DNA from: Rhodothermales bacterium
GTDB taxonomy: Bacteria; Bacteroidota; Rhodothermia; Rhodothermales; JAHQVL01
DNA: 64,000 bases
Assembly (NCBI GenBank): GCA_045106435.1
Contig: JBGCEN010000084.1
Location: 9,231-73,230 of the forward strand
Direction of reading: 5' to 3'
The notes under the pieces: generated by a model
The model's database searches: none
Told to the model about the DNA's origin: nothing
The model's input: the letters and a program-made list of their open reading frames with translations, nothing else
Shown here: one piece after another, positions 1-64,000 of the stretch
Numbering within the stretch: the first letter of the stretch is position 1
How the letters are laid out: each line of letters begins with the position of its first letter
Translations under genes and position numbers: made by a program

Positions 1-549
1 CTTGGCCGGCAAGGAGTGGCCACCCTGTTGGAAGCGCTTGGAGCAGTGCATAAAGACATGGGCAACACCACCGAAGCACTAGATTATTTTGAACGGGCTC
101 GCAGCCTTAAACAGGAGCTATACGACATCGATCCGTCCAACGGAGAGATGGGCAATATGCTTGGAAATACATTGCGCTCTTTGTGCGTGTTCTATGCCGA
201 GATTGGGCAGCATCAAAAAGCAACAGCTCTGTGCAAGGAATCTGTACTGATTCTCGATAAGGCTATTTCAGTTGATCCGCTTAATGGAATCTGGCAGTCG
301 AACTTGGTGGATTCTTACCTCGCATTGGCAGATGCTCATCAGGTACGAAGCGCCATCGTCTCAACCAGGAATCTGGAGCAACAAAGTTTACGCGAATCCA
401 TGGTTTACTACGACAAAGGCATTGCCCTAATCCAGTTATTGATTGCTGAAGATAGAGCATTCAAGTGGTCCGCAAAGCTAGATAGCCTTCAAGCAATGAG
501 AGAGTTAATCAAGCAAAATCTGACAAAGAATTCAGCTCTCCAGCAATAG
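1..549 (+). CDS. TPR-repeat protein, C-terminal portion (5' end lies outside the window)
   Basis: Frame 1 is open from nt 1 (LGRQGVATLLEALGAVHKDMGNTTEALDYFERA...) to TAG at 547-549. It shows a repeated helical-pair pattern typical of TPR. Track ORF 16..549. Confidence 0.6.
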   Translation, partial: LGRQGVATLLEALGAVHKDMGNTTEALDYFERARSLKQELYDIDPSNGEMGNMLGNTLRSLCVFYAEIGQHQKATALCKESVLILDKAISVDPLNGIWQSNLVDSYLALADAHQVRSAIVSTRNLEQQSLRESMVYYDKGIALIQLLIAEDRAFKWSAKLDSLQAMRELIKQNLTKNSALQQ

Positions 550-562
550 ACTGCTTATATAT

Positions 563-610
563 GCCGACTCACCGACTCACCGACTCACCGACTCACAGAC
601 CAACCGACTC
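563..610. repeat. 8-bp tandem repeat (ACCGACTC)n, about six units, between convergent genes
   Basis: Read directly: gccgactc accgactc accgactc accgactc acagacca accgactc. Confidence 0.9.
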
Positions 611-1378
611 CTATGTCGTATCAACCGGTACCTTTGACGTCGGGGACGACATGTTGGAATCTGCTTCGTGCGGATTGAGGGTGCCTTGGGAATGACGCCA
701 TTGCGTGGCAAAATGTAGCAAGGCAGATACGCTTTCGAAGTTCAGCTTTTCCTTAACGCGCCGGCGATGCGTTTCTACCGTTTTGCGGTCAAGTTTCAGG
801 CGGTCAGCCATATCCTGAGGGCTTGCGCCTTCGCCCATCATCAGCAAGACAGCCAGTTCTCGATGCGTGAGTAAGTCCATGGCCTGTTTTTTTACAGCGC
901 CGGGCCCTTTGGTAATTTTGTTTAACAGTCGCGCGGTCATCGAAGCACTGAGGAAGGTCTCGTTGCGCATCACGCTGCGGATGCCTTCTAGAATATCTGA
1001 AGTGCCGGTGCGCTTCATCATGTAACCCATCGCGCCGGATTCAATGGCGCGCTCTGCAAAGATCTTTTCGTCGTATTGAGAGAAAACGAGGATCTGCAGA
1101 TTCGGCTGCTGGGCAACCAGTTGCATGGAAAGATCAAGTCCGTACGCGTCATCCAGAGATAGTGAAATAATCACGACATCTGGCTTGGCTATGGTAATGT
1201 GGTCAAAGGCCTCTGAAGCAGACGTAGTTTGTCCGCAGTAGATCATGTCCTCTGTGCGTTTAAGCAATCCGGAGAAAGCGTCTCCAATGGCAGGATGTCG
1301 ATCTATAACCAATACGCGAATACGTCTGGGTACTGAATTGTCAGAAGGGTACTTGGGGTGTAATATCACGTTGCCCAC
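611..1378 (-). CDS. NarL/FixJ-family response regulator (REC + LuxR-type HTH) with an atypical receiver
   Basis: REC-like N-terminus (RVLVIDRHP..., ILVFSQYD, GAMGYMMKR). C-terminal LuxR HTH (LTHRELAVLLMMGEGASPQDMADRLKLDRKTVETHRRRVKEKL). At the expected phospho-acceptor position the sequence reads PDVVIISLSLDD, with Ser where NarL has Asp in PDLILLDLNMPG. Confidence 0.85.
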   Translation of the reverse strand: MGNVILHPKYPSDNSVPRRIRVLVIDRHPAIGDAFSGLLKRTEDMIYCGQTTSASEAFDHITIAKPDVVIISLSLDDAYGLDLSMQLVAQQPNLQILVFSQYDEKIFAERAIESGAMGYMMKRTGTSDILEGIRSVMRNETFLSASMTARLLNKITKGPGAVKKQAMDLLTHRELAVLLMMGEGASPQDMADRLKLDRKTVETHRRRVKEKLNFESVSALLHFATQWRHSQGTLNPHEADSNMSSPTSKVPVDTT

Positions 1379-1759
1379 TCTGTGTTAGGGTGAATTCCTT
1401 CACCAGGTGAAGAACAAAGGGGGCTAATAAGAGGTCGATGGAGGGGTGCTCATCGAGAGCGAATATCCTACCTGCAACAAGCATGCCGATGCATTAAAGA
1501 CGGAGAATACGTCAATATTGGGGGCGCGGATACTTTTGTAGCTGCGAGAATGTCATTCTGGAGGATTCGTATCGTTTCGAGATTGACGCCGGCGTAATGC
1601 AGTGCCTTGCCGAATATGAGTAAATTTAAAACCGCAGGTAGAACAAGGAATCATGCATGCATAGAAAAATACGCAAAGCGCTTCAGGATTGGATCTCCAT
1701 TGATCAGTGTTCGATATTCAAGCCGTTATCCATTTGGCAACGTCGAATGCCGGGCATCT

Positions 1760-2252
1760 TTAAACAGACGTGCTGAAAAACCGCCGGCATTTTTCCAGTA
1801 ATTGCTTCAGGAATTGTTCTGGCACGATTGCGGGTTTCGCTTGTGCTTTTAATTGTTCGCCAGAAAGATGTGTGTGTTTTATTAAGCGCATGTGGGGCTT
1901 CTCCATCTCGGGAAAGAACACAGGGGTGAATGCTTCGTCATGAATCAACTCTAAAAAAGTATGCGATGGTAACGCATCATCTACGATCAACGGTGTAGAT
2001 TTCTTCATTGCTTGAGACTTGTTTGGGAGGGCAGTCGATAAAGAGCAAAAGAGACAGACTTTCTTTCCAGAGAACTGAAAATCTTGCCTGCGAGAGGAAA
2101 AGTTTTCCCTGATTGGTCACAGGTTTGTGCCATGATGTGTCGTATTGTTTTCCGGCAAATCTCTTACCAGCAATGATGGAAGGGTAGATTGTTTGAGAAT
2201 AAAGAGAAGATGATGCGTGTCGGGTAGCGGTTAACATGGGACAAATATCCAT
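1760..2252 (-). pseudogene. Two overlapping ORFs in different frames (1977..2252 and 1760..2008); possibly a frameshifted or degraded gene of unknown function
   Basis: The ORFs overlap by 32 nt in different frames and I recognise no family. The surrounding 1.38-2.47 kb lacks any long clean ORF. Confidence 0.2.
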
Positions 2253-2487
2253 CTACCTATAAACAATCTTGGCCAGGTACAAGCGGTTGGTTTAAGCTCC
2301 AGATGTTTAATGATTCTGTGAATTATTCATGCAACTGAGTGCATCCATGCGAGTTAATAACAAGGTGATTGCGATTTACGACTTCGGCCTCTCTATCGCA
2401 CAGTAGTTAAAATTGCTGTAATGGTCTCGGAATTTGTAATCGGCAGTCAATTTCAATAGCGCTTGAACGGCAACTCTCTGGCACACT

Positions 2488-2557
2488 GCGAAAATGCAAT
2501 GGAGCGAAAATGCAAATGGAGCGAAAATGCAAATGGTGCGAAAATGCAAATGGTGCG
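2488..2557 (+). repeat. 17-bp tandem repeat x4 (GCGAAAATGCAAATGGW) spanning the 5' end of the 2527..3249 CDS
   Basis: Units at 2488-2503 (16 nt, one A missing), 2504-2520, 2521-2537 and 2538-2554, followed by a partial gcg. Each unit carries two ATG triplets. Confidence 0.9.
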
Positions 2558-3249
2558 GCAATTCGGGATGGCTCCTCAAAATTTCGAAAGAAAGTCTGTG
2601 CCAAAAATGTGAAACAGAAGTCAAAATGCGCGTGCTGCATGCAACGCGTGTATTGAATGAAAATCTGAACCTGATGCGTCGTGCAAAAGAAATTGACACG
2701 CGGTTGGCCAAAGGGCAAATGGCGATCAAGCAATTGCAGGAGTTGGTTCCTTATTACCAAAAGGGGCTTGTTAAATTAGATCCATCCCCGCAGGAATTGG
2801 TTGCTCGCATTTACATGGCTGAGCGTAACATCACAAATGAGCACATCGAAAGCCTGTTCAAGGTGGCTGCAGCGCAGGCCAAGAAAGCCTCTTCCAGTGC
2901 CGCAAGAGGACAATACCTTACAGAATTGGTTGAAGCCGTAGACAAATACAAGGCCCAGCTTGGGAAATCAAACGAAATGCGTTGGCGCAAGCGACTTGAA
3001 GCGGATCGTGGGAAGCTGCTTGTTGAGAATGCAGGAAAAGATGCCGGCAGTGGCAAGCGTGATATGGCCATAGACCAGTACATCGAGGCACTGGATATGC
3101 TTCGCGCTGATGATAATGGCGATCCTGCTAACAAGAACAGGATTGAGCAAATCAAAAAACGCATTAACGATCTGGGCGGAAAAGTCCCGGACAACTGGGA
3201 GAAAGCTATGAAGAGTGGAGGCGATGGATTGCCGGCGGACAACAATTGA
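2527..3249 (+). CDS. Hypothetical protein with an N-terminal CxxC...CxxC zinc-ribbon and a long helical region
   Basis: Track ORF 2494..3249. In-frame ATGs at 2494, 2527 and 2533. N-terminus MQMVRKCKWCGNSGWLLKISKESLCQKCE. The remainder is Lys/Glu/Ala-rich and helical. No family recognised. Confidence 0.5.
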   Translation: MQMVRKCKWCGNSGWLLKISKESLCQKCETEVKMRVLHATRVLNENLNLMRRAKEIDTRLAKGQMAIKQLQELVPYYQKGLVKLDPSPQELVARIYMAERNITNEHIESLFKVAAAQAKKASSSAARGQYLTELVEAVDKYKAQLGKSNEMRWRKRLEADRGKLLVENAGKDAGSGKRDMAIDQYIEALDMLRADDNGDPANKNRIEQIKKRINDLGGKVPDNWEKAMKSGGDGLPADNN

Positions 3250-3418
3250 GTAAAGTCTCGTTGCTCACTTTTGGAAGGTTTTTGATTCGGGTTGCGGATT
3301 CTTCGCCAGAGTTTATTTACATGCATTCTCCGGGCATAACATGCCTGTTGAACACAAGGTAAAATATCTCTAAGAATCCACAACCCGAATCAAAATCGGC
3401 ATCACACGTATCCTCCGC

Positions 3419-3529
3419 TCAACCTCCAAAGCCTAAAATAGCAACGGAGAGGAAAATAAATAGAAAAGCGAGAATGGCCAAGGCCAGGCTAAACGCAGTG
3501 CCCCATGAGTTAGTACTACTCGGTCTCAT
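3419..3529 (-). CDS. Candidate small hydrophobic peptide (36 aa), speculative
   Basis: My own translation: MRPSSTNSWGTAFSLALAILAFLFIFLSVAILGFGG, stop TGA at 3419-3421. It has one predicted TM helix and lies in a 1.4-kb region with no other convincing ORF. Confidence 0.15.
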   Translation of the reverse strand: MRPSSTNSWGTAFSLALAILAFLFIFLSVAILGFGG

Positions 3530-4140
3530 ACAAGGAAAAGGTGTTAAAGCTTTACGAAAAGCGAGTGAGGAAAGGGGCCTCGGAAGGGCGTGCACTTAAT
3601 ATAATATGTTACCAATCTGTATTGTGCCGAATGTGTCATAAAAGTTTGGTAACTGTGCTGCAATCACAACCCTGGCTCCATTTCCATAAGAAATGAGAAG
3701 GATACTTGAAGATCTCCTCTACACAGCTAATTCCTCGTCATCATTGTAAGATCTGAAAAATAAGAACAGGTGCACTACGTCATGTAGAGCGAAGCCAATC
3801 TTTGCAAGGTCTGTGCCAGTGGGGCAGAAAATCTGCCGTCGAATACGCCACACTCCTGTGTCTGTCTTTGCCCCGAATGGGATGAGCTGATGAATGGAAT
3901 TCGAAATGAAGCACGTGCTTATTTGGCGAGGCTCATTGTGGCGCAATCGGATTGGCGCATGGCATATATGTGTGCAAAGTATGAAGTATGTGACCAAACT
4001 ATTTCGTGAATGTGCTCGTTTGTGCAAAATAGGCCATTTACGACGGGCAGCGGAAACCGTATGGAACTGGATTTCGTCTTATCTTCACTATCGAAAACCC
4101 CTAATTATGCTCACATATTGAGCAAAAACCCCTGGCCATC

Positions 4141-4230
4141 ATGGCACTTTTTGCGCTCCTCGCTTTTGTATTCCTGATTGGATTTTTGGCGTTTTTCCAG
4201 CCCGACCGCCGGCAGTCCAGACGCCTTTAA
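4141..4230 (+). CDS. Candidate small hydrophobic peptide (29 aa), speculative
   Basis: My own translation: MALFALLAFVFLIGFLAFFQPDRRQSRRL. A hairpin (gctgatt...aatcagc, about 4288-4315) lies roughly 60 nt downstream. Confidence 0.15.
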   Translation: MALFALLAFVFLIGFLAFFQPDRRQSRRL

Positions 4231-4662
4231 TGGCGCACGTTTAATGGGTTGATCTGCGCTTTAGGATTGGCGTAAATCCGGTTTTAGGCTGATTGATTTC
4301 CACATGAATCAGCTTTGCTCTTCATTATTGCTTCATGTTTCATTGCGCAAAGTAAAGTAAATCTTTCCGCACAGGTTACTTTATTTCCATTTATTTGACC
4401 ACGGTCCCGCCACTGTTTCACTTCTCACGTGCCTTTTACTGGCCCCTGTCTGCTTAAAAGGGGCGAATCCGACAATCTATTCCAGCCTGGAAGCCTACAT
4501 TCTACCCCAAAATGCGTGTTTTTTGAGGAGTAGATATTTCTACGAACCCCTACGCACATCCTGATAGGCTGACTTCCTTGCTCAAATAGATTGATTGAGC
4601 GATAAACGATAAACGAATCCACATTAAGAAATGCGCATCGAGGTATGAAATACCTGAGCTAA

Positions 4663-7600
4663 ATGTCTAGCTGGCAATGTTCAACCAAAATGGATATTGC
4701 CATGCGATGCTCTCTCTTCTTTGTATTACTGACTCTTTATATAACACAGTTCAATGCCACAGCTTATTCACGAGTGGATGAGGTTACATTCCCCCAAATG
4801 GCGGAAACGTTTTGGGTTGATGACGCCGGCGTAGATGCACCTTCGTGCAGTGAAACTCAGCCTTGTAAAACGATCACCTACGTTCTCGAATCACTCGCTG
4901 GGGATGGGGACGTTATCAATGTGATGCCGGGGATTTACAGGGAGCAGATTGATGTGCACCAGACAGGTATTTCGCTGCGTGGAACGGATGCCGGCGTCTT
5001 CATCTTTGGATCTGAAAAGCCGGCATTATCTGAAGCAGAAGGAAAATACGTAGCTGATTGGCCATGGGCTGCCTCTTTTGCCGGTTCTACGTTTTGTGGT
5101 AATTTGACGAACGATGTTTCGGTTGATGCTGCTTTTTGTAATACAGCCGGCTTTTGGCAGAATGGCGTTCGTTTGTCACAAGTGCTCTCTAAATCAGCGG
5201 TGGTGGCCGGTACCTTTTACGTCGATTTTAGTGCAGAGGAGGTTTGGCTGCTTCCGTTGGCAGACAATGACAACCTTAATGAAATTGAAGGCCTTGCGCA
5301 TCCGTATGTAGTAAAGCTTACCGCGGATAGCAGAGAGGTGACGCTTGAGAACCTGCATATTTGGTACGGCGCTTCTTTACCCGATGATGGCATTCTTCAG
5401 GTTGAAGGGGCCGGCCACAATCTTGTTGATCTGGATATAAGATACTCTGCCGGCGCAGGTATCCTGGTATACGGTGCTGATCAGGTTTATATGAATGGTG
5501 TAGCGTCGGAGCAACACGGACAAAATGGCTGGCGGGTTCGTGCAAATGCCTCTTTTTCAACCACCAGTGGCTGGGTGATCAATGATTGGGTCGACGACCT
5601 GCAACTCGTTGGGTCTTCTTCGAGGAAAAACGGGTGGAAAGGTTACGACAATTGCTGGGGCGGAGGTGGGACCAAGTTTTCATTCACGCAGGATCTGACA
5701 ATAGACAGTTTTTATTCTGCTGATAATAATGGCTTTGGTATATGGCTCGATATCGAGAATCATAATTTTATCATCGAAGAATCACTCAGCGCAAAAGACA
5801 CGGGCCGGGGCATCTTTGTCGAATACATCAGTGACAACGGGATTGTGGAAAACAATGTCGTGTTTGGTACCGAAGATGCAGATGCGATTGGCTGTGGAAT
5901 TAGTGTCGGATTGGCCGTTGCAGATTCTCGAGAGGTCTTGGTGAAGCATAATACAGTGTATTCCACCGCCGATGATGTTAAAGGCATGATGTTGAAGACC
6001 GGATGCCCGACGTGCCGTTCATTTCCTTACCCCAGTGAATCCATTACCTGGGAGAATAATCTGTTGGTGAATAAGGGAGACGCCGGCTTTGTTCGAGACC
6101 TCGATGCCGGATCAGCAGACGGTTTTACGTATCTCAACACAAAAGTCGAAGAATCTTTTGCAGGAGATGCTACTGTTGCCGTTTGTTGGGATAATTTGGG
6201 TAACTGTTCTAAAGATGCACTGGGTGTCGCATCAGTAGGGCCAGGTACGTATCTGGAAAATGAATCGGATGAGTGCGGTTTTAACATATCAAACAGTGTA
6301 GTGGCAGGTGCCGGCGTACAGAACTTTGTGCATCCATTTGCTGAAGAAATTTGTGGTGCTTCGCCGCCACCGCCTGCACCCCCCGTGGCAGACTTCTCTT
6401 TTAGTCTTGATGGTTTGACGGTTTTGTTTACCGACGCAAGCTCAGGTGATAGTGAAATCGTTGATTGGGTGTGGGATTTTGGAGATGGGAATGGTGGAAT
6501 TGCTGAAGCCCCCACCCACACCTATGAATCAACCGGTACCTATACGGTTTCGTTGACGGTTACAGATACGCAGGGACTGTCTGATACCCATTCTGATGAC
6601 GTAACCGTTCAGCTTGATGAGCCGCCCCAGCAAGCACCCGTGGCTGATTTTCTATATGAAACAGCAGGGCTTTCAGTAACAGTTACTGACGCTAGTATCG
6701 ACGATGGAACGATCGTTTCCTGGGTTTGGGACTTTGGCGATGGGAGCGAGTCGACCTTGCAAAACACGACACATACCTATGATGAAGCAGGGACATACAC
6801 GATGTCCTTAATGGTTACCGATAATGATGGTCTGCTTGATACTGCAACGAAGGAAGTTGTGGTTGTAGCAGATGATCAGCCGCAGCCTCCTGTTGCAAGC
6901 TTCTTCTTTGATATTACGTTTTTGACCGTGGAATTTACGGATAGCAGTTCTGATGATGGTTTTGTTGATACGTGGCTGTGGGATTTTGGGGATGGAGCCA
7001 CGTCAACCGAACAAAACCCAACGCATGTTTATGAGAGCGCCGGCGAATATGTCGTTGTGTTAACAGTGACTGATAACGAAGCACTTTCTTCCAGTACCAC
7101 ACAGCAACTCTCTGTTGAAAACCTTCCCGTAGAAATCCCGCCGGTAGCGGCTTTTGAATTCTTGATTGACGCTAAAGAAGTGACATTTACAGATCAAAGC
7201 ACAGATTCTGATGGAGTGATTATATCATGGGAATGGTTGTTTGGCGATGGTGCAACCGCGGAGGAGCAACATCCTGTTTACACGTTTGCTGCTGCTGGTA
7301 CCTATGTCGTTGAGTTGACAGTAACCGACGACAGTGGGTTGACTGATGTGATCGACAAGACGATTACAATAAACGATGATGTAGTAGATGATGGTGCTTT
7401 TGTGGAAGAAGGAGGCCAAGTTGTTATGGAGGCAGAGCACCATACGATTCAGTTCTCGAATCCGGAAACACTCGATGTTTGGACACAGACCGTGTATGAT
7501 GCAGAGCAGCCATCGGTGCTTGCCATGCAGGCCCTGGAGGATGATGGTGATTTCATTTTAGGGGATTACAAATCAGACAATGCAGAAATGCAGTTTCCTC

Positions 7601-8277
7601 TTTTACTAAGCAGCACCGGGACCTATTACGTCTGGCTACGTGCGTTGGCCATTGCAGATGGGAAGACCGTTTATGCCGGATGTGATAATCAAGCCATGAG
7701 AATGGGGGTGTCTTCTATTGAAGAACTGGGAGAGTGGGTTTGGTATGGCATGAAGAATGAAGGCCGGCGTGCGCAGTTTAACGTTTCTCAAATTGGTGAA
7801 AAGACTTTTACTATTTGGATGCGTGAAGATGGGTTCTCAGTAGATCGAATAGTGCTTACTACAGATAAAGACTATATACCAACAGGTGTGGGGCCGGATG
7901 AAAGCGATCGCGTATCTTCATCTGTTATATCGTCTAGAAACAAACATTGGAGAAATATCCCGGATATTCAGTTTGAAGAAGCATTGCCGGCGCAGATCAA
8001 GTTCTACGAAGCATACCCTAACCCTGCTTTTTCTGTTGTGAATCTACCTGTTGATTTGCCTGAAGAAGGTATCGTCAGCGGAGGAATCTACGATATGCTG
8101 GGGCGACAAGTGCGGCATATCGAAAAGAAAGCTATATCTGCCGGATCGCATCGAAGAATCGTAGTGGATATATCACGATTGCCGGCGGGCGTGTATGTTT
8201 ATCGCATGGTCGTATCTCAGTCTGATGGAGTAACTGAGCATTCAGGAAAGATGGTTGTGACCAATGAAAAAAGATGA
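4663..8277 (+). CDS. Large secreted T9SS cargo: right-handed beta-helix region + 4 PKD domains + beta-sandwich (carbohydrate-binding-like) domain + T9SS C-terminal sorting domain
   Basis: 1204-aa ORF. The signal-peptide-like N-terminus suggests a start at ATG 4690 (MDIAMRCSLFFVLLTLYITQFNATAYS). There are four copies of the WDFGDG...THTY...TVTD PKD pattern. It ends in EAYPNPAFSVVNL...GIYDMLGRQV...GVYVYRMVV. Confidence 0.85.
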   Translation: MSSWQCSTKMDIAMRCSLFFVLLTLYITQFNATAYSRVDEVTFPQMAETFWVDDAGVDAPSCSETQPCKTITYVLESLAGDGDVINVMPGIYREQIDVHQTGISLRGTDAGVFIFGSEKPALSEAEGKYVADWPWAASFAGSTFCGNLTNDVSVDAAFCNTAGFWQNGVRLSQVLSKSAVVAGTFYVDFSAEEVWLLPLADNDNLNEIEGLAHPYVVKLTADSREVTLENLHIWYGASLPDDGILQVEGAGHNLVDLDIRYSAGAGILVYGADQVYMNGVASEQHGQNGWRVRANASFSTTSGWVINDWVDDLQLVGSSSRKNGWKGYDNCWGGGGTKFSFTQDLTIDSFYSADNNGFGIWLDIENHNFIIEESLSAKDTGRGIFVEYISDNGIVENNVVFGTEDADAIGCGISVGLAVADSREVLVKHNTVYSTADDVKGMMLKTGCPTCRSFPYPSESITWENNLLVNKGDAGFVRDLDAGSADGFTYLNTKVEESFAGDATVAVCWDNLGNCSKDALGVASVGPGTYLENESDECGFNISNSVVAGAGVQNFVHPFAEEICGASPPPPAPPVADFSFSLDGLTVLFTDASSGDSEIVDWVWDFGDGNGGIAEAPTHTYESTGTYTVSLTVTDTQGLSDTHSDDVTVQLDEPPQQAPVADFLYETAGLSVTVTDASIDDGTIVSWVWDFGDGSESTLQNTTHTYDEAGTYTMSLMVTDNDGLLDTATKEVVVVADDQPQPPVASFFFDITFLTVEFTDSSSDDGFVDTWLWDFGDGATSTEQNPTHVYESAGEYVVVLTVTDNEALSSSTTQQLSVENLPVEIPPVAAFEFLIDAKEVTFTDQSTDSDGVIISWEWLFGDGATAEEQHPVYTFAAAGTYVVELTVTDDSGLTDVIDKTITINDDVVDDGAFVEEGGQVVMEAEHHTIQFSNPETLDVWTQTVYDAEQPSVLAMQALEDDGDFILGDYKSDNAEMQFPLLLSSTGTYYVWLRALAIADGKTVYAGCDNQAMRMGVSSIEELGEWVWYGMKNEGRRAQFNVSQIGEKTFTIWMREDGFSVDRIVLTTDKDYIPTGVGPDESDRVSSSVISSRNKHWRNIPDIQFEEALPAQIKFYEAYPNPAFSVVNLPVDLPEEGIVSGGIYDMLGRQVRHIEKKAISAGSHRRIVVDISRLPAGVYVYRMVVSQSDGVTEHSGKMVVTNEKR
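6380..7375 (+). repeat. Four tandem PKD-domain coding repeats (about 270 bp each) inside the 4663..8277 CDS
   Basis: Repeated protein pattern PVADF...T(V/L)xFTD(A/S)S...W(V/L)WDFGDG...(N/A)PTH(T/V)Y...G(T/E)Y(T/V)V(S/V)LTVTD. Confidence 0.85.
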
Positions 8278-8294
8278 AAGCGATGAGCTTTTGT

Positions 8295-8507
8295 AAGCTG
8301 TTGAACAGGCTTTGGTTTATGTGACCGCCGATCGCCTCTGTTGTAATAGAGCATAATCTGGATGTCTTCAAAACTGCAGACTGGATTGTGGATCTCGGGC
8401 CGGAAGGCGGCCATAAAGGAGGTGAAGTCATCGCTGCGGGCCGGCCTGAAGAAGTTGCTGCTGAAAAGAAAAGCCATACAGGCCGATATCTGAAGCAGAT
8501 GCTGTAA
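8295..8507 (+). pseudogene. uvrA: 3'-terminal remnant of an excinuclease ABC subunit A (UvrA-family) gene
   Basis: My own translation of the frame with codons starting at positions divisible by 3: [69 protein letters not shown]. It has the hallmark UvrA C-terminus ([19 protein letters not shown]...G.PEEVA...SHTG..L). There is an in-frame TGA at 8322-8324, no start codon, and nothing UvrA-like upstream. Confidence 0.8.
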
Positions 8508-8838
8508 AATATGTATTGATACGTGCAGTATGTAAGATTTTGCACGCTTGTCGCTCAATTTGTGCTTCTTGTTATATCTCCTTCTTCTTATCTGGAATAC
8601 ATACTGCGACGGTATGTCCATTTGGACACATTAGTATATTTCAACACGTGTCTGTGTGGACACAAGATGCTATTTCTTGCAATATATAAGCTAAATATGC
8701 ATTGCTGTAACGTGTTGTCTGCCAATGCTTTATGTGAATTATTGGGGTGAGGTAATTGGTTTTGGCCTCCCGCTTGTAATCAGGGTTGGTGTACATGGCT
8801 GAAAGGCCGCAAGCTATACCAACCAAAGGAGGACCATT

Positions 8839-9846
8839 ATGACAATCAGCGTAAACAACAAAGCCCGAATAATTGCAAGCATTACAGTTGGCGGATTCAT
8901 TGCATTGATATTTCTTGCTGTAGGATGCAAGGGCGAGTATGGAGTCATCGAAGATGAACTGGTTTCATTTAATTCGCCACCCACTTCTATGATTGCCGTT
9001 GAGATTCCCCCCAGTACAACACCCGAAATCTACTACGAAGTAGTTGTCATTGGAGAATTGCCAGAGATCGTTGTAACCCCCGATACCCTTGAAAAGGTTA
9101 CATATAAAGAAGCAGAGGCGGCATTTATGGCCCGCAATTATGTGGAAGCTGTTGAACTGTTTACCCACTACACAAAGCGTAAAAATAAAAACGCCTGGGG
9201 ATTTTATATGCTTGGACTTTCTGCAAAAAGGGCCGGCGATCTTGATACTGCCGCGGAAGCCCTGGAAAATGCCACGCAACTGGATTCTCAACATCTAAAG
9301 AGCTGGGTGAATCTCGGACGGGTGTATTTGGATGCAAGACAGCCGGCAAAGAGCATCATCGCAATTGACAAAGCATTGGCGTTAGATACCAGCGTTGCGG
9401 ATGTGTACAGGCTAGCCGGACGGGCACATGATCAATTGAACGACCTGGTCAGGGCTGAAGAGGCCTACAAAAAAGCACTGGCATCTAATGGTAATGATGC
9501 CTGGGCGATGAATAATCTCGCATTCGTTTTTCTAAGAGATGACCGCTTTGATGAAGCACTACCGCTTCTTGCTCTGGCAATTCAACTCAAAGAAGATATT
9601 GCAGTGTTTCATAACAATCTCGGTATGGCACTTGAAAATCAAAAGCAGTTTCGTGCTGCTGAAGCTGCATATGCTAAAGCAGTGGAATTGGATGCAGACC
9701 ATGCCAAAGCGTTGGTCAATAAAGAACGTTTGGCCGGCGTAGATGAGCCCAAAGGAATCATTCCAGTTGATCTTAATCAACTTGCTCAAAATCAGCAAGA
9801 GCTCATGAAAACATGGGCAACCAATATTGCCGGCAGGGATGAGTAA
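8839..9846 (+). CDS. TPR-repeat lipoprotein
   Basis: N-terminal hydrophobic segment ending in the lipobox-like LAVGC. The C-terminal two thirds consist of TPR-like repeats (AWGFYMLGLSAKRAGDLDTAAEALENATQLD..., AWAMNNLAFVFLRDDRFDEALPLL...). Confidence 0.75.
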   Translation: MTISVNNKARIIASITVGGFIALIFLAVGCKGEYGVIEDELVSFNSPPTSMIAVEIPPSTTPEIYYEVVVIGELPEIVVTPDTLEKVTYKEAEAAFMARNYVEAVELFTHYTKRKNKNAWGFYMLGLSAKRAGDLDTAAEALENATQLDSQHLKSWVNLGRVYLDARQPAKSIIAIDKALALDTSVADVYRLAGRAHDQLNDLVRAEEAYKKALASNGNDAWAMNNLAFVFLRDDRFDEALPLLALAIQLKEDIAVFHNNLGMALENQKQFRAAEAAYAKAVELDADHAKALVNKERLAGVDEPKGIIPVDLNQLAQNQQELMKTWATNIAGRDE

Positions 9847-9946
9847 ACAGGTATGCTTCAAAGGTAATAGCCGTTATCACAAAGTTAGAGATGTAGGACA
9901 AGAATTTATCATCTAACATGCTTTCAAAAAGACACGCTACAAAGAA

Positions 9947-9988
9947 GCCCAATACCAGCTGTTCTCAGGCTGGTATTGGGCTTTGTTT
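9947..9988. terminator. Bidirectional rho-independent terminator between convergent genes
   Basis: Perfect 13-bp stem gcccaataccagc / gctggtattgggc, with an A-rich tract upstream and tttgttt downstream. Confidence 0.75.
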
Positions 9989-10031
9989 AAAGTAATGGGT
10001 AAACAGTTCAAGGGCTAAAGGTGGCAGACCC

Positions 10032-11126
10032 TTACAAAATCTGCGTCGGATCTACGGATACATATTTTACGCGCTCTCTTCGCCATGTATACGTGATATG
10101 AATCATGCCGTCTTCAGCCTGTACCATTGCCGGGTAAGAGTACTCACCCTCAGAGTTTTCAAGAAGCGTGACGTCATTCCAGGTATTGCCATCATCAGAA
10201 ATAGCAAGCGCAAGTTTTTCACGTCCTTCAGTAGTAGGGTTATAGATAAGCAGGAAGCGCCCATCTTGCAGAGAGATCGCGTCGATGCCGGCGCTTGGGT
10301 TGGGCAAAGACGTTGCTTGCATCGGTGCCCAAGACTTTCCTCCATCACTGGACCAGGCTTCTGTAATCACATCCTGACGGGATCGACACAGAATTTGTAA
10401 TTGATTTGGCGAATGAACGAGAATAGTCGGCTGAATGGCACCAAACGTATCGGGGTCATTGAGATCGCTCACAATCTCCCATGAATCGGGATTGATTAAG
10501 TAGTCGAGATCCCACATACTCCCGGAAGCAGGTTTCAACAGGCGTTCCATGTGAACAACCCAGCCTGCATGCTCAGAACTGGAGCCGGCCAGCAAAGACC
10601 CGTCTTCCATCAGCACAGGCTTGGCCCGGATAGGCCCGTAAATACCATCGGGGAGACGTCCTTCTTCGGACCAGGTAAGTCCGTTGTCGCTTGACGTTCT
10701 AACGAGTCCCCACCACGATTGCGGGGTTGGCCCGGCTTTATAAAACAAAACCAACGGTCCATCTGCCGGCTGAAAAAGCACCGGATTCCAGGTAGGGTGC
10801 CGGTTGCCTTCTGGTTGAATGCCGTTGGCCACTTCAATGGGGGCCGTCCATTGCCCATTAACGTTTCTGGAAACCCAGATGCCTACATCTGGATTTTTCT
10901 CGGCAGTACCTCCAAACCAGGAAGATACCATTCCAGCCGGCGTTTCAACTATTGTGGATGCGTGCGCTGAGGGAAAAGGTGCTTCTTCATAGATCAATCC
11001 TGAAGAAGTTATGAGCGAGTTGCCCAGGGTTGCTTTGGCATCTGAAACAGTAGCTGGTTTATCTGAACAACCAACTAAGGAAATACCGAGGAAAATTGTA
11101 AGGAGTACAGATTTGAGCTTATGCAT
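10032..11126 (-). CDS. BNR/Asp-box repeat sialidase-like (GH33-like) lipoprotein
   Basis: Asp-box motifs SSDNGLTW, SSDGGKSW, SDDGNTW. The likely start is the ATG at 11126 (MHKLKSVLLTIFLGISLVGCSDK, lipoprotein signal), not the track start at 11264. Confidence 0.75.
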   Translation of the reverse strand: MHKLKSVLLTIFLGISLVGCSDKPATVSDAKATLGNSLITSSGLIYEEAPFPSAHASTIVETPAGMVSSWFGGTAEKNPDVGIWVSRNVNGQWTAPIEVANGIQPEGNRHPTWNPVLFQPADGPLVLFYKAGPTPQSWWGLVRTSSDNGLTWSEEGRLPDGIYGPIRAKPVLMEDGSLLAGSSSEHAGWVVHMERLLKPASGSMWDLDYLINPDSWEIVSDLNDPDTFGAIQPTILVHSPNQLQILCRSRQDVITEAWSSDGGKSWAPMQATSLPNPSAGIDAISLQDGRFLLIYNPTTEGREKLALAISDDGNTWNDVTLLENSEGEYSYPAMVQAEDGMIHITYTWRRERVKYVSVDPTQIL

Positions 11127-11292
11127 AGGGCTGTATGGCGGTGAATGGGAAATCATATCATGCATTATAAAAATCAATAACCATAAATTCGCACATTCCT
11201 GCAAAAGTTTTTGAAAACCTCTGTAATATGCCCATGCATGTGTTTCTAATAGTATATTGCGCAATCTATTCTTGAGGCAGCAGCGATATAAA

Positions 11293-11754
11293 ATGTATTC
11301 AATTGTACTTGGCGTGCACTCGTGGAATCGTTGGGTTCTACTCTTAAGTCTTGTGTTTATCTTGATTCGAAGTATATCGGGTGAAAAAAAGGGATTGGCT
11401 TATAAGTCCATCGATCATCATTTTGCAACTATTCTGTTCTGGGCGCTGAACTTACAGTTTGTTCTGGGTTTTGTCCTGTACATTTTCTTCAGCCCCTATA
11501 CATATGCCCTTTTTAGTAATTTTTCAGAGGTGATGTCCAATAGCTCGATGCGGTTTTTTGTCATAGAGCACCCATTTGCTATGTTTCTCGCAGTGGGCGC
11601 CGGCCATGCAGGATTAAGAAGGGCAAAACAACAGACGGAAGATGTAAAGAAACACCGCTATATGATTCAAGCCGCTGCCGGCTGTTTGTTCTTTATTCTT
11701 ATCGGTATCCCCTGGCCGTTTTTGCCTTATGGCCGTGCATTGTTCTTTTTGTAA
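11293..11754 (+). CDS. Hypothetical integral membrane protein (4 predicted TM helices)
   Basis: Hydrophobic ORF. The start at ATG 11293 (MYSIVLGVHSWNRWVLLLSLVFILIRS) is preferred over 11257, which overlaps the neighbouring gene's upstream region. Confidence 0.5.
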   Translation: MYSIVLGVHSWNRWVLLLSLVFILIRSISGEKKGLAYKSIDHHFATILFWALNLQFVLGFVLYIFFSPYTYALFSNFSEVMSNSSMRFFVIEHPFAMFLAVGAGHAGLRRAKQQTEDVKKHRYMIQAAAGCLFFILIGIPWPFLPYGRALFFL

Positions 11755-11763
11755 CTTAAAAGT

Positions 11764-11804
11764 AGTGCCTCCAAAAAGAATGGTCCAGTCTTTTTGGAGG
11801 CACT
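11764..11804. terminator. Perfect 15-bp hairpin just after the 11293..11754 CDS (terminator-like, no clear U-tract)
   Basis: agtgcctccaaaaag ... ctttttggaggcact. Confidence 0.45.
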
Positions 11805-11938
11805 ACCCCGAATAGGCGTTCGTGTATCGCGTATTCAATCAGACATTCCTTGAATGTCGAGCTGACAGAGCCTTCGAAATCAGACATTCATAATTCGATT
11901 CTGCATTCGAGGCTCCGTCCAAATGGACAACGTCGAGC

Positions 11939-12532
11939 TTATGCCGCTTTGCTCATAGTTTCCGAGTCGAAGAAGTTATCCCATTTACCCATAGCATGCT
12001 GAAATTGATCTGAATAAGCGTTGTTTGCGGTAATGATTTGAGGCCCTGGATCAAATTTTCTACCCGGGCTGACGATACTGTGTCCTGTGACCATGTCATC
12101 ATTAAATCCATACTTCTTTTTCGCCGAAGCAATCAACGCTGCAAGAGCGTCGATTTGAGCGAGAGAATAAGGATTCCTTTCCATGGCTTGTTTTAAACTG
12201 CCCAGTGTATGCGCACCTTCAACCAGTAATTCTACGCCCAGGAAGGAGTTATTCAGGCCATTTAATCCGTTGAAGGTAGATTCGCCGGCGTGATTGGCGC
12301 CGAAGTCACAATCTACTTGCTGCTCTATTGAACCGTCTGGCTTAATAAAGAAGTGTGCCGAAAGGCCAATGTTCTTTAAGAATGTTGTGGCGTGAACCGG
12401 ACCGTTATCGAGGTCAATAAACTCACCCATGGCATGGATGAGAAATCCCTGTACGCGAAAAGGCTGGTTTCTGTGTTTGAGCGCCAGTGGTGTCGTAACA
12501 TTTATCTGAGGAGGCAAAGACAAGTGAGTCAT
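11939..12532 (-). CDS. N-acetylmuramoyl-L-alanine amidase (AmpD / Amidase_2 type)
   Basis: Family-typical motifs: HAMGEF..., GANHAGES, and VTGHSIVSPGRKFDPGP near the C-terminal part. Confidence 0.75.
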   Translation of the reverse strand: MTHLSLPPQINVTTPLALKHRNQPFRVQGFLIHAMGEFIDLDNGPVHATTFLKNIGLSAHFFIKPDGSIEQQVDCDFGANHAGESTFNGLNGLNNSFLGVELLVEGAHTLGSLKQAMERNPYSLAQIDALAALIASAKKKYGFNDDMVTGHSIVSPGRKFDPGPQIITANNAYSDQFQHAMGKWDNFFDSETMSKAA

Positions 12533-12761
12533 TGTTTTTCCCTGGGTTTGTTGTTATCTGGGTTACAGATATATACACAGGAATAATTGAAAACAGGATC
12601 AGGGGGGGGAGTCTGAATGGACAAACGGGCTGAAAGCTTTGCACTACGTCAAAGCAGGCGGGTGGAATAAAAGTTTTGAATATCGAACATCAAGCAAGGA
12701 ATTCCCAATTACGAAGTGTTTTGAGTTCTCTTGGAATTAGAGATTTCTTGCTGGGTGTTCA

Positions 12762-15143
12762 TTATTCATATCTTAAAGCCTCAATTGGATTCATGCGCGC
12801 TGCTTTAATGGCGCGATAGCTTACGGTTGCCAGGGCGACGAAAAGAGTCAATATCCCTGAGAAGAGAAAGACGCCTACGCCGATATCAACATGATAAGGA
12901 TACCCTTCCAGCCACGCTTGCATGACAAAATAAGTGATGGGTGTGGCTATGAGGAAGGCGAACATCACAAGGCGTGTGAACTCATAAGAAAGCAGAACAA
13001 AGATTTGCAGGACAGAACTTCCTAAAGCCTTTCGCACGCCTAGTTCTTTTGTTCGCTGTTCAGTTGTGATGGCTGCAAGTCCAAAAAGGCCAAGGCAGGC
13101 AATTAATATTGCCAGACCAGTAATGGCACTGATGACTGTGCTTACCTGCTGATCGGCACGATACAGTTCATCCATATGGTCATCTAGAAAAGTGTACTCG
13201 AAGGGTCTGTCGGTAACGATTTGTCGCCATATGTTTTCAACAGCAGCGATGCCGGCTTCGGTGCTTTCCGGATCAATACGAACGGAGGTTTCACTGTAGC
13301 CAAAATCCTGCACGCTCATTGCAAGTGGCTCAACATTGTGATGTAAAGAATTGAAGTTGAAATCGCTTGCCACGCCAATCACTGTACCGAGCGTATCATC
13401 ACCACCAAATCCGATCTGCTTGCCGAGTGGATCTGTCCATCCCATCTCAGCCACCATGGCTTCATTTACAACTCTGGCAGAACCAAAATCGGTGCCTCGG
13501 TCTTCAGAAAACCACCGACCTTCCTTGATCTGGATATCATAAAATGCAAGGTAGTTGTAATCCACAACAAGGTTGGAAATACTCAAGTCGGTAAGCTCGC
13601 CTGACTCTGATTCGACTCTTGTACCCCATTGATGCAGGTTGTTACCCAGGCGCTGATTCGATGCTGTTACGCTGAGTATGGCAGGGTCTTCTTGCAGCGT
13701 GTTTTTCAGCAGTTCGTATTTCTCATTGGCAATCCTGCTCATCGGTACAACCATTACATACTCTTTGTTAAACCCGATGTCGCGGTTTTGCATAAAATGT
13801 AGCTGCTGCGAGGCGAGTAGTGTGCCGACGATCAATGCAATGGCGATTGTAAACTGGGAAACGACCAATACATTTCTAAAGGGAGACTTGCGGCCGCTTT
13901 TACTTATCAATCCTTTGAGGACGTGCACAGGTTGGTATGCAGAGAGGAGTGCTGCAGGATATAAGCCGGCGAGTAAGCCCACAACCAGCGTTGCCCCGAT
14001 TGTGCCAAGTAACACAGGAGATTTGAGTAAGGTGATCATACTCAAATCGCGCAAGCTCAAGTCTCTCATGAAGGGCAGAGCGATCCAGGCCATTGCAATG
14101 GCAAGGATAAGTGCAATGAATGCCATGGCAACGGATTCGCCGAGAAACTGCATCGTAAGCTGAAATCGTTGTGCTCCAACAGCTTTTCGCACACCCACCT
14201 CTTTTGCCCGGGTTGCAGAGCGGGCTGTTGTAAGGTTCATGAAGTTGATGCCGGCGATGACCAATACAAAGATTGCGAGCAGGATGAAAATGTAGATGTA
14301 GCTCCGATTAAACTTTTGCCAGTTGCGATAATCGTGTGTAATGTGGGCAGAGCCTAGATGAACATCAGATAGCGATTGAAGATACAGGTCATAGTACCCA
14401 CTCCTGACTTCATCCATGTATTTGGATTTGTACGCAGGAAATTTGGCTTCTATTGATGCGATGTTCGCGCCGTTAGCCAATTGGAGGTAGGTCACCAGCC
14501 AATTCGATCCCCAATTCTGCATGTTTTCCTGTTCATCGAAATCTTTTAGGGTGAACAAGGCATCAAAGCGAAGATGTGAAGGAGCCGGCAGTGGGGCCAG
14601 TACAGCTACAACTCTGTACACCTGATCTCCCGCTGTAAATTCTTTGTCCAGCGCTTCCGTGGTGCCATAAAGAGATTGAGCGTATTCTTCTGTTAGCACC
14701 ACTGAATAGGGTTCTTCCATAGCCGTTAGCGGGTCGCCATACAACACAGGGAAGTTGAATAAAGAGAAGAAAGCAGGGTCAACACGCAGCGGCGATTCGA
14801 TTCTGCGTTGTTTTCCATCGATGGTGATAATCTGAGGTCCGCCGGCTACGCGGGTAAATTCTATAACCTCGGGGAAATCGTCCTTTAGGGTTGGCCCCAT
14901 GGGATACATCGACAAAGCAACGTGCTGTGGAGTGATACCGGGAAAAGACTGTACTTCATTGAGACGATAGATCTGCTCTGCGTTATCATGGAAAGAATCG
15001 AAACTGCGTTCATGGTGAACAAACAGCATGATCAATAAACACGCCGCCATGCTGGTAGCCAACCCGAACAGATTGAGAAATGAGTTGCCCAGGTGCTTGC
15101 GAAGAGAGCGGGCAACAATTTTTGCATAATTGGAAAGCAGCAT
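12762..15143 (-). CDS. ABC transporter permease, FtsX/MacB-like (two FtsX modules)
   Basis: 793 aa. It has an N-terminal TM helix, a large periplasmic domain and 4-TM FtsX modules. The N-terminus NYAKIVARSLRKHLGNSFLNLFGLA is typical of this Bacteroidota-type family. It is a paralog of 54714..57119. Confidence 0.85.
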   Translation of the reverse strand: MLLSNYAKIVARSLRKHLGNSFLNLFGLATSMAACLLIMLFVHHERSFDSFHDNAEQIYRLNEVQSFPGITPQHVALSMYPMGPTLKDDFPEVIEFTRVAGGPQIITIDGKQRRIESPLRVDPAFFSLFNFPVLYGDPLTAMEEPYSVVLTEEYAQSLYGTTEALDKEFTAGDQVYRVVAVLAPLPAPSHLRFDALFTLKDFDEQENMQNWGSNWLVTYLQLANGANIASIEAKFPAYKSKYMDEVRSGYYDLYLQSLSDVHLGSAHITHDYRNWQKFNRSYIYIFILLAIFVLVIAGINFMNLTTARSATRAKEVGVRKAVGAQRFQLTMQFLGESVAMAFIALILAIAMAWIALPFMRDLSLRDLSMITLLKSPVLLGTIGATLVVGLLAGLYPAALLSAYQPVHVLKGLISKSGRKSPFRNVLVVSQFTIAIALIVGTLLASQQLHFMQNRDIGFNKEYVMVVPMSRIANEKYELLKNTLQEDPAILSVTASNQRLGNNLHQWGTRVESESGELTDLSISNLVVDYNYLAFYDIQIKEGRWFSEDRGTDFGSARVVNEAMVAEMGWTDPLGKQIGFGGDDTLGTVIGVASDFNFNSLHHNVEPLAMSVQDFGYSETSVRIDPESTEAGIAAVENIWRQIVTDRPFEYTFLDDHMDELYRADQQVSTVISAITGLAILIACLGLFGLAAITTEQRTKELGVRKALGSSVLQIFVLLSYEFTRLVMFAFLIATPITYFVMQAWLEGYPYHVDIGVGVFLFSGILTLFVALATVSYRAIKAARMNPIEALRYE

Positions 15144-15227
15144 AACCTTGGTCTCAGATGCGGATGAAAAGAATCTGATGTAAGGTAGTGCAAAAAAAGG
15201 AGTAGTGCTAAAAATTTAGCATGCCTG

Positions 15228-15391
15228 CTCCCGTAAGGACGCGATCCATCGTGTCCCCTCCCCAAAAGAATAGAAAGCTCAAATAGCTCCGGGCAAGAAG
15301 TGCATCTATAATATCTATATCAGGAGCTTTAATAAATTGGACGCGATGTTGTTGGGGCTTTGGACGCGATGGATCGCGTCCGTACGGGGGG
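15228..15391. repeat. REPIN-like pair of inverted REP sequences upstream of the RAYT gene
   Basis: 15228-15263 (ctcccgtaaggacgcgatccatcgtgtcccctcccc) is the near reverse complement of 15362-15391 (ggacgcgatggatcgcgtccgtacgggggg). The latter contains the perfect hairpin ggacgcgat-gg-atcgcgtcc. There is an extra partial copy, ggacgcgatg, at 15339. Confidence 0.7.
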
Positions 15392-15467
15392 CTTGTCTTT
15401 GTGGAGGGTATGTGGATAGGGGGGAGGGTGTCTATTGGAGGGAATTCAATAATTGAGGTGCTTTAGG

Positions 15468-16001
15468 ATGGCTTATGATCCCAGATATCATAAACGGCGT
15501 AGCATTCGTTTGCGGGGATATGATTATCGCCAGAAAGGAAGTTATTTCATTACGATAGGTACTTACAAGGGCATCTGCTACTTCGGTAAGGTTAAAGAGG
15601 GCCTCATGCATCCCTCGAGGATTGGAGAACTGGCTGAAGCACGATGGCTTGCCATTCCTGCGCACCATCCTCATATCTTACTAGATGCCTTTGTTGTTAT
15701 GCCCAATCATCTCCACGGTATTCTTCATATCATCGCACCTCCATCTTCATCGGCGTCTTCTGGCCGGCTCACTTATGCCCGGGTATTTGGGCCACCGGAT
15801 GCAGGATCTATTTCAACAGTGATGCGGAGCTATAAGGCATCGGTAACGCGTGAATGTCGAAAGCAGGGCCTTCTATTTAGATGGCATACGCGTTTTTATG
15901 ATCGAATTATCCGAAATGAAAATGCACTGAAGAACGTTCGAAACTATATACATCAGAACCCGATCAAGTGGCATTTTAAATACAACACCCCTAAAGATTA
16001 A
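15468..16001 (+). CDS. REP-associated tyrosine transposase (RAYT; IS200-like Y1 transposase family)
   Basis: MAYDPRYHKRRSIRLRGYDYRQKGSYFITIGT... A HUH motif in VMPNHLHGILHI and a C-terminal YIHQNPIKW motif containing the putative catalytic Tyr. REP hairpins lie directly upstream. Confidence 0.8.
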   Translation: MAYDPRYHKRRSIRLRGYDYRQKGSYFITIGTYKGICYFGKVKEGLMHPSRIGELAEARWLAIPAHHPHILLDAFVVMPNHLHGILHIIAPPSSSASSGRLTYARVFGPPDAGSISTVMRSYKASVTRECRKQGLLFRWHTRFYDRIIRNENALKNVRNYIHQNPIKWHFKYNTPKD

Positions 16002-16211
16002 CGGGGCTTATAGCAAGAGTTGTTGTGCCTGATACTGTGCTATTCTTCGACAGCAAGCCGGCGAGCAAAACATACTGAGAGCAAAAGTTCTAGGCCTGTG
16101 AAATAACCAACACACCCGGCTTGAAAAATCCGCTGTCTGATGTGAATCTAAACACCGCCTGAAATAAATAACTCTTAAGCCCAATCAAGTGCTTAAGGGT
16201 TTCATTTCATG

Positions 16212-16295
16212 TGCCCGGGACTGGAATCGAACCAGCACGACCTTGCGGTCACCACCCCCTCAAGATGGCGCGTCTACCAATTCCGCCACCCGGGC
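16212..16295 (-). tRNA. tRNA-Leu (anticodon GAG), class II with long variable arm
   Basis: The reverse complement reads gcccgggtggcggaattggtagacgcgccatcTTGAGGGggtggtgaccgcaaggtcgtgctggttcgattccagtcccgggca. Acceptor stem gcccggg/cccgggc. Anticodon loop ttGAGgg. Confidence 0.85.
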
Positions 16296-16375
16296 AAAGG
16301 AGATCCGAATGTCGAATGCCGAGTTCCGAATGAAAAAATTCGATACCCGGCACTCGAAACTCGTCAATCGATTTG

Positions 16376-16448
16376 TGATCCAGCCAGGGTTCGAACCTGG
16401 GACCCTCTGATTAAAAGTCAGATGCTCTACCAGCTGAGCTACTGGATC
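16376..16448 (-). tRNA. tRNA-Lys (anticodon UUU)
   Basis: The reverse complement reads gatccagtagctcagctggtagagcatctgaCTTTTAAtcagagggtcccaggttcgaaccctggctggatca. Acceptor stem gatccag/ctggatc. Anticodon loop cTTTTaa. Confidence 0.85.
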
Positions 16449-16568
16449 GGTCTTGAGGATGGGTGCAACGCCCTAATTAGGGTTTGGTTCTACTGTATTA
16501 CAGGAATTTCATAAACGATTTTCGAGTGTCGAATGACGAGAGTCGAATGATGAATCGATCGTCACTCA

Positions 16569-16988
16569 TTACTCCACATTCGGCACTCGAAGCTCTTCAC
16601 TCCAAAGCTCCTTCATGGGCCGGCGCATAACCAGCTCTCCTTGCATTAATTCTGGTGCAAAATTGATGAAACCGTTGACGAGATAAACCTCTGCCGGCGT
16701 GCAATTATAGATCATCTTAATCTCACGATCCCCTTTTCTGAAATCCGCAGTTTGGATCAGTGCAACGAGTTTATTTGTGGCTGAGCCGCAGAAGATGTCT
16801 ACTTCTTCACCATCCGAGCTCAATGTATTATTTATATAGCCGTAATTAATCGGATATATAATATCAGAATAGTCAGGATGTGAGGAAGCGAGAGGGCGGT
16901 CTATGGTAATGCCGTTCTCTTCGATGAGTGCTTCCCAGGCTGCCCAATTGATATGAGTAGGGATGATGTTTTGCAGCTGACGTTTCAC
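16569..16988 (-). CDS. Small inorganic-pyrophosphatase-like protein
   Basis: The segment HPDYSDIIYPINYGYINNTLSSDGEEVDIFCGS resembles the family I PPase core (YP.NYGfIP.T...DGDplDvlv). The protein is only 139 aa, so its function is uncertain. Confidence 0.5.
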   Translation of the reverse strand: MKRQLQNIIPTHINWAAWEALIEENGITIDRPLASSHPDYSDIIYPINYGYINNTLSSDGEEVDIFCGSATNKLVALIQTADFRKGDREIKMIYNCTPAEVYLVNGFINFAPELMQGELVMRRPMKELWSEELRVPNVE

Positions 16989-17312
16989 AATGTTCTTTGG
17001 TTGTTACGAATAGCTCATATAAAAAACGCTGGTCTCCATGCGTTAAAACCTATGGCACAGGCGAGCAAAAACACCTGCGCCAGTGAGCGAAAACACCATG
17101 GTGTCAGCTAATAATGTTTGTAGTTTCATCATTCAGGCTTGAGACATTGTGTTCAACACGCAATCTAATCTTATTGTATCTACAGGATTAACCAACAGTT
17201 TTGGATCCATTAAGATGATTTCGACCAGTGATTAAACAGAATATTGAACATACGTTCTTAAACCCATAATTCCTCACCGATCTCAATACGCAACTTCATT
17301 CACAAGCGCTCG

Positions 17313-18437
17313 ATGTTTCATCGAAATCGATACACAACCATGTCAAGATTTCTTTCTTTAAGTTTGTTGCTGCTGTTCTTGTGTCACAGTGCCTATGCTC
17401 AACCAGGCCCGAATGACGATCCTCAGCTTAGCGTCCCTATCTCCATCACAGATGGAACTGATGTAATAACCGTCTTTTTTGGACTGGATGTCCGGGCTAC
17501 AGCTGGAGTTGATGATGTGCCTGGATTGCAGGAAAACACACCAGATGTTCCTCTTCCACCTACAATGGATGCAAATCTGTTCATTTCAGAAGGGGGAGCC
17601 AGAAAAAAAAGAGACTATCGATTTGGAAACGGAAACGATCAGTCTGAAACCCATATTCTTGTTATAACAGAAGCTCCGGCAACTGAGGCTTCTGATATGA
17701 TGACCATTAGCTGGGCATTACCTAACCATGTTTCAGGCATCCTGAGACAGAATGGAGATGGCCCAACGATCGCAACCATGTCTGGTTCAGGATCTGCAAC
17801 TGTACAAACGGATATTTTTAACGGAAGTGTTACGGTTCAGATGGATATTTCTTATACAAATATTCCCGACGGTACGCTGCCAGTAGAGCTGACATCATTT
17901 ACTTCACTTGTACAGGATACTCGTGCAGTACTTCGCTGGGAAACTGCCAGTGAGACAAACAACGCCGGCTTTGAAGTACAGCAGCGCGTAAACGGAGACT
18001 ACAGCACAATTGGTTTTGTGAACGGCCGCGGTACAACAACTGAAACGCAGCGTTACACATTCCGCACCAGAGAACTTGCTTCTGGCTCTCACGACTTCCG
18101 TCTGAAGCAGATCGATTTTGATGGCACCTTCGCTTACAGTCACACTGTTTCTGCTTCAATTGCACTTGCAGGCGCCGTAGAGATGGCCAAGCCGTATCCA
18201 GATCCTTTCAACCCACAGACTCAGTTTACCATGACTATTGCCCGCGAACAGCAGGTAACAGTCGCTGTATACGACATGATGGGCCGGCACATTCAGACTT
18301 TGCATCAGGGTGCTCTTTCCCCAAGCGAAGCGCACTTGTTTACATTTGAAGCAAGCAACCTGCCAAGTGGTCGCTACTTCATTCGCGCTGTTGGCGAGTT
18401 CTTTAACAAGTCGCAGTCGGTTACTTTACTGAAGTAA
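17313..18437 (+). CDS. Secreted T9SS cargo protein of unknown function
   Basis: Signal peptide (LSLLLLFLCHSAYAQ). The C-terminal module LPVELTSF...WETASETNNAGFEVQ...FRLKQIDFDGTFAYS is followed by the T9SS CTD PYPDPFNPQTQFTMTI...VAVYDMMGRHI...GRYFIRAV. Confidence 0.75.
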   Translation: MFHRNRYTTMSRFLSLSLLLLFLCHSAYAQPGPNDDPQLSVPISITDGTDVITVFFGLDVRATAGVDDVPGLQENTPDVPLPPTMDANLFISEGGARKKRDYRFGNGNDQSETHILVITEAPATEASDMMTISWALPNHVSGILRQNGDGPTIATMSGSGSATVQTDIFNGSVTVQMDISYTNIPDGTLPVELTSFTSLVQDTRAVLRWETASETNNAGFEVQQRVNGDYSTIGFVNGRGTTTETQRYTFRTRELASGSHDFRLKQIDFDGTFAYSHTVSASIALAGAVEMAKPYPDPFNPQTQFTMTIAREQQVTVAVYDMMGRHIQTLHQGALSPSEAHLFTFEASNLPSGRYFIRAVGEFFNKSQSVTLLK

Positions 18438-18483
18438 ATTTATCGGACTTAGGGATTTCCTGAATTCCCTGATCAGTAAGCAA

Positions 18484-18515
18484 GCCCGGTCTCATACGAG
18501 ACCGGGCTTTTTTTG
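18484..18515 (+). terminator. Rho-independent terminator
   Basis: gcccggtctc-atac-gagaccgggc followed by a T run (ttttttt). Confidence 0.85.
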
Positions 18516-18527
18516 TAGATGGGGGGG

Positions 18528-18713
18528 AGTAATCAGTTGTCAGTTTTCAGTAATCAGTTGTCAGGTGGGTAGGACTGAGGACTGATTGCACAACATCTAG
18601 AATCAAGCGCTATCCGTAAATATGTCTGCCTCAAAAAATTATGTCATCGTCGGTATTCAGTGATCAGTTTTTAGATAATTAGACTGAATACTGATCACTG
18701 AAAACTGACAACT
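18528..18713. repeat. TCAGT/ACTGA-rich inverted-repeat element (largest copy of a dispersed family)
   Basis: Direct repeat agtaatcagttgtcag at 18528 and 18549. Its reverse complement partner ctgaaaactgacaact is at 18698-18713. There is an internal hairpin around 18655-18700. Related copies are at about 44874-44945 and 48430-48496. Confidence 0.7.
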
Positions 18714-18837
18714 TGAATTAAGACTCATCAAACCAAGTCGATTGATTTAATAAGGACGTCCCGGCTGCACTTCACCACTATGCACGCCACGCTATCACGC
18801 GTCCTGATTGGATTTCTCAAAGTAACTCTTGGTTCAG

Positions 18838-20784
18838 ATGCGCATCCCCCTCCCAGGGATCGTAACGCTCTATATGCTGCTGTTTGTTGGCTTGCAGTCT
18901 GTTACGGCCCAAACTCCCGGTGAATCTGTAAATACATTACCTGCCATGCGCCGGCATGCGGCACTTATTGATCAGGCGAGGCGCCTGGGCGACGTTCCAT
19001 TGCTTGTTCAAGTTAGCGATGTAGCGGGAAGAGCTGATGGAGGCTTCGGTAAACATCAAACAGAAACCGAGCGAATTGCCCATGTGGCAACCCATCAACG
19101 AGCTGTAATAGAGCAGTTGCCTGAAGGGACTGATGTCAAGACTTTTCAGCATATCCCGTTTGTGGCGTTGCAGGCAACGGAAGAAGTGCTCTTGCAGCTT
19201 TTGGATATGCCTGAGGTTGTGCTGGTTCAACAGGATGAACACTATGCCACACTGCTGGAAGAAAGTACAGCCGCAATAGGTGCATCAGCAGCATGGGATT
19301 ATGGCGGATCAGGGGCCGGCCAGGTCATCGCGGTCATTGATACTGGTATCGATGGTGCCCATCCTTTTCTGGAAGACAAGCTGGTGGACGAGGCCTGTTT
19401 CTCATCAAACTATACCAGTACGAGCAGCGATTTTGAATCTATTAGCCTGTGTCCTTCAGGAGAGGAGGATGCATTTGGGCCCGGGATGGGTGTGAATTGT
19501 GATCCTGCAATAGATGGATGTAGCCACGGGACGAGGGTCGCAGGTATTATTGCCGGCCGCTCTGAGTCTTTCTCTGGTGTGGCACGGGATGCTGATCTGC
19601 TTGCGCTTCAGGTATTTTCTCGCTTCGAAAATTATTGTGGAGAAGAATCGTGCGTCCGTTCGTGGGTTTCTGATCAGGTTGCGGCACTCGATTATGTTTA
19701 TCAGATGAAAGATTCGCTGAATATCACGGCGGTAAATTTGAGCCTTGGCGGTGGTCATTACACAGATGTGGAGACATGCGATGAAGTGAACCCGGCGATG
19801 CGTATTCTAATCGAGATGCTGCATGATGCCGAAATTGCAGTGATTGCCGCTGCCGGGAATAATGGCCTTACGGATGGGCTTGTATCTCCTGCGTGTCTTA
19901 CCAATGCAATTAGTGTAGGAGCAACCACAAAAGCTGACGATGTAGCTACGTTCTCCAGTAGTGCTGCTTTTCTTGATTTTCTTGCGCCAGGGCAAGATAT
20001 AACCACTTCTGTACCGGGTGGCGGGTTTGCTGCAAGTGCAGGGACCTCTTTTTCTGCGCCACATGTCGCCGGCGCCTGGGCCATCCTCAAAGGGTTTGCA
20101 CCCGATGCTACGATAGAGGAAATTCTGGCAAACTTTTCTGAAACGGGAATTCAAATAACGGATGATAGAAACGACGTAACAACGTCCCGTATTCAAGTTG
20201 ATCTTGCCTTGCAAGCTTCACAACTCCCCGTTGACCTTGTCTCCTTCGATGTAATTGCAAAAGGTGCATCCGTTTTACTCAACTGGGTTACTGCGAACGA
20301 AACCAACAACGCCGGCTTTGAAATTCAGCACAAAATTGGTTCGGAGTTTTTCGATTCGGGGTTTGTAAAAGGTCAGGGGACGCTCACTGAACGTACGGAA
20401 TACAATCACGATGTTCACGGTTTACCGCCGGGCTGGCACACCTTCCGGTTGAAGCAAATAGATTTTGACGGGGAATTCTCTTACAGCCTGGAGCAAAAGA
20501 TTTTTATAGAGATAGATGGCACTCACCATTTTGGCGCGGCATATCCCAATCCATTTAATCCCCAAACCCAGTTTTCACTGACAGTGGCCAATACACAGCA
20601 CGTGAACATCGCTGTGTACAACCTGATAGGAAAGCGTGTATCAACTCTGGCAAGTCAGCAACTGGAAGAAAACCAACTGCACTACTTCACACTCGACGGC
20701 AGTCAGCTTTCCAGCGGTATTTACCTCATCCAAATAACCGGAGAGAATTTCAAAACCGCCCGCAGTGTGACGCTTATGAAATAG
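18838..20784 (+). CDS. Subtilisin-like serine peptidase (S8) with T9SS C-terminal sorting domain
   Basis: Catalytic triad contexts VIAVIDTGID (Asp), SHGTRVAGIIAG (His) and GTSFSAPHVAGAWA (Ser). C-terminal module LPVDLVSF...WVTANETNNAGFEIQ...FRLKQIDFDGEFSYS plus CTD AYPNPFNPQTQFSLTV. ATG at 18838 is preferred over the TTG at 18829. Confidence 0.9.
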   Translation: MRIPLPGIVTLYMLLFVGLQSVTAQTPGESVNTLPAMRRHAALIDQARRLGDVPLLVQVSDVAGRADGGFGKHQTETERIAHVATHQRAVIEQLPEGTDVKTFQHIPFVALQATEEVLLQLLDMPEVVLVQQDEHYATLLEESTAAIGASAAWDYGGSGAGQVIAVIDTGIDGAHPFLEDKLVDEACFSSNYTSTSSDFESISLCPSGEEDAFGPGMGVNCDPAIDGCSHGTRVAGIIAGRSESFSGVARDADLLALQVFSRFENYCGEESCVRSWVSDQVAALDYVYQMKDSLNITAVNLSLGGGHYTDVETCDEVNPAMRILIEMLHDAEIAVIAAAGNNGLTDGLVSPACLTNAISVGATTKADDVATFSSSAAFLDFLAPGQDITTSVPGGGFAASAGTSFSAPHVAGAWAILKGFAPDATIEEILANFSETGIQITDDRNDVTTSRIQVDLALQASQLPVDLVSFDVIAKGASVLLNWVTANETNNAGFEIQHKIGSEFFDSGFVKGQGTLTERTEYNHDVHGLPPGWHTFRLKQIDFDGEFSYSLEQKIFIEIDGTHHFGAAYPNPFNPQTQFSLTVANTQHVNIAVYNLIGKRVSTLASQQLEENQLHYFTLDGSQLSSGIYLIQITGENFKTARSVTLMK

Positions 20785-20791
20785 ACCTTTT

Positions 20792-20876
20792 GGAAGTCAA
20801 AAGTCAAAAGTTAAAAGTCAAAAAGAAAGGCAAAGGTCTAAACAATTACGTTTTGACTTTTGCCTTTTAACTTTCC
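20792..20876. terminator. Imperfect long hairpin built from AAGTCAAA-type repeats, between convergent genes
   Basis: ggaagtcaaaagtcaaaagttaaaagtcaaaaag ... cgttttgacttttgccttttaactttcc. Confidence 0.55.
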
Positions 20877-20887
20877 AGAAGAAAAAA

Positions 20888-22747
20888 CTACTTTTTTTCT
20901 TCTGGAGGCATTTCCACGCGAATATGCAGATCCTTGAGTTGGTGATCATCCACAATGTCTGGAGAGGACACCATGAGCTCTTGGGCAGACTGCGTTTTAG
21001 GGAAGGCGATGACGTCGCGGATGTTTTCGGTGCCGGCCATGATCATGGCAATGCGGTCCAGTCCCATCGCGATGCCGCCGTGCGGTGGCGCGCCATATTC
21101 AAGGGCTTCGAGTAAAAAGCCGAAGCGACGACTGGCTTCTTCCTCTTCTATGTTCAGCAGTTTGAACATCTGGTTCTGGATTTCGCGGCTATGAATCCTG
21201 ATGGATCCACCGCCAATCTCATGACCATTAAGAACAAGGTCGTACGCGCGTGCACGCACAGCGCCCGGTTCTTCAAACAGCTTGTCGAAGTCTTCTGGAA
21301 GTGGTGAGGTAAACGGATGATGCATCGCATGAAAACGCTGCCCATCTTCATCCCAGTCAAGGAGAGGGAAGTCTGTGACCCAAAGGAAATTCCATGGACC
21401 AGCATCTCCTGCAGGAATCATGTTTAAGTCTTTAGCCAAATGGAGGCGCAGCGTGCCCATTTGCTCAAAAACTTTAGGATCTGTTCCTGCGAGTACCAAG
21501 ACAAGGTCGCCGGCTTCAGCGCCGACTGTTTTAACGGCATTATCTACAAATTCAGTTGGCAACACTTCTGCTTTAACAGAGCAGTGAATTGCTGAGCCGT
21601 CAGAAGGCAGTTTAAAGTAAACAAGGCCGCCGGCACCGATGCGCTTGCGCACGATGTCTTTGTCGAGACGGTCCATTGCGCCGCGTCCTCTGTCTCCTTC
21701 TCCCGGTACCTTGATGGCAACGATCTTGCCACCCGAGTCGATCACGTTATCGAATACCCGGAAGCCAGATCCTTCAAAATCTTTACTGATGTCGTGTATT
21801 TCAAGTCCGAAGCGCAGGTCTGGCTTATCGCTTCCGTAACGGTGTACGGCGTCGTGATAAGACATCCGCGGGAATGGGACCGGTACTTCGATTCCTTTAG
21901 ATTCACGGAAGAGCGAAGACATCAAATCTTCAATCAAGCTGTAGATGATTTCTTCCGTTGCAAAAGAAATCTCGACGTCCACCTGGGTGAATTCTGGCTG
22001 GCGGTCAGCGCGTAAGTCTTCATCGCGAAAACACTTTACAATCTGAAAATAGCGGTCGAGGCCGGCAATCATCAGGATTTGCTTGTAGGTTTGTGGCGAC
22101 TGTGGCAGGGCATAGAACTGGCCGGCATGAATACGGCTGGGTACGAGGAAGTCGCGCGCGCCTTCGGGCGTTGACTTCATGAGCATGGGGGTTTCCACTT
22201 CGAGGAAGCCATGCTTAACAAAAACACTGCGGGTTGTCTGGTAAATGTGATGGCGCAGTACAAGTTTTTCTAATAACTCAGGCCGACGTAGATCCAGATA
22301 TCTGTAGCGGAGACGTAATTCCTCATTGGCCAACTTCCGCTTTTCTTCGTGCGAAGAGACAGCAAAAGGAACTGGCTGCGAGGTATTTAAAATAAACAGG
22401 CTTTGGACGCTCACTTCAACAGAACCTGTTGGAAGCTTTTGGTTTTTGGTCTCTTCAGATCTTGGGCGCACAAGGCCCTCTATAGAGATGACATCTTCCG
22501 TGCGTAAACTTTCAGCTTTGTTATACGCTTCCTGATTATCCTGAGGAGATAAAACAATTTGTGTCAGACCATAACGATCTCGCAGGTCAATAAAAATTAC
22601 GCCGCCAAGGTCACGTCGTGTATCGACCCATCCTTTTAGCACGACGTTTTGTCCAACGTTAGATTCACGCAGTTCGCCACAGTTGTTAGAACGTTGTGGG
22701 TGCGCGTCTACTTCTGAAATTAATCGTATGGTTTGCTGTTCTGCCAT
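20888..22747 (-). CDS. aspS: Aspartate--tRNA ligase
   Basis: 619 aa with full-length similarity to bacterial AspRS. N-terminal OB-fold region (VVLKGWVDTRRDLGGVIFIDLRDRYG), motif 2 FRDEDLRADRQPEFTQVD, and motif 3 region PHGGIAMGLDR. Confidence 0.95.
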   Translation of the reverse strand: MAEQQTIRLISEVDAHPQRSNNCGELRESNVGQNVVLKGWVDTRRDLGGVIFIDLRDRYGLTQIVLSPQDNQEAYNKAESLRTEDVISIEGLVRPRSEETKNQKLPTGSVEVSVQSLFILNTSQPVPFAVSSHEEKRKLANEELRLRYRYLDLRRPELLEKLVLRHHIYQTTRSVFVKHGFLEVETPMLMKSTPEGARDFLVPSRIHAGQFYALPQSPQTYKQILMIAGLDRYFQIVKCFRDEDLRADRQPEFTQVDVEISFATEEIIYSLIEDLMSSLFRESKGIEVPVPFPRMSYHDAVHRYGSDKPDLRFGLEIHDISKDFEGSGFRVFDNVIDSGGKIVAIKVPGEGDRGRGAMDRLDKDIVRKRIGAGGLVYFKLPSDGSAIHCSVKAEVLPTEFVDNAVKTVGAEAGDLVLVLAGTDPKVFEQMGTLRLHLAKDLNMIPAGDAGPWNFLWVTDFPLLDWDEDGQRFHAMHHPFTSPLPEDFDKLFEEPGAVRARAYDLVLNGHEIGGGSIRIHSREIQNQMFKLLNIEEEEASRRFGFLLEALEYGAPPHGGIAMGLDRIAMIMAGTENIRDVIAFPKTQSAQELMVSSPDIVDDHQLKDLHIRVEMPPEEKK

Positions 22748-23059
22748 TTTATCTCATTCACGTTACAGGTTGCCAGTTTTATTAGGAGATGTTGCTGGAC
22801 GGACCAGAGACAATCAATATCAAACTTGCAACCAAACACAGAATGAATTCTGTGTTTGTGTATAGCTATTAGCCTTCAGAACTATTAGAATTAGTGCTGA
22901 TTGCCGAACTGTGTTTACCCGGTTGACCATCATTTGCCGGCCAATTTCGAATTTGGGTTGTAGATTACAGCGGAGCTGCGTGATTGGTTGCACACTTCTG
23001 TGAAAAAAGCCCTTCCATCACGCGAAATATATTTCTACCGATTAATCTGGGAATTTTAA

Positions 23060-24568
23060 ATGCAGGAATTGATCACAAATCCGTTCATCATGGCATCGCT
23101 GGTATACCTGCTGGCGTTGCTTGGTGTCGGTTATTACAAGAGCCGTGTTGTAAAGACGAGTGAAGACTTTATGGTAGCGGGCAGATCGCTGCCGTGGTAT
23201 ATCCTGGTGGGTACCTTGCTGGCTACCTGGGTAGGAAACGGGTCGCTATTTGGCGGGGCCGGGCTGGGTTATCGAAATGGATTGGCAAGCCTCTGGTACA
23301 GTGTTGGGGCCTGGGTGGGGATCGTTATCGTGTACTTTATTGCACGCAGGATCAGGAATTTCGGGCAGGTGACCGTACCGGATATCTTCGAAGCCCGATA
23401 TGGAAAAGCTTCAAGGGTGTTGGCTACACTGATTACTGTTGTCGCCTATTTAACCATCGTGTCCTATCAGTTTAAAGGCGGTGGTCGAATCATCTCCATT
23501 ATGACGGAAGGTGCTATTACGATTCAGACCGGAATCATTATTACGGCCCTTTTTGCCATTTCATACACGGTGCTGGCCGGCATGCTTTCAGTGGTTTATA
23601 CGGATGTCATCAACGGCGTGTTAATGACAACCGGTGTGCTGGTAGGACTTGGTTTTTTGCTTTATCAGGTAGGTGGGATAGACGTTGTCATCGATGCTGC
23701 GCAGGATAATGGTAAATGGTCAGTGTTTGGTAATTGGGCTGATGAACGTGAGAATGTGAGTTCGGGGCCTATCATTGCATTTTCTTTCCTGATACCCACG
23801 ATGTTGCTGTTGCTGGGTGATGCGAATATGTACCAACGTATATTTAGTGCTGAAGATAGTGGACAGGCGCAGAAAGCCGTTTTCTTTTGGGTAATAGGTG
23901 TCATTATTCTAGAGACCAGTTTTCAGTTATTCGGTCTCGTTGGTAGTGTCGCAGTTGATCAGGGTTTGATTACAGATTTGTATGAGACAGGTCGCTCCGG
24001 CACCGAGAATATTATCCCGGCTGCAGCTGCACAAGCGCTGCCGATGCTCCTGGGGATGGTGATGGTCGCAACCATGATGGCTGTGATTGTGTCAACTGCT
24101 GACTCCTTTCTGCTCGTACCCGCTACAAATCTGACACGCGACGTTGTGCAGCGTTTTATCAAGCCAGACATGAGCGAAAAAATGGTTGTGCTTATGGGTA
24201 GGGGCTGGGTATTGTTACTGGGTTTCATTGCCTATATGCTTGTGGAGCAATTCCCAACAATTCTTGATGCTGCCTATACAGCCTATCTGATTTATGGCGC
24301 AGCCATTACACCACCACTCATTGCTGCTTTTATGTGGAAACGCGTTACGTGGCAAGGTGCAGTTTCAAGTATCCTTGCGGGAAGCTTTACTACATTGATT
24401 TGGACATTTTACCTGTCGAAGCAGACTTATTATGCCGATTGGAGTCCTTTTCTGCAGGAGGCAACTTATCCAGCCGTTGCGCTGTCCATACTCGCCCTTG
24501 TAGGCGTCAGCCTTGTTACGCCAAAGCCGGCTGAAGAAGTATGGAAACCATTCTTTAACAACGAATAG
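23060..24568 (+). CDS. Sodium:solute symporter family (SSF) transporter
   Basis: 502-aa polytopic membrane protein. N-terminal DFMVAGRSLPWY... and the overall pattern are typical of SSF. Substrate unknown. Confidence 0.8.
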   Translation: MQELITNPFIMASLVYLLALLGVGYYKSRVVKTSEDFMVAGRSLPWYILVGTLLATWVGNGSLFGGAGLGYRNGLASLWYSVGAWVGIVIVYFIARRIRNFGQVTVPDIFEARYGKASRVLATLITVVAYLTIVSYQFKGGGRIISIMTEGAITIQTGIIITALFAISYTVLAGMLSVVYTDVINGVLMTTGVLVGLGFLLYQVGGIDVVIDAAQDNGKWSVFGNWADERENVSSGPIIAFSFLIPTMLLLLGDANMYQRIFSAEDSGQAQKAVFFWVIGVIILETSFQLFGLVGSVAVDQGLITDLYETGRSGTENIIPAAAAQALPMLLGMVMVATMMAVIVSTADSFLLVPATNLTRDVVQRFIKPDMSEKMVVLMGRGWVLLLGFIAYMLVEQFPTILDAAYTAYLIYGAAITPPLIAAFMWKRVTWQGAVSSILAGSFTTLIWTFYLSKQTYYADWSPFLQEATYPAVALSILALVGVSLVTPKPAEEVWKPFFNNE

Positions 24569-24596
24569 ACCATTCTAAACATTTTATTGCAAGTAG

Positions 24597-25055
24597 ATGC
24601 CAAACAGAATTAGCGTACCCTTAAAACGATTGCCTCATGCTGAGGGGCTGGATTTACCTTTTTATGCAACCCCGCAAAGCGCCGGCATGGATTTGCGTGC
24701 TGCTGTACCAGAAGATGAGCCGATGATCATCGGTCCGGGCGAGGTCGTATTGGTGCCCACAGGGCTTCAGATCGCTTTGCCGGCGGGATACGAAGCGCAA
24801 GTCCGTCCACGCAGTGGCTTGGCTGTTAAGCACAAAATAACGGTGCTGAACAGTCCAGGCACCATCGATAGTGATTATCGGGGAGAATGCAAGGTGATCC
24901 TTATTAACCACGGTAAAGAAGCATTCTCCATTCAGCGCGGGGAACGCATCGCACAAATGGTCATTGCTGCACATGAGCAGGTGGCCTGGGAAGAACGGGA
25001 GAGCCTGGAGGAGACGGAACGGGGGGCTGGAGGATTTGGCTCTACTGGGGTTTGA
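24597..25055 (+). CDS. dut: dUTP diphosphatase
   Basis: Conserved dUTPase motifs [28 protein letters not shown] and the C-terminal GGFGSTG. Confidence 0.95.
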
Positions 25056-25089
25056 AAAAGGGAATTTAGAACAGCAGCATGTAAAATGT

Positions 25090-25136
25090 AAAACCGCAGA
25101 AGGAGAGGTGAACGCCCTCCCTTCTGCGGTTTTTAA
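25090..25136. terminator. Bidirectional rho-independent terminator between dut and the convergent outer-membrane protein gene
   Basis: Stem accgcagaagg / ccttctgcggt, flanked by aaaa upstream and ttttaatttt downstream. Confidence 0.8.
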
Positions 25137-25161
25137 TTTTATATACTTGTTCTGCTGTTTA

Positions 25162-27084
25162 CTAAAACGTCGGCGTAAGTCTTAACCACAATGTCGGGTC
25201 TTTCTGTCCACCAACCTCTTTGAGTGGCCACGCGAGTTCGAGGCGGATGGCCCGGTCTGCGAAGCTGAGGCCAACACCGGCTGCGGGCAGGATATCATTG
25301 ATATCAAAAGTATCGGTACCATTGTTATTCACCCAGCCGGCATCTCCAAATCCAAACAACTGGACATCACTGAAGATGTCGTCAAGTGGAGAGATGTTCG
25401 CAATTGTGTACTCGACATTGCCCAGCAACATACGCGTGCCGTAGAATGCATTCTGCGGGTAAGCACGTACAGATCCTACGCCACCCAGCGTAAATAACTT
25501 CTGGATAGGCGCATTCTCGGATGCATACCCACCGCGGAAGCGGAAGCCAAGACTGCTGCCGTAGCCAAATGGGATGTAGAATCGCATGTCTCCCAGGTAA
25601 CGAGAGAAACTGAAGTCGCCACCAAGCCCATCGCCAATTTCGCCTTCAAATCGGAAGGCTGAACCTCTGGGTACGCTGTGCAATCCTGAAAGCTGACCGC
25701 CTTCAAGTGCGATGACAACAGAGTTCATTTGCCCTTCGCTTACGAGGGGGTTGAATCTGAAATTGCGTCCGCCAAATAGCGACCAATCTGCTTTGTTTTG
25801 CAGGCTGCCGTATTCTTCAGAACGATATCCCACGCTCAACTGTGCATAGGCAGAGAGTCGCTGAATGGCATAAGCCGAGATACCTTGGACATTGTAATAG
25901 TCGAGGAAATCGTATTCGAATAACATGGCTGCAATGGAGTTTTCAACCCAATTGACTTTCCAGATGTCGTTCGTTGTGGTATTGTCACGATAAGAGACAC
26001 CGAGTTTGAAATCAAAATCGTCGTCCAGGTAGGGGAATGGGCGTACTTCAGCGCCCACTTCATAGCGTACATCTTTGAGTGCAAAGGCGTAGCCGGCCTG
26101 TCCGTAAATTTTTGCGGATTCCCAATCGCCCCATTCCAATGGCATCAATCTGCCGCCAAGTACAAGTCCTTCAACTCTATTGTAACGGATTGCAGGGATT
26201 GGGCGGTATAAAGCGGTTTCTCTGTAAGGCCAGCGATTGTAGAATTCGCCTACATAAGCGTCTGCATAGTCAAAATCATCAAATGGAGATTGTGCTTTCT
26301 CGCGGTAGCGATGGTAGGTCCATGTACTGGTTTCGTGGCGAACCTCATCTTTTGCTTCTTCAACCGCCATTCTCGCTTCTGAAATACCTGAGCGGACTTC
26401 GTCCATGGCTTCGTTGTAGGAAACGCGTACATCAGTCATTGTATCGCGCGCATCATTACTCCTGCTGTCCTCCCTGTCATTCTCAGTGTCGCCACTTCCT
26501 ACTTTGCGGCCGCCTCTATATGCACCCGGTTTTAGCCATGGATCATTTGTATTGTTGTTCTCGATCTCTGCATCTGCAATGGTAGGAGCTGTTTGTTCAG
26601 AGAAAATCATCCTGCGGGTTTGTACAACCGCGCTGTCAATGCCTTTTTCAACCGGTTGGAGTCGGTCTGCCAACTCATAGTCATTTTCAGCCTCAAGTGT
26701 TCTGCGAATGTCCCGGATCTGATCAGATAACTCGCTGAGAGTATTTTCGAGGGTCTGAAGATCTGAAATAGACGTAGGCATTGGGGCTGCCTCGTTGTTT
26801 GCTTTTGCAGCTGCCGTCAGAGATGTATTTGGTAAAGACTGATTTACTGCATTCAGCCTGGATGCAAGGTCCTGCAACTCAGATTGAACGCTGCTCCCCT
26901 CATTTCTTAGTGTGGCCGTTTTAATGACCTTAACCATGGTACCAAGCGCAGATTCAATGACATTTCGCTCTGCTTTGTATTCATCAGCAGATAATGAATC
27001 GGCTTCCTGTGCCTGAAGGGTGGTGGGTGTAATAAGGAGAATGGCCAGGAGGCTGAAAAAGAAGTAGTAGCAACGATTGTTCAT
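25162..27084 (-). CDS. Outer-membrane beta-barrel protein of the Omp85/surface-antigen (D15) type with a long coiled-coil/acidic N-terminal region
   Basis: Signal peptide (LLAILLITPTTLQAQ). The C-terminal half has alternating beta-strand patterns, FTLGGVGSVRAYP...GNVEY, and a terminal ...LRLTPTF (C-terminal Phe). I did not recognise POTRA repeats by eye. Confidence 0.6.
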   Translation of the reverse strand: MNNRCYYFFFSLLAILLITPTTLQAQEADSLSADEYKAERNVIESALGTMVKVIKTATLRNEGSSVQSELQDLASRLNAVNQSLPNTSLTAAAKANNEAAPMPTSISDLQTLENTLSELSDQIRDIRRTLEAENDYELADRLQPVEKGIDSAVVQTRRMIFSEQTAPTIADAEIENNNTNDPWLKPGAYRGGRKVGSGDTENDREDSRSNDARDTMTDVRVSYNEAMDEVRSGISEARMAVEEAKDEVRHETSTWTYHRYREKAQSPFDDFDYADAYVGEFYNRWPYRETALYRPIPAIRYNRVEGLVLGGRLMPLEWGDWESAKIYGQAGYAFALKDVRYEVGAEVRPFPYLDDDFDFKLGVSYRDNTTTNDIWKVNWVENSIAAMLFEYDFLDYYNVQGISAYAIQRLSAYAQLSVGYRSEEYGSLQNKADWSLFGGRNFRFNPLVSEGQMNSVVIALEGGQLSGLHSVPRGSAFRFEGEIGDGLGGDFSFSRYLGDMRFYIPFGYGSSLGFRFRGGYASENAPIQKLFTLGGVGSVRAYPQNAFYGTRMLLGNVEYTIANISPLDDIFSDVQLFGFGDAGWVNNNGTDTFDINDILPAAGVGLSFADRAIRLELAWPLKEVGGQKDPTLWLRLTPTF

Positions 27085-27195
27085 GGGCTCGGATATATGG
27101 TGTTTACAAACAATAACCCTGAAAAGTCAGAGAACATCAATAAGTACGCGCCAGAAAAAAGGAAGGTTACAAGTTAATTTGGTTTAGCCTTTAGG

Positions 27196-28344
27196 TTATT
27201 GCCTGGCCAGGAGTGCTTTCCATTGATTTTGTACGTAACTGGGGCTAAAAGCTGTGTTGAATTTATCATATGCATTGTTCGAGAAGCGTGTCCATCTTTC
27301 TATATCTGTTAAAGTTGTTACTGCATCAGCAATAGAAGAGGGAGCCTGTGCGGGTACAAACAAGCCTTCCACGTTATTCTGAAGCATCTCGGGAATTCCA
27401 GAATGAGCGGTTGTAATAATTGGGGTGCCGGCATTCATGGCTTCCAACAGCACCAGCGGCTGAGCTTCGGTGGGATAATAGGTTGGTAAAAGGAATGTGT
27501 CGGCCCACAAATGCAGCTTTTTAACTTGTGCCCGATCTGAAACCGGACCCAGGTGCTCTACAATATCGGTAAGGTTGTTTTCTTTGAGGTAGGCTTCAAA
27601 TTGAATATTGTCTTCATCCCGAAGCCATCGGCCGGCAAACCTAGCCTTGCATCGTACGCCTTGCTTATTCAGTAAATTAATTGCTTTCAGTACATCCCAA
27701 TAGCCCTTAGACTCGATCATATTGCTCAGGTATAACAGCCTGATCGTTTGGCGACTGGCTCTGTCTGTTTGCCTGTTTGTTTGCCTGTTGGTTTGTTTCT
27801 CAGCAATTTCCTCTGCTGATGCGCAGACTGCGTCGTCAATGGTATTGGGAATGACCAGTCTTTGCTCAGGTGATAACCAGTCCGCACACTTATCTGCCAG
27901 TTGTTTGTTTAAAAAAACGATGCCTTCGAGTCGCTTAACCAGTACTTTTGCAGACAAGGCTGTTGCTGGTGAGCGAAACAGGCGATCAAAATTACCCCAA
28001 TGCGAAAGCGCGAGAATTCTTTTTGTGGCATTTAACGCAGGATATATGGTGAGCATGTCACGCGTGTGGCCCAGGAGCTGAGGGGAGATTGACGTCCATA
28101 AAAGCGTGCTGCCGGCATGGGCATGAAGATGTTGTTTTAGCCTTTTACCCCCACGTAAATATCTGCGAATCTTCTCCGTGCCCACAGAAGCCCTCGTCTC
28201 TACTTTCCCTTTGTGTCCTTCAATCAAATTGATGCAATCAACGGGTTGGAGTGGGGAGATGAGATCCGCCAAACGTTGCGTAGCCATTGTCTGGCCGGTA
28301 ATTGGGGGCGGAAAATATCCTGCAACACAAATCCTGTCACTCAT
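27196..28344 (-). CDS. Glycosyltransferase (GT4-like, GT-B fold)
   Basis: The C-terminal half has the E-x7-E-type region LLPTYYPTEAQPLVLLEAMNAGTPIITT. The inter-domain linker contains the low-complexity stretch QTNRQTNRQTDRASRQT, encoded by a short tandem DNA repeat near 27755-27800. Confidence 0.8.
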   Translation of the reverse strand: MSDRICVAGYFPPPITGQTMATQRLADLISPLQPVDCINLIEGHKGKVETRASVGTEKIRRYLRGGKRLKQHLHAHAGSTLLWTSISPQLLGHTRDMLTIYPALNATKRILALSHWGNFDRLFRSPATALSAKVLVKRLEGIVFLNKQLADKCADWLSPEQRLVIPNTIDDAVCASAEEIAEKQTNRQTNRQTDRASRQTIRLLYLSNMIESKGYWDVLKAINLLNKQGVRCKARFAGRWLRDEDNIQFEAYLKENNLTDIVEHLGPVSDRAQVKKLHLWADTFLLPTYYPTEAQPLVLLEAMNAGTPIITTAHSGIPEMLQNNVEGLFVPAQAPSSIADAVTTLTDIERWTRFSNNAYDKFNTAFSPSYVQNQWKALLARQ

Positions 28345-28663
28345 GCTCGTTTTAGCCTTTTGTCTATTTTTCCCTGCAATAAATGCGCATTACAGCATGA
28401 TATCGGAAACTGTCCCTCGAATAGAGGCTTGAAAAGGGGCATATATAATTAGGCGAATAATACTTCAGTAATTTATTTCCTAATAAACTGAAAAGTTTAT
28501 AGTACCGGGTAAGTTTTTGATGGTAAGAAGTGAAGAAATTTCATCATCTTCTTTTCTTTACATTCCCACATAGATTCGTGCCAGTACGTATTAACTTGTC
28601 AGAGAACCAGCGTGTGAACAATGAGCTATTGCTATCGCGTCAGATCAGGCGGGAAATAAGATA

Positions 28664-29377
28664 TTGAAACAGTTGAAAAATATGGTGCGGCGCCTTAAAT
28701 GGCTAATAAGGTCAGCACAAGGAAAAGATTTATACTATAAGCCTCAAGTTCGTGTCGATGTAGAGTCGATGGGAGGGGCTCCAGAGACCGGGTATGGGGC
28801 CTGGCCGGTTTGTGCTCATATGCTGGATAAGGATAGCGTGGTTTATGCGGTGGGTATTGGTGAAGATATCTCTTTTGATCTGGCGCTGGTTGATCGTTTT
28901 CAGCTCACGGTACATGCTTTTGACCCAACGCCGGCATCATTGGCATGGCTTGAGAAGCAAGACCTGCCGGCTTCGTTTGTGTCATACCCTTTAGGACTGG
29001 CCGGTTACGATGGGACGGCTGAGTTTCATGCGCCGGCGAATCCAGCACACGTTTCTTTTTCAATGAGTCATCAGGCGGGAAATCTGAACGAGTCTGTTGT
29101 TGTAGATGTGAAGCGACTCTCTTCCTTAATGGCAATGCTTGGCCATTCACACATCGACGTGTTGAAAATGGATATCGAAGGAGGTGAGTATGACGTGATT
29201 GCAGACCTTGTTGCCACCGAAATAGACGTGAAGCAGTTGCTGGTAGAGTTTCATCATCGCATTCCTGGAATTGGATTGGATCACACACGGAAAGCTGTTT
29301 CGCAACTGAATGAAGCCGGCTATAAAATAGCTTATGTGTCGGCTATCGGAGAAGAGTATCTTTTTGTTAAAACCTAG
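28664..29377 (+). CDS. FkbM-family methyltransferase
   Basis: VYAVGIGEDISFD (SAM-binding loop) and IDVLKMDIEGGEYDVI are typical of Methyltransf_21/FkbM. The track start is TTG 28664; there is an alternative ATG at 28682. Confidence 0.8.
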   Translation: MKQLKNMVRRLKWLIRSAQGKDLYYKPQVRVDVESMGGAPETGYGAWPVCAHMLDKDSVVYAVGIGEDISFDLALVDRFQLTVHAFDPTPASLAWLEKQDLPASFVSYPLGLAGYDGTAEFHAPANPAHVSFSMSHQAGNLNESVVVDVKRLSSLMAMLGHSHIDVLKMDIEGGEYDVIADLVATEIDVKQLLVEFHHRIPGIGLDHTRKAVSQLNEAGYKIAYVSAIGEEYLFVKT

Positions 29378-29795
29378 GGTGTGCATTTATTTGGCGGACG
29401 TGCTTTTGGGGTGCGCAAAAAGCACGAACGCTTCCTTAAAGGATACTTGGGAGGTTTGTTCTTTTTGCGCGGCCAAAATGAACCAAAAAGGCCGCCCATC
29501 AAATAATTGCACGCTTTTATCCCCAATCGCGCATTCCATATCCAGGGTCTGTTAATGCTTCGTTATCTTTTTGAATTACTGCCACAAGACCCTGGCTAAA
29601 CGCTTCGATAAAAGTCCTCGCACAACGCCACGCATTTGATGGGATATCCCACGCAGATCTTAGTCGATTTATCTGTGTCTGGAGCGGGGCCTGCGTACCA
29701 TATTTTAAATGGCAAAGAGCTGAAACGGGAAGAATTATATCATAACCCTCCCCCCATCTCTTTCAGCTTGTAAGTATTTGCAAAAACGTTCTCCA

Positions 29796-31676
29796 CTACT
29801 TGACAACCGTAAACGGAATGGACCGCACGTCTTTATCGGTGCGGAGGGCGAGGAAATATTGTCCCGAAGCCAGGTTCTGAGGATTCCATTTGATTAAATG
29901 ATAGCCGGCAGGGAGTTCGCCTGACGAAATGACAACGCGTTCGCGTCCCTGGGTATCAAATACAAGCAGCTCAAAGGTTCTCTGAATTCGAAAGCCCACT
30001 CTGATGGTGGCTTCACTTTTTACAGGATTGGGATAAATCTGGTCTAGAATCAATTCTCCCGGTAACTGGTCACCTGATCGCCGTTTTTCTGGTTCTTCGC
30101 CCCCGGTACAGGTAGACGATGTTTTGGTAACATAATTATACCGGATACACGAAGCATTCGCCCAGAAGGAACGTTCGTCATGATCTCCTGAATTGTGATC
30201 TTTGATGCGAACATCTACTTCTGCTTCATAAGGTGTTTCTGGAAGCGCGTATTTGAAGCCGGCTTTTGTCCAGCCAGACCATGCCGAGTAGAATTCGTCC
30301 AGACTATCTCTTGAACGATAATTCCATTGTACCTCGATGCCATTGGTGAGTCGCATATTGGGGCGGATCTCCCAGTTATTATGGGTATTTGTTGGCGTGG
30401 TAAATTCTTCAATGCGCCACGGGGTAAGTTCGCCATGCGATAATTTCTCCTGGTCAAGATTCACGCGTGGCCAGTTGCGCGCTCTGAATGCTTTTACATC
30501 ATCTCGTATCTCAGCATCGGTTAACTTGCTGTTTGGACTGTAATAAAACCAGTCTATTTCAAGCACACTGGTCTCTCCTTCAGCAAGGACGATCTCTCTG
30601 TTGGGCGGATGCATGCCCAGTGTAACCAGTAGCGGTAAGGACCGCTCATTGAGGGGTGCTCTGGACGACATGGAAAGAAAACTTCCCTGCTCATCTAACT
30701 CGGTAAACATCGAAAATAAAGCATCCTTGCCATCGTATTGGATTGTTAGCTGCACCCAACGCTCTACGTCATCGGGTGGAGCAATAAAATTCATACAGGT
30801 AATGGGGTTCGCGATGTTCGTTACCACCTGGTCAACCGTTATCGAACAGGTGAAGGGGGCCGGGTCTTGTGCCAATTCGTTTCGGAGGGGAATCCCGCCG
30901 GCTGTTTCGCCTGTCTCGAATGCTGCACCTACTGAAAAGCCGTACATGTGTATACCGTTGGCCATATAGGTGCGTGTGTTCAGGGCGGGCAATTCGCCTT
31001 CAGGGAATGGCTGTCCTTCATATCCAAGTTCATCAACCCATAAGTTGCCGGGCGCCCAAACGTCATTGCTCAGCAGGGAGTCTATACCTGTGCTATCTGG
31101 TAGTAGATCTAACGCAAACCAGTTTTGCCATTCGAAATTAAATTCACTCCACTGCGCTATACCTGTTCTTTCTTTTGAGGACGCAACAGGGGAAATAATC
31201 CAGAATGCCTGTGTGAAGTATGGGATCAACTCAAGGTCATCAAAGCGGGCATTGACTGACCAACTGCCTGTTTCGCGGAGGAAGCCAGATTGCATTTGTA
31301 TCGGGACAGTATTGGGTATGTCATACTGCCGGGTGTAGCCGGCATTTGCTTCTAATTGGAGACTGCTGCCTGATTCGTTGTTGTTGAGTTTGAATGCTGC
31401 GCTCGGATGTATCGTTCGGCCCAGTGCATGCCATCGCCATTGGTAATAATACCACGCCTGGTCTTTAAAAGAATTGTCGCCACTGCGATCATGCCACGAA
31501 CTTAAACCGAACAAGAGCTCTCCTGTAGCCGCCTCAGGATAGCCGGTCGCATCATAATCAAAATCATCAAAAATGACCTGGTATTCAGGCAAAGAGCCAG
31601 AATTCTGTGCAATGGCAGCAGTGCCTAAAGATGCCCACAGCAAAAGAATCAGTAATCTGAAAGGTATGGGTTTCAT
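29796..31676 (-). CDS. Secreted T9SS cargo protein embedded in the polysaccharide locus, function unknown
   Basis: Signal peptide (LLILLLWASLGTAAIAQ). C-terminal CTD IYPNPVKSEATIRV...LLVFDTQGRERV...SGQYFLALRTD. I could not assign the catalytic family from the sequence alone. Confidence 0.65.
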   Translation of the reverse strand: MKPIPFRLLILLLWASLGTAAIAQNSGSLPEYQVIFDDFDYDATGYPEAATGELLFGLSSWHDRSGDNSFKDQAWYYYQWRWHALGRTIHPSAAFKLNNNESGSSLQLEANAGYTRQYDIPNTVPIQMQSGFLRETGSWSVNARFDDLELIPYFTQAFWIISPVASSKERTGIAQWSEFNFEWQNWFALDLLPDSTGIDSLLSNDVWAPGNLWVDELGYEGQPFPEGELPALNTRTYMANGIHMYGFSVGAAFETGETAGGIPLRNELAQDPAPFTCSITVDQVVTNIANPITCMNFIAPPDDVERWVQLTIQYDGKDALFSMFTELDEQGSFLSMSSRAPLNERSLPLLVTLGMHPPNREIVLAEGETSVLEIDWFYYSPNSKLTDAEIRDDVKAFRARNWPRVNLDQEKLSHGELTPWRIEEFTTPTNTHNNWEIRPNMRLTNGIEVQWNYRSRDSLDEFYSAWSGWTKAGFKYALPETPYEAEVDVRIKDHNSGDHDERSFWANASCIRYNYVTKTSSTCTGGEEPEKRRSGDQLPGELILDQIYPNPVKSEATIRVGFRIQRTFELLVFDTQGRERVVISSGELPAGYHLIKWNPQNLASGQYFLALRTDKDVRSIPFTVVK

Positions 31677-31941
31677 AACACACGTTAAGGTTGATGCTAT
31701 GCTTTAACTAAGCAATAGAATGACAATTCAATCGGTAACAATGTGCATGTAGTGCGTTAGGTTTTATTTTGACGGTTTTGGGTGAGAAGAGAACAAAGTG
31801 TACGAGGGATATGAAAAAGGGTGCTGGAGTCAAGCGAAGCAACCCGTATTAACTTTTGCTTGCATAACCTAATACTATGACTGAAAAAGAGCGGGCGGGA
31901 TTCCCTTCTGGTCGAATTTATTTTTGAGATGAAGGAGGTGA

Positions 31942-33144
31942 TTATCTGTTACAGGCTTTTTCGAATACTTGTTCAAAAAAATCTGTGATTTTATCTATGT
32001 CGAAACGATTCTCTGCAAGGCGCCGTGCTTGCCGGCCTTGCTCGTTTCTCAATGACGCATTGTCTACTAGTTGACGAGCTGCGGCAACAAACTCATCTGA
32101 GTTACCCGGTGCACACACAAGGCCGGCGCTATTGGATTTGATCATCTGAGATGCCTGGTTGTCCGCTGGTACAGCCATTAAAAGCGGGCGGGCAGCGCAC
32201 ATGTACGTTAGCACCTTTGATGGCACTGAGTAAATTCCTGCTGCTTCCTCAAGCAAGGTAAGGGTAACATCAGCGGTGGCGAGGACCTGGGGGAGTGTGT
32301 CAATGGGTTGATAGGGTAAGATCAGTAAATTTGACAAGCCGAGGGCTTGTTTTTGATCTTGAAGCCACGATGCTCCCAAACCATTCGAGGCGACCACAAT
32401 TTTTATCTCTGGCTGCTGTTGGAATGCTTGAGCCAAATCTACGAGCAATTGCGGATTGTGCTTCATGCTCAGCGTGCCGGCATACAGAAAGCAAAACGTA
32501 TCGTGCAAGCCTTGCGAACGTGACCACGCGTTTTCTTTGCTTAATTCAGGCAACTGATCCAGGGGAGCCCAGTTGGGTTGCAGCCAGAGCTTGTTTTCTT
32601 GAATTGTTGCATCCCTGAGAAACTGGATAAACAATTCGGAGATGCCAACGATGGCGTGACTTTGCCGCAGGAGCTTTTTCTCCAGCGAAATGTAGTGTTT
32701 GCCAATCAACGCGCCGGCAACCGGGATTTTACGGCTGAGGATATTGTACGATGCCAGGCCCAGTAAATCTTGCAGCCAGAATACGAAAGGGTATCCCTGT
32801 TTTTTACAGGTTTTGAGTAGTGTTTTTTGTGCATCCAGTGGCGTATTTGCTGAAAGCACCAGGTCAGGCTTAAACGCGCGGACTGATTTTGAGACGGCAT
32901 ATCCATACTCAGACTCCTGCCGCCATCGCTTCAAGAAGTTGTATTTGTTGAGTACTTCTTTTAACTCAATGGGCTCAATCTCAAGATTAGGGAGGTCTCT
33001 GCCGGCTTCCGAATTTACTCCCGGTGGCGTTGTTTGGTGTGATCCATAATACGCATGAAGCACCTGATGGCCACGTTCTGCAAGCGACGTGCTCAGTTGA
33101 AAAGGAAATGCGTATCCCCCAAAATCATGGATGTAGAGACGCAT
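31942..33144 (-). CDS. Glycosyltransferase, WcaI-like (GT4)
   Basis: MRLYIHDFGGYAFPFQLSTSLAERGHQVLHAYY is the typical WcaI-family N-terminus. The start at ATG 33144 abuts the upstream stop at 33146-33148. Confidence 0.8.
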   Translation of the reverse strand: MRLYIHDFGGYAFPFQLSTSLAERGHQVLHAYYGSHQTTPPGVNSEAGRDLPNLEIEPIELKEVLNKYNFLKRWRQESEYGYAVSKSVRAFKPDLVLSANTPLDAQKTLLKTCKKQGYPFVFWLQDLLGLASYNILSRKIPVAGALIGKHYISLEKKLLRQSHAIVGISELFIQFLRDATIQENKLWLQPNWAPLDQLPELSKENAWSRSQGLHDTFCFLYAGTLSMKHNPQLLVDLAQAFQQQPEIKIVVASNGLGASWLQDQKQALGLSNLLILPYQPIDTLPQVLATADVTLTLLEEAAGIYSVPSKVLTYMCAARPLLMAVPADNQASQMIKSNSAGLVCAPGNSDEFVAAARQLVDNASLRNEQGRQARRLAENRFDIDKITDFFEQVFEKACNR

Positions 33145-33145
33145 G

Positions 33146-34306
33146 TTATTGTCCAGCGCTTTTGGCTGCAAGGTTAATGGCACCGATTAAGCCGTCAACC
33201 ATGTGGTCCAGGCTAAGGTTCTGTTCAGCATATGTAACCGCGCGTTGCGCATATTGCGCTGAATCAGCCAATACGGTTTGGATGGCATGAATCATCGCCT
33301 CCTGATTGTCACGTGGTACAATAATTCCGTTTTCACCATCAACAATTGATTCAACTTCGGGACCGTGAAATGGAAGGTTGCCGGGTGCTGCCTGCGTGAT
33401 CACCGGAAGGCCCAGTGAAAAGGCATGATTGACAACCAGTCCCACATACCCGGGAAGCAGCATCAGGTCAGCGGCATACATGTAGGGTGCCGAAGCATCC
33501 AGTGCAGAGATCGGGCCCAGCATATGTACATCCTGGAGGTCCAGTTTTTTGATTTGCTGTTCCATGTTCGCTTTCTCCGGCCCTCCACCAATAACAAGCA
33601 AGGTGGCCGGCTGTTTACTTCTTATCTCATGGAAAATGTTTAACAGCTCTTCTGTGCCTTTTCTCTTTACAAGTTGTGCGACAAACACAAAGGTTGGTTG
33701 ATTTTCTGGAAGCCCGAGGCGTTTGCGGACTGCCTGTTTTCCTTCCTGCTCCAGCTTGATTCTGAGCGAAGAGAGCGTATTCGTGTCCATTGCATTTTGT
33801 GCAACGAAAAGTTTTTTATCGTCTACAAAAGGCTGTAAGTAGGCTTTGGATTGCCGGCTGTAGCATGCACAAGCTTCAACCCCCCGGGCCATGTTGATCC
33901 TGTACCTTTGCAGCGGATGATTGCCGGAAAAAGGGCGATGCACAGAATAGAAAATACCCCATAAAACACGGCCGGCGCCAAGCTTCTTTGCTTTTCTCAA
34001 CAGAAAAGGAAGCGTAACAGAACGAGGTGACTCTTCTGCAAGCACAACAGACGGCGGACCAAAATCGCGAAATGCCTTTTTGAAGGGTTGTGCGTGTACG
34101 GTTGTGTCTTTATACCAGTAGTTTTTCAGGATGCTCTGCTTGAATGTCCCCTTTTGCTCATCCATCAAAACGGGGTTGCCATTCGGAGGCTGCCCGTGAA
34201 ATACCACCAGTCTATTGTCCAGCCGCTCGTTTAATCGCTCAATAATAGGGAGGCGATAAGCCGGAAGCATGCGAGTGAAATAAAAAACAGGGCGCGATTG
34301 ATTCAT
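33146..34306 (-). CDS. Glycosyltransferase (GT4/GT1-like)
   Basis: GT-B C-terminal region LLVIGGGPE...ADLMLLPGYVGLVVNHAFSLGLPVITQ. Confidence 0.75.
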   Translation of the reverse strand: MNQSRPVFYFTRMLPAYRLPIIERLNERLDNRLVVFHGQPPNGNPVLMDEQKGTFKQSILKNYWYKDTTVHAQPFKKAFRDFGPPSVVLAEESPRSVTLPFLLRKAKKLGAGRVLWGIFYSVHRPFSGNHPLQRYRINMARGVEACACYSRQSKAYLQPFVDDKKLFVAQNAMDTNTLSSLRIKLEQEGKQAVRKRLGLPENQPTFVFVAQLVKRKGTEELLNIFHEIRSKQPATLLVIGGGPEKANMEQQIKKLDLQDVHMLGPISALDASAPYMYAADLMLLPGYVGLVVNHAFSLGLPVITQAAPGNLPFHGPEVESIVDGENGIIVPRDNQEAMIHAIQTVLADSAQYAQRAVTYAEQNLSLDHMVDGLIGAINLAAKSAGQ

Positions 34307-34311
34307 TTTCT

Positions 34312-35574
34312 TCAGGCCAATCCGGTTGGCCGTACGCTTCTAGTGGTTTGTATATACTTGCCGACAACTGCTATGGTGAGAAAAAACGCGGTAATCACAG
34401 TTGTCAATGCTGCGCCGGTAATGCCTTCTTTGGGAATCAGTACGAGATTCATGGCCAAATTCAAAAGGAAGGCAATTCCCGAAACGATGGCCAGATACTT
34501 CTGCTCATTCATGGCAGTGAGTGCCGCAGAAAGAAGCAAGTAAATGCAGTTCATCGGGAAAGTCCAGACAATTAACGCGAGCACAGGGATAGACGCTTCA
34601 AAAGATGGATCAGGTGCAATGAGACCAATGATCAGTTCTGCATAGATCGTGCAGAATGCCGCAATAGGCAGGCTGAGCAGCAGGAGGCCGGCGATACCTG
34701 ACTGCGATAGTTTTCTGAATTCGGCAAATTTCTCTTCATGCCAGTAGCTCGAAAACCGGGCAAACAATCCAGCTACAATGACTGTCGGGAGAAGAATTGA
34801 TGCATCCAGAATGCGGAAGGCAACACCATACTGTCCGGTAGGGGTTTCGCCTAACATGTATTCAATCATCACGGCATCTGTTCGGTAATAGAGCACTGCA
34901 AAAATGCCGGCGGCTCCAAGGGGTAAACTGTAAACCACAGTTCGCTTGATAAACTGCCAGTCAAGTCTGGCCTTGTCCAGACGCGCGACATTTTTGGAAA
35001 TCCATGAAGCGTTGATTATTGTCACGATCATCATGCCGGCGGCCATGCCGGCAAGGGTCCATTCAGGCTTCCGTGTCCATAACAAACAGGCCGTTCCTAA
35101 TCCAACAACCAGCAGTTTTTCAATCAAAAGAAAAACGGCTTCTAATTTCAAGTTTTCGTGGGCCTGAAAAATAGCACGATTAAAATTGGTGATATTCAGG
35201 CTCAATGCATAGATGCTGGCAAAAATAAGGGCGATGAATGCCGGCCCTTCATAGCCAAGCAGGGTGCCAAGAGACAAGGCCAGAAGCCACGCGCCGAAAG
35301 ACAGCACAAGCCGCAGCAGCATAATATTAGAAAAGTACCTGGATGCGGACGACCGATCTTTTGCGATTTCTCTAACGGAATATCGAATGGTGCCCAGATC
35401 AGTAAATAAACTCGTGAGCACGGCCAGGCTCAATGTTGAGGTGAGGATACCGTAGTTAAATGCACCCAGGATATTGACGCAAAGTATTACGTTAAAGCCA
35501 AACCAGATAGGCTTTACAAGAATGCTGGCAGCGCCAAGCCAACTGATATTTTTAAGGATGCCTTTAGATTGCAT
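34312..35574 (-). CDS. Oligosaccharide flippase (Wzx-like, MOP superfamily)
   Basis: 420-aa polytopic membrane protein. The N-terminus ILKNISWLGAASILVKPIWF is typical of polysaccharide biosynthesis (PST) proteins. Locus context supports the call. Confidence 0.75.
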   Translation of the reverse strand: MQSKGILKNISWLGAASILVKPIWFGFNVILCVNILGAFNYGILTSTLSLAVLTSLFTDLGTIRYSVREIAKDRSSASRYFSNIMLLRLVLSFGAWLLALSLGTLLGYEGPAFIALIFASIYALSLNITNFNRAIFQAHENLKLEAVFLLIEKLLVVGLGTACLLWTRKPEWTLAGMAAGMMIVTIINASWISKNVARLDKARLDWQFIKRTVVYSLPLGAAGIFAVLYYRTDAVMIEYMLGETPTGQYGVAFRILDASILLPTVIVAGLFARFSSYWHEEKFAEFRKLSQSGIAGLLLLSLPIAAFCTIYAELIIGLIAPDPSFEASIPVLALIVWTFPMNCIYLLLSAALTAMNEQKYLAIVSGIAFLLNLAMNLVLIPKEGITGAALTTVITAFFLTIAVVGKYIQTTRSVRPTGLA

Positions 35575-35577
35575 ACA

Positions 35578-37101
35578 CTAGGAAGAGGGAGGTGTAGAGG
35601 AGCCCCCTTTAAGATGAGTGTTCTGCATGCCATCGTTTTTTACATCGTCGTTTTGTATACCATCGTTTTGCAAGCCATCGTTCTGAAGCGCCATATACCG
35701 ATGCCATCTGCCGGCAACAAGTCCGGTTACAAGCGCAATGGTGATCGTGCCTGGATCTACAAGGAGCAGGCTTTCGGTGGTTGCTGCGAGAGATATCGAG
35801 ACAAGACAGCTTAGTGCACCGATGGCCAGGAGCTTATCCTGAAAACTCGTACCCTGGAATTTTACCAGGAAAAACGCCTTCTTGATGCTCATTAAATAGA
35901 ATGTGCCTATCAAGCCGAGTCCTATTAATCCGTGCCGGTAGAATACGCCGATGTAAACGCTATGGATGTGGCTTTTAACCATGGTTACTTCTCTTGTCAG
36001 GTCAAAAAACCTGAATTGAACGCCATATCCATGGCCGAGAACGGGCGACAGTTTGATGGCTTCCCAGGCTGCAGACCATTCGCTAAAGCGGTTTATCAGG
36101 GAGATGTCTTTACTGGTTGCTGTTTGCAGGGAGCTAAATCGATCCAGGAAGCTGGTGAATACGAGCAGGAAGTATTCGTTTAGGAAAATGAAACCAATAA
36201 ATAAAATGGCCAACAGTCCTCCTGTACCAAGAAGCAGCAAGCGCCGGCGTTGTTTTCCTTCTGATACGAGGAAGGTAATTCCTCCGCCCAACGCAGTTGC
36301 AACCCAGAGAGATCTGCTCTGCGTAATCAGCACGCCGGCTGCAAAGGGAATCAACAGCGCAAGTGCAAATAATCTATACTTGTTTGACGGCGCATAAACG
36401 ACATGTACACCCAGTCCGATGACCATGGTCATCATAAGCAATTCATTGGATCGCACCCGTTCTTCTGCAATTCGCCACAGCTCAACGGCAGAAGTCAAGT
36501 CGGTGTAGTACTCGTAAAAGTTAAGCGCCACCAGGATAAGGGCAAGTGCACACACCGATCCTAGAATAATTCTGACGCCATTTTCATGGCGGTAACAGGC
36601 TTCCTTGATCGGAAAGTAAATCGCAAAAACCGTCATGGGTACCCATTCACTTATGGCTATTGCAATCTTGCCACCAAAAACGATCGTGAGGTACAGCGTG
36701 CAGGTCGTGTAAACAAGGTATAAGAAGAAAAGCCAGTCAGCAGCGTCTTTGAGTACCGTCTGTTTATAGAAAAAAGACCTACTCACAAACCAGTAGATGA
36801 GATAGCCTATCAAATAGGCATGAAAGACCATCTCAAGTATAGCAAGCGTAGGATCTTTTCTAAGAATGAGAAAGAAACCAAGCAGCGTGAGACTGAGGGC
36901 GCGTAGTGGGTCTTTGAGCAGAATGCCGGCTGTAATACCCAGTAAAATTGCCAGAGGCAGTACGGCCAGATAGCTTGAGTACAACCACGTGGCCATTGCC
37001 AGCACAAACAATCCGAATGTAAAGCAAAGGAGCAGCGCAAAATTACCCCATTGGCGAAACCGGTCAGATTGGGGCAAATGTGGAGATATGCCGGAATGCA
37101 T
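35578..37101 (-). CDS. O-antigen polymerase/ligase-like membrane protein (Wzy-like) with a repeat-containing C-terminal tail
   Basis: Polytopic membrane protein with a Wzy_C-like loop (ITQSRSLWVATALGG). The C-terminal tail is LQNDGLQNDGIQNDDVKNDGMQN, from a 15-bp tandem DNA repeat near 35620-35690. Confidence 0.7.
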   Translation of the reverse strand: MHSGISPHLPQSDRFRQWGNFALLLCFTFGLFVLAMATWLYSSYLAVLPLAILLGITAGILLKDPLRALSLTLLGFFLILRKDPTLAILEMVFHAYLIGYLIYWFVSRSFFYKQTVLKDAADWLFFLYLVYTTCTLYLTIVFGGKIAIAISEWVPMTVFAIYFPIKEACYRHENGVRIILGSVCALALILVALNFYEYYTDLTSAVELWRIAEERVRSNELLMMTMVIGLGVHVVYAPSNKYRLFALALLIPFAAGVLITQSRSLWVATALGGGITFLVSEGKQRRRLLLLGTGGLLAILFIGFIFLNEYFLLVFTSFLDRFSSLQTATSKDISLINRFSEWSAAWEAIKLSPVLGHGYGVQFRFFDLTREVTMVKSHIHSVYIGVFYRHGLIGLGLIGTFYLMSIKKAFFLVKFQGTSFQDKLLAIGALSCLVSISLAATTESLLLVDPGTITIALVTGLVAGRWHRYMALQNDGLQNDGIQNDDVKNDGMQNTHLKGGSSTPPSS

Positions 37102-37109
37102 GGATCAGC

Positions 37110-38354
37110 CTACCGGTCTTCAGATGTGCGCGCGCCTTCCGTGATGGTATGCAAGTGTTTTTGCATGATAGGGTAATTTGCCTGCCACCACGCTCGTGCC
37201 AGCACATACAGCAAAACAAGAATAAAACCAGTCATTGTAGCTACAATCACAATGATTGAACGTTTTGGTTTTGATTTCTTGAATGGGGGTATGGCTTTAT
37301 CTATAACTTGTACAGCTTGAAAGGTACGTTCTTCCTGAAATCTGGCCTGGTCATACAGAGGCGCAATGACCTCGAGTAGACTTTTTTGGATTAGTCCTTC
37401 CTGTTCTAGCTGTAGAAACTGACGCATAATGGCCGGCACCTCTTCTTGTGCAACCGGCAATATTCGTTCTTGTCCTTCCAGTGCACCTTGTGTTTTTTCT
37501 TTGGCCGCAAGAAAAGCCAGTCGTGCAGATGCAACCCTGAGATTGTCTTTTCCATACTGACTAAGCAGTACCTGGTATTCTATTTCCAGAGCAATTTCTT
37601 CGGCCCTCATCGCGGCGAGCTGCTCAAAGAAACCAACAGCCTGCGTCTGAATGTCAAAAACGCCGTGCTCTTCCTGGAAAGCCTGCGTGCGTTTTTTTAG
37701 CGAATCCAGTTCTGCAAGCACTTCAGAGTAGCGCTGTTCAACAAACCGGCGGTAGTGCCCTGCATCTTGAGATGACAACGCCATATTCACTCTGTTCAGC
37801 TCGCTGACAAAGAAATTGGCCATTTCAGCTGCGCGTTTCGGGTCTTGATCGGTTACGTTTATGGTCAAATAGCCAAATTCAAGGTCGATACTGAACTCAG
37901 TATTATCCGCAATGGTCTCAACAGCAGAACCCATGGGGTCTTCACTGTCCGTCGCTTCATAAACAGTGATCAAATCAAATTTATTGACAACTTCCTCGTA
38001 CACCGTGCGGCTGGTCATGATCGAAATGTAGCGCTCATAATCTCCTCCTCCGCCAATTCCAAGAAACGAAGAAGCCGCTGAAGACAGGTTCTTGAGCATC
38101 GCAGCAGAGATGGGGCTTGCTCCGCCAGACTCAGGTGATAACAGGCGCGTGGAAGATGTGTACCACTTGGGCAACAAAAGAGAGATGACGACCGATAAAA
38201 CTGCAACGATTCCGGTTACGATGACAATTAATCCCCTGCGTTTGTAAACCGTTCTGGCAAGCAGGAAGAAGATTTCACGAGCGCGTGCCTTCCTCTCTTG
38301 ATCATAGCGATGCAAAGCTTCCGGGGTGGGATTATCCGATGAATTAGCGTCCAT
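37110..38354 (-). CDS. Polysaccharide chain-length determinant (Wzz/GumC-like), no kinase domain
   Basis: N-terminal TM (LIVIVTGIVAVLSVVISLLL), a long coiled-coil periplasmic region and a C-terminal TM (IIVIVATMTGFILVLLYVLA). I saw no Walker motifs. Confidence 0.7.
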   Translation of the reverse strand: MDANSSDNPTPEALHRYDQERKARAREIFFLLARTVYKRRGLIVIVTGIVAVLSVVISLLLPKWYTSSTRLLSPESGGASPISAAMLKNLSSAASSFLGIGGGGDYERYISIMTSRTVYEEVVNKFDLITVYEATDSEDPMGSAVETIADNTEFSIDLEFGYLTINVTDQDPKRAAEMANFFVSELNRVNMALSSQDAGHYRRFVEQRYSEVLAELDSLKKRTQAFQEEHGVFDIQTQAVGFFEQLAAMRAEEIALEIEYQVLLSQYGKDNLRVASARLAFLAAKEKTQGALEGQERILPVAQEEVPAIMRQFLQLEQEGLIQKSLLEVIAPLYDQARFQEERTFQAVQVIDKAIPPFKKSKPKRSIIVIVATMTGFILVLLYVLARAWWQANYPIMQKHLHTITEGARTSEDR

Positions 38355-38373
38355 ACGTAGAAAGAGAAATAAC

Positions 38374-40098
38374 CTAGTTGTTGAGCCGGTCTCTTATGAG
38401 CAGGAAGGTATTGACAACGCTTACGAGCGCGGTAATTCCTGTGATGATGGTCTGGGTTCTGGCGATACGTGTTTGGCGTTTGGAGACTTCATCAGTGATA
38501 AGCAACGCCTGAAGGTCCGGCGTACTTGCTATGGATTCACGATTGATGAAGATGGTATCACCAGGACGTAAAATGGCTCCTTTATCAGCATAAACTTTTC
38601 CAGAGCCGGCTTCAAAAACGTATCTGCCGGTTGTCATGGGTGCTTCACCTCCCGCCAGTTCAATGTAATAAGCTGCTGTTTTCCCAGGGACATAAGGAAT
38701 ATATCCCGGTTTTAAAGCATTGCCAACCACATGAATGGTTTGCTCGTCTCTGGGGAAAACGATCACATCGCCGCTGTACAAGAGCAGCTCTTCTGCATCT
38801 GGCTCAAGCGCAGATTCTATATTGATAGAAATATTATTCTTGCTTAAAGATCGCTGGAAGTAGGTGCGCTCAAAGAAGTCCAGATCACTTGTTTCGCTAT
38901 TTGGCTTTCTGGCTTGAGATTGCCGGCGTTCAATATACGCAGATCGAACACTTGCTTCGGGTTTGAGTCCGCCGGCCAACGTTACGAGCTCCTTTAAAGT
39001 GGTTTTTGCATTCTCAATAGGGAATGTGCCGGGATACTTTACAAAGCCGTAAACGGAGGCTTGTGAATACTCCTCCATTTTCACATTTATATGATCCCCC
39101 GCGAGCAGTGTTAGAGGTGGTCGCGTCCCATCGAGTAATTCTGGTACACTGAGGTCTATCGTTACCGGGGTTTCTCCGTTGTTTCTGCGCGTCAGTCGAA
39201 CAGTCGTCAAGCCTTCAATATCTTGCTCACTGGCTGTTAATCGGAGTGCATCCAGAACGGTGTCACCAGCTTTGTATTCAATTCTGCCAGGAGATGACAC
39301 GTCGCCCGTTACAAGGATAGCGCTGTGGGCCTCATTATATGACGTCAGGCGGATTACGTCGCCGTCGCTCAAATACGGGTTTTGCGTCAGGTCACCGTTT
39401 AAATAATAGGCGAATAGATCAAAGACTTCTGTACTGCCGTCACGATGGGTTAATAGTACATTCCGGAGAGAGGGGTTAAAGCCATTCTGTGTTTGAGGTA
39501 CCTCAGAGGTAGCGGATCCGACGATTCTGACTTCTCCACCGGCAGTTGGATCAGGCCGGGCTGTAGCTTGTGAGGCAAACGCTTGCTGGACGGCGTCATC
39601 GAGCCGTGCAAGGGGCAGCATAAGGTATCGGCCGGGTTCTGGTATGCTGCCGGCAAGGTGTACGTAAAATCTGCGAGGCTGCAATAGGTTGATGTCGATT
39701 GCAGCGTATTCGTATTGATTTTGTAGCGCTGCAATTACATCTACTCGTAATTCAGACAATGTTTTGCCGGCAGCTGAAACGTTTCCTACATCCCACAAAA
39801 GTAAATTTCCTTCAGCAGATATAGGCAACACAACCTGTATAGGGGTAGGGCCACCTATCGAAAGACTGAACTGATCGCCGGGGCCTACGATATACGTATC
39901 AGGATCAAGAGCGCCTTCGAGCACTAATAATCCATTGATTGTATTGGTAGCAATCGCAAATTGCTGCTGCAATTGCTGATACGTATTCGTACGATTGGGA
40001 TCGTTGATGCGGCTTCCCGTGCGATTCTGAGCTATAGAAGCAAGGGGTGTCAGCAGCGCGACTAATAGAAGAATAAAAACTATCTGCTTTTTGTGCAT
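38374..40098 (-). CDS. Polysaccharide export protein (Wza-like, Poly_export + SLBB domains)
   Basis: Signal peptide, a YIVGPGDQFSLSI motif, and repeated SLBB-like segments (GDVIRLTS..., GDHINV..., GDVIVFP..., GDTIFI...). Confidence 0.8.
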   Translation of the reverse strand: MHKKQIVFILLLVALLTPLASIAQNRTGSRINDPNRTNTYQQLQQQFAIATNTINGLLVLEGALDPDTYIVGPGDQFSLSIGGPTPIQVVLPISAEGNLLLWDVGNVSAAGKTLSELRVDVIAALQNQYEYAAIDINLLQPRRFYVHLAGSIPEPGRYLMLPLARLDDAVQQAFASQATARPDPTAGGEVRIVGSATSEVPQTQNGFNPSLRNVLLTHRDGSTEVFDLFAYYLNGDLTQNPYLSDGDVIRLTSYNEAHSAILVTGDVSSPGRIEYKAGDTVLDALRLTASEQDIEGLTTVRLTRRNNGETPVTIDLSVPELLDGTRPPLTLLAGDHINVKMEEYSQASVYGFVKYPGTFPIENAKTTLKELVTLAGGLKPEASVRSAYIERRQSQARKPNSETSDLDFFERTYFQRSLSKNNISINIESALEPDAEELLLYSGDVIVFPRDEQTIHVVGNALKPGYIPYVPGKTAAYYIELAGGEAPMTTGRYVFEAGSGKVYADKGAILRPGDTIFINRESIASTPDLQALLITDEVSKRQTRIARTQTIITGITALVSVVNTFLLIRDRLNN

Positions 40099-40360
40099 AT
40101 ACAGTGCAAAGAAGCGAATCTTGCATTTCCAGTTAAATAAAAAGAGTAGATTTGTAGCAGAAAGGAATAAGCGCTTCAGTAGGAGTGGGTTATTTGCAGT
40201 AGGGGATGGTAGAGCGGTAAATTACGATATATGTTATGTCATAGCAATTCGCACGCTGCATTGCTGGATAATCACGGGGTAGTTGTGCATGTTTGTTGCA
40301 CCCGTGTATACTTGTACTTACCCTGGCAATGAGCGAATTCTAAACGCGTGAGGTAAATAA

Positions 40361-41209
40361 TTGATTCTTGAGAGAAATGCGCCGGCGAAGGTGAACTTGG
40401 GGCTCCATGTGTTGCGTAAGCGTGATGATGGATATCATGATATAGAAACAGTTTTTTTACCAGTACAATGGTGCGACCAGGTGCGGGTGCAGCCGGCGGA
40501 GCATATGCAATTTACTTGCTCAGATCCAGGTTTGCCTGTCGATGCATCTAATTTATGCGTGCGCGCTGCAAATATTTTACGGAAGCATTACGGCCTTGAT
40601 AAGGCAGCAGCAATACATCTTGAAAAACACCTGCCGTACGGTGCCGGCCTTGGAGGTGGGTCTAGTGATGCTGCACAAACATTGTGCTTGCTCAATGAAT
40701 TGTGGCAATTGGATCTGAATTATACAACATTACACGCTTTTGCAGCCGAGCTCGGGTCTGATGTGCCCTTTTTCTTACACGAAGATGCCGTGTATGCAAC
40801 AGGCCGGGGTGAATTGCTGGAGCCGCTTCTTGAGCCAGGACCAGGTGCGAAGTATGAATTCCCGTATGTCATTGTTTTGGTAGTGCCTCCGGTGCATGTG
40901 TCAACCGCACTCGCTTATCAGAACATCCAACCCAACGATGAAGAAAGAGCCGATCTTAAAACTGTTGTTTTTTCAAACAACCTGTCCAGATGGCGTACAG
41001 AATTGGTGAATGATTTTGAGACCTCTGTTTTCACGGCGTACCCCGAGTTGAACGAATTAAAACAAGCGTTGATAAACGCCGGCGCCGGCTATGCGGCTAT
41101 GTCAGGGTCTGGGAGTTCACTGTTTGGTGTTTTTGAGGATGCCAACAAGGCGAAGCAAGCCACTCAGCTTTTTACTGTACAGGGAATGACCACCTGGGTG
41201 TCTGGTTAA
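40361..41209 (+). CDS. ispE: 4-(cytidine 5'-diphospho)-2-C-methyl-D-erythritol kinase
   Basis: APAKVNLGLHVLRKRDDGYHDIETVF and the GHMP-kinase motif PYGAGLGGGSSDAA. TTG start as in the track. Confidence 0.9.
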   Translation: MILERNAPAKVNLGLHVLRKRDDGYHDIETVFLPVQWCDQVRVQPAEHMQFTCSDPGLPVDASNLCVRAANILRKHYGLDKAAAIHLEKHLPYGAGLGGGSSDAAQTLCLLNELWQLDLNYTTLHAFAAELGSDVPFFLHEDAVYATGRGELLEPLLEPGPGAKYEFPYVIVLVVPPVHVSTALAYQNIQPNDEERADLKTVVFSNNLSRWRTELVNDFETSVFTAYPELNELKQALINAGAGYAAMSGSGSSLFGVFEDANKAKQATQLFTVQGMTTWVSG

Positions 41210-41800
41210 AGCAATACCCATGTTGCCTCGGAGGAGTTTTTAAATACAACTGCCTATAGCTAAACATGAAGCGAGACTTTTTTCTGTTGATATGTCGTTT
41301 AATTGACGTAGGCCACGTTTAGTTGATTGTGGTGTCTGTGTATTTTAGTGTCTCTGTATTCTAACGTCTCTGTGTTTTTCGGTACACAGTCTGATATCAA
41401 ACCCTGGTCGCACAATATCTTTGTCCTCCGGTTCGTTAAAATTGTATTGCAGGTGGATGTTTAAAACGCTCTTTTTTTGAAGAGCCGGCGGGGTGATTAT
41501 AACTGCCCCAACTCCTTCTGGATGTTATCAAATGATAAAGGGAATGAATCCCGCGTAAGGTTTGTCAGAGATATGTGTTAAACGAAAGGATACATATAAT
41601 AAGGCCATGAATCGCAGTTATCTGGAATTGCTCATTTCGTGGTATGGTACTTGTAAAAGAAAATGGGTCGCGGAGCTTCCGTAGCTATTTTTTTGAAGAC
41701 TGATGTGATTGAAGATATTTTCTAAAGTTTATTGCAAGTCTTGTTAGAACACAGCTTAGTACACAGCAAATTCGCTCTTAGCTAATAGCCTCCCATCGCG

Positions 41801-42772
41801 ATGTTTGTCCGTACCCAAGGAAAATCAGGAATGATAAGAAGGCTTTTTACAGCGCTTGTATTAGTGATATCTATATCTACCTTTTCTGCTTCTACAGGCA
41901 GTGCTCAGGATGCAGTAGTAAAAGTTCAGCAGTTGCGAGGACGGGTTGATAGTCTTGCTGCATTCAAAGCAACTTTGCAGCAACAAATAGATGCTGTAAA
42001 TACTGAACTTGCATCGGCAGAAGCGCTCCTGCAGTTACATCAATTGGAGGAAGTTGACACCGAAAGCGTGGTGTTGCTTACCAATATGGATGCCAGCCTG
42101 AGGTCCAGACCTTCTCCGGATGGTCGCGTTATTCGACTTCTGCCTCAGAAAACACCGCTGATAGCGACTGATTTTAATGGGGCTTACTGGAAAGTGCGTT
42201 ATGAGGGGCTCGAGGGATGGGTCATGCGTTTGTTTCTGGATGAAGGAGAAGGAGCAGCAAGTCTGAAACAGAAACTCGCAGCTGAACGAGTCAGCAAAGG
42301 AGATCAGTCACAAATGGGCCGTGATCAGTTGGCTGAGGATCGTTTGGGGAAGCGATTTCTGGTAACTGAATTTGGTATTCATCCACCTAATTCAGCCGGC
42401 GGCGTTTCTATTTATTATGCTTTTGAACACCTTGATTCAACGCGCACTGTTCGGGAAGTCACTTTTTCAATCACACCCTACAATAATGAAGGATTGAAAG
42501 AGAAAGGCATGAACTCCGGTGCTTCCACCAAGCGATTGCGTCGGTTTGGACCAATCTCGGTGCATGACGGCGAAAAGCAGTACCAGTTTGAAAACGTTTG
42601 GTACAACGCTGCCATTCAATGCGCCGAAATCGACCGGGTAGACATCGTCTATACGGACGGATCCAGAGCCTCTCATAGACAAGAGGTTGGTTCAATCATG
42701 TCAGCAGGAATAGAAAACGATTGTACGTTAACCGCTGCTGACCAGATCATTATGTCGCCAGACAACGAATAG
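41801..42772 (+). CDS. Secreted protein with coiled-coil and bacterial SH3 domain
   Basis: Signal peptide, then an SH3b-like segment ASLRSRPSPDGRVIRLLPQKTPLIATDFNGAYWKVRYEGLEGWVMRLFL. The C-terminal domain is unassigned. Confidence 0.6.
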   Translation: MFVRTQGKSGMIRRLFTALVLVISISTFSASTGSAQDAVVKVQQLRGRVDSLAAFKATLQQQIDAVNTELASAEALLQLHQLEEVDTESVVLLTNMDASLRSRPSPDGRVIRLLPQKTPLIATDFNGAYWKVRYEGLEGWVMRLFLDEGEGAASLKQKLAAERVSKGDQSQMGRDQLAEDRLGKRFLVTEFGIHPPNSAGGVSIYYAFEHLDSTRTVREVTFSITPYNNEGLKEKGMNSGASTKRLRRFGPISVHDGEKQYQFENVWYNAAIQCAEIDRVDIVYTDGSRASHRQEVGSIMSAGIENDCTLTAADQIIMSPDNE

Positions 42773-42846
42773 GACCAACAAGCAGCCGGGTCTAAACAGG
42801 CAACCAGTACGTGTCACGTAGTGAGCCGTGAAGCTTGTTGCGCCGG

Positions 42847-43362
42847 CTAGGTGTCGTCGGGATCTCCTTTGAAAGGCTCGAGGTCTATTTCCAGATAAGT
42901 TAGCAGGAGATCCAGCGCCCAGGTTTGGTTTTCATTACCAGACCATTCATATCCTTTAATGACTTCGTCAGCAACCGCTTCCCAGTCTACCGTCCAGTCT
43001 TTAAATACATGGAAGGAAAATTGGTTGTCGTCCGTTTCAAAGTAGACGGCGCCTTCATCCGGATCATAGATAGAATCCGCCCCATCATCCTCTCTAGCCA
43101 TTTCGGCAGCTAGTACGATGAGAGGCACCTTGAAGTCGTACACCATTTTGTGGACGCGTTTGGCTTCGCTATTGAGGTAGTTAGCCAATACGATGCATCC
43201 ATCGCTGCTCGATATCGCTAAAGTAGCTGCTTCTCTTGTTGATTCATCAGCACCAATCAGATCTAGTGCAGCTTCTACCAATGGCCATACTGCGATAGGT
43301 TCACTTTCTGTTAGGACACCTTCCTTCCTTGGAGGAATGGCTGTAATGCTATCGAGATTCAT
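42847..43362 (-). CDS. Hypothetical highly acidic cytoplasmic protein
   Basis: 171-aa ORF rich in Asp/Glu. No family recognised. Confidence 0.5.
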   Translation of the reverse strand: MNLDSITAIPPRKEGVLTESEPIAVWPLVEAALDLIGADESTREAATLAISSSDGCIVLANYLNSEAKRVHKMVYDFKVPLIVLAAEMAREDDGADSIYDPDEGAVYFETDDNQFSFHVFKDWTVDWEAVADEVIKGYEWSGNENQTWALDLLLTYLEIDLEPFKGDPDDT

Positions 43363-43506
43363 TTTACTGTTTAGATGTTGTCAAGCGTCTTGTGTCGAGG
43401 AAATCTTATTCAATAGATAAATGTCGGTAGTCTTGACATTTTCTTTATCGTTACAAATATACTTAAAAGGAGAAGTCACGGGTAGTTCAATCGAAAAAGT
43501 TGCATT

Positions 43507-44778
43507 TCAGGAATGGCCCTGGCGTTGAAGTTCATAAGCAGATTCCAGCTCAAGAGCCTTTTCTATCAATTCTGTTTTCAGAAAAGTGAGATTCTCGTGT
43601 TGTGATATATACCTGTCCATAGCCTCTTCGAGTGTAGATTCTCTGGTGACTACGGTTCTCCTTTGACGTTCTTCTGGTGTAACAATTCTTTCTATAGAAG
43701 CTATATTACTTGCCTCCTTGAGTGCTTCTCGAATCTGCTGGCCATCAATGCTTGACGCTGCGGCCTCTTCTATTTGATATCTGATGCGAACAACGGCATC
43801 CTTGATATCATTTTGGCTTATCGTTTCGAGAATCAATGCCATCGGGTCTTCAACTGTACGGGCATCAACTTGAATGGCTACAAAAGGTCTGGAAGGCGTT
43901 TCAATAAATCGGAAGGTCGTTTTTTTATCGCGGCCATTGTTAACGCCGGCGCCATCAATTTCTGCACCTTCAATTTCTACAATGACAAATCCTTTCGGGT
44001 ACTCCCACTCTTTAAAAGAGATACATTCAATACTGCCTGAATAAACAACAGGCGGTTTATTGCCTTCGTTGCGATCCTGGAATTTGTGAATATGGCCCAG
44101 GGCAATATAGTCAATAGGATCCATGGCCAACTGTCCCACTGAGAACTTGGGCTCATGTGCAATGAGGCTGGTCAGTTCTGAGCCGGATAACTCTGCACCA
44201 TGAACAGACAAATGTGCTGCCATGATGGTTGGTAATGCAGGATTTAGTTCTTTTGTGGTCAATCGAACAAATTCAATATACTTTTCCTCGATGAACTCCC
44301 TGATTTCTGTAGGCGATTTTGTGCGATGCTCTTCTTTGGTGAGCAGCATGCTTCGGATCGGCCATGGCAGCGCCACAAATTGGAGTGGACCACTCTTCGT
44401 CTCGATGATCTTGTAATCAGGCCGGTGAAACAGGTGGACATCTCCACTCAGATAGGGATAGATGTCGAGTGCTGAGGCCTTGCCGTAAGAAATGGGGTGA
44501 TCATGGTTTCCCACGATCATAATAATCGGTATGCCTTTCTCAGCAATAGGCTTCAGGCACTCTGCAAAAGCTTTTTGCTGGGTTGGTGTTGGATCAGCTG
44601 TTCTGTAGGCATCGCCGGCGAACAGGAAAGCATCTATGTCTTCATCCAACGCACGCTGCACAAGAAAATCGAACGACCTTTTGAAATCCAAAAGTCGCGA
44701 GTTGAGCCCAGTGCTTGCGTCGATACGCCCGTAGGCATTACTGCCGAAATGGATATCGGCCGTATGCAGAATTTTCAC
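43507..44778 (-). CDS. sbcD: Exonuclease SbcD / Mre11-family metallophosphoesterase
   Basis: MKILHTADIHFG..., FLFAGDAY..., MIVGNHDHP and ALGHIH motifs of the calcineurin-like nuclease family. Length and C-terminal helical region fit SbcD. Confidence 0.85.
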   Translation of the reverse strand: MKILHTADIHFGSNAYGRIDASTGLNSRLLDFKRSFDFLVQRALDEDIDAFLFAGDAYRTADPTPTQQKAFAECLKPIAEKGIPIIMIVGNHDHPISYGKASALDIYPYLSGDVHLFHRPDYKIIETKSGPLQFVALPWPIRSMLLTKEEHRTKSPTEIREFIEEKYIEFVRLTTKELNPALPTIMAAHLSVHGAELSGSELTSLIAHEPKFSVGQLAMDPIDYIALGHIHKFQDRNEGNKPPVVYSGSIECISFKEWEYPKGFVIVEIEGAEIDGAGVNNGRDKKTTFRFIETPSRPFVAIQVDARTVEDPMALILETISQNDIKDAVVRIRYQIEEAAASSIDGQQIREALKEASNIASIERIVTPEERQRRTVVTRESTLEEAMDRYISQHENLTFLKTELIEKALELESAYELQRQGHS

Positions 44779-44912
44779 GTTGCCTTGTTAAACAGAATAG
44801 GTGTATATGAGAGGGGTATCAATTATGTGACTCAGGTTGCGTGCTACTCCTTAGTGACTATAACTTGGTCATCAGTAGTCAGTTATCGGTTGTCAGGTTC
44901 TACTTCTTTATT

Positions 44913-45115
44913 GCTGAAAACTAATATCTGAGAACTGAGAAACTGTTGAGATTTAATCTTCACATTGAGCGAGCGATCTTTTGGTGCTTTTGAATCCGCT
45001 TTTTTCGCACGTAACGCTGCTATGCGCTCAAAAAGTCGTATCCAAAATCACTCAAAATCTCATCTCTCTCAATTGTGAACCTCAAATCTCAACAGTTTCT
45101 GAAAACTCAATAAAT
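44913..45115. repeat. Long imperfect palindrome (about 200 bp) between the PBP1A and sbcD genes
   Basis: agaaactgttgagattt (44933-44949) is the exact reverse complement of aaatctcaacagtttct (45083-45099). The flanking arms cacattgagcgag / ctctctcaattgtg extend the pairing. Confidence 0.75.
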
Positions 45116-45174
45116 GGTCTTCATCGTAGATCGCATAACAAGTGTTATACAAGGATAGTGCTTCTTGGAATGTA

Positions 45175-47529
45175 TTACCAACTAACCTTTCCTTTTTCTT
45201 GATTCCCTTCAATGTCTATTTTTGGTGCTCCATAATCAATCGGTAATGGGAAAGACACTTTGTTTAACCGATCTTCGTCTGCAATCTTTCGTGTAAAGTC
45301 TCCTACCAGGTGGAGGGCACTGTGCGCGCCTTGTCCCCACCAATCTGTGCGGAAGGTGACGCGCTGGTCATTGAAGCCCACCCATGCGCCAGTTACCAGT
45401 TCGGGATGCATGAGCATGAACCAGCAGTCGGCGCTATTCTGTGTAGTCCCCGTTTTGCCAGCCAGATCATATTCGTACAGGCTGTACTGGGTGCGAACCC
45501 TCGTGCCGGTTCCGCCGGCCTGAATGACATCGCGCAGCATATCAATTGCGGTAAGCGCAGTCTGTTCATTCAGCGCTTCTTCCGGGCTTGGCCTTGCTTC
45601 GTAAAGCACATTGCCCAATCGGTCTTCAATACGCGTAATCACAGTGGGCTCGTGTTTGAGTCCAGCGTTGGCGAGCGTACTATACGCCGTGGTCAATTCC
45701 TGCAGTGTAACATTGCTTGTACCGAGCGCGAGCGCGGGTACCTCGTTGAGCGGGCTTTTAATACCCATGCGTCGGGCGTAAAAAGCCAGTGTTGGCGCAC
45801 CAATCTGTAGGACAAGTCTGGCCGTTATTGTGTTTTTGGATCGCTTAAGGCCTTCTCGGAGCGTCAGCATCAACCCAGACTGATCACCGCCTGAGTTACC
45901 TGGTTGCCACGTATTGCCAAGATCATCCTCCCAGTAGATGGTGCTATCCATTAGTTGATAATCTGGCGAATAGCCATTGTCGATGGCAGCGATATAGGCA
46001 AAGGGTTTGAAGGTAGAGCCCGGCTGCCGGCGTGCTTTAGATACGTGGTCGTACCAGTCGTCGGCCAGATTTCTGCCGCCAACCCATGCCTTGACATATC
46101 CTGTGCGCGGGTCAATAGAAACCATGCCGGCTTCAAGGCGCGTTTTGTCTGCCTTGAATTGTTGCATGAATTCTTCATCATTTAGCAGCGAATCCCGCGC
46201 TGCCTCTCCACCAATTTCATTCTTGAGCACGCGAAAAGCTTCGGTCTCCATCACGTAAAACCCAAGCGTGTCTCCTTTTAAATTCCAGAATTGTTTGAAG
46301 GGTTCAAATTCCGGCAATTCCTCGTAATCAACCATGTTGGTCGATTTAGGGTATCCACCAAAAGACTTTCTGCTCCACTCGAAGTCAACAATGTTTTGCA
46401 GGCTTTTCATTTGCCGGTCTACTACTTCCGAGGCGATTTCCTGTAACTGCGTATCGATGGTGGTGTGGACGATGAGGCCCTGGGAGTAAATGTTGTGCCC
46501 TGTTTCCTTTCCCCATTCGCCCAGCCATTGTCTTACGTGCTCTGCAAAGTATGGCGCAAAGCCGGCGGTAATTTCACTGGAGCTGTATTTAGTTTCGATG
46601 GGAATATCTCTGTGCTCATCGAGATAGGCCTGGTTCAGGTAGTTATTTCTTACCATCTGCGCAAGCACTGTATTACGTCGTTGCCGGGACGTATTGGGAT
46701 TGCGGATTGGGTTGTACATTGTAATGCCTTTCAGCATACCAATCAACGTAGCGCTTTGGAGCGTGTCGAGTTCGCTTGAGCTTACACTAAAAAAGGTGCG
46801 TGCTGCGGCTTCTATACCAAAGGCGTTGTTGCCAAATTCAACGGTATTGAGGTACATCTCGATGATTTCACGCTTGGTGTATCTCCGCTCGAGCTGTACG
46901 GCGGTCAGCATTTCTTTCAGCTTACGCGAAACGGTCTGTTGCTTTCCAATCTCTTTGTTGTACAGGTTTCGGGCCAACTGCATCGTAATGGTTGAGCCCC
47001 CCTGGACGTCTCCCATGACGGTTTTTGCAGCCGAAACAAAAAATCGGAAAAGGTCGATACCCCAGTGATTATGGAAGCGATGATCTTCCGTTGCAACCAG
47101 TGCATTGATCACATTGGGTGAAATCGCGTCATATGCGACAGAGGAACGGTTCTCGTAGGCGTATCGGGCCAGCTCTTTACCGTCTGCGGTGTAGGCAATG
47201 GTTGCAAGCTGGAGATCTGGATTCTCGAGTTGCTGTAAAGAGGGTAAATCGTCTTCTCCCAGTGAAAGGAGGAATACACCGATACTCAGCAGGCCAATGA
47301 GGCCAATAAAAGTAATGATGGAAAGCGCAAAAGCAGCATCTGCTTTCTTGGAATCGCCAAAGAGGCGTTCAAAGAACCCGCGAATTCCCCGGCGTGGCGG
47401 GGGCGGCGCGTCTCCATTAGGATCGCGATAATAATCACTGGAATGCTCGACGGCAGGTTGCCGGCGGCTAGAAGGGTCGTTAAAGTAGCGTTTAAGCTCC
47501 TCGTCCGAATAGGACCATTCTTCCGACAT
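45175..47529 (-). CDS. mrcA: Class A penicillin-binding protein (PBP1A; glycosyltransferase + transpeptidase)
   Basis: GT51 motifs (TEDHRFHNHWGID, GGSTITMQL) and transpeptidase motifs (STFKP, KTGTT). N-terminal TM anchor. Confidence 0.9.
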   Translation of the reverse strand: MSEEWSYSDEELKRYFNDPSSRRQPAVEHSSDYYRDPNGDAPPPPRRGIRGFFERLFGDSKKADAAFALSIITFIGLIGLLSIGVFLLSLGEDDLPSLQQLENPDLQLATIAYTADGKELARYAYENRSSVAYDAISPNVINALVATEDHRFHNHWGIDLFRFFVSAAKTVMGDVQGGSTITMQLARNLYNKEIGKQQTVSRKLKEMLTAVQLERRYTKREIIEMYLNTVEFGNNAFGIEAAARTFFSVSSSELDTLQSATLIGMLKGITMYNPIRNPNTSRQRRNTVLAQMVRNNYLNQAYLDEHRDIPIETKYSSSEITAGFAPYFAEHVRQWLGEWGKETGHNIYSQGLIVHTTIDTQLQEIASEVVDRQMKSLQNIVDFEWSRKSFGGYPKSTNMVDYEELPEFEPFKQFWNLKGDTLGFYVMETEAFRVLKNEIGGEAARDSLLNDEEFMQQFKADKTRLEAGMVSIDPRTGYVKAWVGGRNLADDWYDHVSKARRQPGSTFKPFAYIAAIDNGYSPDYQLMDSTIYWEDDLGNTWQPGNSGGDQSGLMLTLREGLKRSKNTITARLVLQIGAPTLAFYARRMGIKSPLNEVPALALGTSNVTLQELTTAYSTLANAGLKHEPTVITRIEDRLGNVLYEARPSPEEALNEQTALTAIDMLRDVIQAGGTGTRVRTQYSLYEYDLAGKTGTTQNSADCWFMLMHPELVTGAWVGFNDQRVTFRTDWWGQGAHSALHLVGDFTRKIADEDRLNKVSFPLPIDYGAPKIDIEGNQEKGKVSW

Positions 47530-47640
47530 AGCGTTTGCCTCACCAGGCTAAGCTTGAGGATGTTAGAAAATGCAAAAAATGCTGCGTTTTAAGTAAGGCA
47601 GCTTTAAGCAAGACCATTCGATTATGGAGAAGTTTCGGTT

Positions 47641-48414
47641 TTAAGTACGAGATTCTCCAGTAAAAGACAGTTTGTTTAATAGTACGGAATTCTTAGTTCT
47701 ATCATTCCATTCGCACAGCGCCAGTGCATCGTCTTTCATGTATGCAAAAGTACGATGAAGTCTCCAGTACCCTGTGTTTATGTAAAAACCTTTGCCATGC
47801 TGAGATAATTCAGCATGATGGCTGTGGCCCATTACAACAAGGTCATATTGCTGTGCAAGCAATGAAGCTGCATGTTTTCGCAGCTGCACTACAACCTCTT
47901 CATCAATAACGTCTGAATGAATTCGCCTGTTAACCCATCGCGCCAGCTTGTAGCCGGCATCTCCTGGAAGCAACGAACGATACAAAAACACAGGAAGCGG
48001 ATGCTTTAACATGCGCTTCAAAAGGGTGTTGAGTGGAAATCTAGAAGCTATGATATCTCCATGGTTCAAGTAAACGTGTTTTCCATTAAGAGGTTCAGAA
48101 AAGGAATCGAAGATGACGTTAACTCCCAGTTCTTTTTTATAGTAATCGATATGCCATGGATCATGATTGCCCGTCAGGTACGTCACAGGCCGGCCTTTAT
48201 CTGTCCATTCTGCCAGAAATCCCTGGAAACGCGCGATGCCTTTGGGAATAAGGTTCGGGTATTCTATGTATTGGTCATAAACATCACCCAAGAGAAAGAG
48301 GTGCTCAATTTGGTCTTCATAATGACGCAAGCAAGATAATAACGCAGACTCATGGGTTCTCTCTGTAGCGAGGTCTCCACGGCCAAAGTGCATATCAGAT
48401 ACAAAGAAGATCAC
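47641..48414 (-). CDS. lpxH: UDP-2,3-diacylglucosamine diphosphatase-like metallophosphoesterase (LpxH-like)
   Basis: MIFFVSDMHFG..., LLGDVYDQ..., LTGNHDPW and VMGHSH motifs. Size and pattern fit LpxH-type enzymes. Confidence 0.65.
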   Translation of the reverse strand: MIFFVSDMHFGRGDLATERTHESALLSCLRHYEDQIEHLFLLGDVYDQYIEYPNLIPKGIARFQGFLAEWTDKGRPVTYLTGNHDPWHIDYYKKELGVNVIFDSFSEPLNGKHVYLNHGDIIASRFPLNTLLKRMLKHPLPVFLYRSLLPGDAGYKLARWVNRRIHSDVIDEEVVVQLRKHAASLLAQQYDLVVMGHSHHAELSQHGKGFYINTGYWRLHRTFAYMKDDALALCEWNDRTKNSVLLNKLSFTGESRT

Positions 48415-48429
48415 AAGCGTTCATTCTTA

Positions 48430-48496
48430 AGTAGTCAGTTATTAGTTATCAGTTTTAAGAATTAATTGACCACTGAGAACTGACCACTGATAACTT
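48430..48496. repeat. Copy of the TCAGT/ACTGA-rich inverted-repeat element family (divergent promoter region)
   Basis: agtagtcagttat (48430-48442) is identical to 44874-44886. agttatcagt (48444) pairs with actgataact (48486). cactgagaactgac resembles cactgaaaactgac at 18696. Confidence 0.65.
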
Positions 48497-48681
48497 AATG
48501 GTTTATTATAAAATTCGATGGAGGAACGATACAATAGTCATGACAGTTTCGTTCTTTGTTGCCACGATTTGTCCATTTGGTTTTTTTGTCGTGGCACTTT
48601 CGATTAGAAAGCCATATTCATGTAACCCCCGAAGGAGTGGGGCGTACCACTTGAAACCCGAGTGTACATAAACGTAGCTAG

Positions 48682-49365
48682 ATGTATTCCAATTCTATTC
48701 GGCCAGTTACAAATTTTTCAGTTTTTCCGCCGGTTCTAAAGAATCTACTGATAATAAATGGACTGTTCTTCCTGGCACAAAATCCAGCGGACAGCCCGAT
48801 TGCAGTGTTTCTTAGAGACTGGCTTGCCCTGTGGCCTATCGGAGCACCTGATCAGATTTATACTGCGCAGGGCTTGCGGGCTACTGGCGATTTCTGGCCG
48901 TGGCAACTGATTACCTACGGTTTTTTGCATGGCGACCTCACGCATATATTGTTTAATATGTTTGCGTTGTGGATGTTTGGCGTCCAGATAGAAAATGCCT
49001 GGGGGTCGCGTCGGTTTGCAATATTCTATTTTGTATGTGTTGTTGGCGCCGGCTTAATTCAGTTGGCCACCTCGGTTGGGCAAGGATACTATACTGTCGG
49101 TGCCTCCGGGGGAGTGTACGGCATTCTGCTCGCTTTCGGCATGATGTTTCCCAACAACGAGATATTCCTGCTGTTCTTACCCATTCCAATTAAGGCGAAA
49201 TGGTTTGTTTTGGGACTGGGTGTGTTTGCCATCTTTGGTGGATTTACCGGAGCTGCTTCGGGGACGGCACACTTTGCTCACTTGGGCGGCATGGTTTTTG
49301 GGTTTCTGGTCATGCAATATTGGCGCGGCAAATTGCCGATCAAACCCGCAGAAAGAATGCTTTAG
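48682..49365 (+). CDS. Rhomboid-family intramembrane serine protease
   Basis: Catalytic contexts GASGGVYGIL (Ser) and AHFAHLGGMVFG (His), plus the HxxxN-like motif HILFNMFALW. Confidence 0.85.
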   Translation: MYSNSIRPVTNFSVFPPVLKNLLIINGLFFLAQNPADSPIAVFLRDWLALWPIGAPDQIYTAQGLRATGDFWPWQLITYGFLHGDLTHILFNMFALWMFGVQIENAWGSRRFAIFYFVCVVGAGLIQLATSVGQGYYTVGASGGVYGILLAFGMMFPNNEIFLLFLPIPIKAKWFVLGLGVFAIFGGFTGAASGTAHFAHLGGMVFGFLVMQYWRGKLPIKPAERML

Positions 49366-49534
49366 TAGCTGAAGTTGTTAAACCATACTCATTTGGTAAA
49401 CCAAAGCTTATTTAGCGTGTAATAAGTAAGGCATTAGATAAATTGCACATCCAGGTGTGCCCGATTCGTAAAACACCTGAAAACACTGTCTAAATGCATT
49501 CACAGCAACAACAACCTCTAAAGATAAACATCCT

Positions 49535-50488
49535 GTGAATCAGCTCAATACATGGTATAGAATGCAGCCGCCGGCGATTCGGACGCTGTTGACTATCAAT
49601 GTGGTCATTTATGTATTGTGGTTTTTGCTGCTGCAGCATTTCGATTTTATGCAAGGGTTATTCAACCGCCACCTTGCGTTACAAGCTGAACCTTCGACCT
49701 TTCTTTTCCAGCCGTGGCAACTTATTACATATAATTTCCTGCATCTGGGCACAGATCTAAGCGGTATTTTGCATATTACGTTCAATATGCTGTGGCTTGT
49801 CTGGATAGGCAGGGATTACGAAGAATTGCATGGCTCTCACCGATTGCTGGCCGTTTATATTATCGCCGGCATCGGCGGTGGCATTTTGTCGATTGTGCTT
49901 GAAGGGTTATTTCCAGGGGGGAATACTGCAGGTGCTGCAACCAAAGTGATTGTGCATGGCGCTTCAGCTTCTGTACTTGGTATTATGATGACCATGGCTA
50001 TCCTGCATCCTTATAAAAGCGTGGGATTGCTTTTCCTTGGTACGGTTCGCCTGCTGTATATCGTTCTTGGTTTTCTTGTTATAGATGCCCTCTTCCTGAA
50101 GGGAAATGCAGTTGGTGCACATTGGGGCGGCGCTCTATTTGGCTTTTTATTCGCAAAAGCTGAATCTTCGGGTGTAGATCTTTCCAGTTGGGCGGGCTAT
50201 TTTTTCAGTGGGAAGTCTCGTAGTAAATCATCGGGAAGTACCGAAAGCCAGGGTGTGATGCAGAAACTGGAAAATTGGCTGGCTTCTAAAGGCGATACAA
50301 AAGAGCCCCAGCCCAAAAATACGCCGACCCGAGAACGCACCTGGCGGCGTACAGAAGTTGACGTTGAAGTTATTGAGACGTCTAAGGAGGACGAGGTGGA
50401 TCGTATTCTAGATAAAATTAGCGCAGAAGGATATGAAGCGCTCACACCAGCAGAAAAGAAAATATTGTATGAGGCTAGCCGCAAGTAG
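49535..50488 (+). CDS. Rhomboid-family protein (second tandem paralog) with a charged C-terminal extension
   Basis: HITFNMLWLVW, HGASASVLGIM and GAHWGGALFG. C-terminal tail ...EDEVDRILDKISAEGYEALTPAEKKILYEASRK. GTG start as in the track. Confidence 0.8.
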   Translation: MNQLNTWYRMQPPAIRTLLTINVVIYVLWFLLLQHFDFMQGLFNRHLALQAEPSTFLFQPWQLITYNFLHLGTDLSGILHITFNMLWLVWIGRDYEELHGSHRLLAVYIIAGIGGGILSIVLEGLFPGGNTAGAATKVIVHGASASVLGIMMTMAILHPYKSVGLLFLGTVRLLYIVLGFLVIDALFLKGNAVGAHWGGALFGFLFAKAESSGVDLSSWAGYFFSGKSRSKSSGSTESQGVMQKLENWLASKGDTKEPQPKNTPTRERTWRRTEVDVEVIETSKEDEVDRILDKISAEGYEALTPAEKKILYEASRK

Positions 50489-50509
50489 GCTAATTTAAAC
50501 AGGATATTT

Positions 50510-51589
50510 GTGCGACGATTTTTGTGGATTGCCTTTTTGACTTTTGATGCGCTGGTTTTATGCTTGTTTGCAGCCGGCTATATCGGTCGTTACGTAGATC
50601 CTCGCACGTTTTGGTTACCGCAACTCTTTGCTATTGGCTTACCCCTGCTCAGTGTCTTGATCCTAATGGCCACTGTTGTGTTTGGTGTTGTTAAAAGATG
50701 GTTGATGGTTGCGATTCATCTCTCCTTCGCTGTCTTAATAATTATTCGGTTTTCCTCCTTCGAGAGCACGTCTGTCGGCTCGGATAGTAGCGCTGAAACC
50801 CTCCGCATTGCTTCGTATAATTTGGGCCACTTTGAGATTTTCTCCCAGGTAGAACAAGCCAAAAAGCTGGGCGAAGTGCTTGGATTGCTTTATCCGGATA
50901 TTTTGGGACTCCAGGAATTTATGGTCCGCTATAGGGGGCGTGAGCTGCGTATCCGCAATTTACCCTATGTAGCAAATAAACTCGATTCTTTAGGATTTCA
51001 GACCGTAGCAACTTCTTTTCACGATGTGCCTACCACCTTTAAACCTGTTTGGTCTCGCCGCGATAAACTGAGTCAGGAGAAAAAACAACGCGTCAAAATT
51101 GGAGAGGAGGGATATGAAGTGATGTCCTTTACGCGCATGCAATTTGAATGGGGGGGCAAAGATGCGGCATTTTATAACGTGCATTTAAGAACATTCGGAT
51201 CGAAAAAGCCGTGGCTGGAAGATAACATGAGCCCACTGAGTCCGAGGTTCTGGTTTTTTTACCTGGCTCAGTACAAAGAAGCCTTCAGGTATCGCGCGTG
51301 GCAGGCTGAAAAAATCAAGGAGTTTATTTCAAACGAGACCATACCCGTTATCCTGAGTGGAGATTTTAATAGCACACCACATAACTGGGCATACTACCAT
51401 TTGGCTGACGGCTTGAAAGATGTACATGGTGTGGACAACATATGGAAGACCTCCTATCACGTAAGTTTTCCACTGGCCAAAATAGACCACATGCTTGTGA
51501 CGCCTGACTGGAAGATTTACGAAGCATCCATTCCACCGCTGGATTATTCTGACCACCGGCCGCTGGTTGCCGTGCTTGGCTGGCAATAG
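50510..51589 (+). CDS. Membrane-anchored endonuclease/exonuclease/phosphatase (EEP) family protein
   Basis: Three N-terminal TM helices followed by EEP motifs (LRIASYNL, ILGLQEF, LSGDFNSTP, SDHRPLV). Confidence 0.8.
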   Translation: MRRFLWIAFLTFDALVLCLFAAGYIGRYVDPRTFWLPQLFAIGLPLLSVLILMATVVFGVVKRWLMVAIHLSFAVLIIIRFSSFESTSVGSDSSAETLRIASYNLGHFEIFSQVEQAKKLGEVLGLLYPDILGLQEFMVRYRGRELRIRNLPYVANKLDSLGFQTVATSFHDVPTTFKPVWSRRDKLSQEKKQRVKIGEEGYEVMSFTRMQFEWGGKDAAFYNVHLRTFGSKKPWLEDNMSPLSPRFWFFYLAQYKEAFRYRAWQAEKIKEFISNETIPVILSGDFNSTPHNWAYYHLADGLKDVHGVDNIWKTSYHVSFPLAKIDHMLVTPDWKIYEASIPPLDYSDHRPLVAVLGWQ

Positions 51590-51655
51590 GTTGCCCAGTG
51601 TCTGAGTAAGGTTGTGGCAAGTTAATAAACGTCTGGTTTTTCAACACTTGAAGAA

Positions 51656-51713
51656 GAGAGCATAGAGAAAGAGTGGAAAATTAGATCCTCTCCCCCTCTT
51701 TCTCTATGTTCTC
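51656..51713. terminator. 18-bp-stem hairpin downstream of the EEP gene (terminator-like, no clear U-tract)
   Basis: gagagcatagagaaagag ... ctctttctctatgttctc, with one mismatch. Confidence 0.4.
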
Positions 51714-52025
51714 TAACCCTCTTCATGCACGGACTGTCCAAAAATTATCTCGACGCTACACTCGTTTAATTCTCCTGAATTAGATCATCGCTTTCAACTG
51801 TTAAATATCGGTGAGCCGGCGCAACTTGTTCTTCAAAACATGCGTTACTACCGCTGCTATCGCTTCAGTATTTTTTGCTCTGCCCCTGTAAAGTAGCAGA
51901 TACGTTACTGAGAGCAGAATATGAACATGGTTGTTCGCCCCTTCTATGGGGTATTTGCAGTAGACCACCGTCTGAAAAATCTGCAACTTGCGATCATTGA
52001 GAATTAAAATATTTGCTAAATCATA

Positions 52026-53108
52026 ATGGAAAGACCACGCCGTCATTCTCGTGCTGTATTTGTAGGTGATGTACAGGTTGGGGGAGGAGCCCCTATATCG
52101 GTGCAATCAATGACTGTTTCTAAAACACATGATGTAGAAACATGTCTTACTGAGATCGAAGGACTGGCAGCCGCCGGCGCTGATATTGTTCGTGTTGCAG
52201 TGCCAAGGCCCGAGGATGCAGAGGCTTTGCCTGATATTGTGAAAGGCGCAAGTGTGCCTATCGTGGCGGATATTCATTTTAATTACCAGTATGCCTTGAA
52301 GGCGATCGAAGCAGGTATTGCCAAGGTTCGTCTTAATCCGGGTAATATTGGCAAGCCCGAATGGGAGCGCGAAGTTTTATTGGCTGCCAAGGAGGCGGGT
52401 ATTCCAATTCGAATTGGCGTCAACTCAGGCTCTTTGGAGCGCGATATTCTGGATAAATACGGATTCCCAAAGCCAGAAGCCCTCTATGAGAGCGCCATGC
52501 GCCATATAGAGATCTGCGCTGCCAATGGTTTTGAAGACATCATTATCTCTGTAAAACATTCAGATGTCTACTTTATGATCCAGGCGTACAAGTTGTTGGC
52601 TGAGAGAACCGATTTTCCACTGCATTTAGGGGTTACCGAGTCTGGTACGGTGAGCTCCGGGACAGTCAAGAGTTCTATAGGTATTGGTGCTTTACTCGCC
52701 GAAGGAATTGGTGATACCATTCGGGTATCATTGACTGCTGATTCCGTAAATGAAGTAGAAGTTGGGCATCAGATTCTGAAATCATTGCGCCTTGGTCGTC
52801 CGGGTGTTAATATAATTGCCTGCCCAACCTGTGGCCGGCTCGAAGTTGATCTTTTCAAAATAGCAGAAGATGTAGAGCAGGCCGTGAAGGCAAGGAAGTT
52901 TGATAAAGACCTTAACGTTGCCTTAATGGGTTGCGCTGTGAATGGCCCTGGAGAAGCAGCCGGCGCCGATCTTGGTGTTGCCTGCGGACGAGGTCGGGCC
53001 CACTTATTCAAAAAAGGCAAAATCATCAAAACAATCCCGGAAGACAAGATTGTTGAATCGATTCTCGAAGCTATCGAAAACTGGGAAGAGGAAGAAGTAC
53101 AGGTTTAG
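52026..53108 (+). CDS. ispG: 4-hydroxy-3-methylbut-2-en-1-yl diphosphate synthase (flavodoxin)
   Basis: GcpE hallmarks: PISVQSMT, RVAVP, RLNPGNIG, IACPTCGR, MGCAVNGPGE. Confidence 0.95.
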   Translation: MERPRRHSRAVFVGDVQVGGGAPISVQSMTVSKTHDVETCLTEIEGLAAAGADIVRVAVPRPEDAEALPDIVKGASVPIVADIHFNYQYALKAIEAGIAKVRLNPGNIGKPEWEREVLLAAKEAGIPIRIGVNSGSLERDILDKYGFPKPEALYESAMRHIEICAANGFEDIIISVKHSDVYFMIQAYKLLAERTDFPLHLGVTESGTVSSGTVKSSIGIGALLAEGIGDTIRVSLTADSVNEVEVGHQILKSLRLGRPGVNIIACPTCGRLEVDLFKIAEDVEQAVKARKFDKDLNVALMGCAVNGPGEAAGADLGVACGRGRAHLFKKGKIIKTIPEDKIVESILEAIENWEEEEVQV

Positions 53109-53166
53109 AGACGTCAAGTCAGATCTTGCTGCTTTTTGTTGGGTTGTCTTATTCTGTTTGATTGCA

Positions 53167-54654
53167 ATGGCTCCCCGTATGGGGCTAGCCCAATCGATTA
53201 AGAAGTTGGTGCCAGATGCCATCATGGCGTCAGATCAATTTGGACGCGCCGTATCTATAAGCGGCAATACATTGATCATTGGCGCTAATTTTCACGACGA
53301 TATTGCGGAAGACGCCGGCGCTGCCTTTGTCTACGAAAAGGAGGGTGCAGATTGGAATCTGTCTGATACAATTGTATTGACCGAGGGGAGTGACTCTGAT
53401 GGATTTGGATTTTCGGTAGCTGTAGATGGTGATTTTGCCATTATTGGTGCGCTTGGTGATGATGAAAAAGGGATCAATGCCGGCGCTGCCTACATTTTTT
53501 TTCGCGATGGTGCTGCCTGGAGCCTGCAAAGTAAACTCACGGCTAATGACGGCACGGCAAACGATGCTTTTGGCTTCTCTGTGGCAATAAGTGGCGATTT
53601 GGCTCTGGTGGGAGCACGAGGCGCGGATGAGCAAGGCAATAGCTCTGGAGCAGCCTATCTATTTGTCAGATCTAATACCGGATGGGTTCAGCTGAACAAA
53701 CTAATGCCCATCAATGGCACCGGCGGTGATTTTTTTGGTACATCTGTAGCACTAAATCAAAACTACGCAGTCATAGGTGCGCTGCTCGCCAATGGATTTG
53801 ATGATAATTCTGGTGCAGCCTATGTGTTCGAAAACCGGGGAGCCATTTGGCTGGAAGCCGGCACCCTGATTGCAGATGATGGGCGTTCGCTTGACCAATT
53901 CGGTGTTTCTGTTGCACTCAGTGGCGATTTAATTGTGGTTGGCGCCCGGTCCAATGATGACAAGGCGCTGGAGGCCGGTGCAGCATATGTTTTTCGAAAA
54001 CAAGATGACGGTTTTGCGCAAGTAGATAAATTGCTTGCCATTGACGGCGTTGGGAATGATGCCTTTGGTCAGTCTGTTTCGCTAGGAGATTCATACATCG
54101 TAGTTGGTGCGCCCGGGGATGATGATGCCGGTTCAAGTGCAGGAGCAGCCTATCTTTATGAAGAGAAAAATGGCGCATGGCTACAGGTTGCAAAACTACG
54201 ACCCGAAGAAAATCTGACAAACGGAGGGATGGGCGTGGCTGTTGCAGCGAGTGGCACACAAACGGTTGCTGGTGCCTGGGGAAGCGAAGGGGAAGAAATT
54301 GTGCATGGTGCTGCGTTTGTGTTTGATTTATCCACCGTTTTAACTGATCTCGACGTTGAACCATTTATCTCTTCGCGTCTGCTCAAGCAGTTTGCCGCTT
54401 ATCCGAACCCGTTTGTTGGATCGGTTTCTATAGAAGCAGTACTGGCTTCGGCAGGTTGGGCAAAGATTGTTGTACAGGACGTAAGAGGGCTGGAAATTGC
54501 TGTATTGTTTGATGGCTACGCCGTAGAAGGACGCACTGAAGTGTCATGGGATGGCAAGGGGAGAGATGCCAAGCCTCAGCCGGCCGGCTTGTACTTCCTC
54601 TCTGTGATAACCCGGGAGGGGAAAAGATCAATTGGAGTGGTTAAAATCCAATAA
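53167..54654 (+). CDS. FG-GAP-like repeat (beta-propeller) T9SS cargo protein; start codon uncertain
   Basis: About eight repeats of D.FG.SV(A/S).SG....(V/I)GA...D......GAAY(V/L)F. C-terminal CTD AYPNPFVGSVSIEAVL...GLYFLSVITREG. The first ATG after the ispG stop is 53167, but the signal-peptide-like stretch (KSDLAAFCWVVLFCLIAMAP) lies upstream of it with no standard start codon. Confidence 0.65.
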   Translation: MAPRMGLAQSIKKLVPDAIMASDQFGRAVSISGNTLIIGANFHDDIAEDAGAAFVYEKEGADWNLSDTIVLTEGSDSDGFGFSVAVDGDFAIIGALGDDEKGINAGAAYIFFRDGAAWSLQSKLTANDGTANDAFGFSVAISGDLALVGARGADEQGNSSGAAYLFVRSNTGWVQLNKLMPINGTGGDFFGTSVALNQNYAVIGALLANGFDDNSGAAYVFENRGAIWLEAGTLIADDGRSLDQFGVSVALSGDLIVVGARSNDDKALEAGAAYVFRKQDDGFAQVDKLLAIDGVGNDAFGQSVSLGDSYIVVGAPGDDDAGSSAGAAYLYEEKNGAWLQVAKLRPEENLTNGGMGVAVAASGTQTVAGAWGSEGEEIVHGAAFVFDLSTVLTDLDVEPFISSRLLKQFAAYPNPFVGSVSIEAVLASAGWAKIVVQDVRGLEIAVLFDGYAVEGRTEVSWDGKGRDAKPQPAGLYFLSVITREGKRSIGVVKIQ

Positions 54655-54713
54655 ATAACCTTCTTCTCTGTATTGCCACCCATTTGAGGAGAATAGCCAC
54701 GCCACCTCTATGC

Positions 54714-57119
54714 CTACTCTTGTCGCAAGCTACGGACGGGATCTGTAAGTGCTACGCCGATGGACTGATAACTTACGGTAATCAGCGCAATGAGTAGCGA
54801 CAACACGCCGGCAGCCAGAAATACGCCGGCGCCCATCGTAACCTTGTAAGCAAATCCATCCAACCAGTGATTCATGGCGAAATATGAAATGGGTGCACCA
54901 ACGCTGATGCCGATCAATACGAGCAACGCAAATTCTTTTGAGACAAGCGTTGTTACGTTTAGCAAGGACGCTCCTAGTACTTTACGAATTCCTATCTCTT
55001 TTGTGCGCCCGGCAACAGTTAAGGAGGCGAGGCCAAACAAGCCAAGGCTTGCAACGAGAATGGCAAGAAACGCAGCATATCCAATAATTTTACTCCAGCG
55101 CTGCTCGTTTTGATAAGCTGTATTTAGGTCGTCGTCCAGGAAGCTGTAGGAAAAGGGCACATCAGGTGCAAGCGATTGCCAGGTTGCTTCTAGCGCGGCA
55201 ATGGTCTCTGGCATTTGGTCAGGACTTATTCTGATCAGGAGATTTCGAATGTCTCCCATGAACATAACCATCGGCTCAACAGACGAATGGAGCGAGCGGA
55301 AGTTAAAGTCTTCGATCACTCCTATGACCGTGGGATTATCTGCTGACTGGGGCCCTTGTAGTCCTGAAAGAACTTCTCCTACAGGTGATGTCCACCCAAA
55401 TTCCCGAACGAGTGCTTCATTGACAAGCACGGAGTGGGTAGAGTCGCTGGATAAGAAAGGCTGGAAGTCTCTTCCTGAAGCCAGTTCCATTTCCATAACA
55501 TCCACAAAAGAGGCATCAACGAAGTACATGTAAACCTCTTTGGAATCACCATTGTAATCAAACTGATTGGCCCAGTAACCCCGCTCAAAGCTATTGTTTA
55601 TACCTGTGATGCCAGCAATGTCCGTGCGTTGTTTTAACTCATTTTGGAAAAACGCTTGCGCTCTTTTGCCATCAACGCCCTGCGTTTCAATAACCACAAC
55701 TTGCTCTTTGTTAAATCCAAGATTTTGCTGATTAACATGTTGAAGTTGCTGGAGCATGACAAAGGTGCACACCATCAGGAATACAGAAATGGCAAACTGA
55801 AAAGTAACCAGAGAGCGGGTCATGAAATTTGCTCCTCCTACTTTCTGTACGTTTTTTATTGCCTGAATAGGTACAGCGCGGGAAAGAACCAGTGCGGGAT
55901 AGCTGCCGGCTATGGCGCCGGTAGCAAGCATGATCAGCAAAGAAGAGAGCACAAGCATCGGACTATTGCGATAATCGGTTTCCAGGCTTTGGCCAATCAG
56001 GTCGTTAAAAACCGGCAGTAAAAACTCAATGAACAAGAAACTTAGACCGAGTGCCAAAAAGCAAAACATAAAAGCCTCGCCCCAAAACTGTATCATCAAT
56101 TGAGATCTATACGCTCCTACAAGTTTTCGAACGCCAACTTCACGAGACCGCCTTGCAGAACGTCCAATGGCCAGCGTCATAAAGTTGATACAAGCTATCA
56201 ATAAAATTGCGAGTGCAATCCCGGCCAGAATGTACAGGTTGGTTGGATTGGTAGCCGTGGTAAAATCACTTTCAACAGAATTATCCATTCTGATGCTACT
56301 TAGAGACTGGATAGAAAACGCACCGTACGTTTGACCCGGGGCATAACCTTGTTCGCGAAGCTCCTCTGGCTCATTCGGAAAATAATGGGCCCGGAAGGAC
56401 GCTAGTTTGTTGGTAAGCGCACTACTAGAAGCGTCTTCTGTAAGTTTTATGAAGGTTGGAAAGCTATCCCATCCCCATTGTCCAGCCATTCTCTGTACCT
56501 GGCTGCTGTTCATAAGAGGAAGGACAATATCGAATTGAATACTTGAATTGGTTGGAGCATCTTTAAGAACGCCGGCTACAAAAAAATCTTCATATACATC
56601 TTTAAGCCGAATACTGAGCCGCTTACCTACAGGGTTTTCTTCACCGAAGTATTTTTGCGCTATGGTTTCAGAAAGCAGGACGTTATTGAGCGTCGAAAGT
56701 GCACTACTCGGATCTCCATGGATCAGAGGAAAGGAAAATACATTGAGGAAGGAAGGATCTGTAAATAGGAGGCTTTCATCGAAGATGGTCTGCTCTACTT
56801 TAACAAATCGCTCATACCGAATAAAACGTACATAGTCTTCTACTTCAGGCAAGTCAGCTTGCATAGCCGGCCCCATCGGCATGGCTTGATCGTCATAAAT
56901 CTCTTCGATGCTGCCATCAGGGTGAAAGTAGGTAGAGTAGACCCGATAGATGCGATCACTGTCTTCGTGAAATTGATCAAATGACAACTCACTCCGAACG
57001 TATAAAGTAATGAGGCAACAAAATGCCAAGCCAAGCGCCAGCCCAAATATGTTTATAAATGCGTATAGCTTTTGATTTCGTAAACTCCTGAGAGCAACTT
57101 TGAAATAATTAGAAAACAT
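54714..57119 (-). CDS. ABC transporter permease, FtsX/MacB-like (paralog of 12762..15143)
   Basis: 801 aa with the same architecture and N-terminal pattern (MFSNYFKVALRSLRNQKLYAFINIFGLALG). Confidence 0.85.
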   Translation of the reverse strand: MFSNYFKVALRSLRNQKLYAFINIFGLALGLAFCCLITLYVRSELSFDQFHEDSDRIYRVYSTYFHPDGSIEEIYDDQAMPMGPAMQADLPEVEDYVRFIRYERFVKVEQTIFDESLLFTDPSFLNVFSFPLIHGDPSSALSTLNNVLLSETIAQKYFGEENPVGKRLSIRLKDVYEDFFVAGVLKDAPTNSSIQFDIVLPLMNSSQVQRMAGQWGWDSFPTFIKLTEDASSSALTNKLASFRAHYFPNEPEELREQGYAPGQTYGAFSIQSLSSIRMDNSVESDFTTATNPTNLYILAGIALAILLIACINFMTLAIGRSARRSREVGVRKLVGAYRSQLMIQFWGEAFMFCFLALGLSFLFIEFLLPVFNDLIGQSLETDYRNSPMLVLSSLLIMLATGAIAGSYPALVLSRAVPIQAIKNVQKVGGANFMTRSLVTFQFAISVFLMVCTFVMLQQLQHVNQQNLGFNKEQVVVIETQGVDGKRAQAFFQNELKQRTDIAGITGINNSFERGYWANQFDYNGDSKEVYMYFVDASFVDVMEMELASGRDFQPFLSSDSTHSVLVNEALVREFGWTSPVGEVLSGLQGPQSADNPTVIGVIEDFNFRSLHSSVEPMVMFMGDIRNLLIRISPDQMPETIAALEATWQSLAPDVPFSYSFLDDDLNTAYQNEQRWSKIIGYAAFLAILVASLGLFGLASLTVAGRTKEIGIRKVLGASLLNVTTLVSKEFALLVLIGISVGAPISYFAMNHWLDGFAYKVTMGAGVFLAAGVLSLLIALITVSYQSIGVALTDPVRSLRQE

Positions 57120-57405
57120 GGATTTCCCCGTAAATATGTATGAGCTGACAGATCCGTATACTTCAAATCAAGTGCCATTGATTGTAAGTTCAATAAAAAC
57201 AATGCTAAAGATAGATATTCTGAAGTAAAATGAGCATTGCAATTGTTCGCCTGTGACACAAGAGGTGTTCAATTATGAACACTTGCTCAATGCGTAAATT
57301 GGAGAGAAATGCCTCTGGAACGGGGGACAAAAATCTGCAGATAGATTAGTAGATTAGAAATCCCCACCACGGGTCTTGTTTGCCAGAAGTATATCATCAG
57401 GTGTC

Positions 57406-58476
57406 ATGGATAAATTCAACAGCAGTGCCAATGCCTCGAGAAGAGGCTTTCTTAAATTATCAGCGCTTGCTATCCCGTTTGTAAAGGGGGCCGGCGTTGG
57501 GAAAGAAGTCATGAAAGACATGCAAGTGATAAAGCCAGCATCTTTACAACATGGAGACACGGTTGGACTTGTCAGCCCGGCAGGGGTTACTTATGAGTCT
57601 GTGCAAATTGACATTATCGAAGAAACACTCGATATGTTAGGACTGAAAATGAAGGCCGGCCAATACATGATGGATCGATGGGGCTACTTCGCAGGGACAG
57701 ATGAGCATCGGGCTGCCGACATAAACAACATGTTTGCTGACGAACACGTTGATGCAATTTTTGCGCTACATGGGGGCTGGGGTGCAGCAAGGGCACTGCC
57801 TTTCCTGGATTACGAAGTTATTCGGGCGAACCCCAAAATCTTCATGGGCTACAGTGATATCACTGCGTTGCTAATTGCGATTTATGCAAATACAGGGCTG
57901 ATCACTTTTCATGGCCCCAATGGGAATTCCGTTTGGAATGAGTTCTCAGCGAACTATGTTAAAAAGCTGCTATTTGATGCTGATAGTGTACTCTACAAAA
58001 ATCCGGAAGAAAAAGGAGATGCGCTGGTTGTAGTGAATGATCGGATTCGCACAATTTCTTCAGGCAAAGCAAGAGGAAAACTCGTAGGGGGAAATCTGAC
58101 TGTGCTTACCTCAATTATTGGATCTGATCAACTGCCCAATTGGGAGGGGCATATTCTGTTTCTTGAGGATATCGGAGAAGCGATATATAGAATTGATCGC
58201 ATGCTAACACAGCTCAAATTGTCAGGTGTACTGGATCAGATTGCGGGATTTGTCTTTGGGAATTGTAATGATTGTACAGCAAATAGTGGATACAATTCAT
58301 TTACACTCAATGAAATCCTCGATCACCACATTAAGCCCCTGGGAATCCCTGCATGGACAGGTTCGATGATTGGACATATCGAAAACAAATTCACCATTCC
58401 AATAGGCGTTGAAGCAGAAATTAATGCAGATCTAGGTCAGATCAAGCTACTTGAGCCGGCTGTATTTAAGCCGTAA
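57406..58476 (+). CDS. LD-carboxypeptidase (peptidase S66) with Tat-type signal
   Basis: Twin-arginine signal SRRGFLKLSALAIPFV. S66 patterns GDTVGLVSPAG, GYSDITAL (nucleophile Ser) and a distal H/E region. ATG 57406 is preferred over TTG 57376. Confidence 0.8.
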   Translation: MDKFNSSANASRRGFLKLSALAIPFVKGAGVGKEVMKDMQVIKPASLQHGDTVGLVSPAGVTYESVQIDIIEETLDMLGLKMKAGQYMMDRWGYFAGTDEHRAADINNMFADEHVDAIFALHGGWGAARALPFLDYEVIRANPKIFMGYSDITALLIAIYANTGLITFHGPNGNSVWNEFSANYVKKLLFDADSVLYKNPEEKGDALVVVNDRIRTISSGKARGKLVGGNLTVLTSIIGSDQLPNWEGHILFLEDIGEAIYRIDRMLTQLKLSGVLDQIAGFVFGNCNDCTANSGYNSFTLNEILDHHIKPLGIPAWTGSMIGHIENKFTIPIGVEAEINADLGQIKLLEPAVFKP

Positions 58477-58615
58477 AATATATCAGACAGGGTATGACAT
58501 TACCGTGTCACTTCTTGTTGTTACCTTTAAAGTGTTGAGTAAATACAGATGGGGAAGCGGGTGTACATGTTCATTGACATTGTGGCTTCTAGTGACCAAT
58601 CGATCTAGATAAGAT

Positions 58616-58654
58616 AAAAAAAATCATGCGCCTGGTTAGCCCAAGAGCATGATT
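58616..58654 (-). terminator. Rho-independent terminator closing the lexA-like operon
   Basis: On the minus strand: aatcatgc ... gcatgatt followed by T8 (plus-strand A run 58616-58623). It lies about 65 nt after the stop at 58717. Confidence 0.7.
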
Positions 58655-58716
58655 CTTTGCTGTTACTGATTGTCAGTGCTGTTAAAGATTGATCGTGCGA
58701 ATGTAGTTATCTGTAA

Positions 58717-58905
58717 TCAGGATTTGCCCTGCCGTTTCTTTCTGGCCGTTTCTCGTTGCCTGTACATCTTCTGGGAGCAGGCTCGCGAGCAATAGTCGCG
58801 TTGGCGTCCAGCGAGTTTGTTCGGGCATTCAGGATTTTTGCAAGGAACGTCTTTTAGTTTACGTGCTGGCTTTCTTCTTTTTTTCGGATTCTTTGGTTTT
58901 TCCAC
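58717..58905 (-). CDS. Small, very basic zinc-ribbon protein, or the C-terminal domain of the upstream ORF reached by a -1 frameshift
   Basis: VEKPKNPKKRRKPARKLKDVPCKNPECPNKLAGRQRDYCSRACSQKMYRQRETARKKRQGKS. Cys pattern C-x4-C...YCS-x2-C followed by Y-R-x-R. The only candidate start is GTG 58905. The frame is open upstream as far as 59007. Confidence 0.55.
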   Translation of the reverse strand: MEKPKNPKKRRKPARKLKDVPCKNPECPNKLAGRQRDYCSRACSQKMYRQRETARKKRQGKS

Positions 58906-58964
58906 AACATCGTCAGCCGGCGATGTGCGGGGACTTACAGAGCTACTAACTGGCCTCTCGCCCT

Positions 58965-59834
58965 TTACTTTTTTTCTTCGATGTAATCTATAAGAGAGCG
59001 AGTGTTTTCATTTTTGCGACCGGTTGTAAGTTGCTTTGGGTTCTCATATTTGGAATTCAAAAACCTGAACCGGGGCTGGGAATTTGCTTTCTTGATAGAC
59101 ACACCAACTTCTTCGAGAAGCAATGGCATTTCTGTCATCGATGATCTCTGAAGGGTTGATTTGGTTCGCCGGCTATCAGACTCTTTCCAGAGCGCTGATA
59201 GTTTTTTCCTCATTACATGCGATCTCAATTTGCGTTTGTTGCGTTGCTCATCAAGATGCATTCTCCTTGTATCAAGTTGCTCTTTGCGCTCTTCAATAGC
59301 AGCCAGATAGGAATACGCTGTGGTATCTCTTTCGGCCATCATGATTGGATCTACACTTTGAATCCAGAAGGCAAAGAAAAACATTAGAGGTGCTGAACTA
59401 GGCAAAATCCATTGGTAATAAATGGAAAGCCAGTCATTCGCAGTACCGGTTTGGGCTTGTGCGAGGATACCAGCCGTGGCATAAAAAAGGGCCAACAAGC
59501 CGGCAAACTTTCCAATGCGAAGCATTTTGCCGACAAGGTGACCTGCTTTCCAGTATTTATAAATAGACCAGAGCATGAGTTCGACGCTCAGGATTCCTAC
59601 GAGCACAAAAATGAAAAAGAGTCCATTTTCTGCTCTGTGCCATGCATTGATGGCATTATGCGCACCCGAATAGAAAAGGAATATGACATGAATCCAATCT
59701 AGCGCCGGCATATCCCGTTTGTTTATGCTAGAAGAGATCGTTGCTTTCCCATTTCGGGCCTGGGCACGAAAAGTTGATTTTACTTGGTTTCCATTGGTGC
59801 CGCTTCGAGCTGTTTTAATAGGGCTTTGTGCCAT
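58965..59834 (-). CDS. Hypothetical membrane protein (4 predicted TM helices) with a long basic coiled-coil C-terminal tail
   Basis: 289-aa ORF starting 24 nt after the lexA-like stop. TM segments WIHVIFLFYSGAHNAINAW, GLFFIFVLVGILSVELMLWSIY, FAGLLALFYATAGILAQA and ILPSSAPLMFFFAFWIQSV. The tail is rich in Arg/Lys/Glu. Confidence 0.65.
   Translation of the reverse strand: MAQSPIKTARSGTNGNQVKSTFRAQARNGKATISSSINKRDMPALDWIHVIFLFYSGAHNAINAWHRAENGLFFIFVLVGILSVELMLWSIYKYWKAGHLVGKMLRIGKFAGLLALFYATAGILAQAQTGTANDWLSIYYQWILPSSAPLMFFFAFWIQSVDPIMMAERDTTAYSYLAAIEERKEQLDTRRMHLDEQRNKRKLRSHVMRKKLSALWKESDSRRTKSTLQRSSMTEMPLLLEEVGVSIKKANSQPRFRFLNSKYENPKQLTTGRKNENTRSLIDYIEEKK
58968..58974 (-). other. Canonical -1 slippery heptamer A_AAA_AAG, in phase and immediately before the stop codon of the 58965..59834 ORF
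   Basis: The minus strand reads gaA AAA AAG TAA, with zero-frame codons AAA AAG (plus-strand T7 at 58969-58975). The -1 frame continues GTA AAG GGC ... with no stop into the 58717..58905 ORF. Confidence 0.5.
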
Positions 59835-59858
59835 GATAATACGCTAACTAGAAATAGA

Positions 59859-60554
59859 TCAATTGAGAAACAAGTTGATCTCAGTGATTGACTGTCGGGA
59901 GGAAAACCAGCGGACATCGCCATCGCTGTGGTTTATAACGGCTTCCAGTCTGCCTAGAATCTTGAATGAATCAGACTCACTGACTGGAATATGGATCGTA
60001 TCATACATGGGATTGCTAGGCACCAAACGGAGAAAGCCTGAGTCGCGATAAATCCGCTTCAAGGTTGTCTCCCCATTGACGATGACAGCGCCTATCTGGC
60101 CATCCTGAACTTCTACATTACGCAGCAATACACAGTCGCCATCGTAAATATCGTCTCCAATCATGGAGTCTCCATCCACCTGGAATGCATAAAGCTGGTG
60201 CACATTAGATAGCTTGCCGGCAAAACGAACAAATCCAAGTTCATCTTGAATTGCCTCTTGAAGGTGACCAGCTGTAATGCTGCCCACAATCGCAATGTCC
60301 GTGTAGTCTTTTTGCGAGACAAGTTTGAACCATCCCTGGTTGTCTTTTAGAATATGCCCTTTTTGGTGAAGGGTATCGAATAGTTTGGAAAGGCCATCAG
60401 AAGTAAGCCGGCTAAAATACTCTTTGATTTCGCGTGAAAAAGTATCACGAATGTCCTGTCCACCTTCTGGGGAAGAAAAGCTTAATCCATGTTCTTTTAG
60501 GAGATTAAGAAGAGATTTTTCGTTAGGTGTAAGATTATGTTGTTCGTTTTCCAT
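59859..60554 (-). CDS. lexA: LexA-type transcriptional repressor (S24 self-cleaving peptidase)
   Basis: N-terminal winged-helix-like region (LTPNEKSLLNLLKEHG...LHQKGHILKD). Ala95-Gly96 (VGSITAGHL), Ser130 (DGDSM) and Lys166 (TTLKRIY). The Ala-Gly to Ser spacing of 35 residues matches E. coli LexA (A84/G85, S119, K156). Confidence 0.85.
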   Translation of the reverse strand: MENEQHNLTPNEKSLLNLLKEHGLSFSSPEGGQDIRDTFSREIKEYFSRLTSDGLSKLFDTLHQKGHILKDNQGWFKLVSQKDYTDIAIVGSITAGHLQEAIQDELGFVRFAGKLSNVHQLYAFQVDGDSMIGDDIYDGDCVLLRNVEVQDGQIGAVIVNGETTLKRIYRDSGFLRLVPSNPMYDTIHIPVSESDSFKILGRLEAVINHSDGDVRWFSSRQSITEINLFLN

Positions 60555-60587
60555 GATGATGTTTGAGTAATCTCAATAAGATATTGC

Positions 60588-60620
60588 ACATATAGCATGT
60601 GACATGTGTAATATATGTGT
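60588..60620. promoter_or_regulatory. Nested palindromes upstream of lexA; candidate operator
   Basis: cacatat (60588-60594) pairs with atatgtg (60614-60620). The inner palindrome is catgt-g-acatg (60597-60607). The site lies 34-66 nt upstream of the lexA start, in a divergent promoter region. Confidence 0.4.
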
Positions 60621-60766
60621 TATTCGTTCCTGCGTCAAGTTTAATCTGAAAATTATTTTTCTTTAACCAGGTATGATCCTGTGTTTGAATTTTTAATGGT
60701 CGGTTTATTCTTATAATGGCACTTTATAGGCGTAATTCTTTTCTACTGACTTTCCCCGCCGGTACC

Positions 60767-61864
60767 ATGAGAGCTTATTTACTTCTTCTTACCGTTTGTT
60801 TTGTCCATACAGGATTTGCTCAGCAAGGGCGTTCTGTTACCGATCTTAAAACCGAAAATGTGTTTCTCATAACCCTGGATGGTTTGAGATGGCAAGAATT
60901 GTTTACGGGATCAGATGCGCTGCTCGTGGAAAACGAAAAGTATGTCGGCAATCCTGCTGCACTAACAAACCAGTTCCACAAGGGAGATGCAAACGCTAGA
61001 AGAAAAACGCTCATGCCTTTTTTCTGGAGTGAATTACTCCAAAAAGGGCAGATTTACGGGAATAGGGCATTGGGTTGTGACGTGAATCTTACCAACAACG
61101 AGTGGTTTTCCTATCCGGGCTATAATGAGATTTTGACGGGCCGCGCTGATGTGAATATTACCAGTAATGATAAGATCCCCAATCCTAATACTACGGTATT
61201 GGAGTTTGTAAATAGGCAAGCCGGCTTTGAAGGCCGAGTTGCTGCCTTTGGTTCTTGGGATGTATTCCCATACATCGTTAACGAGGAGCGAAGCGGCGTA
61301 CCGGTGAATGCCGGCTTTGAAGCGGCTAAAGGAGAAGATTTGACACCGCGAGAACAGTTTTTGAATGATCTGCAAGAAGAAATTCCCAGCCCTTGGGGGA
61401 CCGTCCGGCTCGATGCTTTTACGCACCATTATGCGCTGGAGTATCTAAAGAAAAAACATCCTAAACTTTTGTACATCGCTTATGGCGAAACGGATGATTT
61501 TGCGCACGATGGTGATTATGAGGCGTACCTGAAATCTGCACACCAAACCGATCAGTTTATCGCTGACCTGTGGGCCTTCACGCAGGAGGATCCTGTATAT
61601 AAAGGCACGACGACGTTTATCATCACGACCGATCATGGCAGGGGCACGGAACCGCTGGATACGTGGCGTGGACACGGGACAGACATTAAAGGGGCAGATC
61701 AAATTTGGATGGCTGTGCTTGGTCCTGATTCGCCGGCGCTTGGCGAAGTGAAAGACTGCAAGCTGTTCCAGAACCAGGTTGCCAGCACTACAGCTGCGTT
61801 TCTGGGTTTTGATTGGGTATCGGTACAAGAGGCTGGAGCAACGATCAGGTCTGCTTTTAAATAA
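60767..61864 (+). CDS. Alkaline-phosphatase-superfamily metalloenzyme (phosphodiesterase/phosphatase-like), secreted
   Basis: Signal peptide from ATG 60767 (MRAYLLLLTVCFVHTGFAQQ). ITLDGLRWQELF (metal-binding Asp region), YGETDDFAHDG and ITTDHGRG motifs typical of the AlkP core fold. Confidence 0.6.
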   Translation: MRAYLLLLTVCFVHTGFAQQGRSVTDLKTENVFLITLDGLRWQELFTGSDALLVENEKYVGNPAALTNQFHKGDANARRKTLMPFFWSELLQKGQIYGNRALGCDVNLTNNEWFSYPGYNEILTGRADVNITSNDKIPNPNTTVLEFVNRQAGFEGRVAAFGSWDVFPYIVNEERSGVPVNAGFEAAKGEDLTPREQFLNDLQEEIPSPWGTVRLDAFTHHYALEYLKKKHPKLLYIAYGETDDFAHDGDYEAYLKSAHQTDQFIADLWAFTQEDPVYKGTTTFIITTDHGRGTEPLDTWRGHGTDIKGADQIWMAVLGPDSPALGEVKDCKLFQNQVASTTAAFLGFDWVSVQEAGATIRSAFK

Positions 61865-61947
61865 ACAGGGTTCGCCTTTTATGTGTGGCTGATATTCTCC
61901 AAGTTCTTCAGTATTCTTTGGGACGTATCAATTATTTACATACCACC

Positions 61948-63591
61948 ATGAAAAAGCTGACGTTTATCAACGTTCTTCTGTTTGTTTTTCTTTTATCTCC
62001 TGCTATTTCTCGTGCGCAGGGTACAGATGAGCCTAATTGGGGACAACCCAATATCGTATGGATTGTAGCAGAAGATTTGGGTCCATATCTGCCGTCCTTT
62101 GGTGATTCAACCATCGAAACGCCAAACTTGAGCCGGCTAGCAGCGGAAGGGGTTAGATATACGCACGTTTTTTCGCCCTCAGGTGTTTGCGCACCCAGCA
62201 GGGCCGCTTTGGCAACCGGCATGTATCAAAATTCCATTGGGGCCCATCACATGCGCAATGGAGGCAATCCGCTTTACTTGCCTGCAGAGGTGACGCCATA
62301 TGAAGCGATGCCTCCGGCCGGTGTCAAGATGCACAGCGAGTACATGCGCCGGCTGGGTTATTATGCAACGAACAATTCAAAAGAAGATTACCAATTCAAA
62401 AAAACTGTAACAGGCTGGGATGAATCCAGCAGAGAGGCGCATTGGAAGAATCGCCCGGATGCTGATCAACCGTTTTTCGCCATATTCAATATTGGCGTTA
62501 CCCATGAATCTCAGATATGGTCGCGTGCAGATGATTCCTTGTGGGTAGATTCCAAGCTTGAAGTGCCCATACCTCCCTACTATCCAAACACAGAAGTTGT
62601 GCGCAATGATATTCGACGGATGTATTCGAATATCAAGATGATGGATGCACAGGTGGGGGAATTACTCAAGGAGCTTGAAGACGCCGGCGAACTCGAAAAT
62701 ACAATTATCTTTTGGTACACGGACCACGGGGGCCCGCTACCTCGGATGAAACGTCTCTTGTATGATTCAGGTATGCGCGTGCCTATGATTATCCGTTTCC
62801 CAAACCAATGGCGTGCAGGTGAGGTAGATGATCAACTGGTGAGCTTTATAGACTTTAAGCCAACAATCATGTCGCTGGTTGGCATCGAGCCGCCGGCCTA
62901 CTTAAAAGGGCAGGGGCAGGCTTTTCTGGGACCCTATAAAGCCAATGCGCCCCGATCTTATGTGCACGGCGCCGGGGATCGCTTTGATGCGCAATATGAC
63001 CATATTCGTGCCGTGCGTGATCAACGTTTCAAGTATCTACGAAATTATAATCCGGACCAGGGCTATTACCTTGCCGTGAAGTATCGAGAACAGATGGCGA
63101 TCATGCAAGAATTGTTGAAGATGCGTGATGCGGGTACACTTAATGATGTACAGATGCAATGGTTCAGGCCGGCCAAGCCTATTGAGGAGCTTTTTGATAC
63201 CAAAGAAGATCCGCATGAAATTAACAACCTGGCCTCAGATCCTGCCTATGTTGAGAAGCTGGCAGAGTTGAGGGCTGAGCATGATCGATGGATTGTTGAG
63301 ATTGACGACAAGGGCCTTATGACCGAGTCAGATTATATTGATTCGATTTGGGAAAATCGTACACAGCCGGTGATGAGTATCCCTGTTGCCAGGAAGGAAG
63401 GGCGTACGGTTGAGTTATCCGTGGCTACCGAAGGTGCTTCAATAGGATACCAGGTCGTGAGAAAGGGGGAAGAAGCGGGAAGTGTATGGCAAGTGTACAC
63501 TGGGCCGGTTGAAGTCAGACGAGGCCGAGAATTACTTGCAATATCTGACCGTATTGGATATAAAGTAAGTGAAGTGCTCCGGGTTCAATAA
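61948..63591 (+). CDS. Sulfatase (formylglycine-dependent arylsulfatase family)
   Basis: Signal peptide from ATG 61948 (MKKLTFINVLLFVFLLSPAISRAQG). Sulfatase signature SPSGVCAPSRAALATGMY (C-x-P-S-R), plus WYTDHGG. Confidence 0.85.
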   Translation: MKKLTFINVLLFVFLLSPAISRAQGTDEPNWGQPNIVWIVAEDLGPYLPSFGDSTIETPNLSRLAAEGVRYTHVFSPSGVCAPSRAALATGMYQNSIGAHHMRNGGNPLYLPAEVTPYEAMPPAGVKMHSEYMRRLGYYATNNSKEDYQFKKTVTGWDESSREAHWKNRPDADQPFFAIFNIGVTHESQIWSRADDSLWVDSKLEVPIPPYYPNTEVVRNDIRRMYSNIKMMDAQVGELLKELEDAGELENTIIFWYTDHGGPLPRMKRLLYDSGMRVPMIIRFPNQWRAGEVDDQLVSFIDFKPTIMSLVGIEPPAYLKGQGQAFLGPYKANAPRSYVHGAGDRFDAQYDHIRAVRDQRFKYLRNYNPDQGYYLAVKYREQMAIMQELLKMRDAGTLNDVQMQWFRPAKPIEELFDTKEDPHEINNLASDPAYVEKLAELRAEHDRWIVEIDDKGLMTESDYIDSIWENRTQPVMSIPVARKEGRTVELSVATEGASIGYQVVRKGEEAGSVWQVYTGPVEVRRGRELLAISDRIGYKVSEVLRVQ

Positions 63592-63629
63592 TTCCTTTTG
63601 CTCATTTATCCATCTAATGCCTGAATAGC

Positions 63630-64000
63630 TTGTCTGAAGAAATTACATACGATTTCAATGCGCCGCTGTTGAAGTCAATCAATGGGTTTTTGAAGCAGCA
63701 TTATGCGCCGGTTCCTGTGGAAATTGCAGAAGCGGTTATCAAAACCGGGAGCCGGCGCGTCATTGTTGTAATTAATGGAAAAACCATTCGTAGGGCGGTC
63801 CAGAACAGTAAACATGGTGAGTTTTTTATGTTGCTGGGCCAGTCTTTGTTGAAAGAGATCGGCGTTGTGTTAGGTGATGATTTAGCCATTTCACTGAAGC
63901 CGGATCCTGACCCAGATTTTGTAGAGCTGGGGGAAGAATTTGCTGAAGTACTTGAGATGGATGAGGCTGCATCGACCCGTTTCTTCTCATTCACTCCTGG
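63630..64000 (+). CDS. DUF1905 / YdeI-like protein, N-terminal part (3' end outside the window)
   Basis: My own translation from TTG 63630: LSEEITYDFNAPLLKSINGFLKQHYAPVPVEIAEAVIKTGSRRVIVVINGKTIRRAVQNSKHGEFFMLLGQSLLKEIGVVLGDDLAISLKPDPDPDFVELGEEFAEVLEMDEAASTRFFSFTPG. The frame is open to the window end. The listed minus-strand ORF 63701..63994 is Ser-rich and looks spurious. Confidence 0.55.
   Translation, partial: MSEEITYDFNAPLLKSINGFLKQHYAPVPVEIAEAVIKTGSRRVIVVINGKTIRRAVQNSKHGEFFMLLGQSLLKEIGVVLGDDLAISLKPDPDPDFVELGEEFAEVLEMDEAASTRFFSFTP

Follow-up and report, generated by a model that had tools for sequence, protein, structure and literature searches.

The palindromic hexamer GCCGGC occurs 146 times (2.28 sites per kb) in a 64-kb stretch of the genome of a Rhodothermales bacterium (called the window throughout), and we are highly confident that this enrichment is a DNA-level, clade-specific and saturating accumulation. 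In this uncultured Rhodothermales clade GCCGGC is best read as a HIP-type, highly repeated palindrome, i.e. as a genome-wide tag on resident DNA which is written by a DNA-level process and not by translation or by the needs of the encoded proteins. The pattern resembles HIP1 of Cyanobacteria but occurs in a different phylum.

Results

The base composition of the window (GC 46.8%) predicts 10.3 GCCGGC sites, so that the observed number corresponds to an approximately 14-fold excess. First- and second-order Markov models raised the expectation to 14.0 and 20.1 (7-fold excess), respectively, and the maximal-order model to 107.1 (z 8.9), the latter value being this high because the pentamers GCCGG and CCGGC mostly stem from GCCGGC itself. 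No other hexamer came close to GCCGGC in exceptionality (z 42); the next in rank, CCGGCG, contains part of it. When synonymous codons were shuffled, 23.5±4.4 sites were obtained in coding sequences versus 135 observed (5.7-fold). The sequence-only reading had proposed Markov and codon-aware null models as checks, and the excess persisted in all of them. The same reading had described other all-G/C palindromic hexamers as rare, which did not hold: they were counted 6 to 18 times each versus 10.3 expected and are merely unenriched.

The enriched unit is exactly the bare hexamer, since the flanking positions were uninformative in the window and CCGG outside GCCGGC was found at expectation (182 observed versus about 190 expected). 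Only the strict palindrome was enriched (ACCGGC/GCCGGT 1.4-fold, ACCGGT 0.7-fold). The neighbor pair with the lowest count was GTCGGC/GCCGAC (16 versus 23.7 expected), and GTCGAC was rare (2 versus 13.4 expected).

At least 24 sites had been reported for nt 1-10,000, and our recount gave 24 as well, each within about 22 nt of the position listed before (starts at 5, 760, 1588, 1783, 3043, 3231, 4208, 4825, 4990, 5019, 5146, 5410, 5449, 6082, 6310, 7039, 7763, 7986, 8181, 8440, 9232, 9342, 9733 and 9829). Further sites start between 10 and 20 kb at 10287, 10584, 10765, 10936, 11599, 11677, 12284, 13251, 13965, 14250, 14584, 14841, 15763, 16057, 16619, 16693, 17964, 18283, 18950, 19315 and 19552; between 20 and 30 kb at 20068, 20311, 21032, 21509, 21629, 22061, 22121, 22936, 23576, 24526, 24681, 24779, 25336, 26092, 27427, 27631, 28111, 28930, 28966, 29032, 29315 and 29904; between 30 and 40 kb at 30258, 30897, 31338, 32031, 32122, 32476, 32713, 33001, 33606, 33853, 33971, 34687, 34906, 35035, 35047, 35240, 35710, 36243, 36334, 36925, 37432, 38605, 38922, 38971, 39649 and 39766; between 40 and 50 kb at 40381, 40492, 40643, 41078, 41084, 41484, 42395, 42842, 43945, 44614, 45514, 46026, 46126, 46561, 47460, 47953, 48189, 49048, 49570 and 49865; and between 50 and 64 kb at 50573, 51815, 52173, 52834, 52959, 53314, 53479, 53857, 54579, 54583, 54807, 54825, 55905, 56571, 56866, 57490, 57655, 58455, 58916, 59168, 59499, 59704, 60216, 60407, 61220, 61310, 61732, 62132, 62348, 62683, 62892, 63168 and 63751.

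All codon phases and the intergenic DNA carry the excess, as the sequence-only reading had stated. Sites in phases 0, 1 and 2 numbered 89, 18 and 28 versus 17.6, 1.3 and 4.6 after the synonymous-codon shuffle (13-fold enrichment in phase 1 and 6-fold in phase 2), and the short intergenic spacers contained 6 sites versus 0.58 expected (10-fold). One of these six lies between ORFs at 8440-8445, one between the divergently oriented genes for aspS and a sodium:solute symporter of the SSF family (22936-22941), one upstream of ispG (51815-51820) and three in other short spacers (16057-16062, 41484-41489 and 58916-58921). The density was higher in coding (2.5 per kb) than in non-coding DNA (0.8-1.0 per kb). 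Gene models were our own ORF calls, and the ORF at 16209-16514 is probably spurious as it overlaps two tRNA genes. In aspS (20888-22747, minus strand) the five sites reported earlier were recovered within its 1,860 bp (21032, 21509, 21629, 22061 and 22121), all in phase 0 and encoding Ala-Gly; relatives have AG or xG at these sites, x being P, S, T, G, C or Q.

Codon choice points in the same direction. GCC-GGC writes 89 of the 165 Ala-Gly dipeptides of the window (54%) versus about 14 expected (about 8-11%), and its GCN-GGC neighbors were depleted to 7 versus about 41 expected (GCA-GGC, GCG-GGC and GCT-GGC 2, 3 and 2 versus 18, 10 and 13). The reversed codon pair GGC-GCC was found at expectation (14 versus 13.6). 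Ala-Gly itself is over-represented (165 versus 115 expected, 1.44-fold; the control dipeptide Gly-Ala occurs 127 times). The residues under half of the phase-0 sites and under nearly all phase-1 and phase-2 sites vary among relatives. One-mutation neighbors have been converted to the full hexamer, synonymously or by tolerated amino-acid replacement, in every frame and in spacers.

This conversion saturates locally. The mean spacing was 440 bp, and the largest site-to-site distance was 1,335 bp (site-free interval 26098-27426), whereas random placement yields about 2,400 bp. The coefficient of variation (CV) of the spacing was 0.70 versus 0.99±0.08 under random placement, and none of the 354 control words fell below 0.81; randomizing which Ala-Gly dipeptides carry the motif gave 0.95±0.06. 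The probability that an Ala-Gly is written as GCCGGC increased with the distance to the nearest other site from 0.35 (<100 bp) over 0.56 (100-200 bp) and 0.58 (200-400 bp) to 0.95 (>400 bp; permutation P < 0.0005). Candidate positions without another site in the surrounding 400 bp or so are almost always converted and those close to one far less often, resulting in an evenly spaced array with about one GCCGGC per 440 bp. The few close pairs include a tandem (GCCGGCGCCGGC, 41078-41089), and at 54579-54588 two sites overlap (GCCGGCCGGC). Evenness was significant in the window only; the samples from relatives (10-22 kb) were too short or interrupted by inserts.

GCCGGC was the rank-1 hexamer in six relatives (72-89% AspS identity), and the enriched clade comprises at least seven genomes; in sister lineages the word is absent or avoided (L168 is a non-enriched sister). 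Enriched relatives use GCC-GGC for 92 of 192 Ala-Gly dipeptides, with GCT-GGC as the least depleted neighbor (12 versus 14 expected). Non-enriched relatives of the same order, serving as a negative control, showed no pair preference (70 GCC-GGC versus 67 expected). Which Ala-Gly dipeptides bear the site is not conserved across lineages (Fisher tests non-significant in four comparisons). Recently arrived DNA lacks the tag: integrase, transposase and toxin-antitoxin inserts of enriched relatives are devoid of GCCGGC. An independent assembly from another run (Logan contig L081) was 99.8% identical to the window and had 21 of 22 sites in common. In aspS, 21032-21037 reads GCCGGC in the window and GCCTGC in L081 (coding strand GCAGGC), a synonymous difference.

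Discussion

The sequence-only reading had placed the cause at the DNA level and not solely in codon or dipeptide bias, a view which the null models, phases, spacers and non-enriched relatives support. Its likening of the word to HIP1 gains weight from the clade specificity, the even spacing and the absence from mobile inserts. As a tentative mechanism, which we regard as plausible without favoring it strongly, GCCGGC would be methylated and a methylation-linked mismatch-repair bias would act on it. A resident solitary cytosine methyltransferase of NaeI/NgoMIV/ScmA-type specificity would target the word, and the repair bias would preferentially keep new sites (a ratchet; Elhai 2015). A replication error creating a methylatable site would evade correction unless a methylated site nearby steers the repair. 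Elhai's ratchet model predicts saturation (PMC4390886), and a ratchet of this type predicts distance-dependent interference as observed here. The 64-kb window, which is only part of the genome, contained no genes for a DNA methyltransferase, Vsr, a MutH-like protein, mismatch repair or competence, so that methylation of GCCGGC is entirely inferred. Also against this mechanism, Bacteroidota/Rhodothermota probably use MutL-endonuclease mismatch repair, which is methylation-independent, and the nicking enzyme postulated by Elhai is not known from any organism, cyanobacteria included.

Uptake sequences are characterized just as much by even spacing, an excess of the encoded peptide and a lack of sites in newly acquired DNA (PMC2817400). 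GCCGGC might be a self-tag for uptake or recombination, recognized (possibly in methylated form) by the respective machinery and spread by molecular drive like USS/DUS, an explanation we consider possible but doubtful. Site-bearing alleles would be favored in transformation, with little added gain if a fragment already has a site. The more-than-random evenness, the 1.44-fold Ala-Gly enrichment, the occurrence in all frames on variable residues and the lack of sites in mobile inserts and in genes without homologues are in line with it. Molecular drive is likewise now proposed for HIP1, which boosts transformation efficiency in a methylation-dependent manner and whose abundance correlates with a DNA-uptake system (bioRxiv 10.1101/2024.09.10.611283, 10.64898/2026.06.24.733823). 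Known uptake sequences, however, are 9-12 nt long and non-palindromic, reach 200-1000-fold enrichment, are under-represented within genes and frequently form terminator pairs (PMC2817400). GCCGGC, in contrast, is a palindrome of 6 nt with a 14-fold enrichment, a higher density in coding than in non-coding DNA and no dyad pairs. Competence genes are missing from the window, as mentioned. We know of no natural competence in the Rhodothermales lineage. It appears improbable that GCCGGC is directly selected as the regularly spaced binding site for a chromosome-organizing or nucleoid-associated protein, as put forward for HIP1 (Xu et al., 2018). The regular spacing, the nearly complete use of isolated candidate positions and the uniform density over housekeeping and polysaccharide-cluster genes would fit. 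However, any single site would be under extremely weak selection, we know of no candidate for the binding protein, and the sites differ by lineage while HIP1 sites are reported to be conserved (PMC5861425).

We assign a still lower probability to over-correction by a Vsr enzyme coupled to an m5C methyltransferase, which would turn near-cognate T:G into C:G and so inflate GCCGGC. CCWGG in E. coli is the known case of a target word inflated in this way; the effect there is far smaller, which counts against this explanation. GCCGGC is a known m5C target with a Vsr-like protein partner in Caulobacter (PMC12907096), and the low counts of GTCGGC/GCCGAC and GTCGAC agree with such a correction. Yet the synonymous neighbors are depleted whatever their base, which argues against a T-to-C correction, and GCT-GGC is the least depleted neighbor in enriched relatives. 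A context-free bias would moreover give Poisson spacing over the available positions, unlike the observed interference. That Ala-Gly is simply preferred as GCC-GGC at the level of translation has a negligible probability, even though 89 of 135 coding sites are in phase 0 and both codons are common. Enrichment in phases 1 and 2 and in spacers, GGC-GCC at expectation, the lack of pair preference in non-enriched relatives and the dependence of GCC-GGC use on the distance in bp to other sites, whatever their frame, speak against it, and the tests set by the sequence-only reading refute it. An origin as repeat or mobile-element copies (REP/MITE) or as an artefact of assembly has practically no chance either. 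Only the high copy number suggests it, and it is refuted by the uninformative flanks, the placement within conserved genes at aligned codons and the independent assembly.

The HIP-type tag on resident DNA shares features with four known systems. In Caulobacter crescentus the solitary m5C methyltransferase ScmA (YGCCGGCR) is paired with the Vsr-like VsrA (PMC12907096); the hexamer core is shared and serves there as a target of orphan methylation with a tie to DNA repair. The Caulobacter motif exceeds its expected count only slightly and is depleted intergenically (PMC12907096), whereas the Rhodothermales word, whose link to a gene is putative, is enriched 14-fold with intergenic DNA included. 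The USS/DUS of Pasteurellaceae/Neisseriaceae (Findlay and Redfield, 2009, PMC2817400) resemble GCCGGC in even spacing, peptide enrichment, use of all frames, poorly conserved residues, absence from recently acquired genes and clade specificity. They differ in length (9-12 nt), in being non-palindromic and coding-depleted, in forming terminators as inverted pairs and in having a demonstrated uptake role, which is hypothetical for GCCGGC. HIP1 (GCGATCGC; Xu et al., 2018, PMC5861425; Kamoku and Nielsen, 2024, bioRxiv) is likewise a short palindrome that is hyper-abundant inside and outside genes, with a non-random, quasi-regular distribution and a tie to orphan methyltransferases (putative in Rhodothermales). 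HIP1 is an octamer (15-300-fold) with sites reported to be positionally conserved and a reported periodicity of 10-90 kb; GCCGGC is a hexamer (14-fold) whose positions turn over and interfere over a few hundred bp. In Oscillatoria PCC 10802, GCCGGC/rCCGGy is over-represented and an rCCGGy methyltransferase is present (Elhai 2015, PMC4390886). There, three of four rCCGGy words are enriched and the methyltransferase is documented, whereas in the Rhodothermales window only the strict palindrome is enriched, the methyltransferase is putative, the host belongs to another phylum, and an entire clade (at least seven genomes) is affected. Both have the same core word in genome-wide excess (more than about one per kb), with a sporadic phylogenetic spread, and in both the word matches the recognition sequence of a Type II m5C methyltransferase.

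Results

The enriched unit is the hexamer GCCGGC

GCCGGC occurs 146 times in the window (GC 46.8%), compared with 10.3 copies expected from base composition, 14.0 from a first-order and 20.1 from a second-order Markov model, and it is by far the most exceptional hexamer of the window (z 42). The over-representation persists against a maximal-order Markov null (107.1 expected, z 8.9), an expectation raised artificially by the hexamer, which accounts for 146 of the 203 GCCGG and 146 of the 173 CCGGC pentamers. This excess reaches the threshold of at least about 10-fold against composition-aware nulls that applies to the class of highly iterated palindromes (HIP). The sequence-only reading had listed 24 sites in the first 10 kb and five in aspS; our counts return 24, within about 22 nt of the listed positions, and five. 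Its impression that other all-G/C palindromic hexamers are rare did not hold up, as the seven others are of ordinary abundance with 6-18 copies each. CCGG outside GCCGGC is at expectation (182 observed, about 190 expected), the positions flanking the motif are near background composition, and the best 8-mer, CGCCGGCG, has the 18 copies predicted from independent flank frequencies, so that an extended motif was rejected and the unit is exactly the hexamer. A dispersed repeat of the REP/MITE type was rejected as well, given the background composition of the flanks and the location of 92% of the sites inside genes. The independent Logan assembly of a near-identical strain (L081, SRR29999185) is 99.8% identical to the window over 10.9 kb and has 21 of 22 GCCGGC sites in common with it, which excludes an assembly artefact. 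The two sequences show 21 differences, one of them in a GCCGGC motif, which are too few to polarise mutations.

All coding phases and intergenic spacers are enriched

Codon tests were performed on 44 ORF-based gene models of our own, including one at 16209-16514 that is probably spurious and contains no GCCGGC. Shuffling of synonymous codons yielded 23.5±4.4 GCCGGC in the coding sequences (maximum 36 in 500 shuffles), whereas 135 were observed, and the excess extends to phase 0, GCC-GGC (89 observed, 17.6 expected), phase 1, xGC-CGG-Cxx (18 and 1.3), and phase 2, xxG-CCG-GCx (28 and 4.6). Short intergenic spacers (7.7 kb, GC 41%) contain six sites where 0.58 are expected; the density is 2.5 per kb in coding and 0.8-1.0 per kb in non-coding DNA. 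When the intergenic sites of the window were compared for a common context or a hairpin, none was found. The earlier claim of occurrence in all three phases and in intergenic DNA is thus borne out, as is the argument for a DNA-level cause: the enrichment is neither confined to a single phase nor reproduced by Markov or codon-aware nulls, and codon-pair or dipeptide bias was rejected on the grounds that more than one phase is enriched, that the spacers are enriched and that the codon-aware null does not return the count. Presence in all frames and in non-coding DNA, with no longer repeat, is shared with the HIP class.

Codon choice at Ala-Gly dipeptides resolves the effect further. GCC-GGC encodes 89 of the 165 dipeptides in the window, compared with about 14 expected from codon usage outside the Ala-Gly context, while GCA-GGC, GCG-GGC and GCT-GGC were observed 2, 3 and 2 times (18, 10 and 13 expected) and GCC-GGA, GCC-GGG and GCC-GGT 4, 6 and 9 times (12, 6 and 10 expected). 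Codon pairs two changes away are near expectation, and GGC-GCC, the pair in reverse order, matches its expectation (14 vs 13.6). The motif is also carried by 28 of 79 X-Pro-Ala and 18 of 36 xGn-Arg-Cxx triplets. Relatives enriched in GCCGGC use GCC-GGC in 92 of 192 Ala-Gly dipeptides, and non-enriched relatives provide a clean negative control for codon-pair preference, with 70 observed vs 67 expected.

Sites are evenly spaced and saturate locally

The coefficient of variation (CV) of the spacing between GCCGGC sites in the window is 0.70, compared with 0.99±0.08 for random placement (P < 0.0002), and no gap exceeds 1,335 bp, where random placement would leave a largest gap of about 2,400 bp. 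None of the 354 control words with comparable abundance falls below a CV of 0.81, and counts per 1-kb bin are under-dispersed (index 0.45). Ala-Gly dipeptides themselves are randomly spaced (CV 0.99), and randomising which of them bear the motif gave a CV of 0.95±0.06 (P < 0.0002). The fraction of Ala-Gly written as GCCGGC is 0.35 with another site closer than 100 bp, 0.56 at 100-200 bp, 0.58 at 200-400 bp and 0.95 (20/21) where the nearest other site is more than 400 bp away (Mann-Whitney P = 3e-6; permutation P < 0.0005), indicating local saturation of the accumulation over distances of a few hundred bp. GCCGGC therefore has the non-random, saturating or regular distribution of the HIP class, the CV having been tested against three nulls; the result is that of the window, the short samples from the relatives being underpowered or broken by inserts.

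Enrichment is specific to a clade and reversed in two lineages

AspS scans of GTDB and JGI retrieved relatives of at most 73% identity, and closer ones came from a protein search, giving a sample of one 64-kb window and 10-22 kb per relative. Pooled over 160 AspS-anchored GTDB/JGI loci (2.4 Mb), the ratio of GCCGGC to the mean of its 18 one-base variants is 1.3, and no locus with meaningful counts lies above about 4.6; the same ratio in the window is 11.8. Observed/expected values in closer relatives are 8.5, 11.5 and 6.5 at AspS identities of 89%, 87% and 86%, followed by 4.1 and 4.4 in two relatives at 78%, 2.0 in L168 at 76% and 8.0 in L169, a circular 5.8-Mb contig, at 72%. GCCGGC is the rank-1 hexamer in six relatives (L162, L170, L164, L165, L166 and L169) and not in L168, L002, L003 or L082-84; more distant Rhodothermales have values of 1.2-1.5. 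In a neighbour-joining tree built from a single gene the enriched taxa group together as one clade, the exceptions being L168 and L001, and the motif is thus lineage-specific and common to related genomes, as in the HIP class. Four distinct species of the clade (L164, ctg303652; L165, ctg303415; L168, ctg302998; and L169, ctg303840) are present in one long-read metagenome assembly, ENA ERZ26696514, with observed/expected values from 2 to 8, and one of them is the closed 5.8-Mb circle. The assembly is thus already suited to comparative and methylome work on the clade.

Two metagenome-assembled genomes of Rhodothermales/Bacteroidota avoid the word about ten-fold: L001 has 1 site vs 15.7 expected and writes 0 of 98 Ala-Gly dipeptides as GCCGGC (whole 13.4-kb locus), and L018 has 1 vs 7.9 expected and 1 of 58 (21.8 kb). 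Such avoidance is the signature that would be expected of an active NaeI/NgoMIV-type restriction enzyme. One word has therefore been pushed in opposite directions in sister lineages.

Sites turn over, alter proteins and are gained in resident DNA

Between the window and its relatives synonymous sites are saturated (four-fold codon identity 0.28-0.37 at conserved residues), and in comparisons with four relatives the motif status at conserved Ala-Gly was independent between lineages (Fisher non-significant in all four, with synonymous sites saturated and counts small). GCCGGC positions therefore turn over, with no detectable site-specific conservation. Relative to more distant genomes, half of the phase-0 sites fall on Ala-Gly dipeptides that are conserved and the remainder mostly on xGly, where x is Pro, Ser, Thr, Gly, Val or Cys, all of them a single base from Ala; the tripeptides at phase-1 and phase-2 sites are conserved in 1 of 15 and 1 of 19 cases. 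Ala-Gly is in excess in the window (165 vs 115 expected; Gly-Ala 127), indicating that the process writing GCCGGC altered proteins where this was tolerated. The motif is absent from three non-syntenic inserts, namely a 4.5-kb integrase island in L162, a 3.2-kb transposase segment in L164 and 7.8 kb of toxin-antitoxin genes and small ORFs in L165, and reappears in the syntenic core beyond them. The tag is therefore gained in place, after DNA becomes resident.

Gene content and other compositional features of the window

Profile scans identified ordinary chromosomal genes, among them aspS, dut, ispG, a class A penicillin-binding protein, a Wzx/Wzy/Wzz polysaccharide cluster, cargo proteins with type IX secretion (T9SS) sorting domains, ADOP-family (TIGR03434) permeases and sulfatases. 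None of the 44 window ORFs matched a DNA methyltransferase, Vsr, mismatch-repair or competence family in Pfam and NCBIfam scans, and a six-frame regular-expression search of the window for C5-methyltransferase motifs (PCQ, ENV and others) returned nothing coherent. A word of the HIP class would be expected to match or include the target of a resident, possibly orphan, DNA methyltransferase, and GCCGGC is a methyltransferase specificity in other organisms. Rfam and tRNA scans found two tRNAs only, tRNA-Leu-GAG (16211-16295) and tRNA-Lys-TTT (16375-16448), both on the minus strand. The plus-strand ORF at 16209-16514 (101 aa) overlaps both and is probably not a gene; the Logan contig has a gene called at the matching place. 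Beside this tRNA pair (16211-16448), 11 of the 21 differences from L081 crowd into about 107 bp of intergenic DNA (16067-16173), a cluster that marks either a locally hypervariable patch or a junction left by recombination. Two stretches of 1.1 and 1.4 kb (1379-2493 and 3250-4662), within which the GCCGGC sites at 1588, 1783 and 4208 fall, have no ORF of at least 100 aa and no Rfam match and may represent degraded genes, small ORFs or uncharacterised RNA. Taken as their longest ORFs, ispG (GcpE; 52026-53108) and the downstream FG-GAP repeat protein gene (52942-54654) overlap by 167 nt, and the true start of the latter is probably further downstream.

Every 4-kb bin has a positive GC skew and the cumulative skew climbs monotonically, so the whole window lies on one replichore. 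On the plus strand GCCGG followed by a base other than C occurs 57 times, vs 27 for the reverse complement, CCGGC preceded by a base other than G. Several other words are depleted in the window. The non-palindromic pentamer GGAAC/GTTCC was observed 27 times, compared with 117 expected from composition and 72 from a Markov model, and GGGAAC once (27 expected). In an observation covering the window, L162, L170, L164 and L166, the pentamer is depleted in the closest relatives too (4 vs 22.5 and 4 vs 18.9) and less or not in distant ones; a Type IIS, Type III or other defence system of the clade may target it. CTAG (50 vs 247) and hexamers containing it (CTAGTC, 0 vs 31) are under-represented about 5-20-fold, and GTCGAC was observed twice (13.4 expected). 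Avoidance of CTAG is common among bacteria.

Discussion

Candidate mechanisms

Any explanation of these data needs base-independent conversion of sites one change away, action on all DNA whatever the frame, slow writing of resident DNA only, and diminishing returns close to an existing site; codon-pair bias fails nearly all four. We rank first, tentatively and at somewhat less than even probability, a methylation-linked repair ratchet, for which we infer methylation and the involvement of an enzyme. It is placed first because GCCGGC is a classical palindromic target of m5C methyltransferases and is without several traits of uptake sequences. A new methylatable GCCGGC would shield the error that created it, except where a methylated site close by is already steering repair. 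Elhai proposed such a ratchet for GCCGGC/rCCGGy in Oscillatoria PCC 10802, explicitly predicting saturation (PMC4390886), and elsewhere GCCGGC has been tied to a solitary methyltransferase and a Vsr-like protein (PMC12907096). Over-correction of an m5C target by a Vsr-type enzyme is very improbable here: depletion at motif position 3 affects the variants with A, G and T alike in the window (2, 3 and 2), in enriched relatives it is weakest for T, and neither base-independent conversion nor diminishing returns near an existing site would be explained. Direct selection for a structural binding site, ranked third, is improbable.

Ranked second, and somewhat less probable than the ratchet, is accumulation as an uptake or recombination tag by a drive of the kind acting on the DNA uptake sequences (USS/DUS) of Pasteurellaceae and Neisseriaceae. 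This drive would account for the more even than random spacing, the enrichment of the encoded peptide and the absence from newly acquired genes, properties that GCCGGC shares with USS/DUS (PMC2817400), and it has now been proposed for HIP1 as well (bioRxiv 10.1101/2024.09.10.611283, 10.64898/2026.06.24.733823). However, USS/DUS are non-palindromic 9-12-mers that are scarce in coding DNA and form intergenic inverted pairs as terminators (PMC2817400), whereas GCCGGC is a 6-nt palindrome with no 8-mer extension, denser in coding DNA and with nothing common to its intergenic contexts, and the window ORFs include no competence gene. Somewhat less probable still is that GCCGGC, in a methylation-dependent manner, marks DNA of the Rhodothermales clade as self for uptake or homologous recombination. 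It would then have evolved independently as a palindromic hexamer equivalent to USS/DUS and HIP1, and the interference over a few hundred bp would mirror the fragment or repair-tract length of the reading machinery.

Significance and relation to known systems

HIP1 has gone unexplained for about 30 years, partly since nearly all cyanobacteria carry it, leaving few natural contrasts. The value of the present case lies in its independent origin in another phylum, its contrasts between sister lineages and its measurable interference length. Built-in contrasts are the graded observed/expected values (14, 11, 8, 6, 4), the non-enriched sister L168 and the avoiders L001 and L018, and a long-read metagenome provides at least one closed genome, of 5.8 Mb, in which methylation could be called directly. 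The length scale of about 400 bp obtained from Ala-Gly conversion constrains models of repair tracts, uptake fragments or protein spacing. In practical terms, GCCGGC density distinguishes native from recently acquired DNA in genomes of the clade, and its abundance will introduce bias into NaeI/NgoMIV digestion, binning by k-mers and codon models.

A full-text literature search, incomplete in coverage, returned no earlier account of a comparable palindrome from Rhodothermales or Bacteroidota. The resemblance to HIP1 pointed out in the sequence-only reading stands for most criteria of the class and fails for one: HIP sites are reported to keep their positions across genomes more than neutrality would predict (Xu 2018, PMC5861425), and such conservation was not found here (Fisher non-significant). 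Among known systems the alternative HIP of Oscillatoria PCC 10802 comes closest and HIP1 itself next, and GCCGGC in this clade is a further case, in another phylum, of a HIP-like phenomenon.

Follow-up and report, generated by a model that had tools for sequence, protein, structure and literature searches.

The tail assembly chaperone of phage lambda, G/GT, involves a -1 frameshift on G_GGA_AAG, and it has analogues across the tailed phages. In dnaX from E. coli, the signal for frameshifting has a Shine-Dalgarno-like (SD-like) element upstream of the heptamer and a stable hairpin downstream of it. Members of the IS3 family usually depend on a downstream pseudoknot or hairpin. To our knowledge, conserved programmed -1 frameshifts are few in ordinary (non-mobile) bacterial genes: there are dnaX, copA, csoS2, and a handful more.

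The most shift-prone classes of heptamers in E. coli are V_VVA_AAR and H_HHU_UUY (PMC4066793). Within the IS1 and IS3 families, 72% of the heptamers are either A_AAA_AAG or A_AAA_AAA, and tetramers like A_AAG or U_UUY are used as well (PMC4066793).

Here we describe a gene from an uncultured Rhodothermales bacterium that ends with one of these heptamers. (By "the window," we mean the whole 64-kb stretch of DNA that we analyzed.) We think that the best explanation for this locus is programmed -1 ribosomal frameshifting, which would yield a fusion of 372 aa alongside the 289-aa protein; judging from the sequences, we put the probability at roughly 80%. We found no report in the literature of frameshifting in this membrane/zinc-ribbon family or in Rhodothermus.

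A slippery heptamer at the end of a membrane-protein gene

The zero-frame ORF (58965..59834) encodes a protein of 289 amino acids, with four predicted transmembrane helices, a long charged helix, and a disordered tail that ends with ..IEEKK*. (This and the other features of the locus that we describe are on the minus strand.) The AlphaFold model has helices at 43-67, 71-97, 103-127, 133-160, and 163-219, with pLDDT of 88-98. The protein is 100% identical to P0001, which is from a Rhodothermales MAG. The 3' end of the ORF reads ...GAA GAA AAA AAG TAA, which includes a run of seven A's (58969..58975) and the heptamer A_AAA_AAG (58968..58974). The heptamer is in the zero-frame phase, with codons AAA (58971..58973) and AAG (58968..58970), and the stop codon TAA (58965..58967) is directly 3' of it. 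By itself, this observation carries little statistical weight, because AAAAAAG occurs in the window at about the frequency expected by chance (23 copies versus 20.9 expected). A gene for tRNA-Lys(UUU) is located at 16375..16448 within the same window.

The -1 frame opens 13 codons before the zero-frame stop, past a TGA (59008..59010), and it remains open from 59007 to 58720. It reads ...KKVKGERPVSSSVSPRTSPADDVVEKPK... and is free of stops as far as the TGA at 58717..58719. The extension (58717..58968) has 83 codons and a stop, and it includes a Ser/Pro linker, a basic stretch, and a zinc ribbon. The only ATG, GTG, or TTG in this frame ahead of the first cysteine (58842) is the GTG at 58905, and we found no SD-like sequence ahead of it. 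All of this agrees with the original prediction, which had reported an in-phase A_AAA_AAG against the stop of the 289-aa ORF, a -1 frame that is open into a basic zinc-ribbon ORF, and GTG 58905 as the only possible start for the small ORF; its coordinates were reproduced.

The core of the zinc ribbon (CKNPECPNKLAGRQRDYCSRAC, followed by a basic helix; 58777..58842) aligns with the C-termini of homologs that have both parts in frame (P0018, P0023, P0024, P0026, P0031, P0035, and P0070). In an AlphaFold model of the 372-aa fusion, the ribbon (residues 331-370) has pLDDT of 82-92; comparing this model to the PDB with Foldseek gave nothing under E = 0.5. Searches of Pfam, PHROGs, NCBIfam, and PADLOC gave no significant family for the membrane ORF or the ribbon ORF, and tblastn gave no match in collections of phages and plasmids. 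(A sequence search of the PDB raised the idea of an A20-type zinc finger for the ribbon, at E = 0.15 only, and we disregarded it.) When called as a separate ORF, the ribbon has just one match among 5.8 billion proteins. Since the ribbon ORF is missing from the protein databases, the membrane protein is annotated everywhere as the shorter product, without its putative DNA- or RNA-binding tail.

The -1 ORF shows the constraint of a coding sequence under purifying selection. Past the first 20 codons, the differences among 4-5 relatives at codon positions 1/2/3 are 0.30/0.22/0.68. For those first 20 codons, which directly follow the site, the corresponding values are 0.25/0.30/0.39, which is a weak periodicity (p about 0.03, on pairs that are not independent). 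The ribbon is intact across relatives and is conserved where the identity of the upstream domain is 44-80%.

The two domains are fused in some homologs and one base apart in others

Seven of 72 homologs have the membrane domain and the C-terminal ribbon within one ORF, with lengths of 320-336 aa. (We confirmed the in-frame fusion on DNA for L002, L003, L005, and L017.) At the 16 split loci with DNA, the frame of the ribbon is always -1 and never +1. Genome and metagenome scans gave only eight loci, and most of the DNA came from look-ups of the exact proteins; at one of the split loci, L016, the end of the contig falls inside the ribbon.

An in-phase X_XXY_YYZ heptamer lies within the short overlap at 13 of the 16 split loci. 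The heptamer is A_AAA_AAG in the window and in L007, L012, L014, and L021; A_AAA_AAA in L001, L009, L010, and L019; G_GGA_AAG in L011, L015, and L016; and C_CCT_TTT in L018. These belong to the shift-prone classes of E. coli, V_VVA_AAR and H_HHU_UUY. The remaining three loci (L008, L013, and L020) lack a canonical heptamer and have in-phase tetramers only (U_UUA, U_UUC, or A_AAG). The heptamer directly abuts the zero-frame stop at 9 of the 16 split loci and is one codon off at 2 more. The background rate of in-phase heptamers inside the same ORFs is about 0.0025 per codon, and once the homologs are counted, the placement of heptamers at the stop is far beyond chance. A caveat is that the loci are phylogenetically related, so they represent fewer independent observations than these counts suggest.

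Split forms dominate the tree. The types of slippery sites are clade-specific, and the in-frame forms are nested at at least four places. In the closest clade, all 17 members end on a Lys codon (15 with ..KK, and P0012 and P0015 with ..VK), and none of them are fused. P0001 and P0002, which are from different assemblies, have identical junctions, and both end with ..IEEKK.

The original prediction had proposed that a -1 shift would join the membrane domain, a linker, and the ribbon in one protein of about 370 aa, and that orthologs be checked for single fused ORFs and for conservation of the slippery site and the open frame. Both arrangements were found in the family, and the comparative data argue for such a fusion.

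An operon with a LexA-like repressor

The membrane-protein gene is the second cistron of a syntenic operon that is headed by a LexA-like S24 repressor, with a conserved operator-like repeat over the promoter and one terminator. The first gene (59859..60554) encodes a LexA-like HTH/S24 autoprotease repressor of 231 aa (Pfam Peptidase_S24, 3.4e-22), whose sequence shows ..TAG.., GDSM, and LKR motifs. Against the lexA model from NCBIfam (TIGR00498), it scores 73.9 bits, which is under the cutoff of 110.95, with positions 29-200 of 203 aligned. (A LexA proper would be expected to match over its full length above this cutoff, and to have the Ala-Gly cleavage site and the Ser/Lys dyad.) An S24 gene is directly upstream of the membrane gene at 12 homologous loci (L001, L002, L004, L007, L009-L012, L014, and L019-L021).

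Upstream of the repressor gene is a promoter-like site, TTGACG-17-TATATT (60610..60638), which is identified by its match to the consensus only (10/12). We also read from the sequence an operator-like inverted repeat (60587..60619), with CACATATA at 60612..60619 and TATATGTG at 60587..60594. The motif ACATATATTACACATGT at 60602..60618 overlaps the -10 region of the promoter-like site. Allowing up to 3 mismatches, the operator-like motif occurs just once in the window, and related ACATATAT..ACAT(A/G)T motifs are found 5' of the S24 gene at 12 of 13 homologous loci.

Downstream of the zinc-ribbon ORF is an intrinsic terminator (58610..58658), a long hairpin (AAUCAUGC..GCAUGAUU) and then U8. Its fold has an energy of -27.7 kcal/mol (z = -4.73), and 0 of 200 shuffles were equally stable. 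Between the membrane and ribbon ORFs, a consensus scan gave no site that resembles a terminator, and the two ORFs appear to be one transcription unit. Given the shared operon, with its promoter and single terminator, we propose that inactivation of the repressor would lead to both isoforms at once, at a constant ratio.

Potential stimulators of the proposed shift

For the window, the fold of the downstream RNA was compared to dinucleotide shuffles and gave no significant structure (z = -0.54), which bears out the original prediction's impression, formed by eye, that there was no convincing hairpin. Across the 16 loci, single-sequence folds showed no gain in stability over dinucleotide shuffles (mean z = -0.22), and RNAalifold on nine junctions gave no consensus pairs. 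Relative to control windows drawn from each locus itself, the 40 nt past the site are stabler than most at 16 of 16 loci (mean percentile 0.15), and local G+C richness accounts for much of this higher stability. Hairpins of -13 to -21 kcal/mol begin 3-7 nt past the site in L012, L014, L015, and L018-L021. A G-rich/C-rich hairpin can be seen by eye at many loci; it overlaps the Gly and Ser-Pro codons, and we did not count it as covariation. We also considered whether GTAAGTCC, which is conserved about 30 nt past the stop, might be an RNA element, but a V/I-S/T-P peptide motif is more likely. (This peptide motif is present in the in-frame homologs as well.)

The 25 nt upstream of the window's heptamer (tctcttatagattacatcgaag) contain no GGAGG-like or SD-like sequence. 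Among the 16 loci, an upstream SD-like sequence is limited to L015, L018, and, weakly, L010, and it is not conserved.

By analogy, the zero-frame stop next to the heptamer is a probable enhancer of the shift and the likeliest one at the window locus; we draw its stimulatory role from the literature on "shifty stops." The stop would probably promote the slip by slowing decoding in the A site. The best heptamers without stimulators give only about 0.3% shifting in E. coli (PMC4066793). Given this figure, and with neither a significant downstream structure nor an SD-like element at the window locus, the efficiency of the shift could be very low.

A probable single gene decoded in two ways

Under programmed frameshifting, the two ORFs would be a single gene that is decoded in two ways. 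Most ribosomes would read ...GAA AAA AAG and terminate at the TAA, which would give the 289-aa membrane protein. A fraction would slip back by one base on A_AAA_AAG, with the Lys-tRNAs re-pairing from AAA-AAG to AAA-AAA. The slipped ribosomes would read GUA (Val) next and then go on for 83 codons. The 372-aa form would have the same four-helix membrane domain, followed by the Ser/Pro linker and a basic Cys4 zinc ribbon, and the peptide at its junction would be ..IEEKKVKGERPV.. (also given as ..DYIEEKKVKGERPVSSSVSPR..). The anatomy of the sequence, its conservation, the in-frame homologs, and the coding constraint on the -1 ORF are shown, while we infer from sequence that the slip is ribosomal, how efficient it is, what the stop codon contributes, and any function of the gene. 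As to that function, our guess, with low confidence, is that damage or stress induces this membrane protein and that the tail of its long form binds nucleic acids.

A bolder version is that the family has long kept an obligatory -1 shift while repeatedly swapping the motif (A_AAA_AAR, G_GGA_AAG, C_CCT_TTT, or U_UUN), mostly against a stop. If the stop is the main stimulator, then the ratio of the short form to the long form would track the speed of termination, and hence release-factor activity or translational stress, and the frameshift would act as a regulatory sensor in a LexA-like, damage-inducible operon, beyond being a device that fixes a ratio. We consider this bolder version unlikely.

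Could the frame change occur in the mRNA instead? If RNA polymerase added one A within the A7 run, then some mRNAs would encode the fusion in frame, and the fusion would be identical. Bacterial polymerases are known to slip productively on A/T runs (see the review PMC5009743). A7 runs are present in the window and in L001, L009, L010, and L019, and L007 has A9. But the window's A7 is shorter than the A/T run of about 9 or longer that is taken to mark a site of transcriptional slippage. Other loci have the same frame change via G_GGA_AAG (L011, L015, and L016), C_CCT_TTT (L018), or A6 only (L012, L014, and L021), and these sites are too short or are not homopolymers, so polymerase slippage would not explain them. 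Also, the features that are conserved, namely the zero-frame phase and the adjacency to the stop, are ribosomal. Transcriptional slippage is very unlikely to be the main explanation, and at the window's A7 it may be a minor contributor.

Alternatively, these could be two independent genes, with the ribbon translated on its own, starting at GTG 58905 or through termination-reinitiation coupling at the stop; in that case, the heptamer would be incidental. The GTG is 62 nt past the zero-frame stop in the window. Elsewhere, L010 and L016 have an ATGA overlap, L011 has a GTGA overlap, and L015 has an ATG 41 nt past the stop; for L010 and L015, a gene caller also annotated the small ORF separately. 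However, 8 of the 16 split loci have no ATG, GTG, or TTG ahead of the first cysteine in the -1 frame. The window's GTG aligns with GTT, GTT, and GTC in its closest relatives (L001, L009, and L010), so this start is not conserved, and it is not preceded by an SD-like sequence. In the window, the -1 codon that overlaps the stop is GUA, which is not a start. Orthologs with a conserved ATG for the small ORF would speak for separate genes, as the original prediction noted, but no such ATG is conserved, and the upstream genes all end with a slippery motif. The in-frame fusions in 7 homologs and the constant -1 relation also speak against independent genes, which would leave unexplained the canonical heptamers that abut the stop at 9 of 16 loci. 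We give this explanation, which the original prediction had listed among its alternatives, a slimmer chance still.

Least probable is that the split is an artefact, whether from misassembly of a homopolymer, from a frameshift mutation of recent date (a pseudogene), or from a phase-variable A-tract that toggles the fusion. Homopolymer runs are error-prone and mutable, and other members of the family do have both parts in frame. But 16 loci share the split arrangement, in independent assemblies from short and long reads, and P0001 and P0002 have identical ends. The frame is always -1 despite tracts of A6 to A9, G_GGA_AAG and C_CCT_TTT are not homopolymers, and the ribbon ORF stays whole and keeps its coding periodicity even among deeply diverged relatives. 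A phase-variable locus would be expected to differ in tract length among close relatives, whereas P0001 and P0002 have the same junction and the closest clade's 17 proteins all stop on a Lys codon at one point, with none fused. The slipped-strand hotspot and the assembly error that the original prediction had raised are both contradicted by these other motifs and the constant frame.

Comparison with known systems

If programmed frameshifting is correct, then this family would add an ordinary bacterial gene to the known cases, and one for which the support from comparisons is unusually clear: the domains are fused in some relatives and one base apart in others, there are at least four slippery motifs, and the stop is usually adjacent. 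The family would be a tractable system for studying how a stop beside a heptamer tunes frameshifting, and for studying the role of a two-isoform membrane protein downstream of a LexA-like repressor in Rhodothermales.

The ribbon resembles zf-CGNR (PF11706) and other small Cys4 ribbons with a ..(Y/W)CSxxC..R..YR.R tail, which have similar C-x4-C ... YCSxxC spacing and then a basic helix. This is a resemblance only: the window's ribbon itself has no match in Pfam, and the alignment of zf-CGNR to the in-frame homolog P0018 (profile positions 2-43 of 44) is not significant (E = 0.39, 11 bits versus a cutoff of 24).

As in OrfA-OrfAB of the IS1 and IS3 families, the shift would fuse two domains from overlapping 0 and -1 frames. 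But the window's gene is not a transposase, and it has no IS features and no Pfam match.

Tau/gamma from E. coli dnaX has several features in common with the window's gene. Both are cellular genes with the same A_AAA_AAG and a slippage-prone tRNA-Lys, and both have two isoforms (which are proposed in our case). However, the dnaX shift truncates the protein, while the window's shift would extend it by 83 residues. A dnaX-type signal also has an SD-like element some 10 nt before the heptamer and a stable hairpin some 6 nt after it; of these parts, our locus has the heptamer only, with the zero-frame stop abutting it.

The lambda G/GT system differs in its proteins and its setting. The window's proteins have no relation to tail chaperones in sequence or fold (there was no PHROG match), and most of our loci are chromosomal, syntenic, and beside a LexA-like repressor, outside of any tail module. 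In both, a slip near the end of the upstream ORF appends (here, would append) a C-terminal domain, and the two products have a common N-terminus and a constant ratio. Neither shows an obvious strong stimulatory structure, although hairpins follow the site at some of our loci, and three of the homologs have the identical G_GGA_AAG. And in both families, the frame relation is kept while the slippery sequence varies.

Two reading frames and a slippery site in the window

The membrane protein ORF (58965..59834, minus strand; 289 aa) ends in the zero frame with ...GAT TAC ATC GAA GAA AAA AAG TAA. At its 3' end is a run of seven A's (58969..58975, minus), which overlaps the heptamer A_AAA_AAG (58968..58974, minus). 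The heptamer is read in the zero frame as AAA and AAG, with the stop codon directly 3' of it. Three-frame translation shows that the -1 frame opens after a TGA, 13 codons 5' of the zero-frame stop; past the site it reads ..RRKKVKGERPVSSSVSPRTSPADDVVEKPKNPKKRRKPARKLKDVPCKNPECPNKLAGRQRDYCSRACSQKMYRQRETARKKRQGKS* and ends at 58717. GTG 58905 is the sole ATG, GTG, or TTG in this frame 5' of the first cysteine. The original prediction had described all of these features accurately (the end of the ORF, the phase of the heptamer, the open -1 frame, and the GTG-only start). But AAAAAAG occurs 23 times in the window, versus 20.9 expected, so the window's arrangement alone means little. (A second in-phase heptamer, C_CCA_AAG, lies 22 codons 5' of the same stop, at 59034..59040, minus; with the -1 frame closed at that point, slippage would yield a truncated product only, and this heptamer may be incidental.)

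Comparative sequence does support the central proposal, that a -1 shift at A_AAA_AAG joins the membrane protein to the zinc ribbon. We put the probability at roughly 80% that the locus is a single gene whose isoforms of 289 and 372 aa arise through programmed -1 ribosomal frameshifting at A_AAA_AAG-TAA.

Split and in-frame homologs

Using the conceptual 372-aa fusion as the query, we found 72 homologs; the four with a source name are all from Rhodothermales or Bacteroidota MAGs, and P0001 is a 100% match. Single fused ORFs, which had been suggested as something to look for in relatives, are present: seven of the 72 (P0018, P0023, P0024, P0026, P0031, P0035, and P0070; 320-336 aa) combine this membrane domain with a C-x4-C...(Y/F)CSxxC ribbon at the C terminus. 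This implies that the window's two ORFs together make up a single protein architecture. The remaining 65 stop short of the ribbon, with stereotyped ends (..KK, ..KKK, ..GK, ..SLT, or ..TPF). In a neighbour-joining tree of the membrane domain, split forms occur throughout, site types are clade-specific, and in-frame forms are nested at at least four places. This distribution suggests that the requirement for frameshifting is old and maintained and that the slippery motif has turned over. The family is a small one: at 50% identity, it accounts for 68 of 1.84 billion representatives.

The ribbon, as CKNPEC..(Y/H)C(S/N)xxC, also occurs twice in P0127 (an unrelated protein of 375 aa) and once in P0131 (98 aa), so it seems to be a mobile small domain without a Pfam model.

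Junctions of the split loci

We fetched DNA for 21 homologous loci; with the window included, 16 loci are split. The ribbon is in the -1 frame in all 16 and in the +1 frame in none (the contig of L016 ends inside the ribbon). Zero-frame ends with A-rich sites are gaA AAA AAG TAA (window), atA AAA AAG TAA (L012), gcA AAA AAG TAA (L014), aaA AAA AAG TAG (L007), tcA AAA AAG gag TAG (L021), gtA AAA AAA TAA (L001 and L009), ccA AAA AAA TGA (L010), and ggA AAA AAA plus four codons and TAG (L019). Others are tcG GGA AAG TGA (L011), ccG GGA AAG cgg TAG (L015), gcG GGA AAG plus five codons and TGA (L016), acC CCT TTT TAG (L018), tct tta acg TAG (L008 and L013), and tct ttc ggg TAG (L020). Thus, both the -1 relation and the slippery motif recur among relatives: 13 of the 16 loci have an in-phase X_XXY_YYZ heptamer inside the short 0/-1 overlap, abutting the stop exactly in nine and one codon off in two. 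The background rate, from the same ORFs minus their last six codons, is about 0.0025 in-phase heptamers per codon. The heptamers fall within V_VVA_AAR and H_HHU_UUY, the most shift-prone classes measured in E. coli (PMC4066793).

L008, L013, and L020 have in-phase tetramers only (U_UUA or U_UUC; L013 also has A_AAG). Among tetramers in E. coli, A_AAG, U_UUC, and U_UUU are best and U_UUA is weak (PMC4066793). L008:3697-3711, L013:3347-3361, L019:3347-3361, and L020:3365-3379 form one clade ending (T/C)CT TT(A/C) NNG TAG; this position lacks a canonical heptamer, the zero-frame tail is S/P-L/F-x*, and the -1 peptide is (V/T)-F-x-V-(G/A). This pattern points to slippage of a single tRNA on U_UUA or U_UUC, one codon 5' of the stop, a motif that is weak in E. 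coli.

Could RNA polymerase slip instead? Transcriptional slippage may make a small contribution at the window's A7, but as the mechanism of the whole family it fails: G_GGA_AAG, C_CCT_TTT, and A6 sites bring about the same frame change. A phase-variable tract, which the original prediction raised as a slipped-strand hotspot, is unlikely: tract length varies from A6 to A9 yet the frame relation is constant, and none of the 17 proteins in the closest clade is fused.

The ribbon ORF is not an independent gene according to the evidence, although two separate genes had also been offered as an explanation. No conserved start of its own was found: 8 of the 16 loci (L001, L007, L008, L012, and L018-L021) lack any ATG, GTG, or TTG from the -1 frame opening to the first cysteine. 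At the position of the window's GTG, the three closest relatives have GTT, GTT, and GTC, and no SD-like sequence lies 5' of the GTG. Among 5.8 billion predicted proteins, the 83-aa -1 peptide matched one separately called ORF (in L010), whose ATG overlaps the zero-frame stop. Finally, an assembly error or recent mutation is excluded, as numerous independent assemblies, from short and from long reads, show the split, the junctions of P0001 and P0002 are identical, and several sites are not homopolymers.

The ribbon ORF is intact in every locus whose sequence reaches it, down to 44% identity in the upstream domain. From the DDVV motif to the first cysteine, pairwise differences in the -1 frame are 0.30/0.22/0.68 at codon positions 1/2/3, an excess at the third position. 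Judging from these patterns, the ribbon ORF is clearly under selection. The first 20 codons past the site give a weak signal (0.25/0.30/0.39; p ~0.03 on non-independent pairs), which fits a poorly constrained linker and is the softest part of the case.

Stimulators and efficiency

A structural stimulator is absent or weak in this window: the downstream fold (-19.5 kcal/mol, z = -0.54) is not significant, in agreement with the original prediction, which saw no convincing hairpin. In the 16 loci taken together, the 60 nt past the site folded no more stably than their dinucleotide shuffles (mean z = -0.22), and RNAalifold gave no consensus structure for nine of the junctions. Other segments of these loci served as controls: in every one of the 16, most of them folded less stably than the 40 nt past the site (mean percentile 0.15; seven loci at or below 0.04). 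In L012, L014, L015, and L018-L021, hairpins of -13 to -21 kcal/mol start 3-7 nt past the site. Much of this stability arises because the local composition is G-rich and then C-rich (glycine codons, then Ser-Pro codons). SD-like sequences lie 5' of the site in L015, L018, and weakly L010, and in no other loci.

The one flanking feature common to most loci is the stop codon adjoining the heptamer. Such "shifty stops", stop codons that flank slippery runs, reportedly make shifting more frequent (Weiss et al. 1987). We infer that the adjoining stop is probably the main enhancer here. Shifty stops are among the items listed in PMC5009743. The best heptamers without stimulators give only ~0.3% shifting in E. 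coli (PMC4066793), so the 372-aa form may be a minor product.

The window has genes for tRNA-Lys(UUU) (16375..16448, minus) and tRNA-Leu(GAG) (16211..16295, minus). Slippage on A_AAA_AAG is expected to involve tRNA-Lys(UUU); tRNA-Lys(CUU), where present, would reduce slipperiness at AAG.

Operon and mobile settings

The membrane gene starts 24 nt downstream of an S24 repressor gene (59859..60554, minus; 231 aa), which is LexA-like over nearly its full length, with a score below the curated cutoff. Synteny of the pair is conserved across 12 homologous loci, among them the in-frame L002. The genes that recur nearby are phosphodiesterase/sulfatase-like and alpha-amylase genes, joined in some loci by one for an LD-carboxypeptidase. 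A consensus scan found a promoter-like site 5' of the repressor, overlapped by ACATATAT..ACATGT repeats. This A/T-rich repeat (60587..60619, minus; ACATATAT..ACAT(A/G)T, with the inverted repeat CACATATA/TATATGTG) occurs once in the 64-kb window. In 12 of 13 loci, it overlaps the LexA-like gene's promoter, and it lies ~30-110 nt 5' of the S24 start in L001, L002, L004, L007, L009-L012, L014, L019, and L020. It is a candidate operator of a divergent LexA-like repressor.

A very stable intrinsic terminator lies 3' of the ribbon ORF (58610..58658, minus; z = -4.73); its ~17 pairs, five of them in an inner stem, are followed by U8. A simple terminator scan missed it, presumably due to the single unpaired bases that interrupt the stem; between the membrane and ribbon ORFs, no terminator-like site appeared in the consensus scan. 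This layout suggests a unit of promoter/operator, repressor, membrane ORF, (-1) ribbon, and terminator.

Some members do not adjoin an S24 gene (L013:1259-5861, L015:3498-5768, L016:149-1038, and L017). Their neighbours are of mobile-element or prophage type (ParA, RHH, RusA, VRR_NUC, DUF2303, YfdP, N6/N4 methyltransferase, and LexA_DNA_bind), and the in-frame L017 is on an IMG/VR viral contig (IMGVR_UViG_3300030397_000588). So, the family occurs in two settings, a syntenic chromosomal operon and mobile DNA.

Predicted structure and function

In the AlphaFold model of the fusion (mean pLDDT 77.7), four hydrophobic helices and a 57-residue helix are followed by a disordered linker and then by a small ribbon, which carries a basic helix at its C terminus. 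The model had no structural match in PDB. Searches of Pfam, PHROG, NCBIfam, and PADLOC gave no fitting family, and the ribbon resembles zf-CGNR only faintly (E = 0.39). With low confidence, we suggest a repressor-controlled, possibly damage-induced membrane protein, with a predicted nucleic-acid-binding tail on the minor long isoform.

Literature searches found no report of frameshifting in this family, which itself appears to be unreported, and its current annotation lacks the zinc-ribbon extension. The mechanism is of an already known kind: the closest analogues of the window's frameshift are lambda G/GT, IS3 OrfAB, and dnaX.
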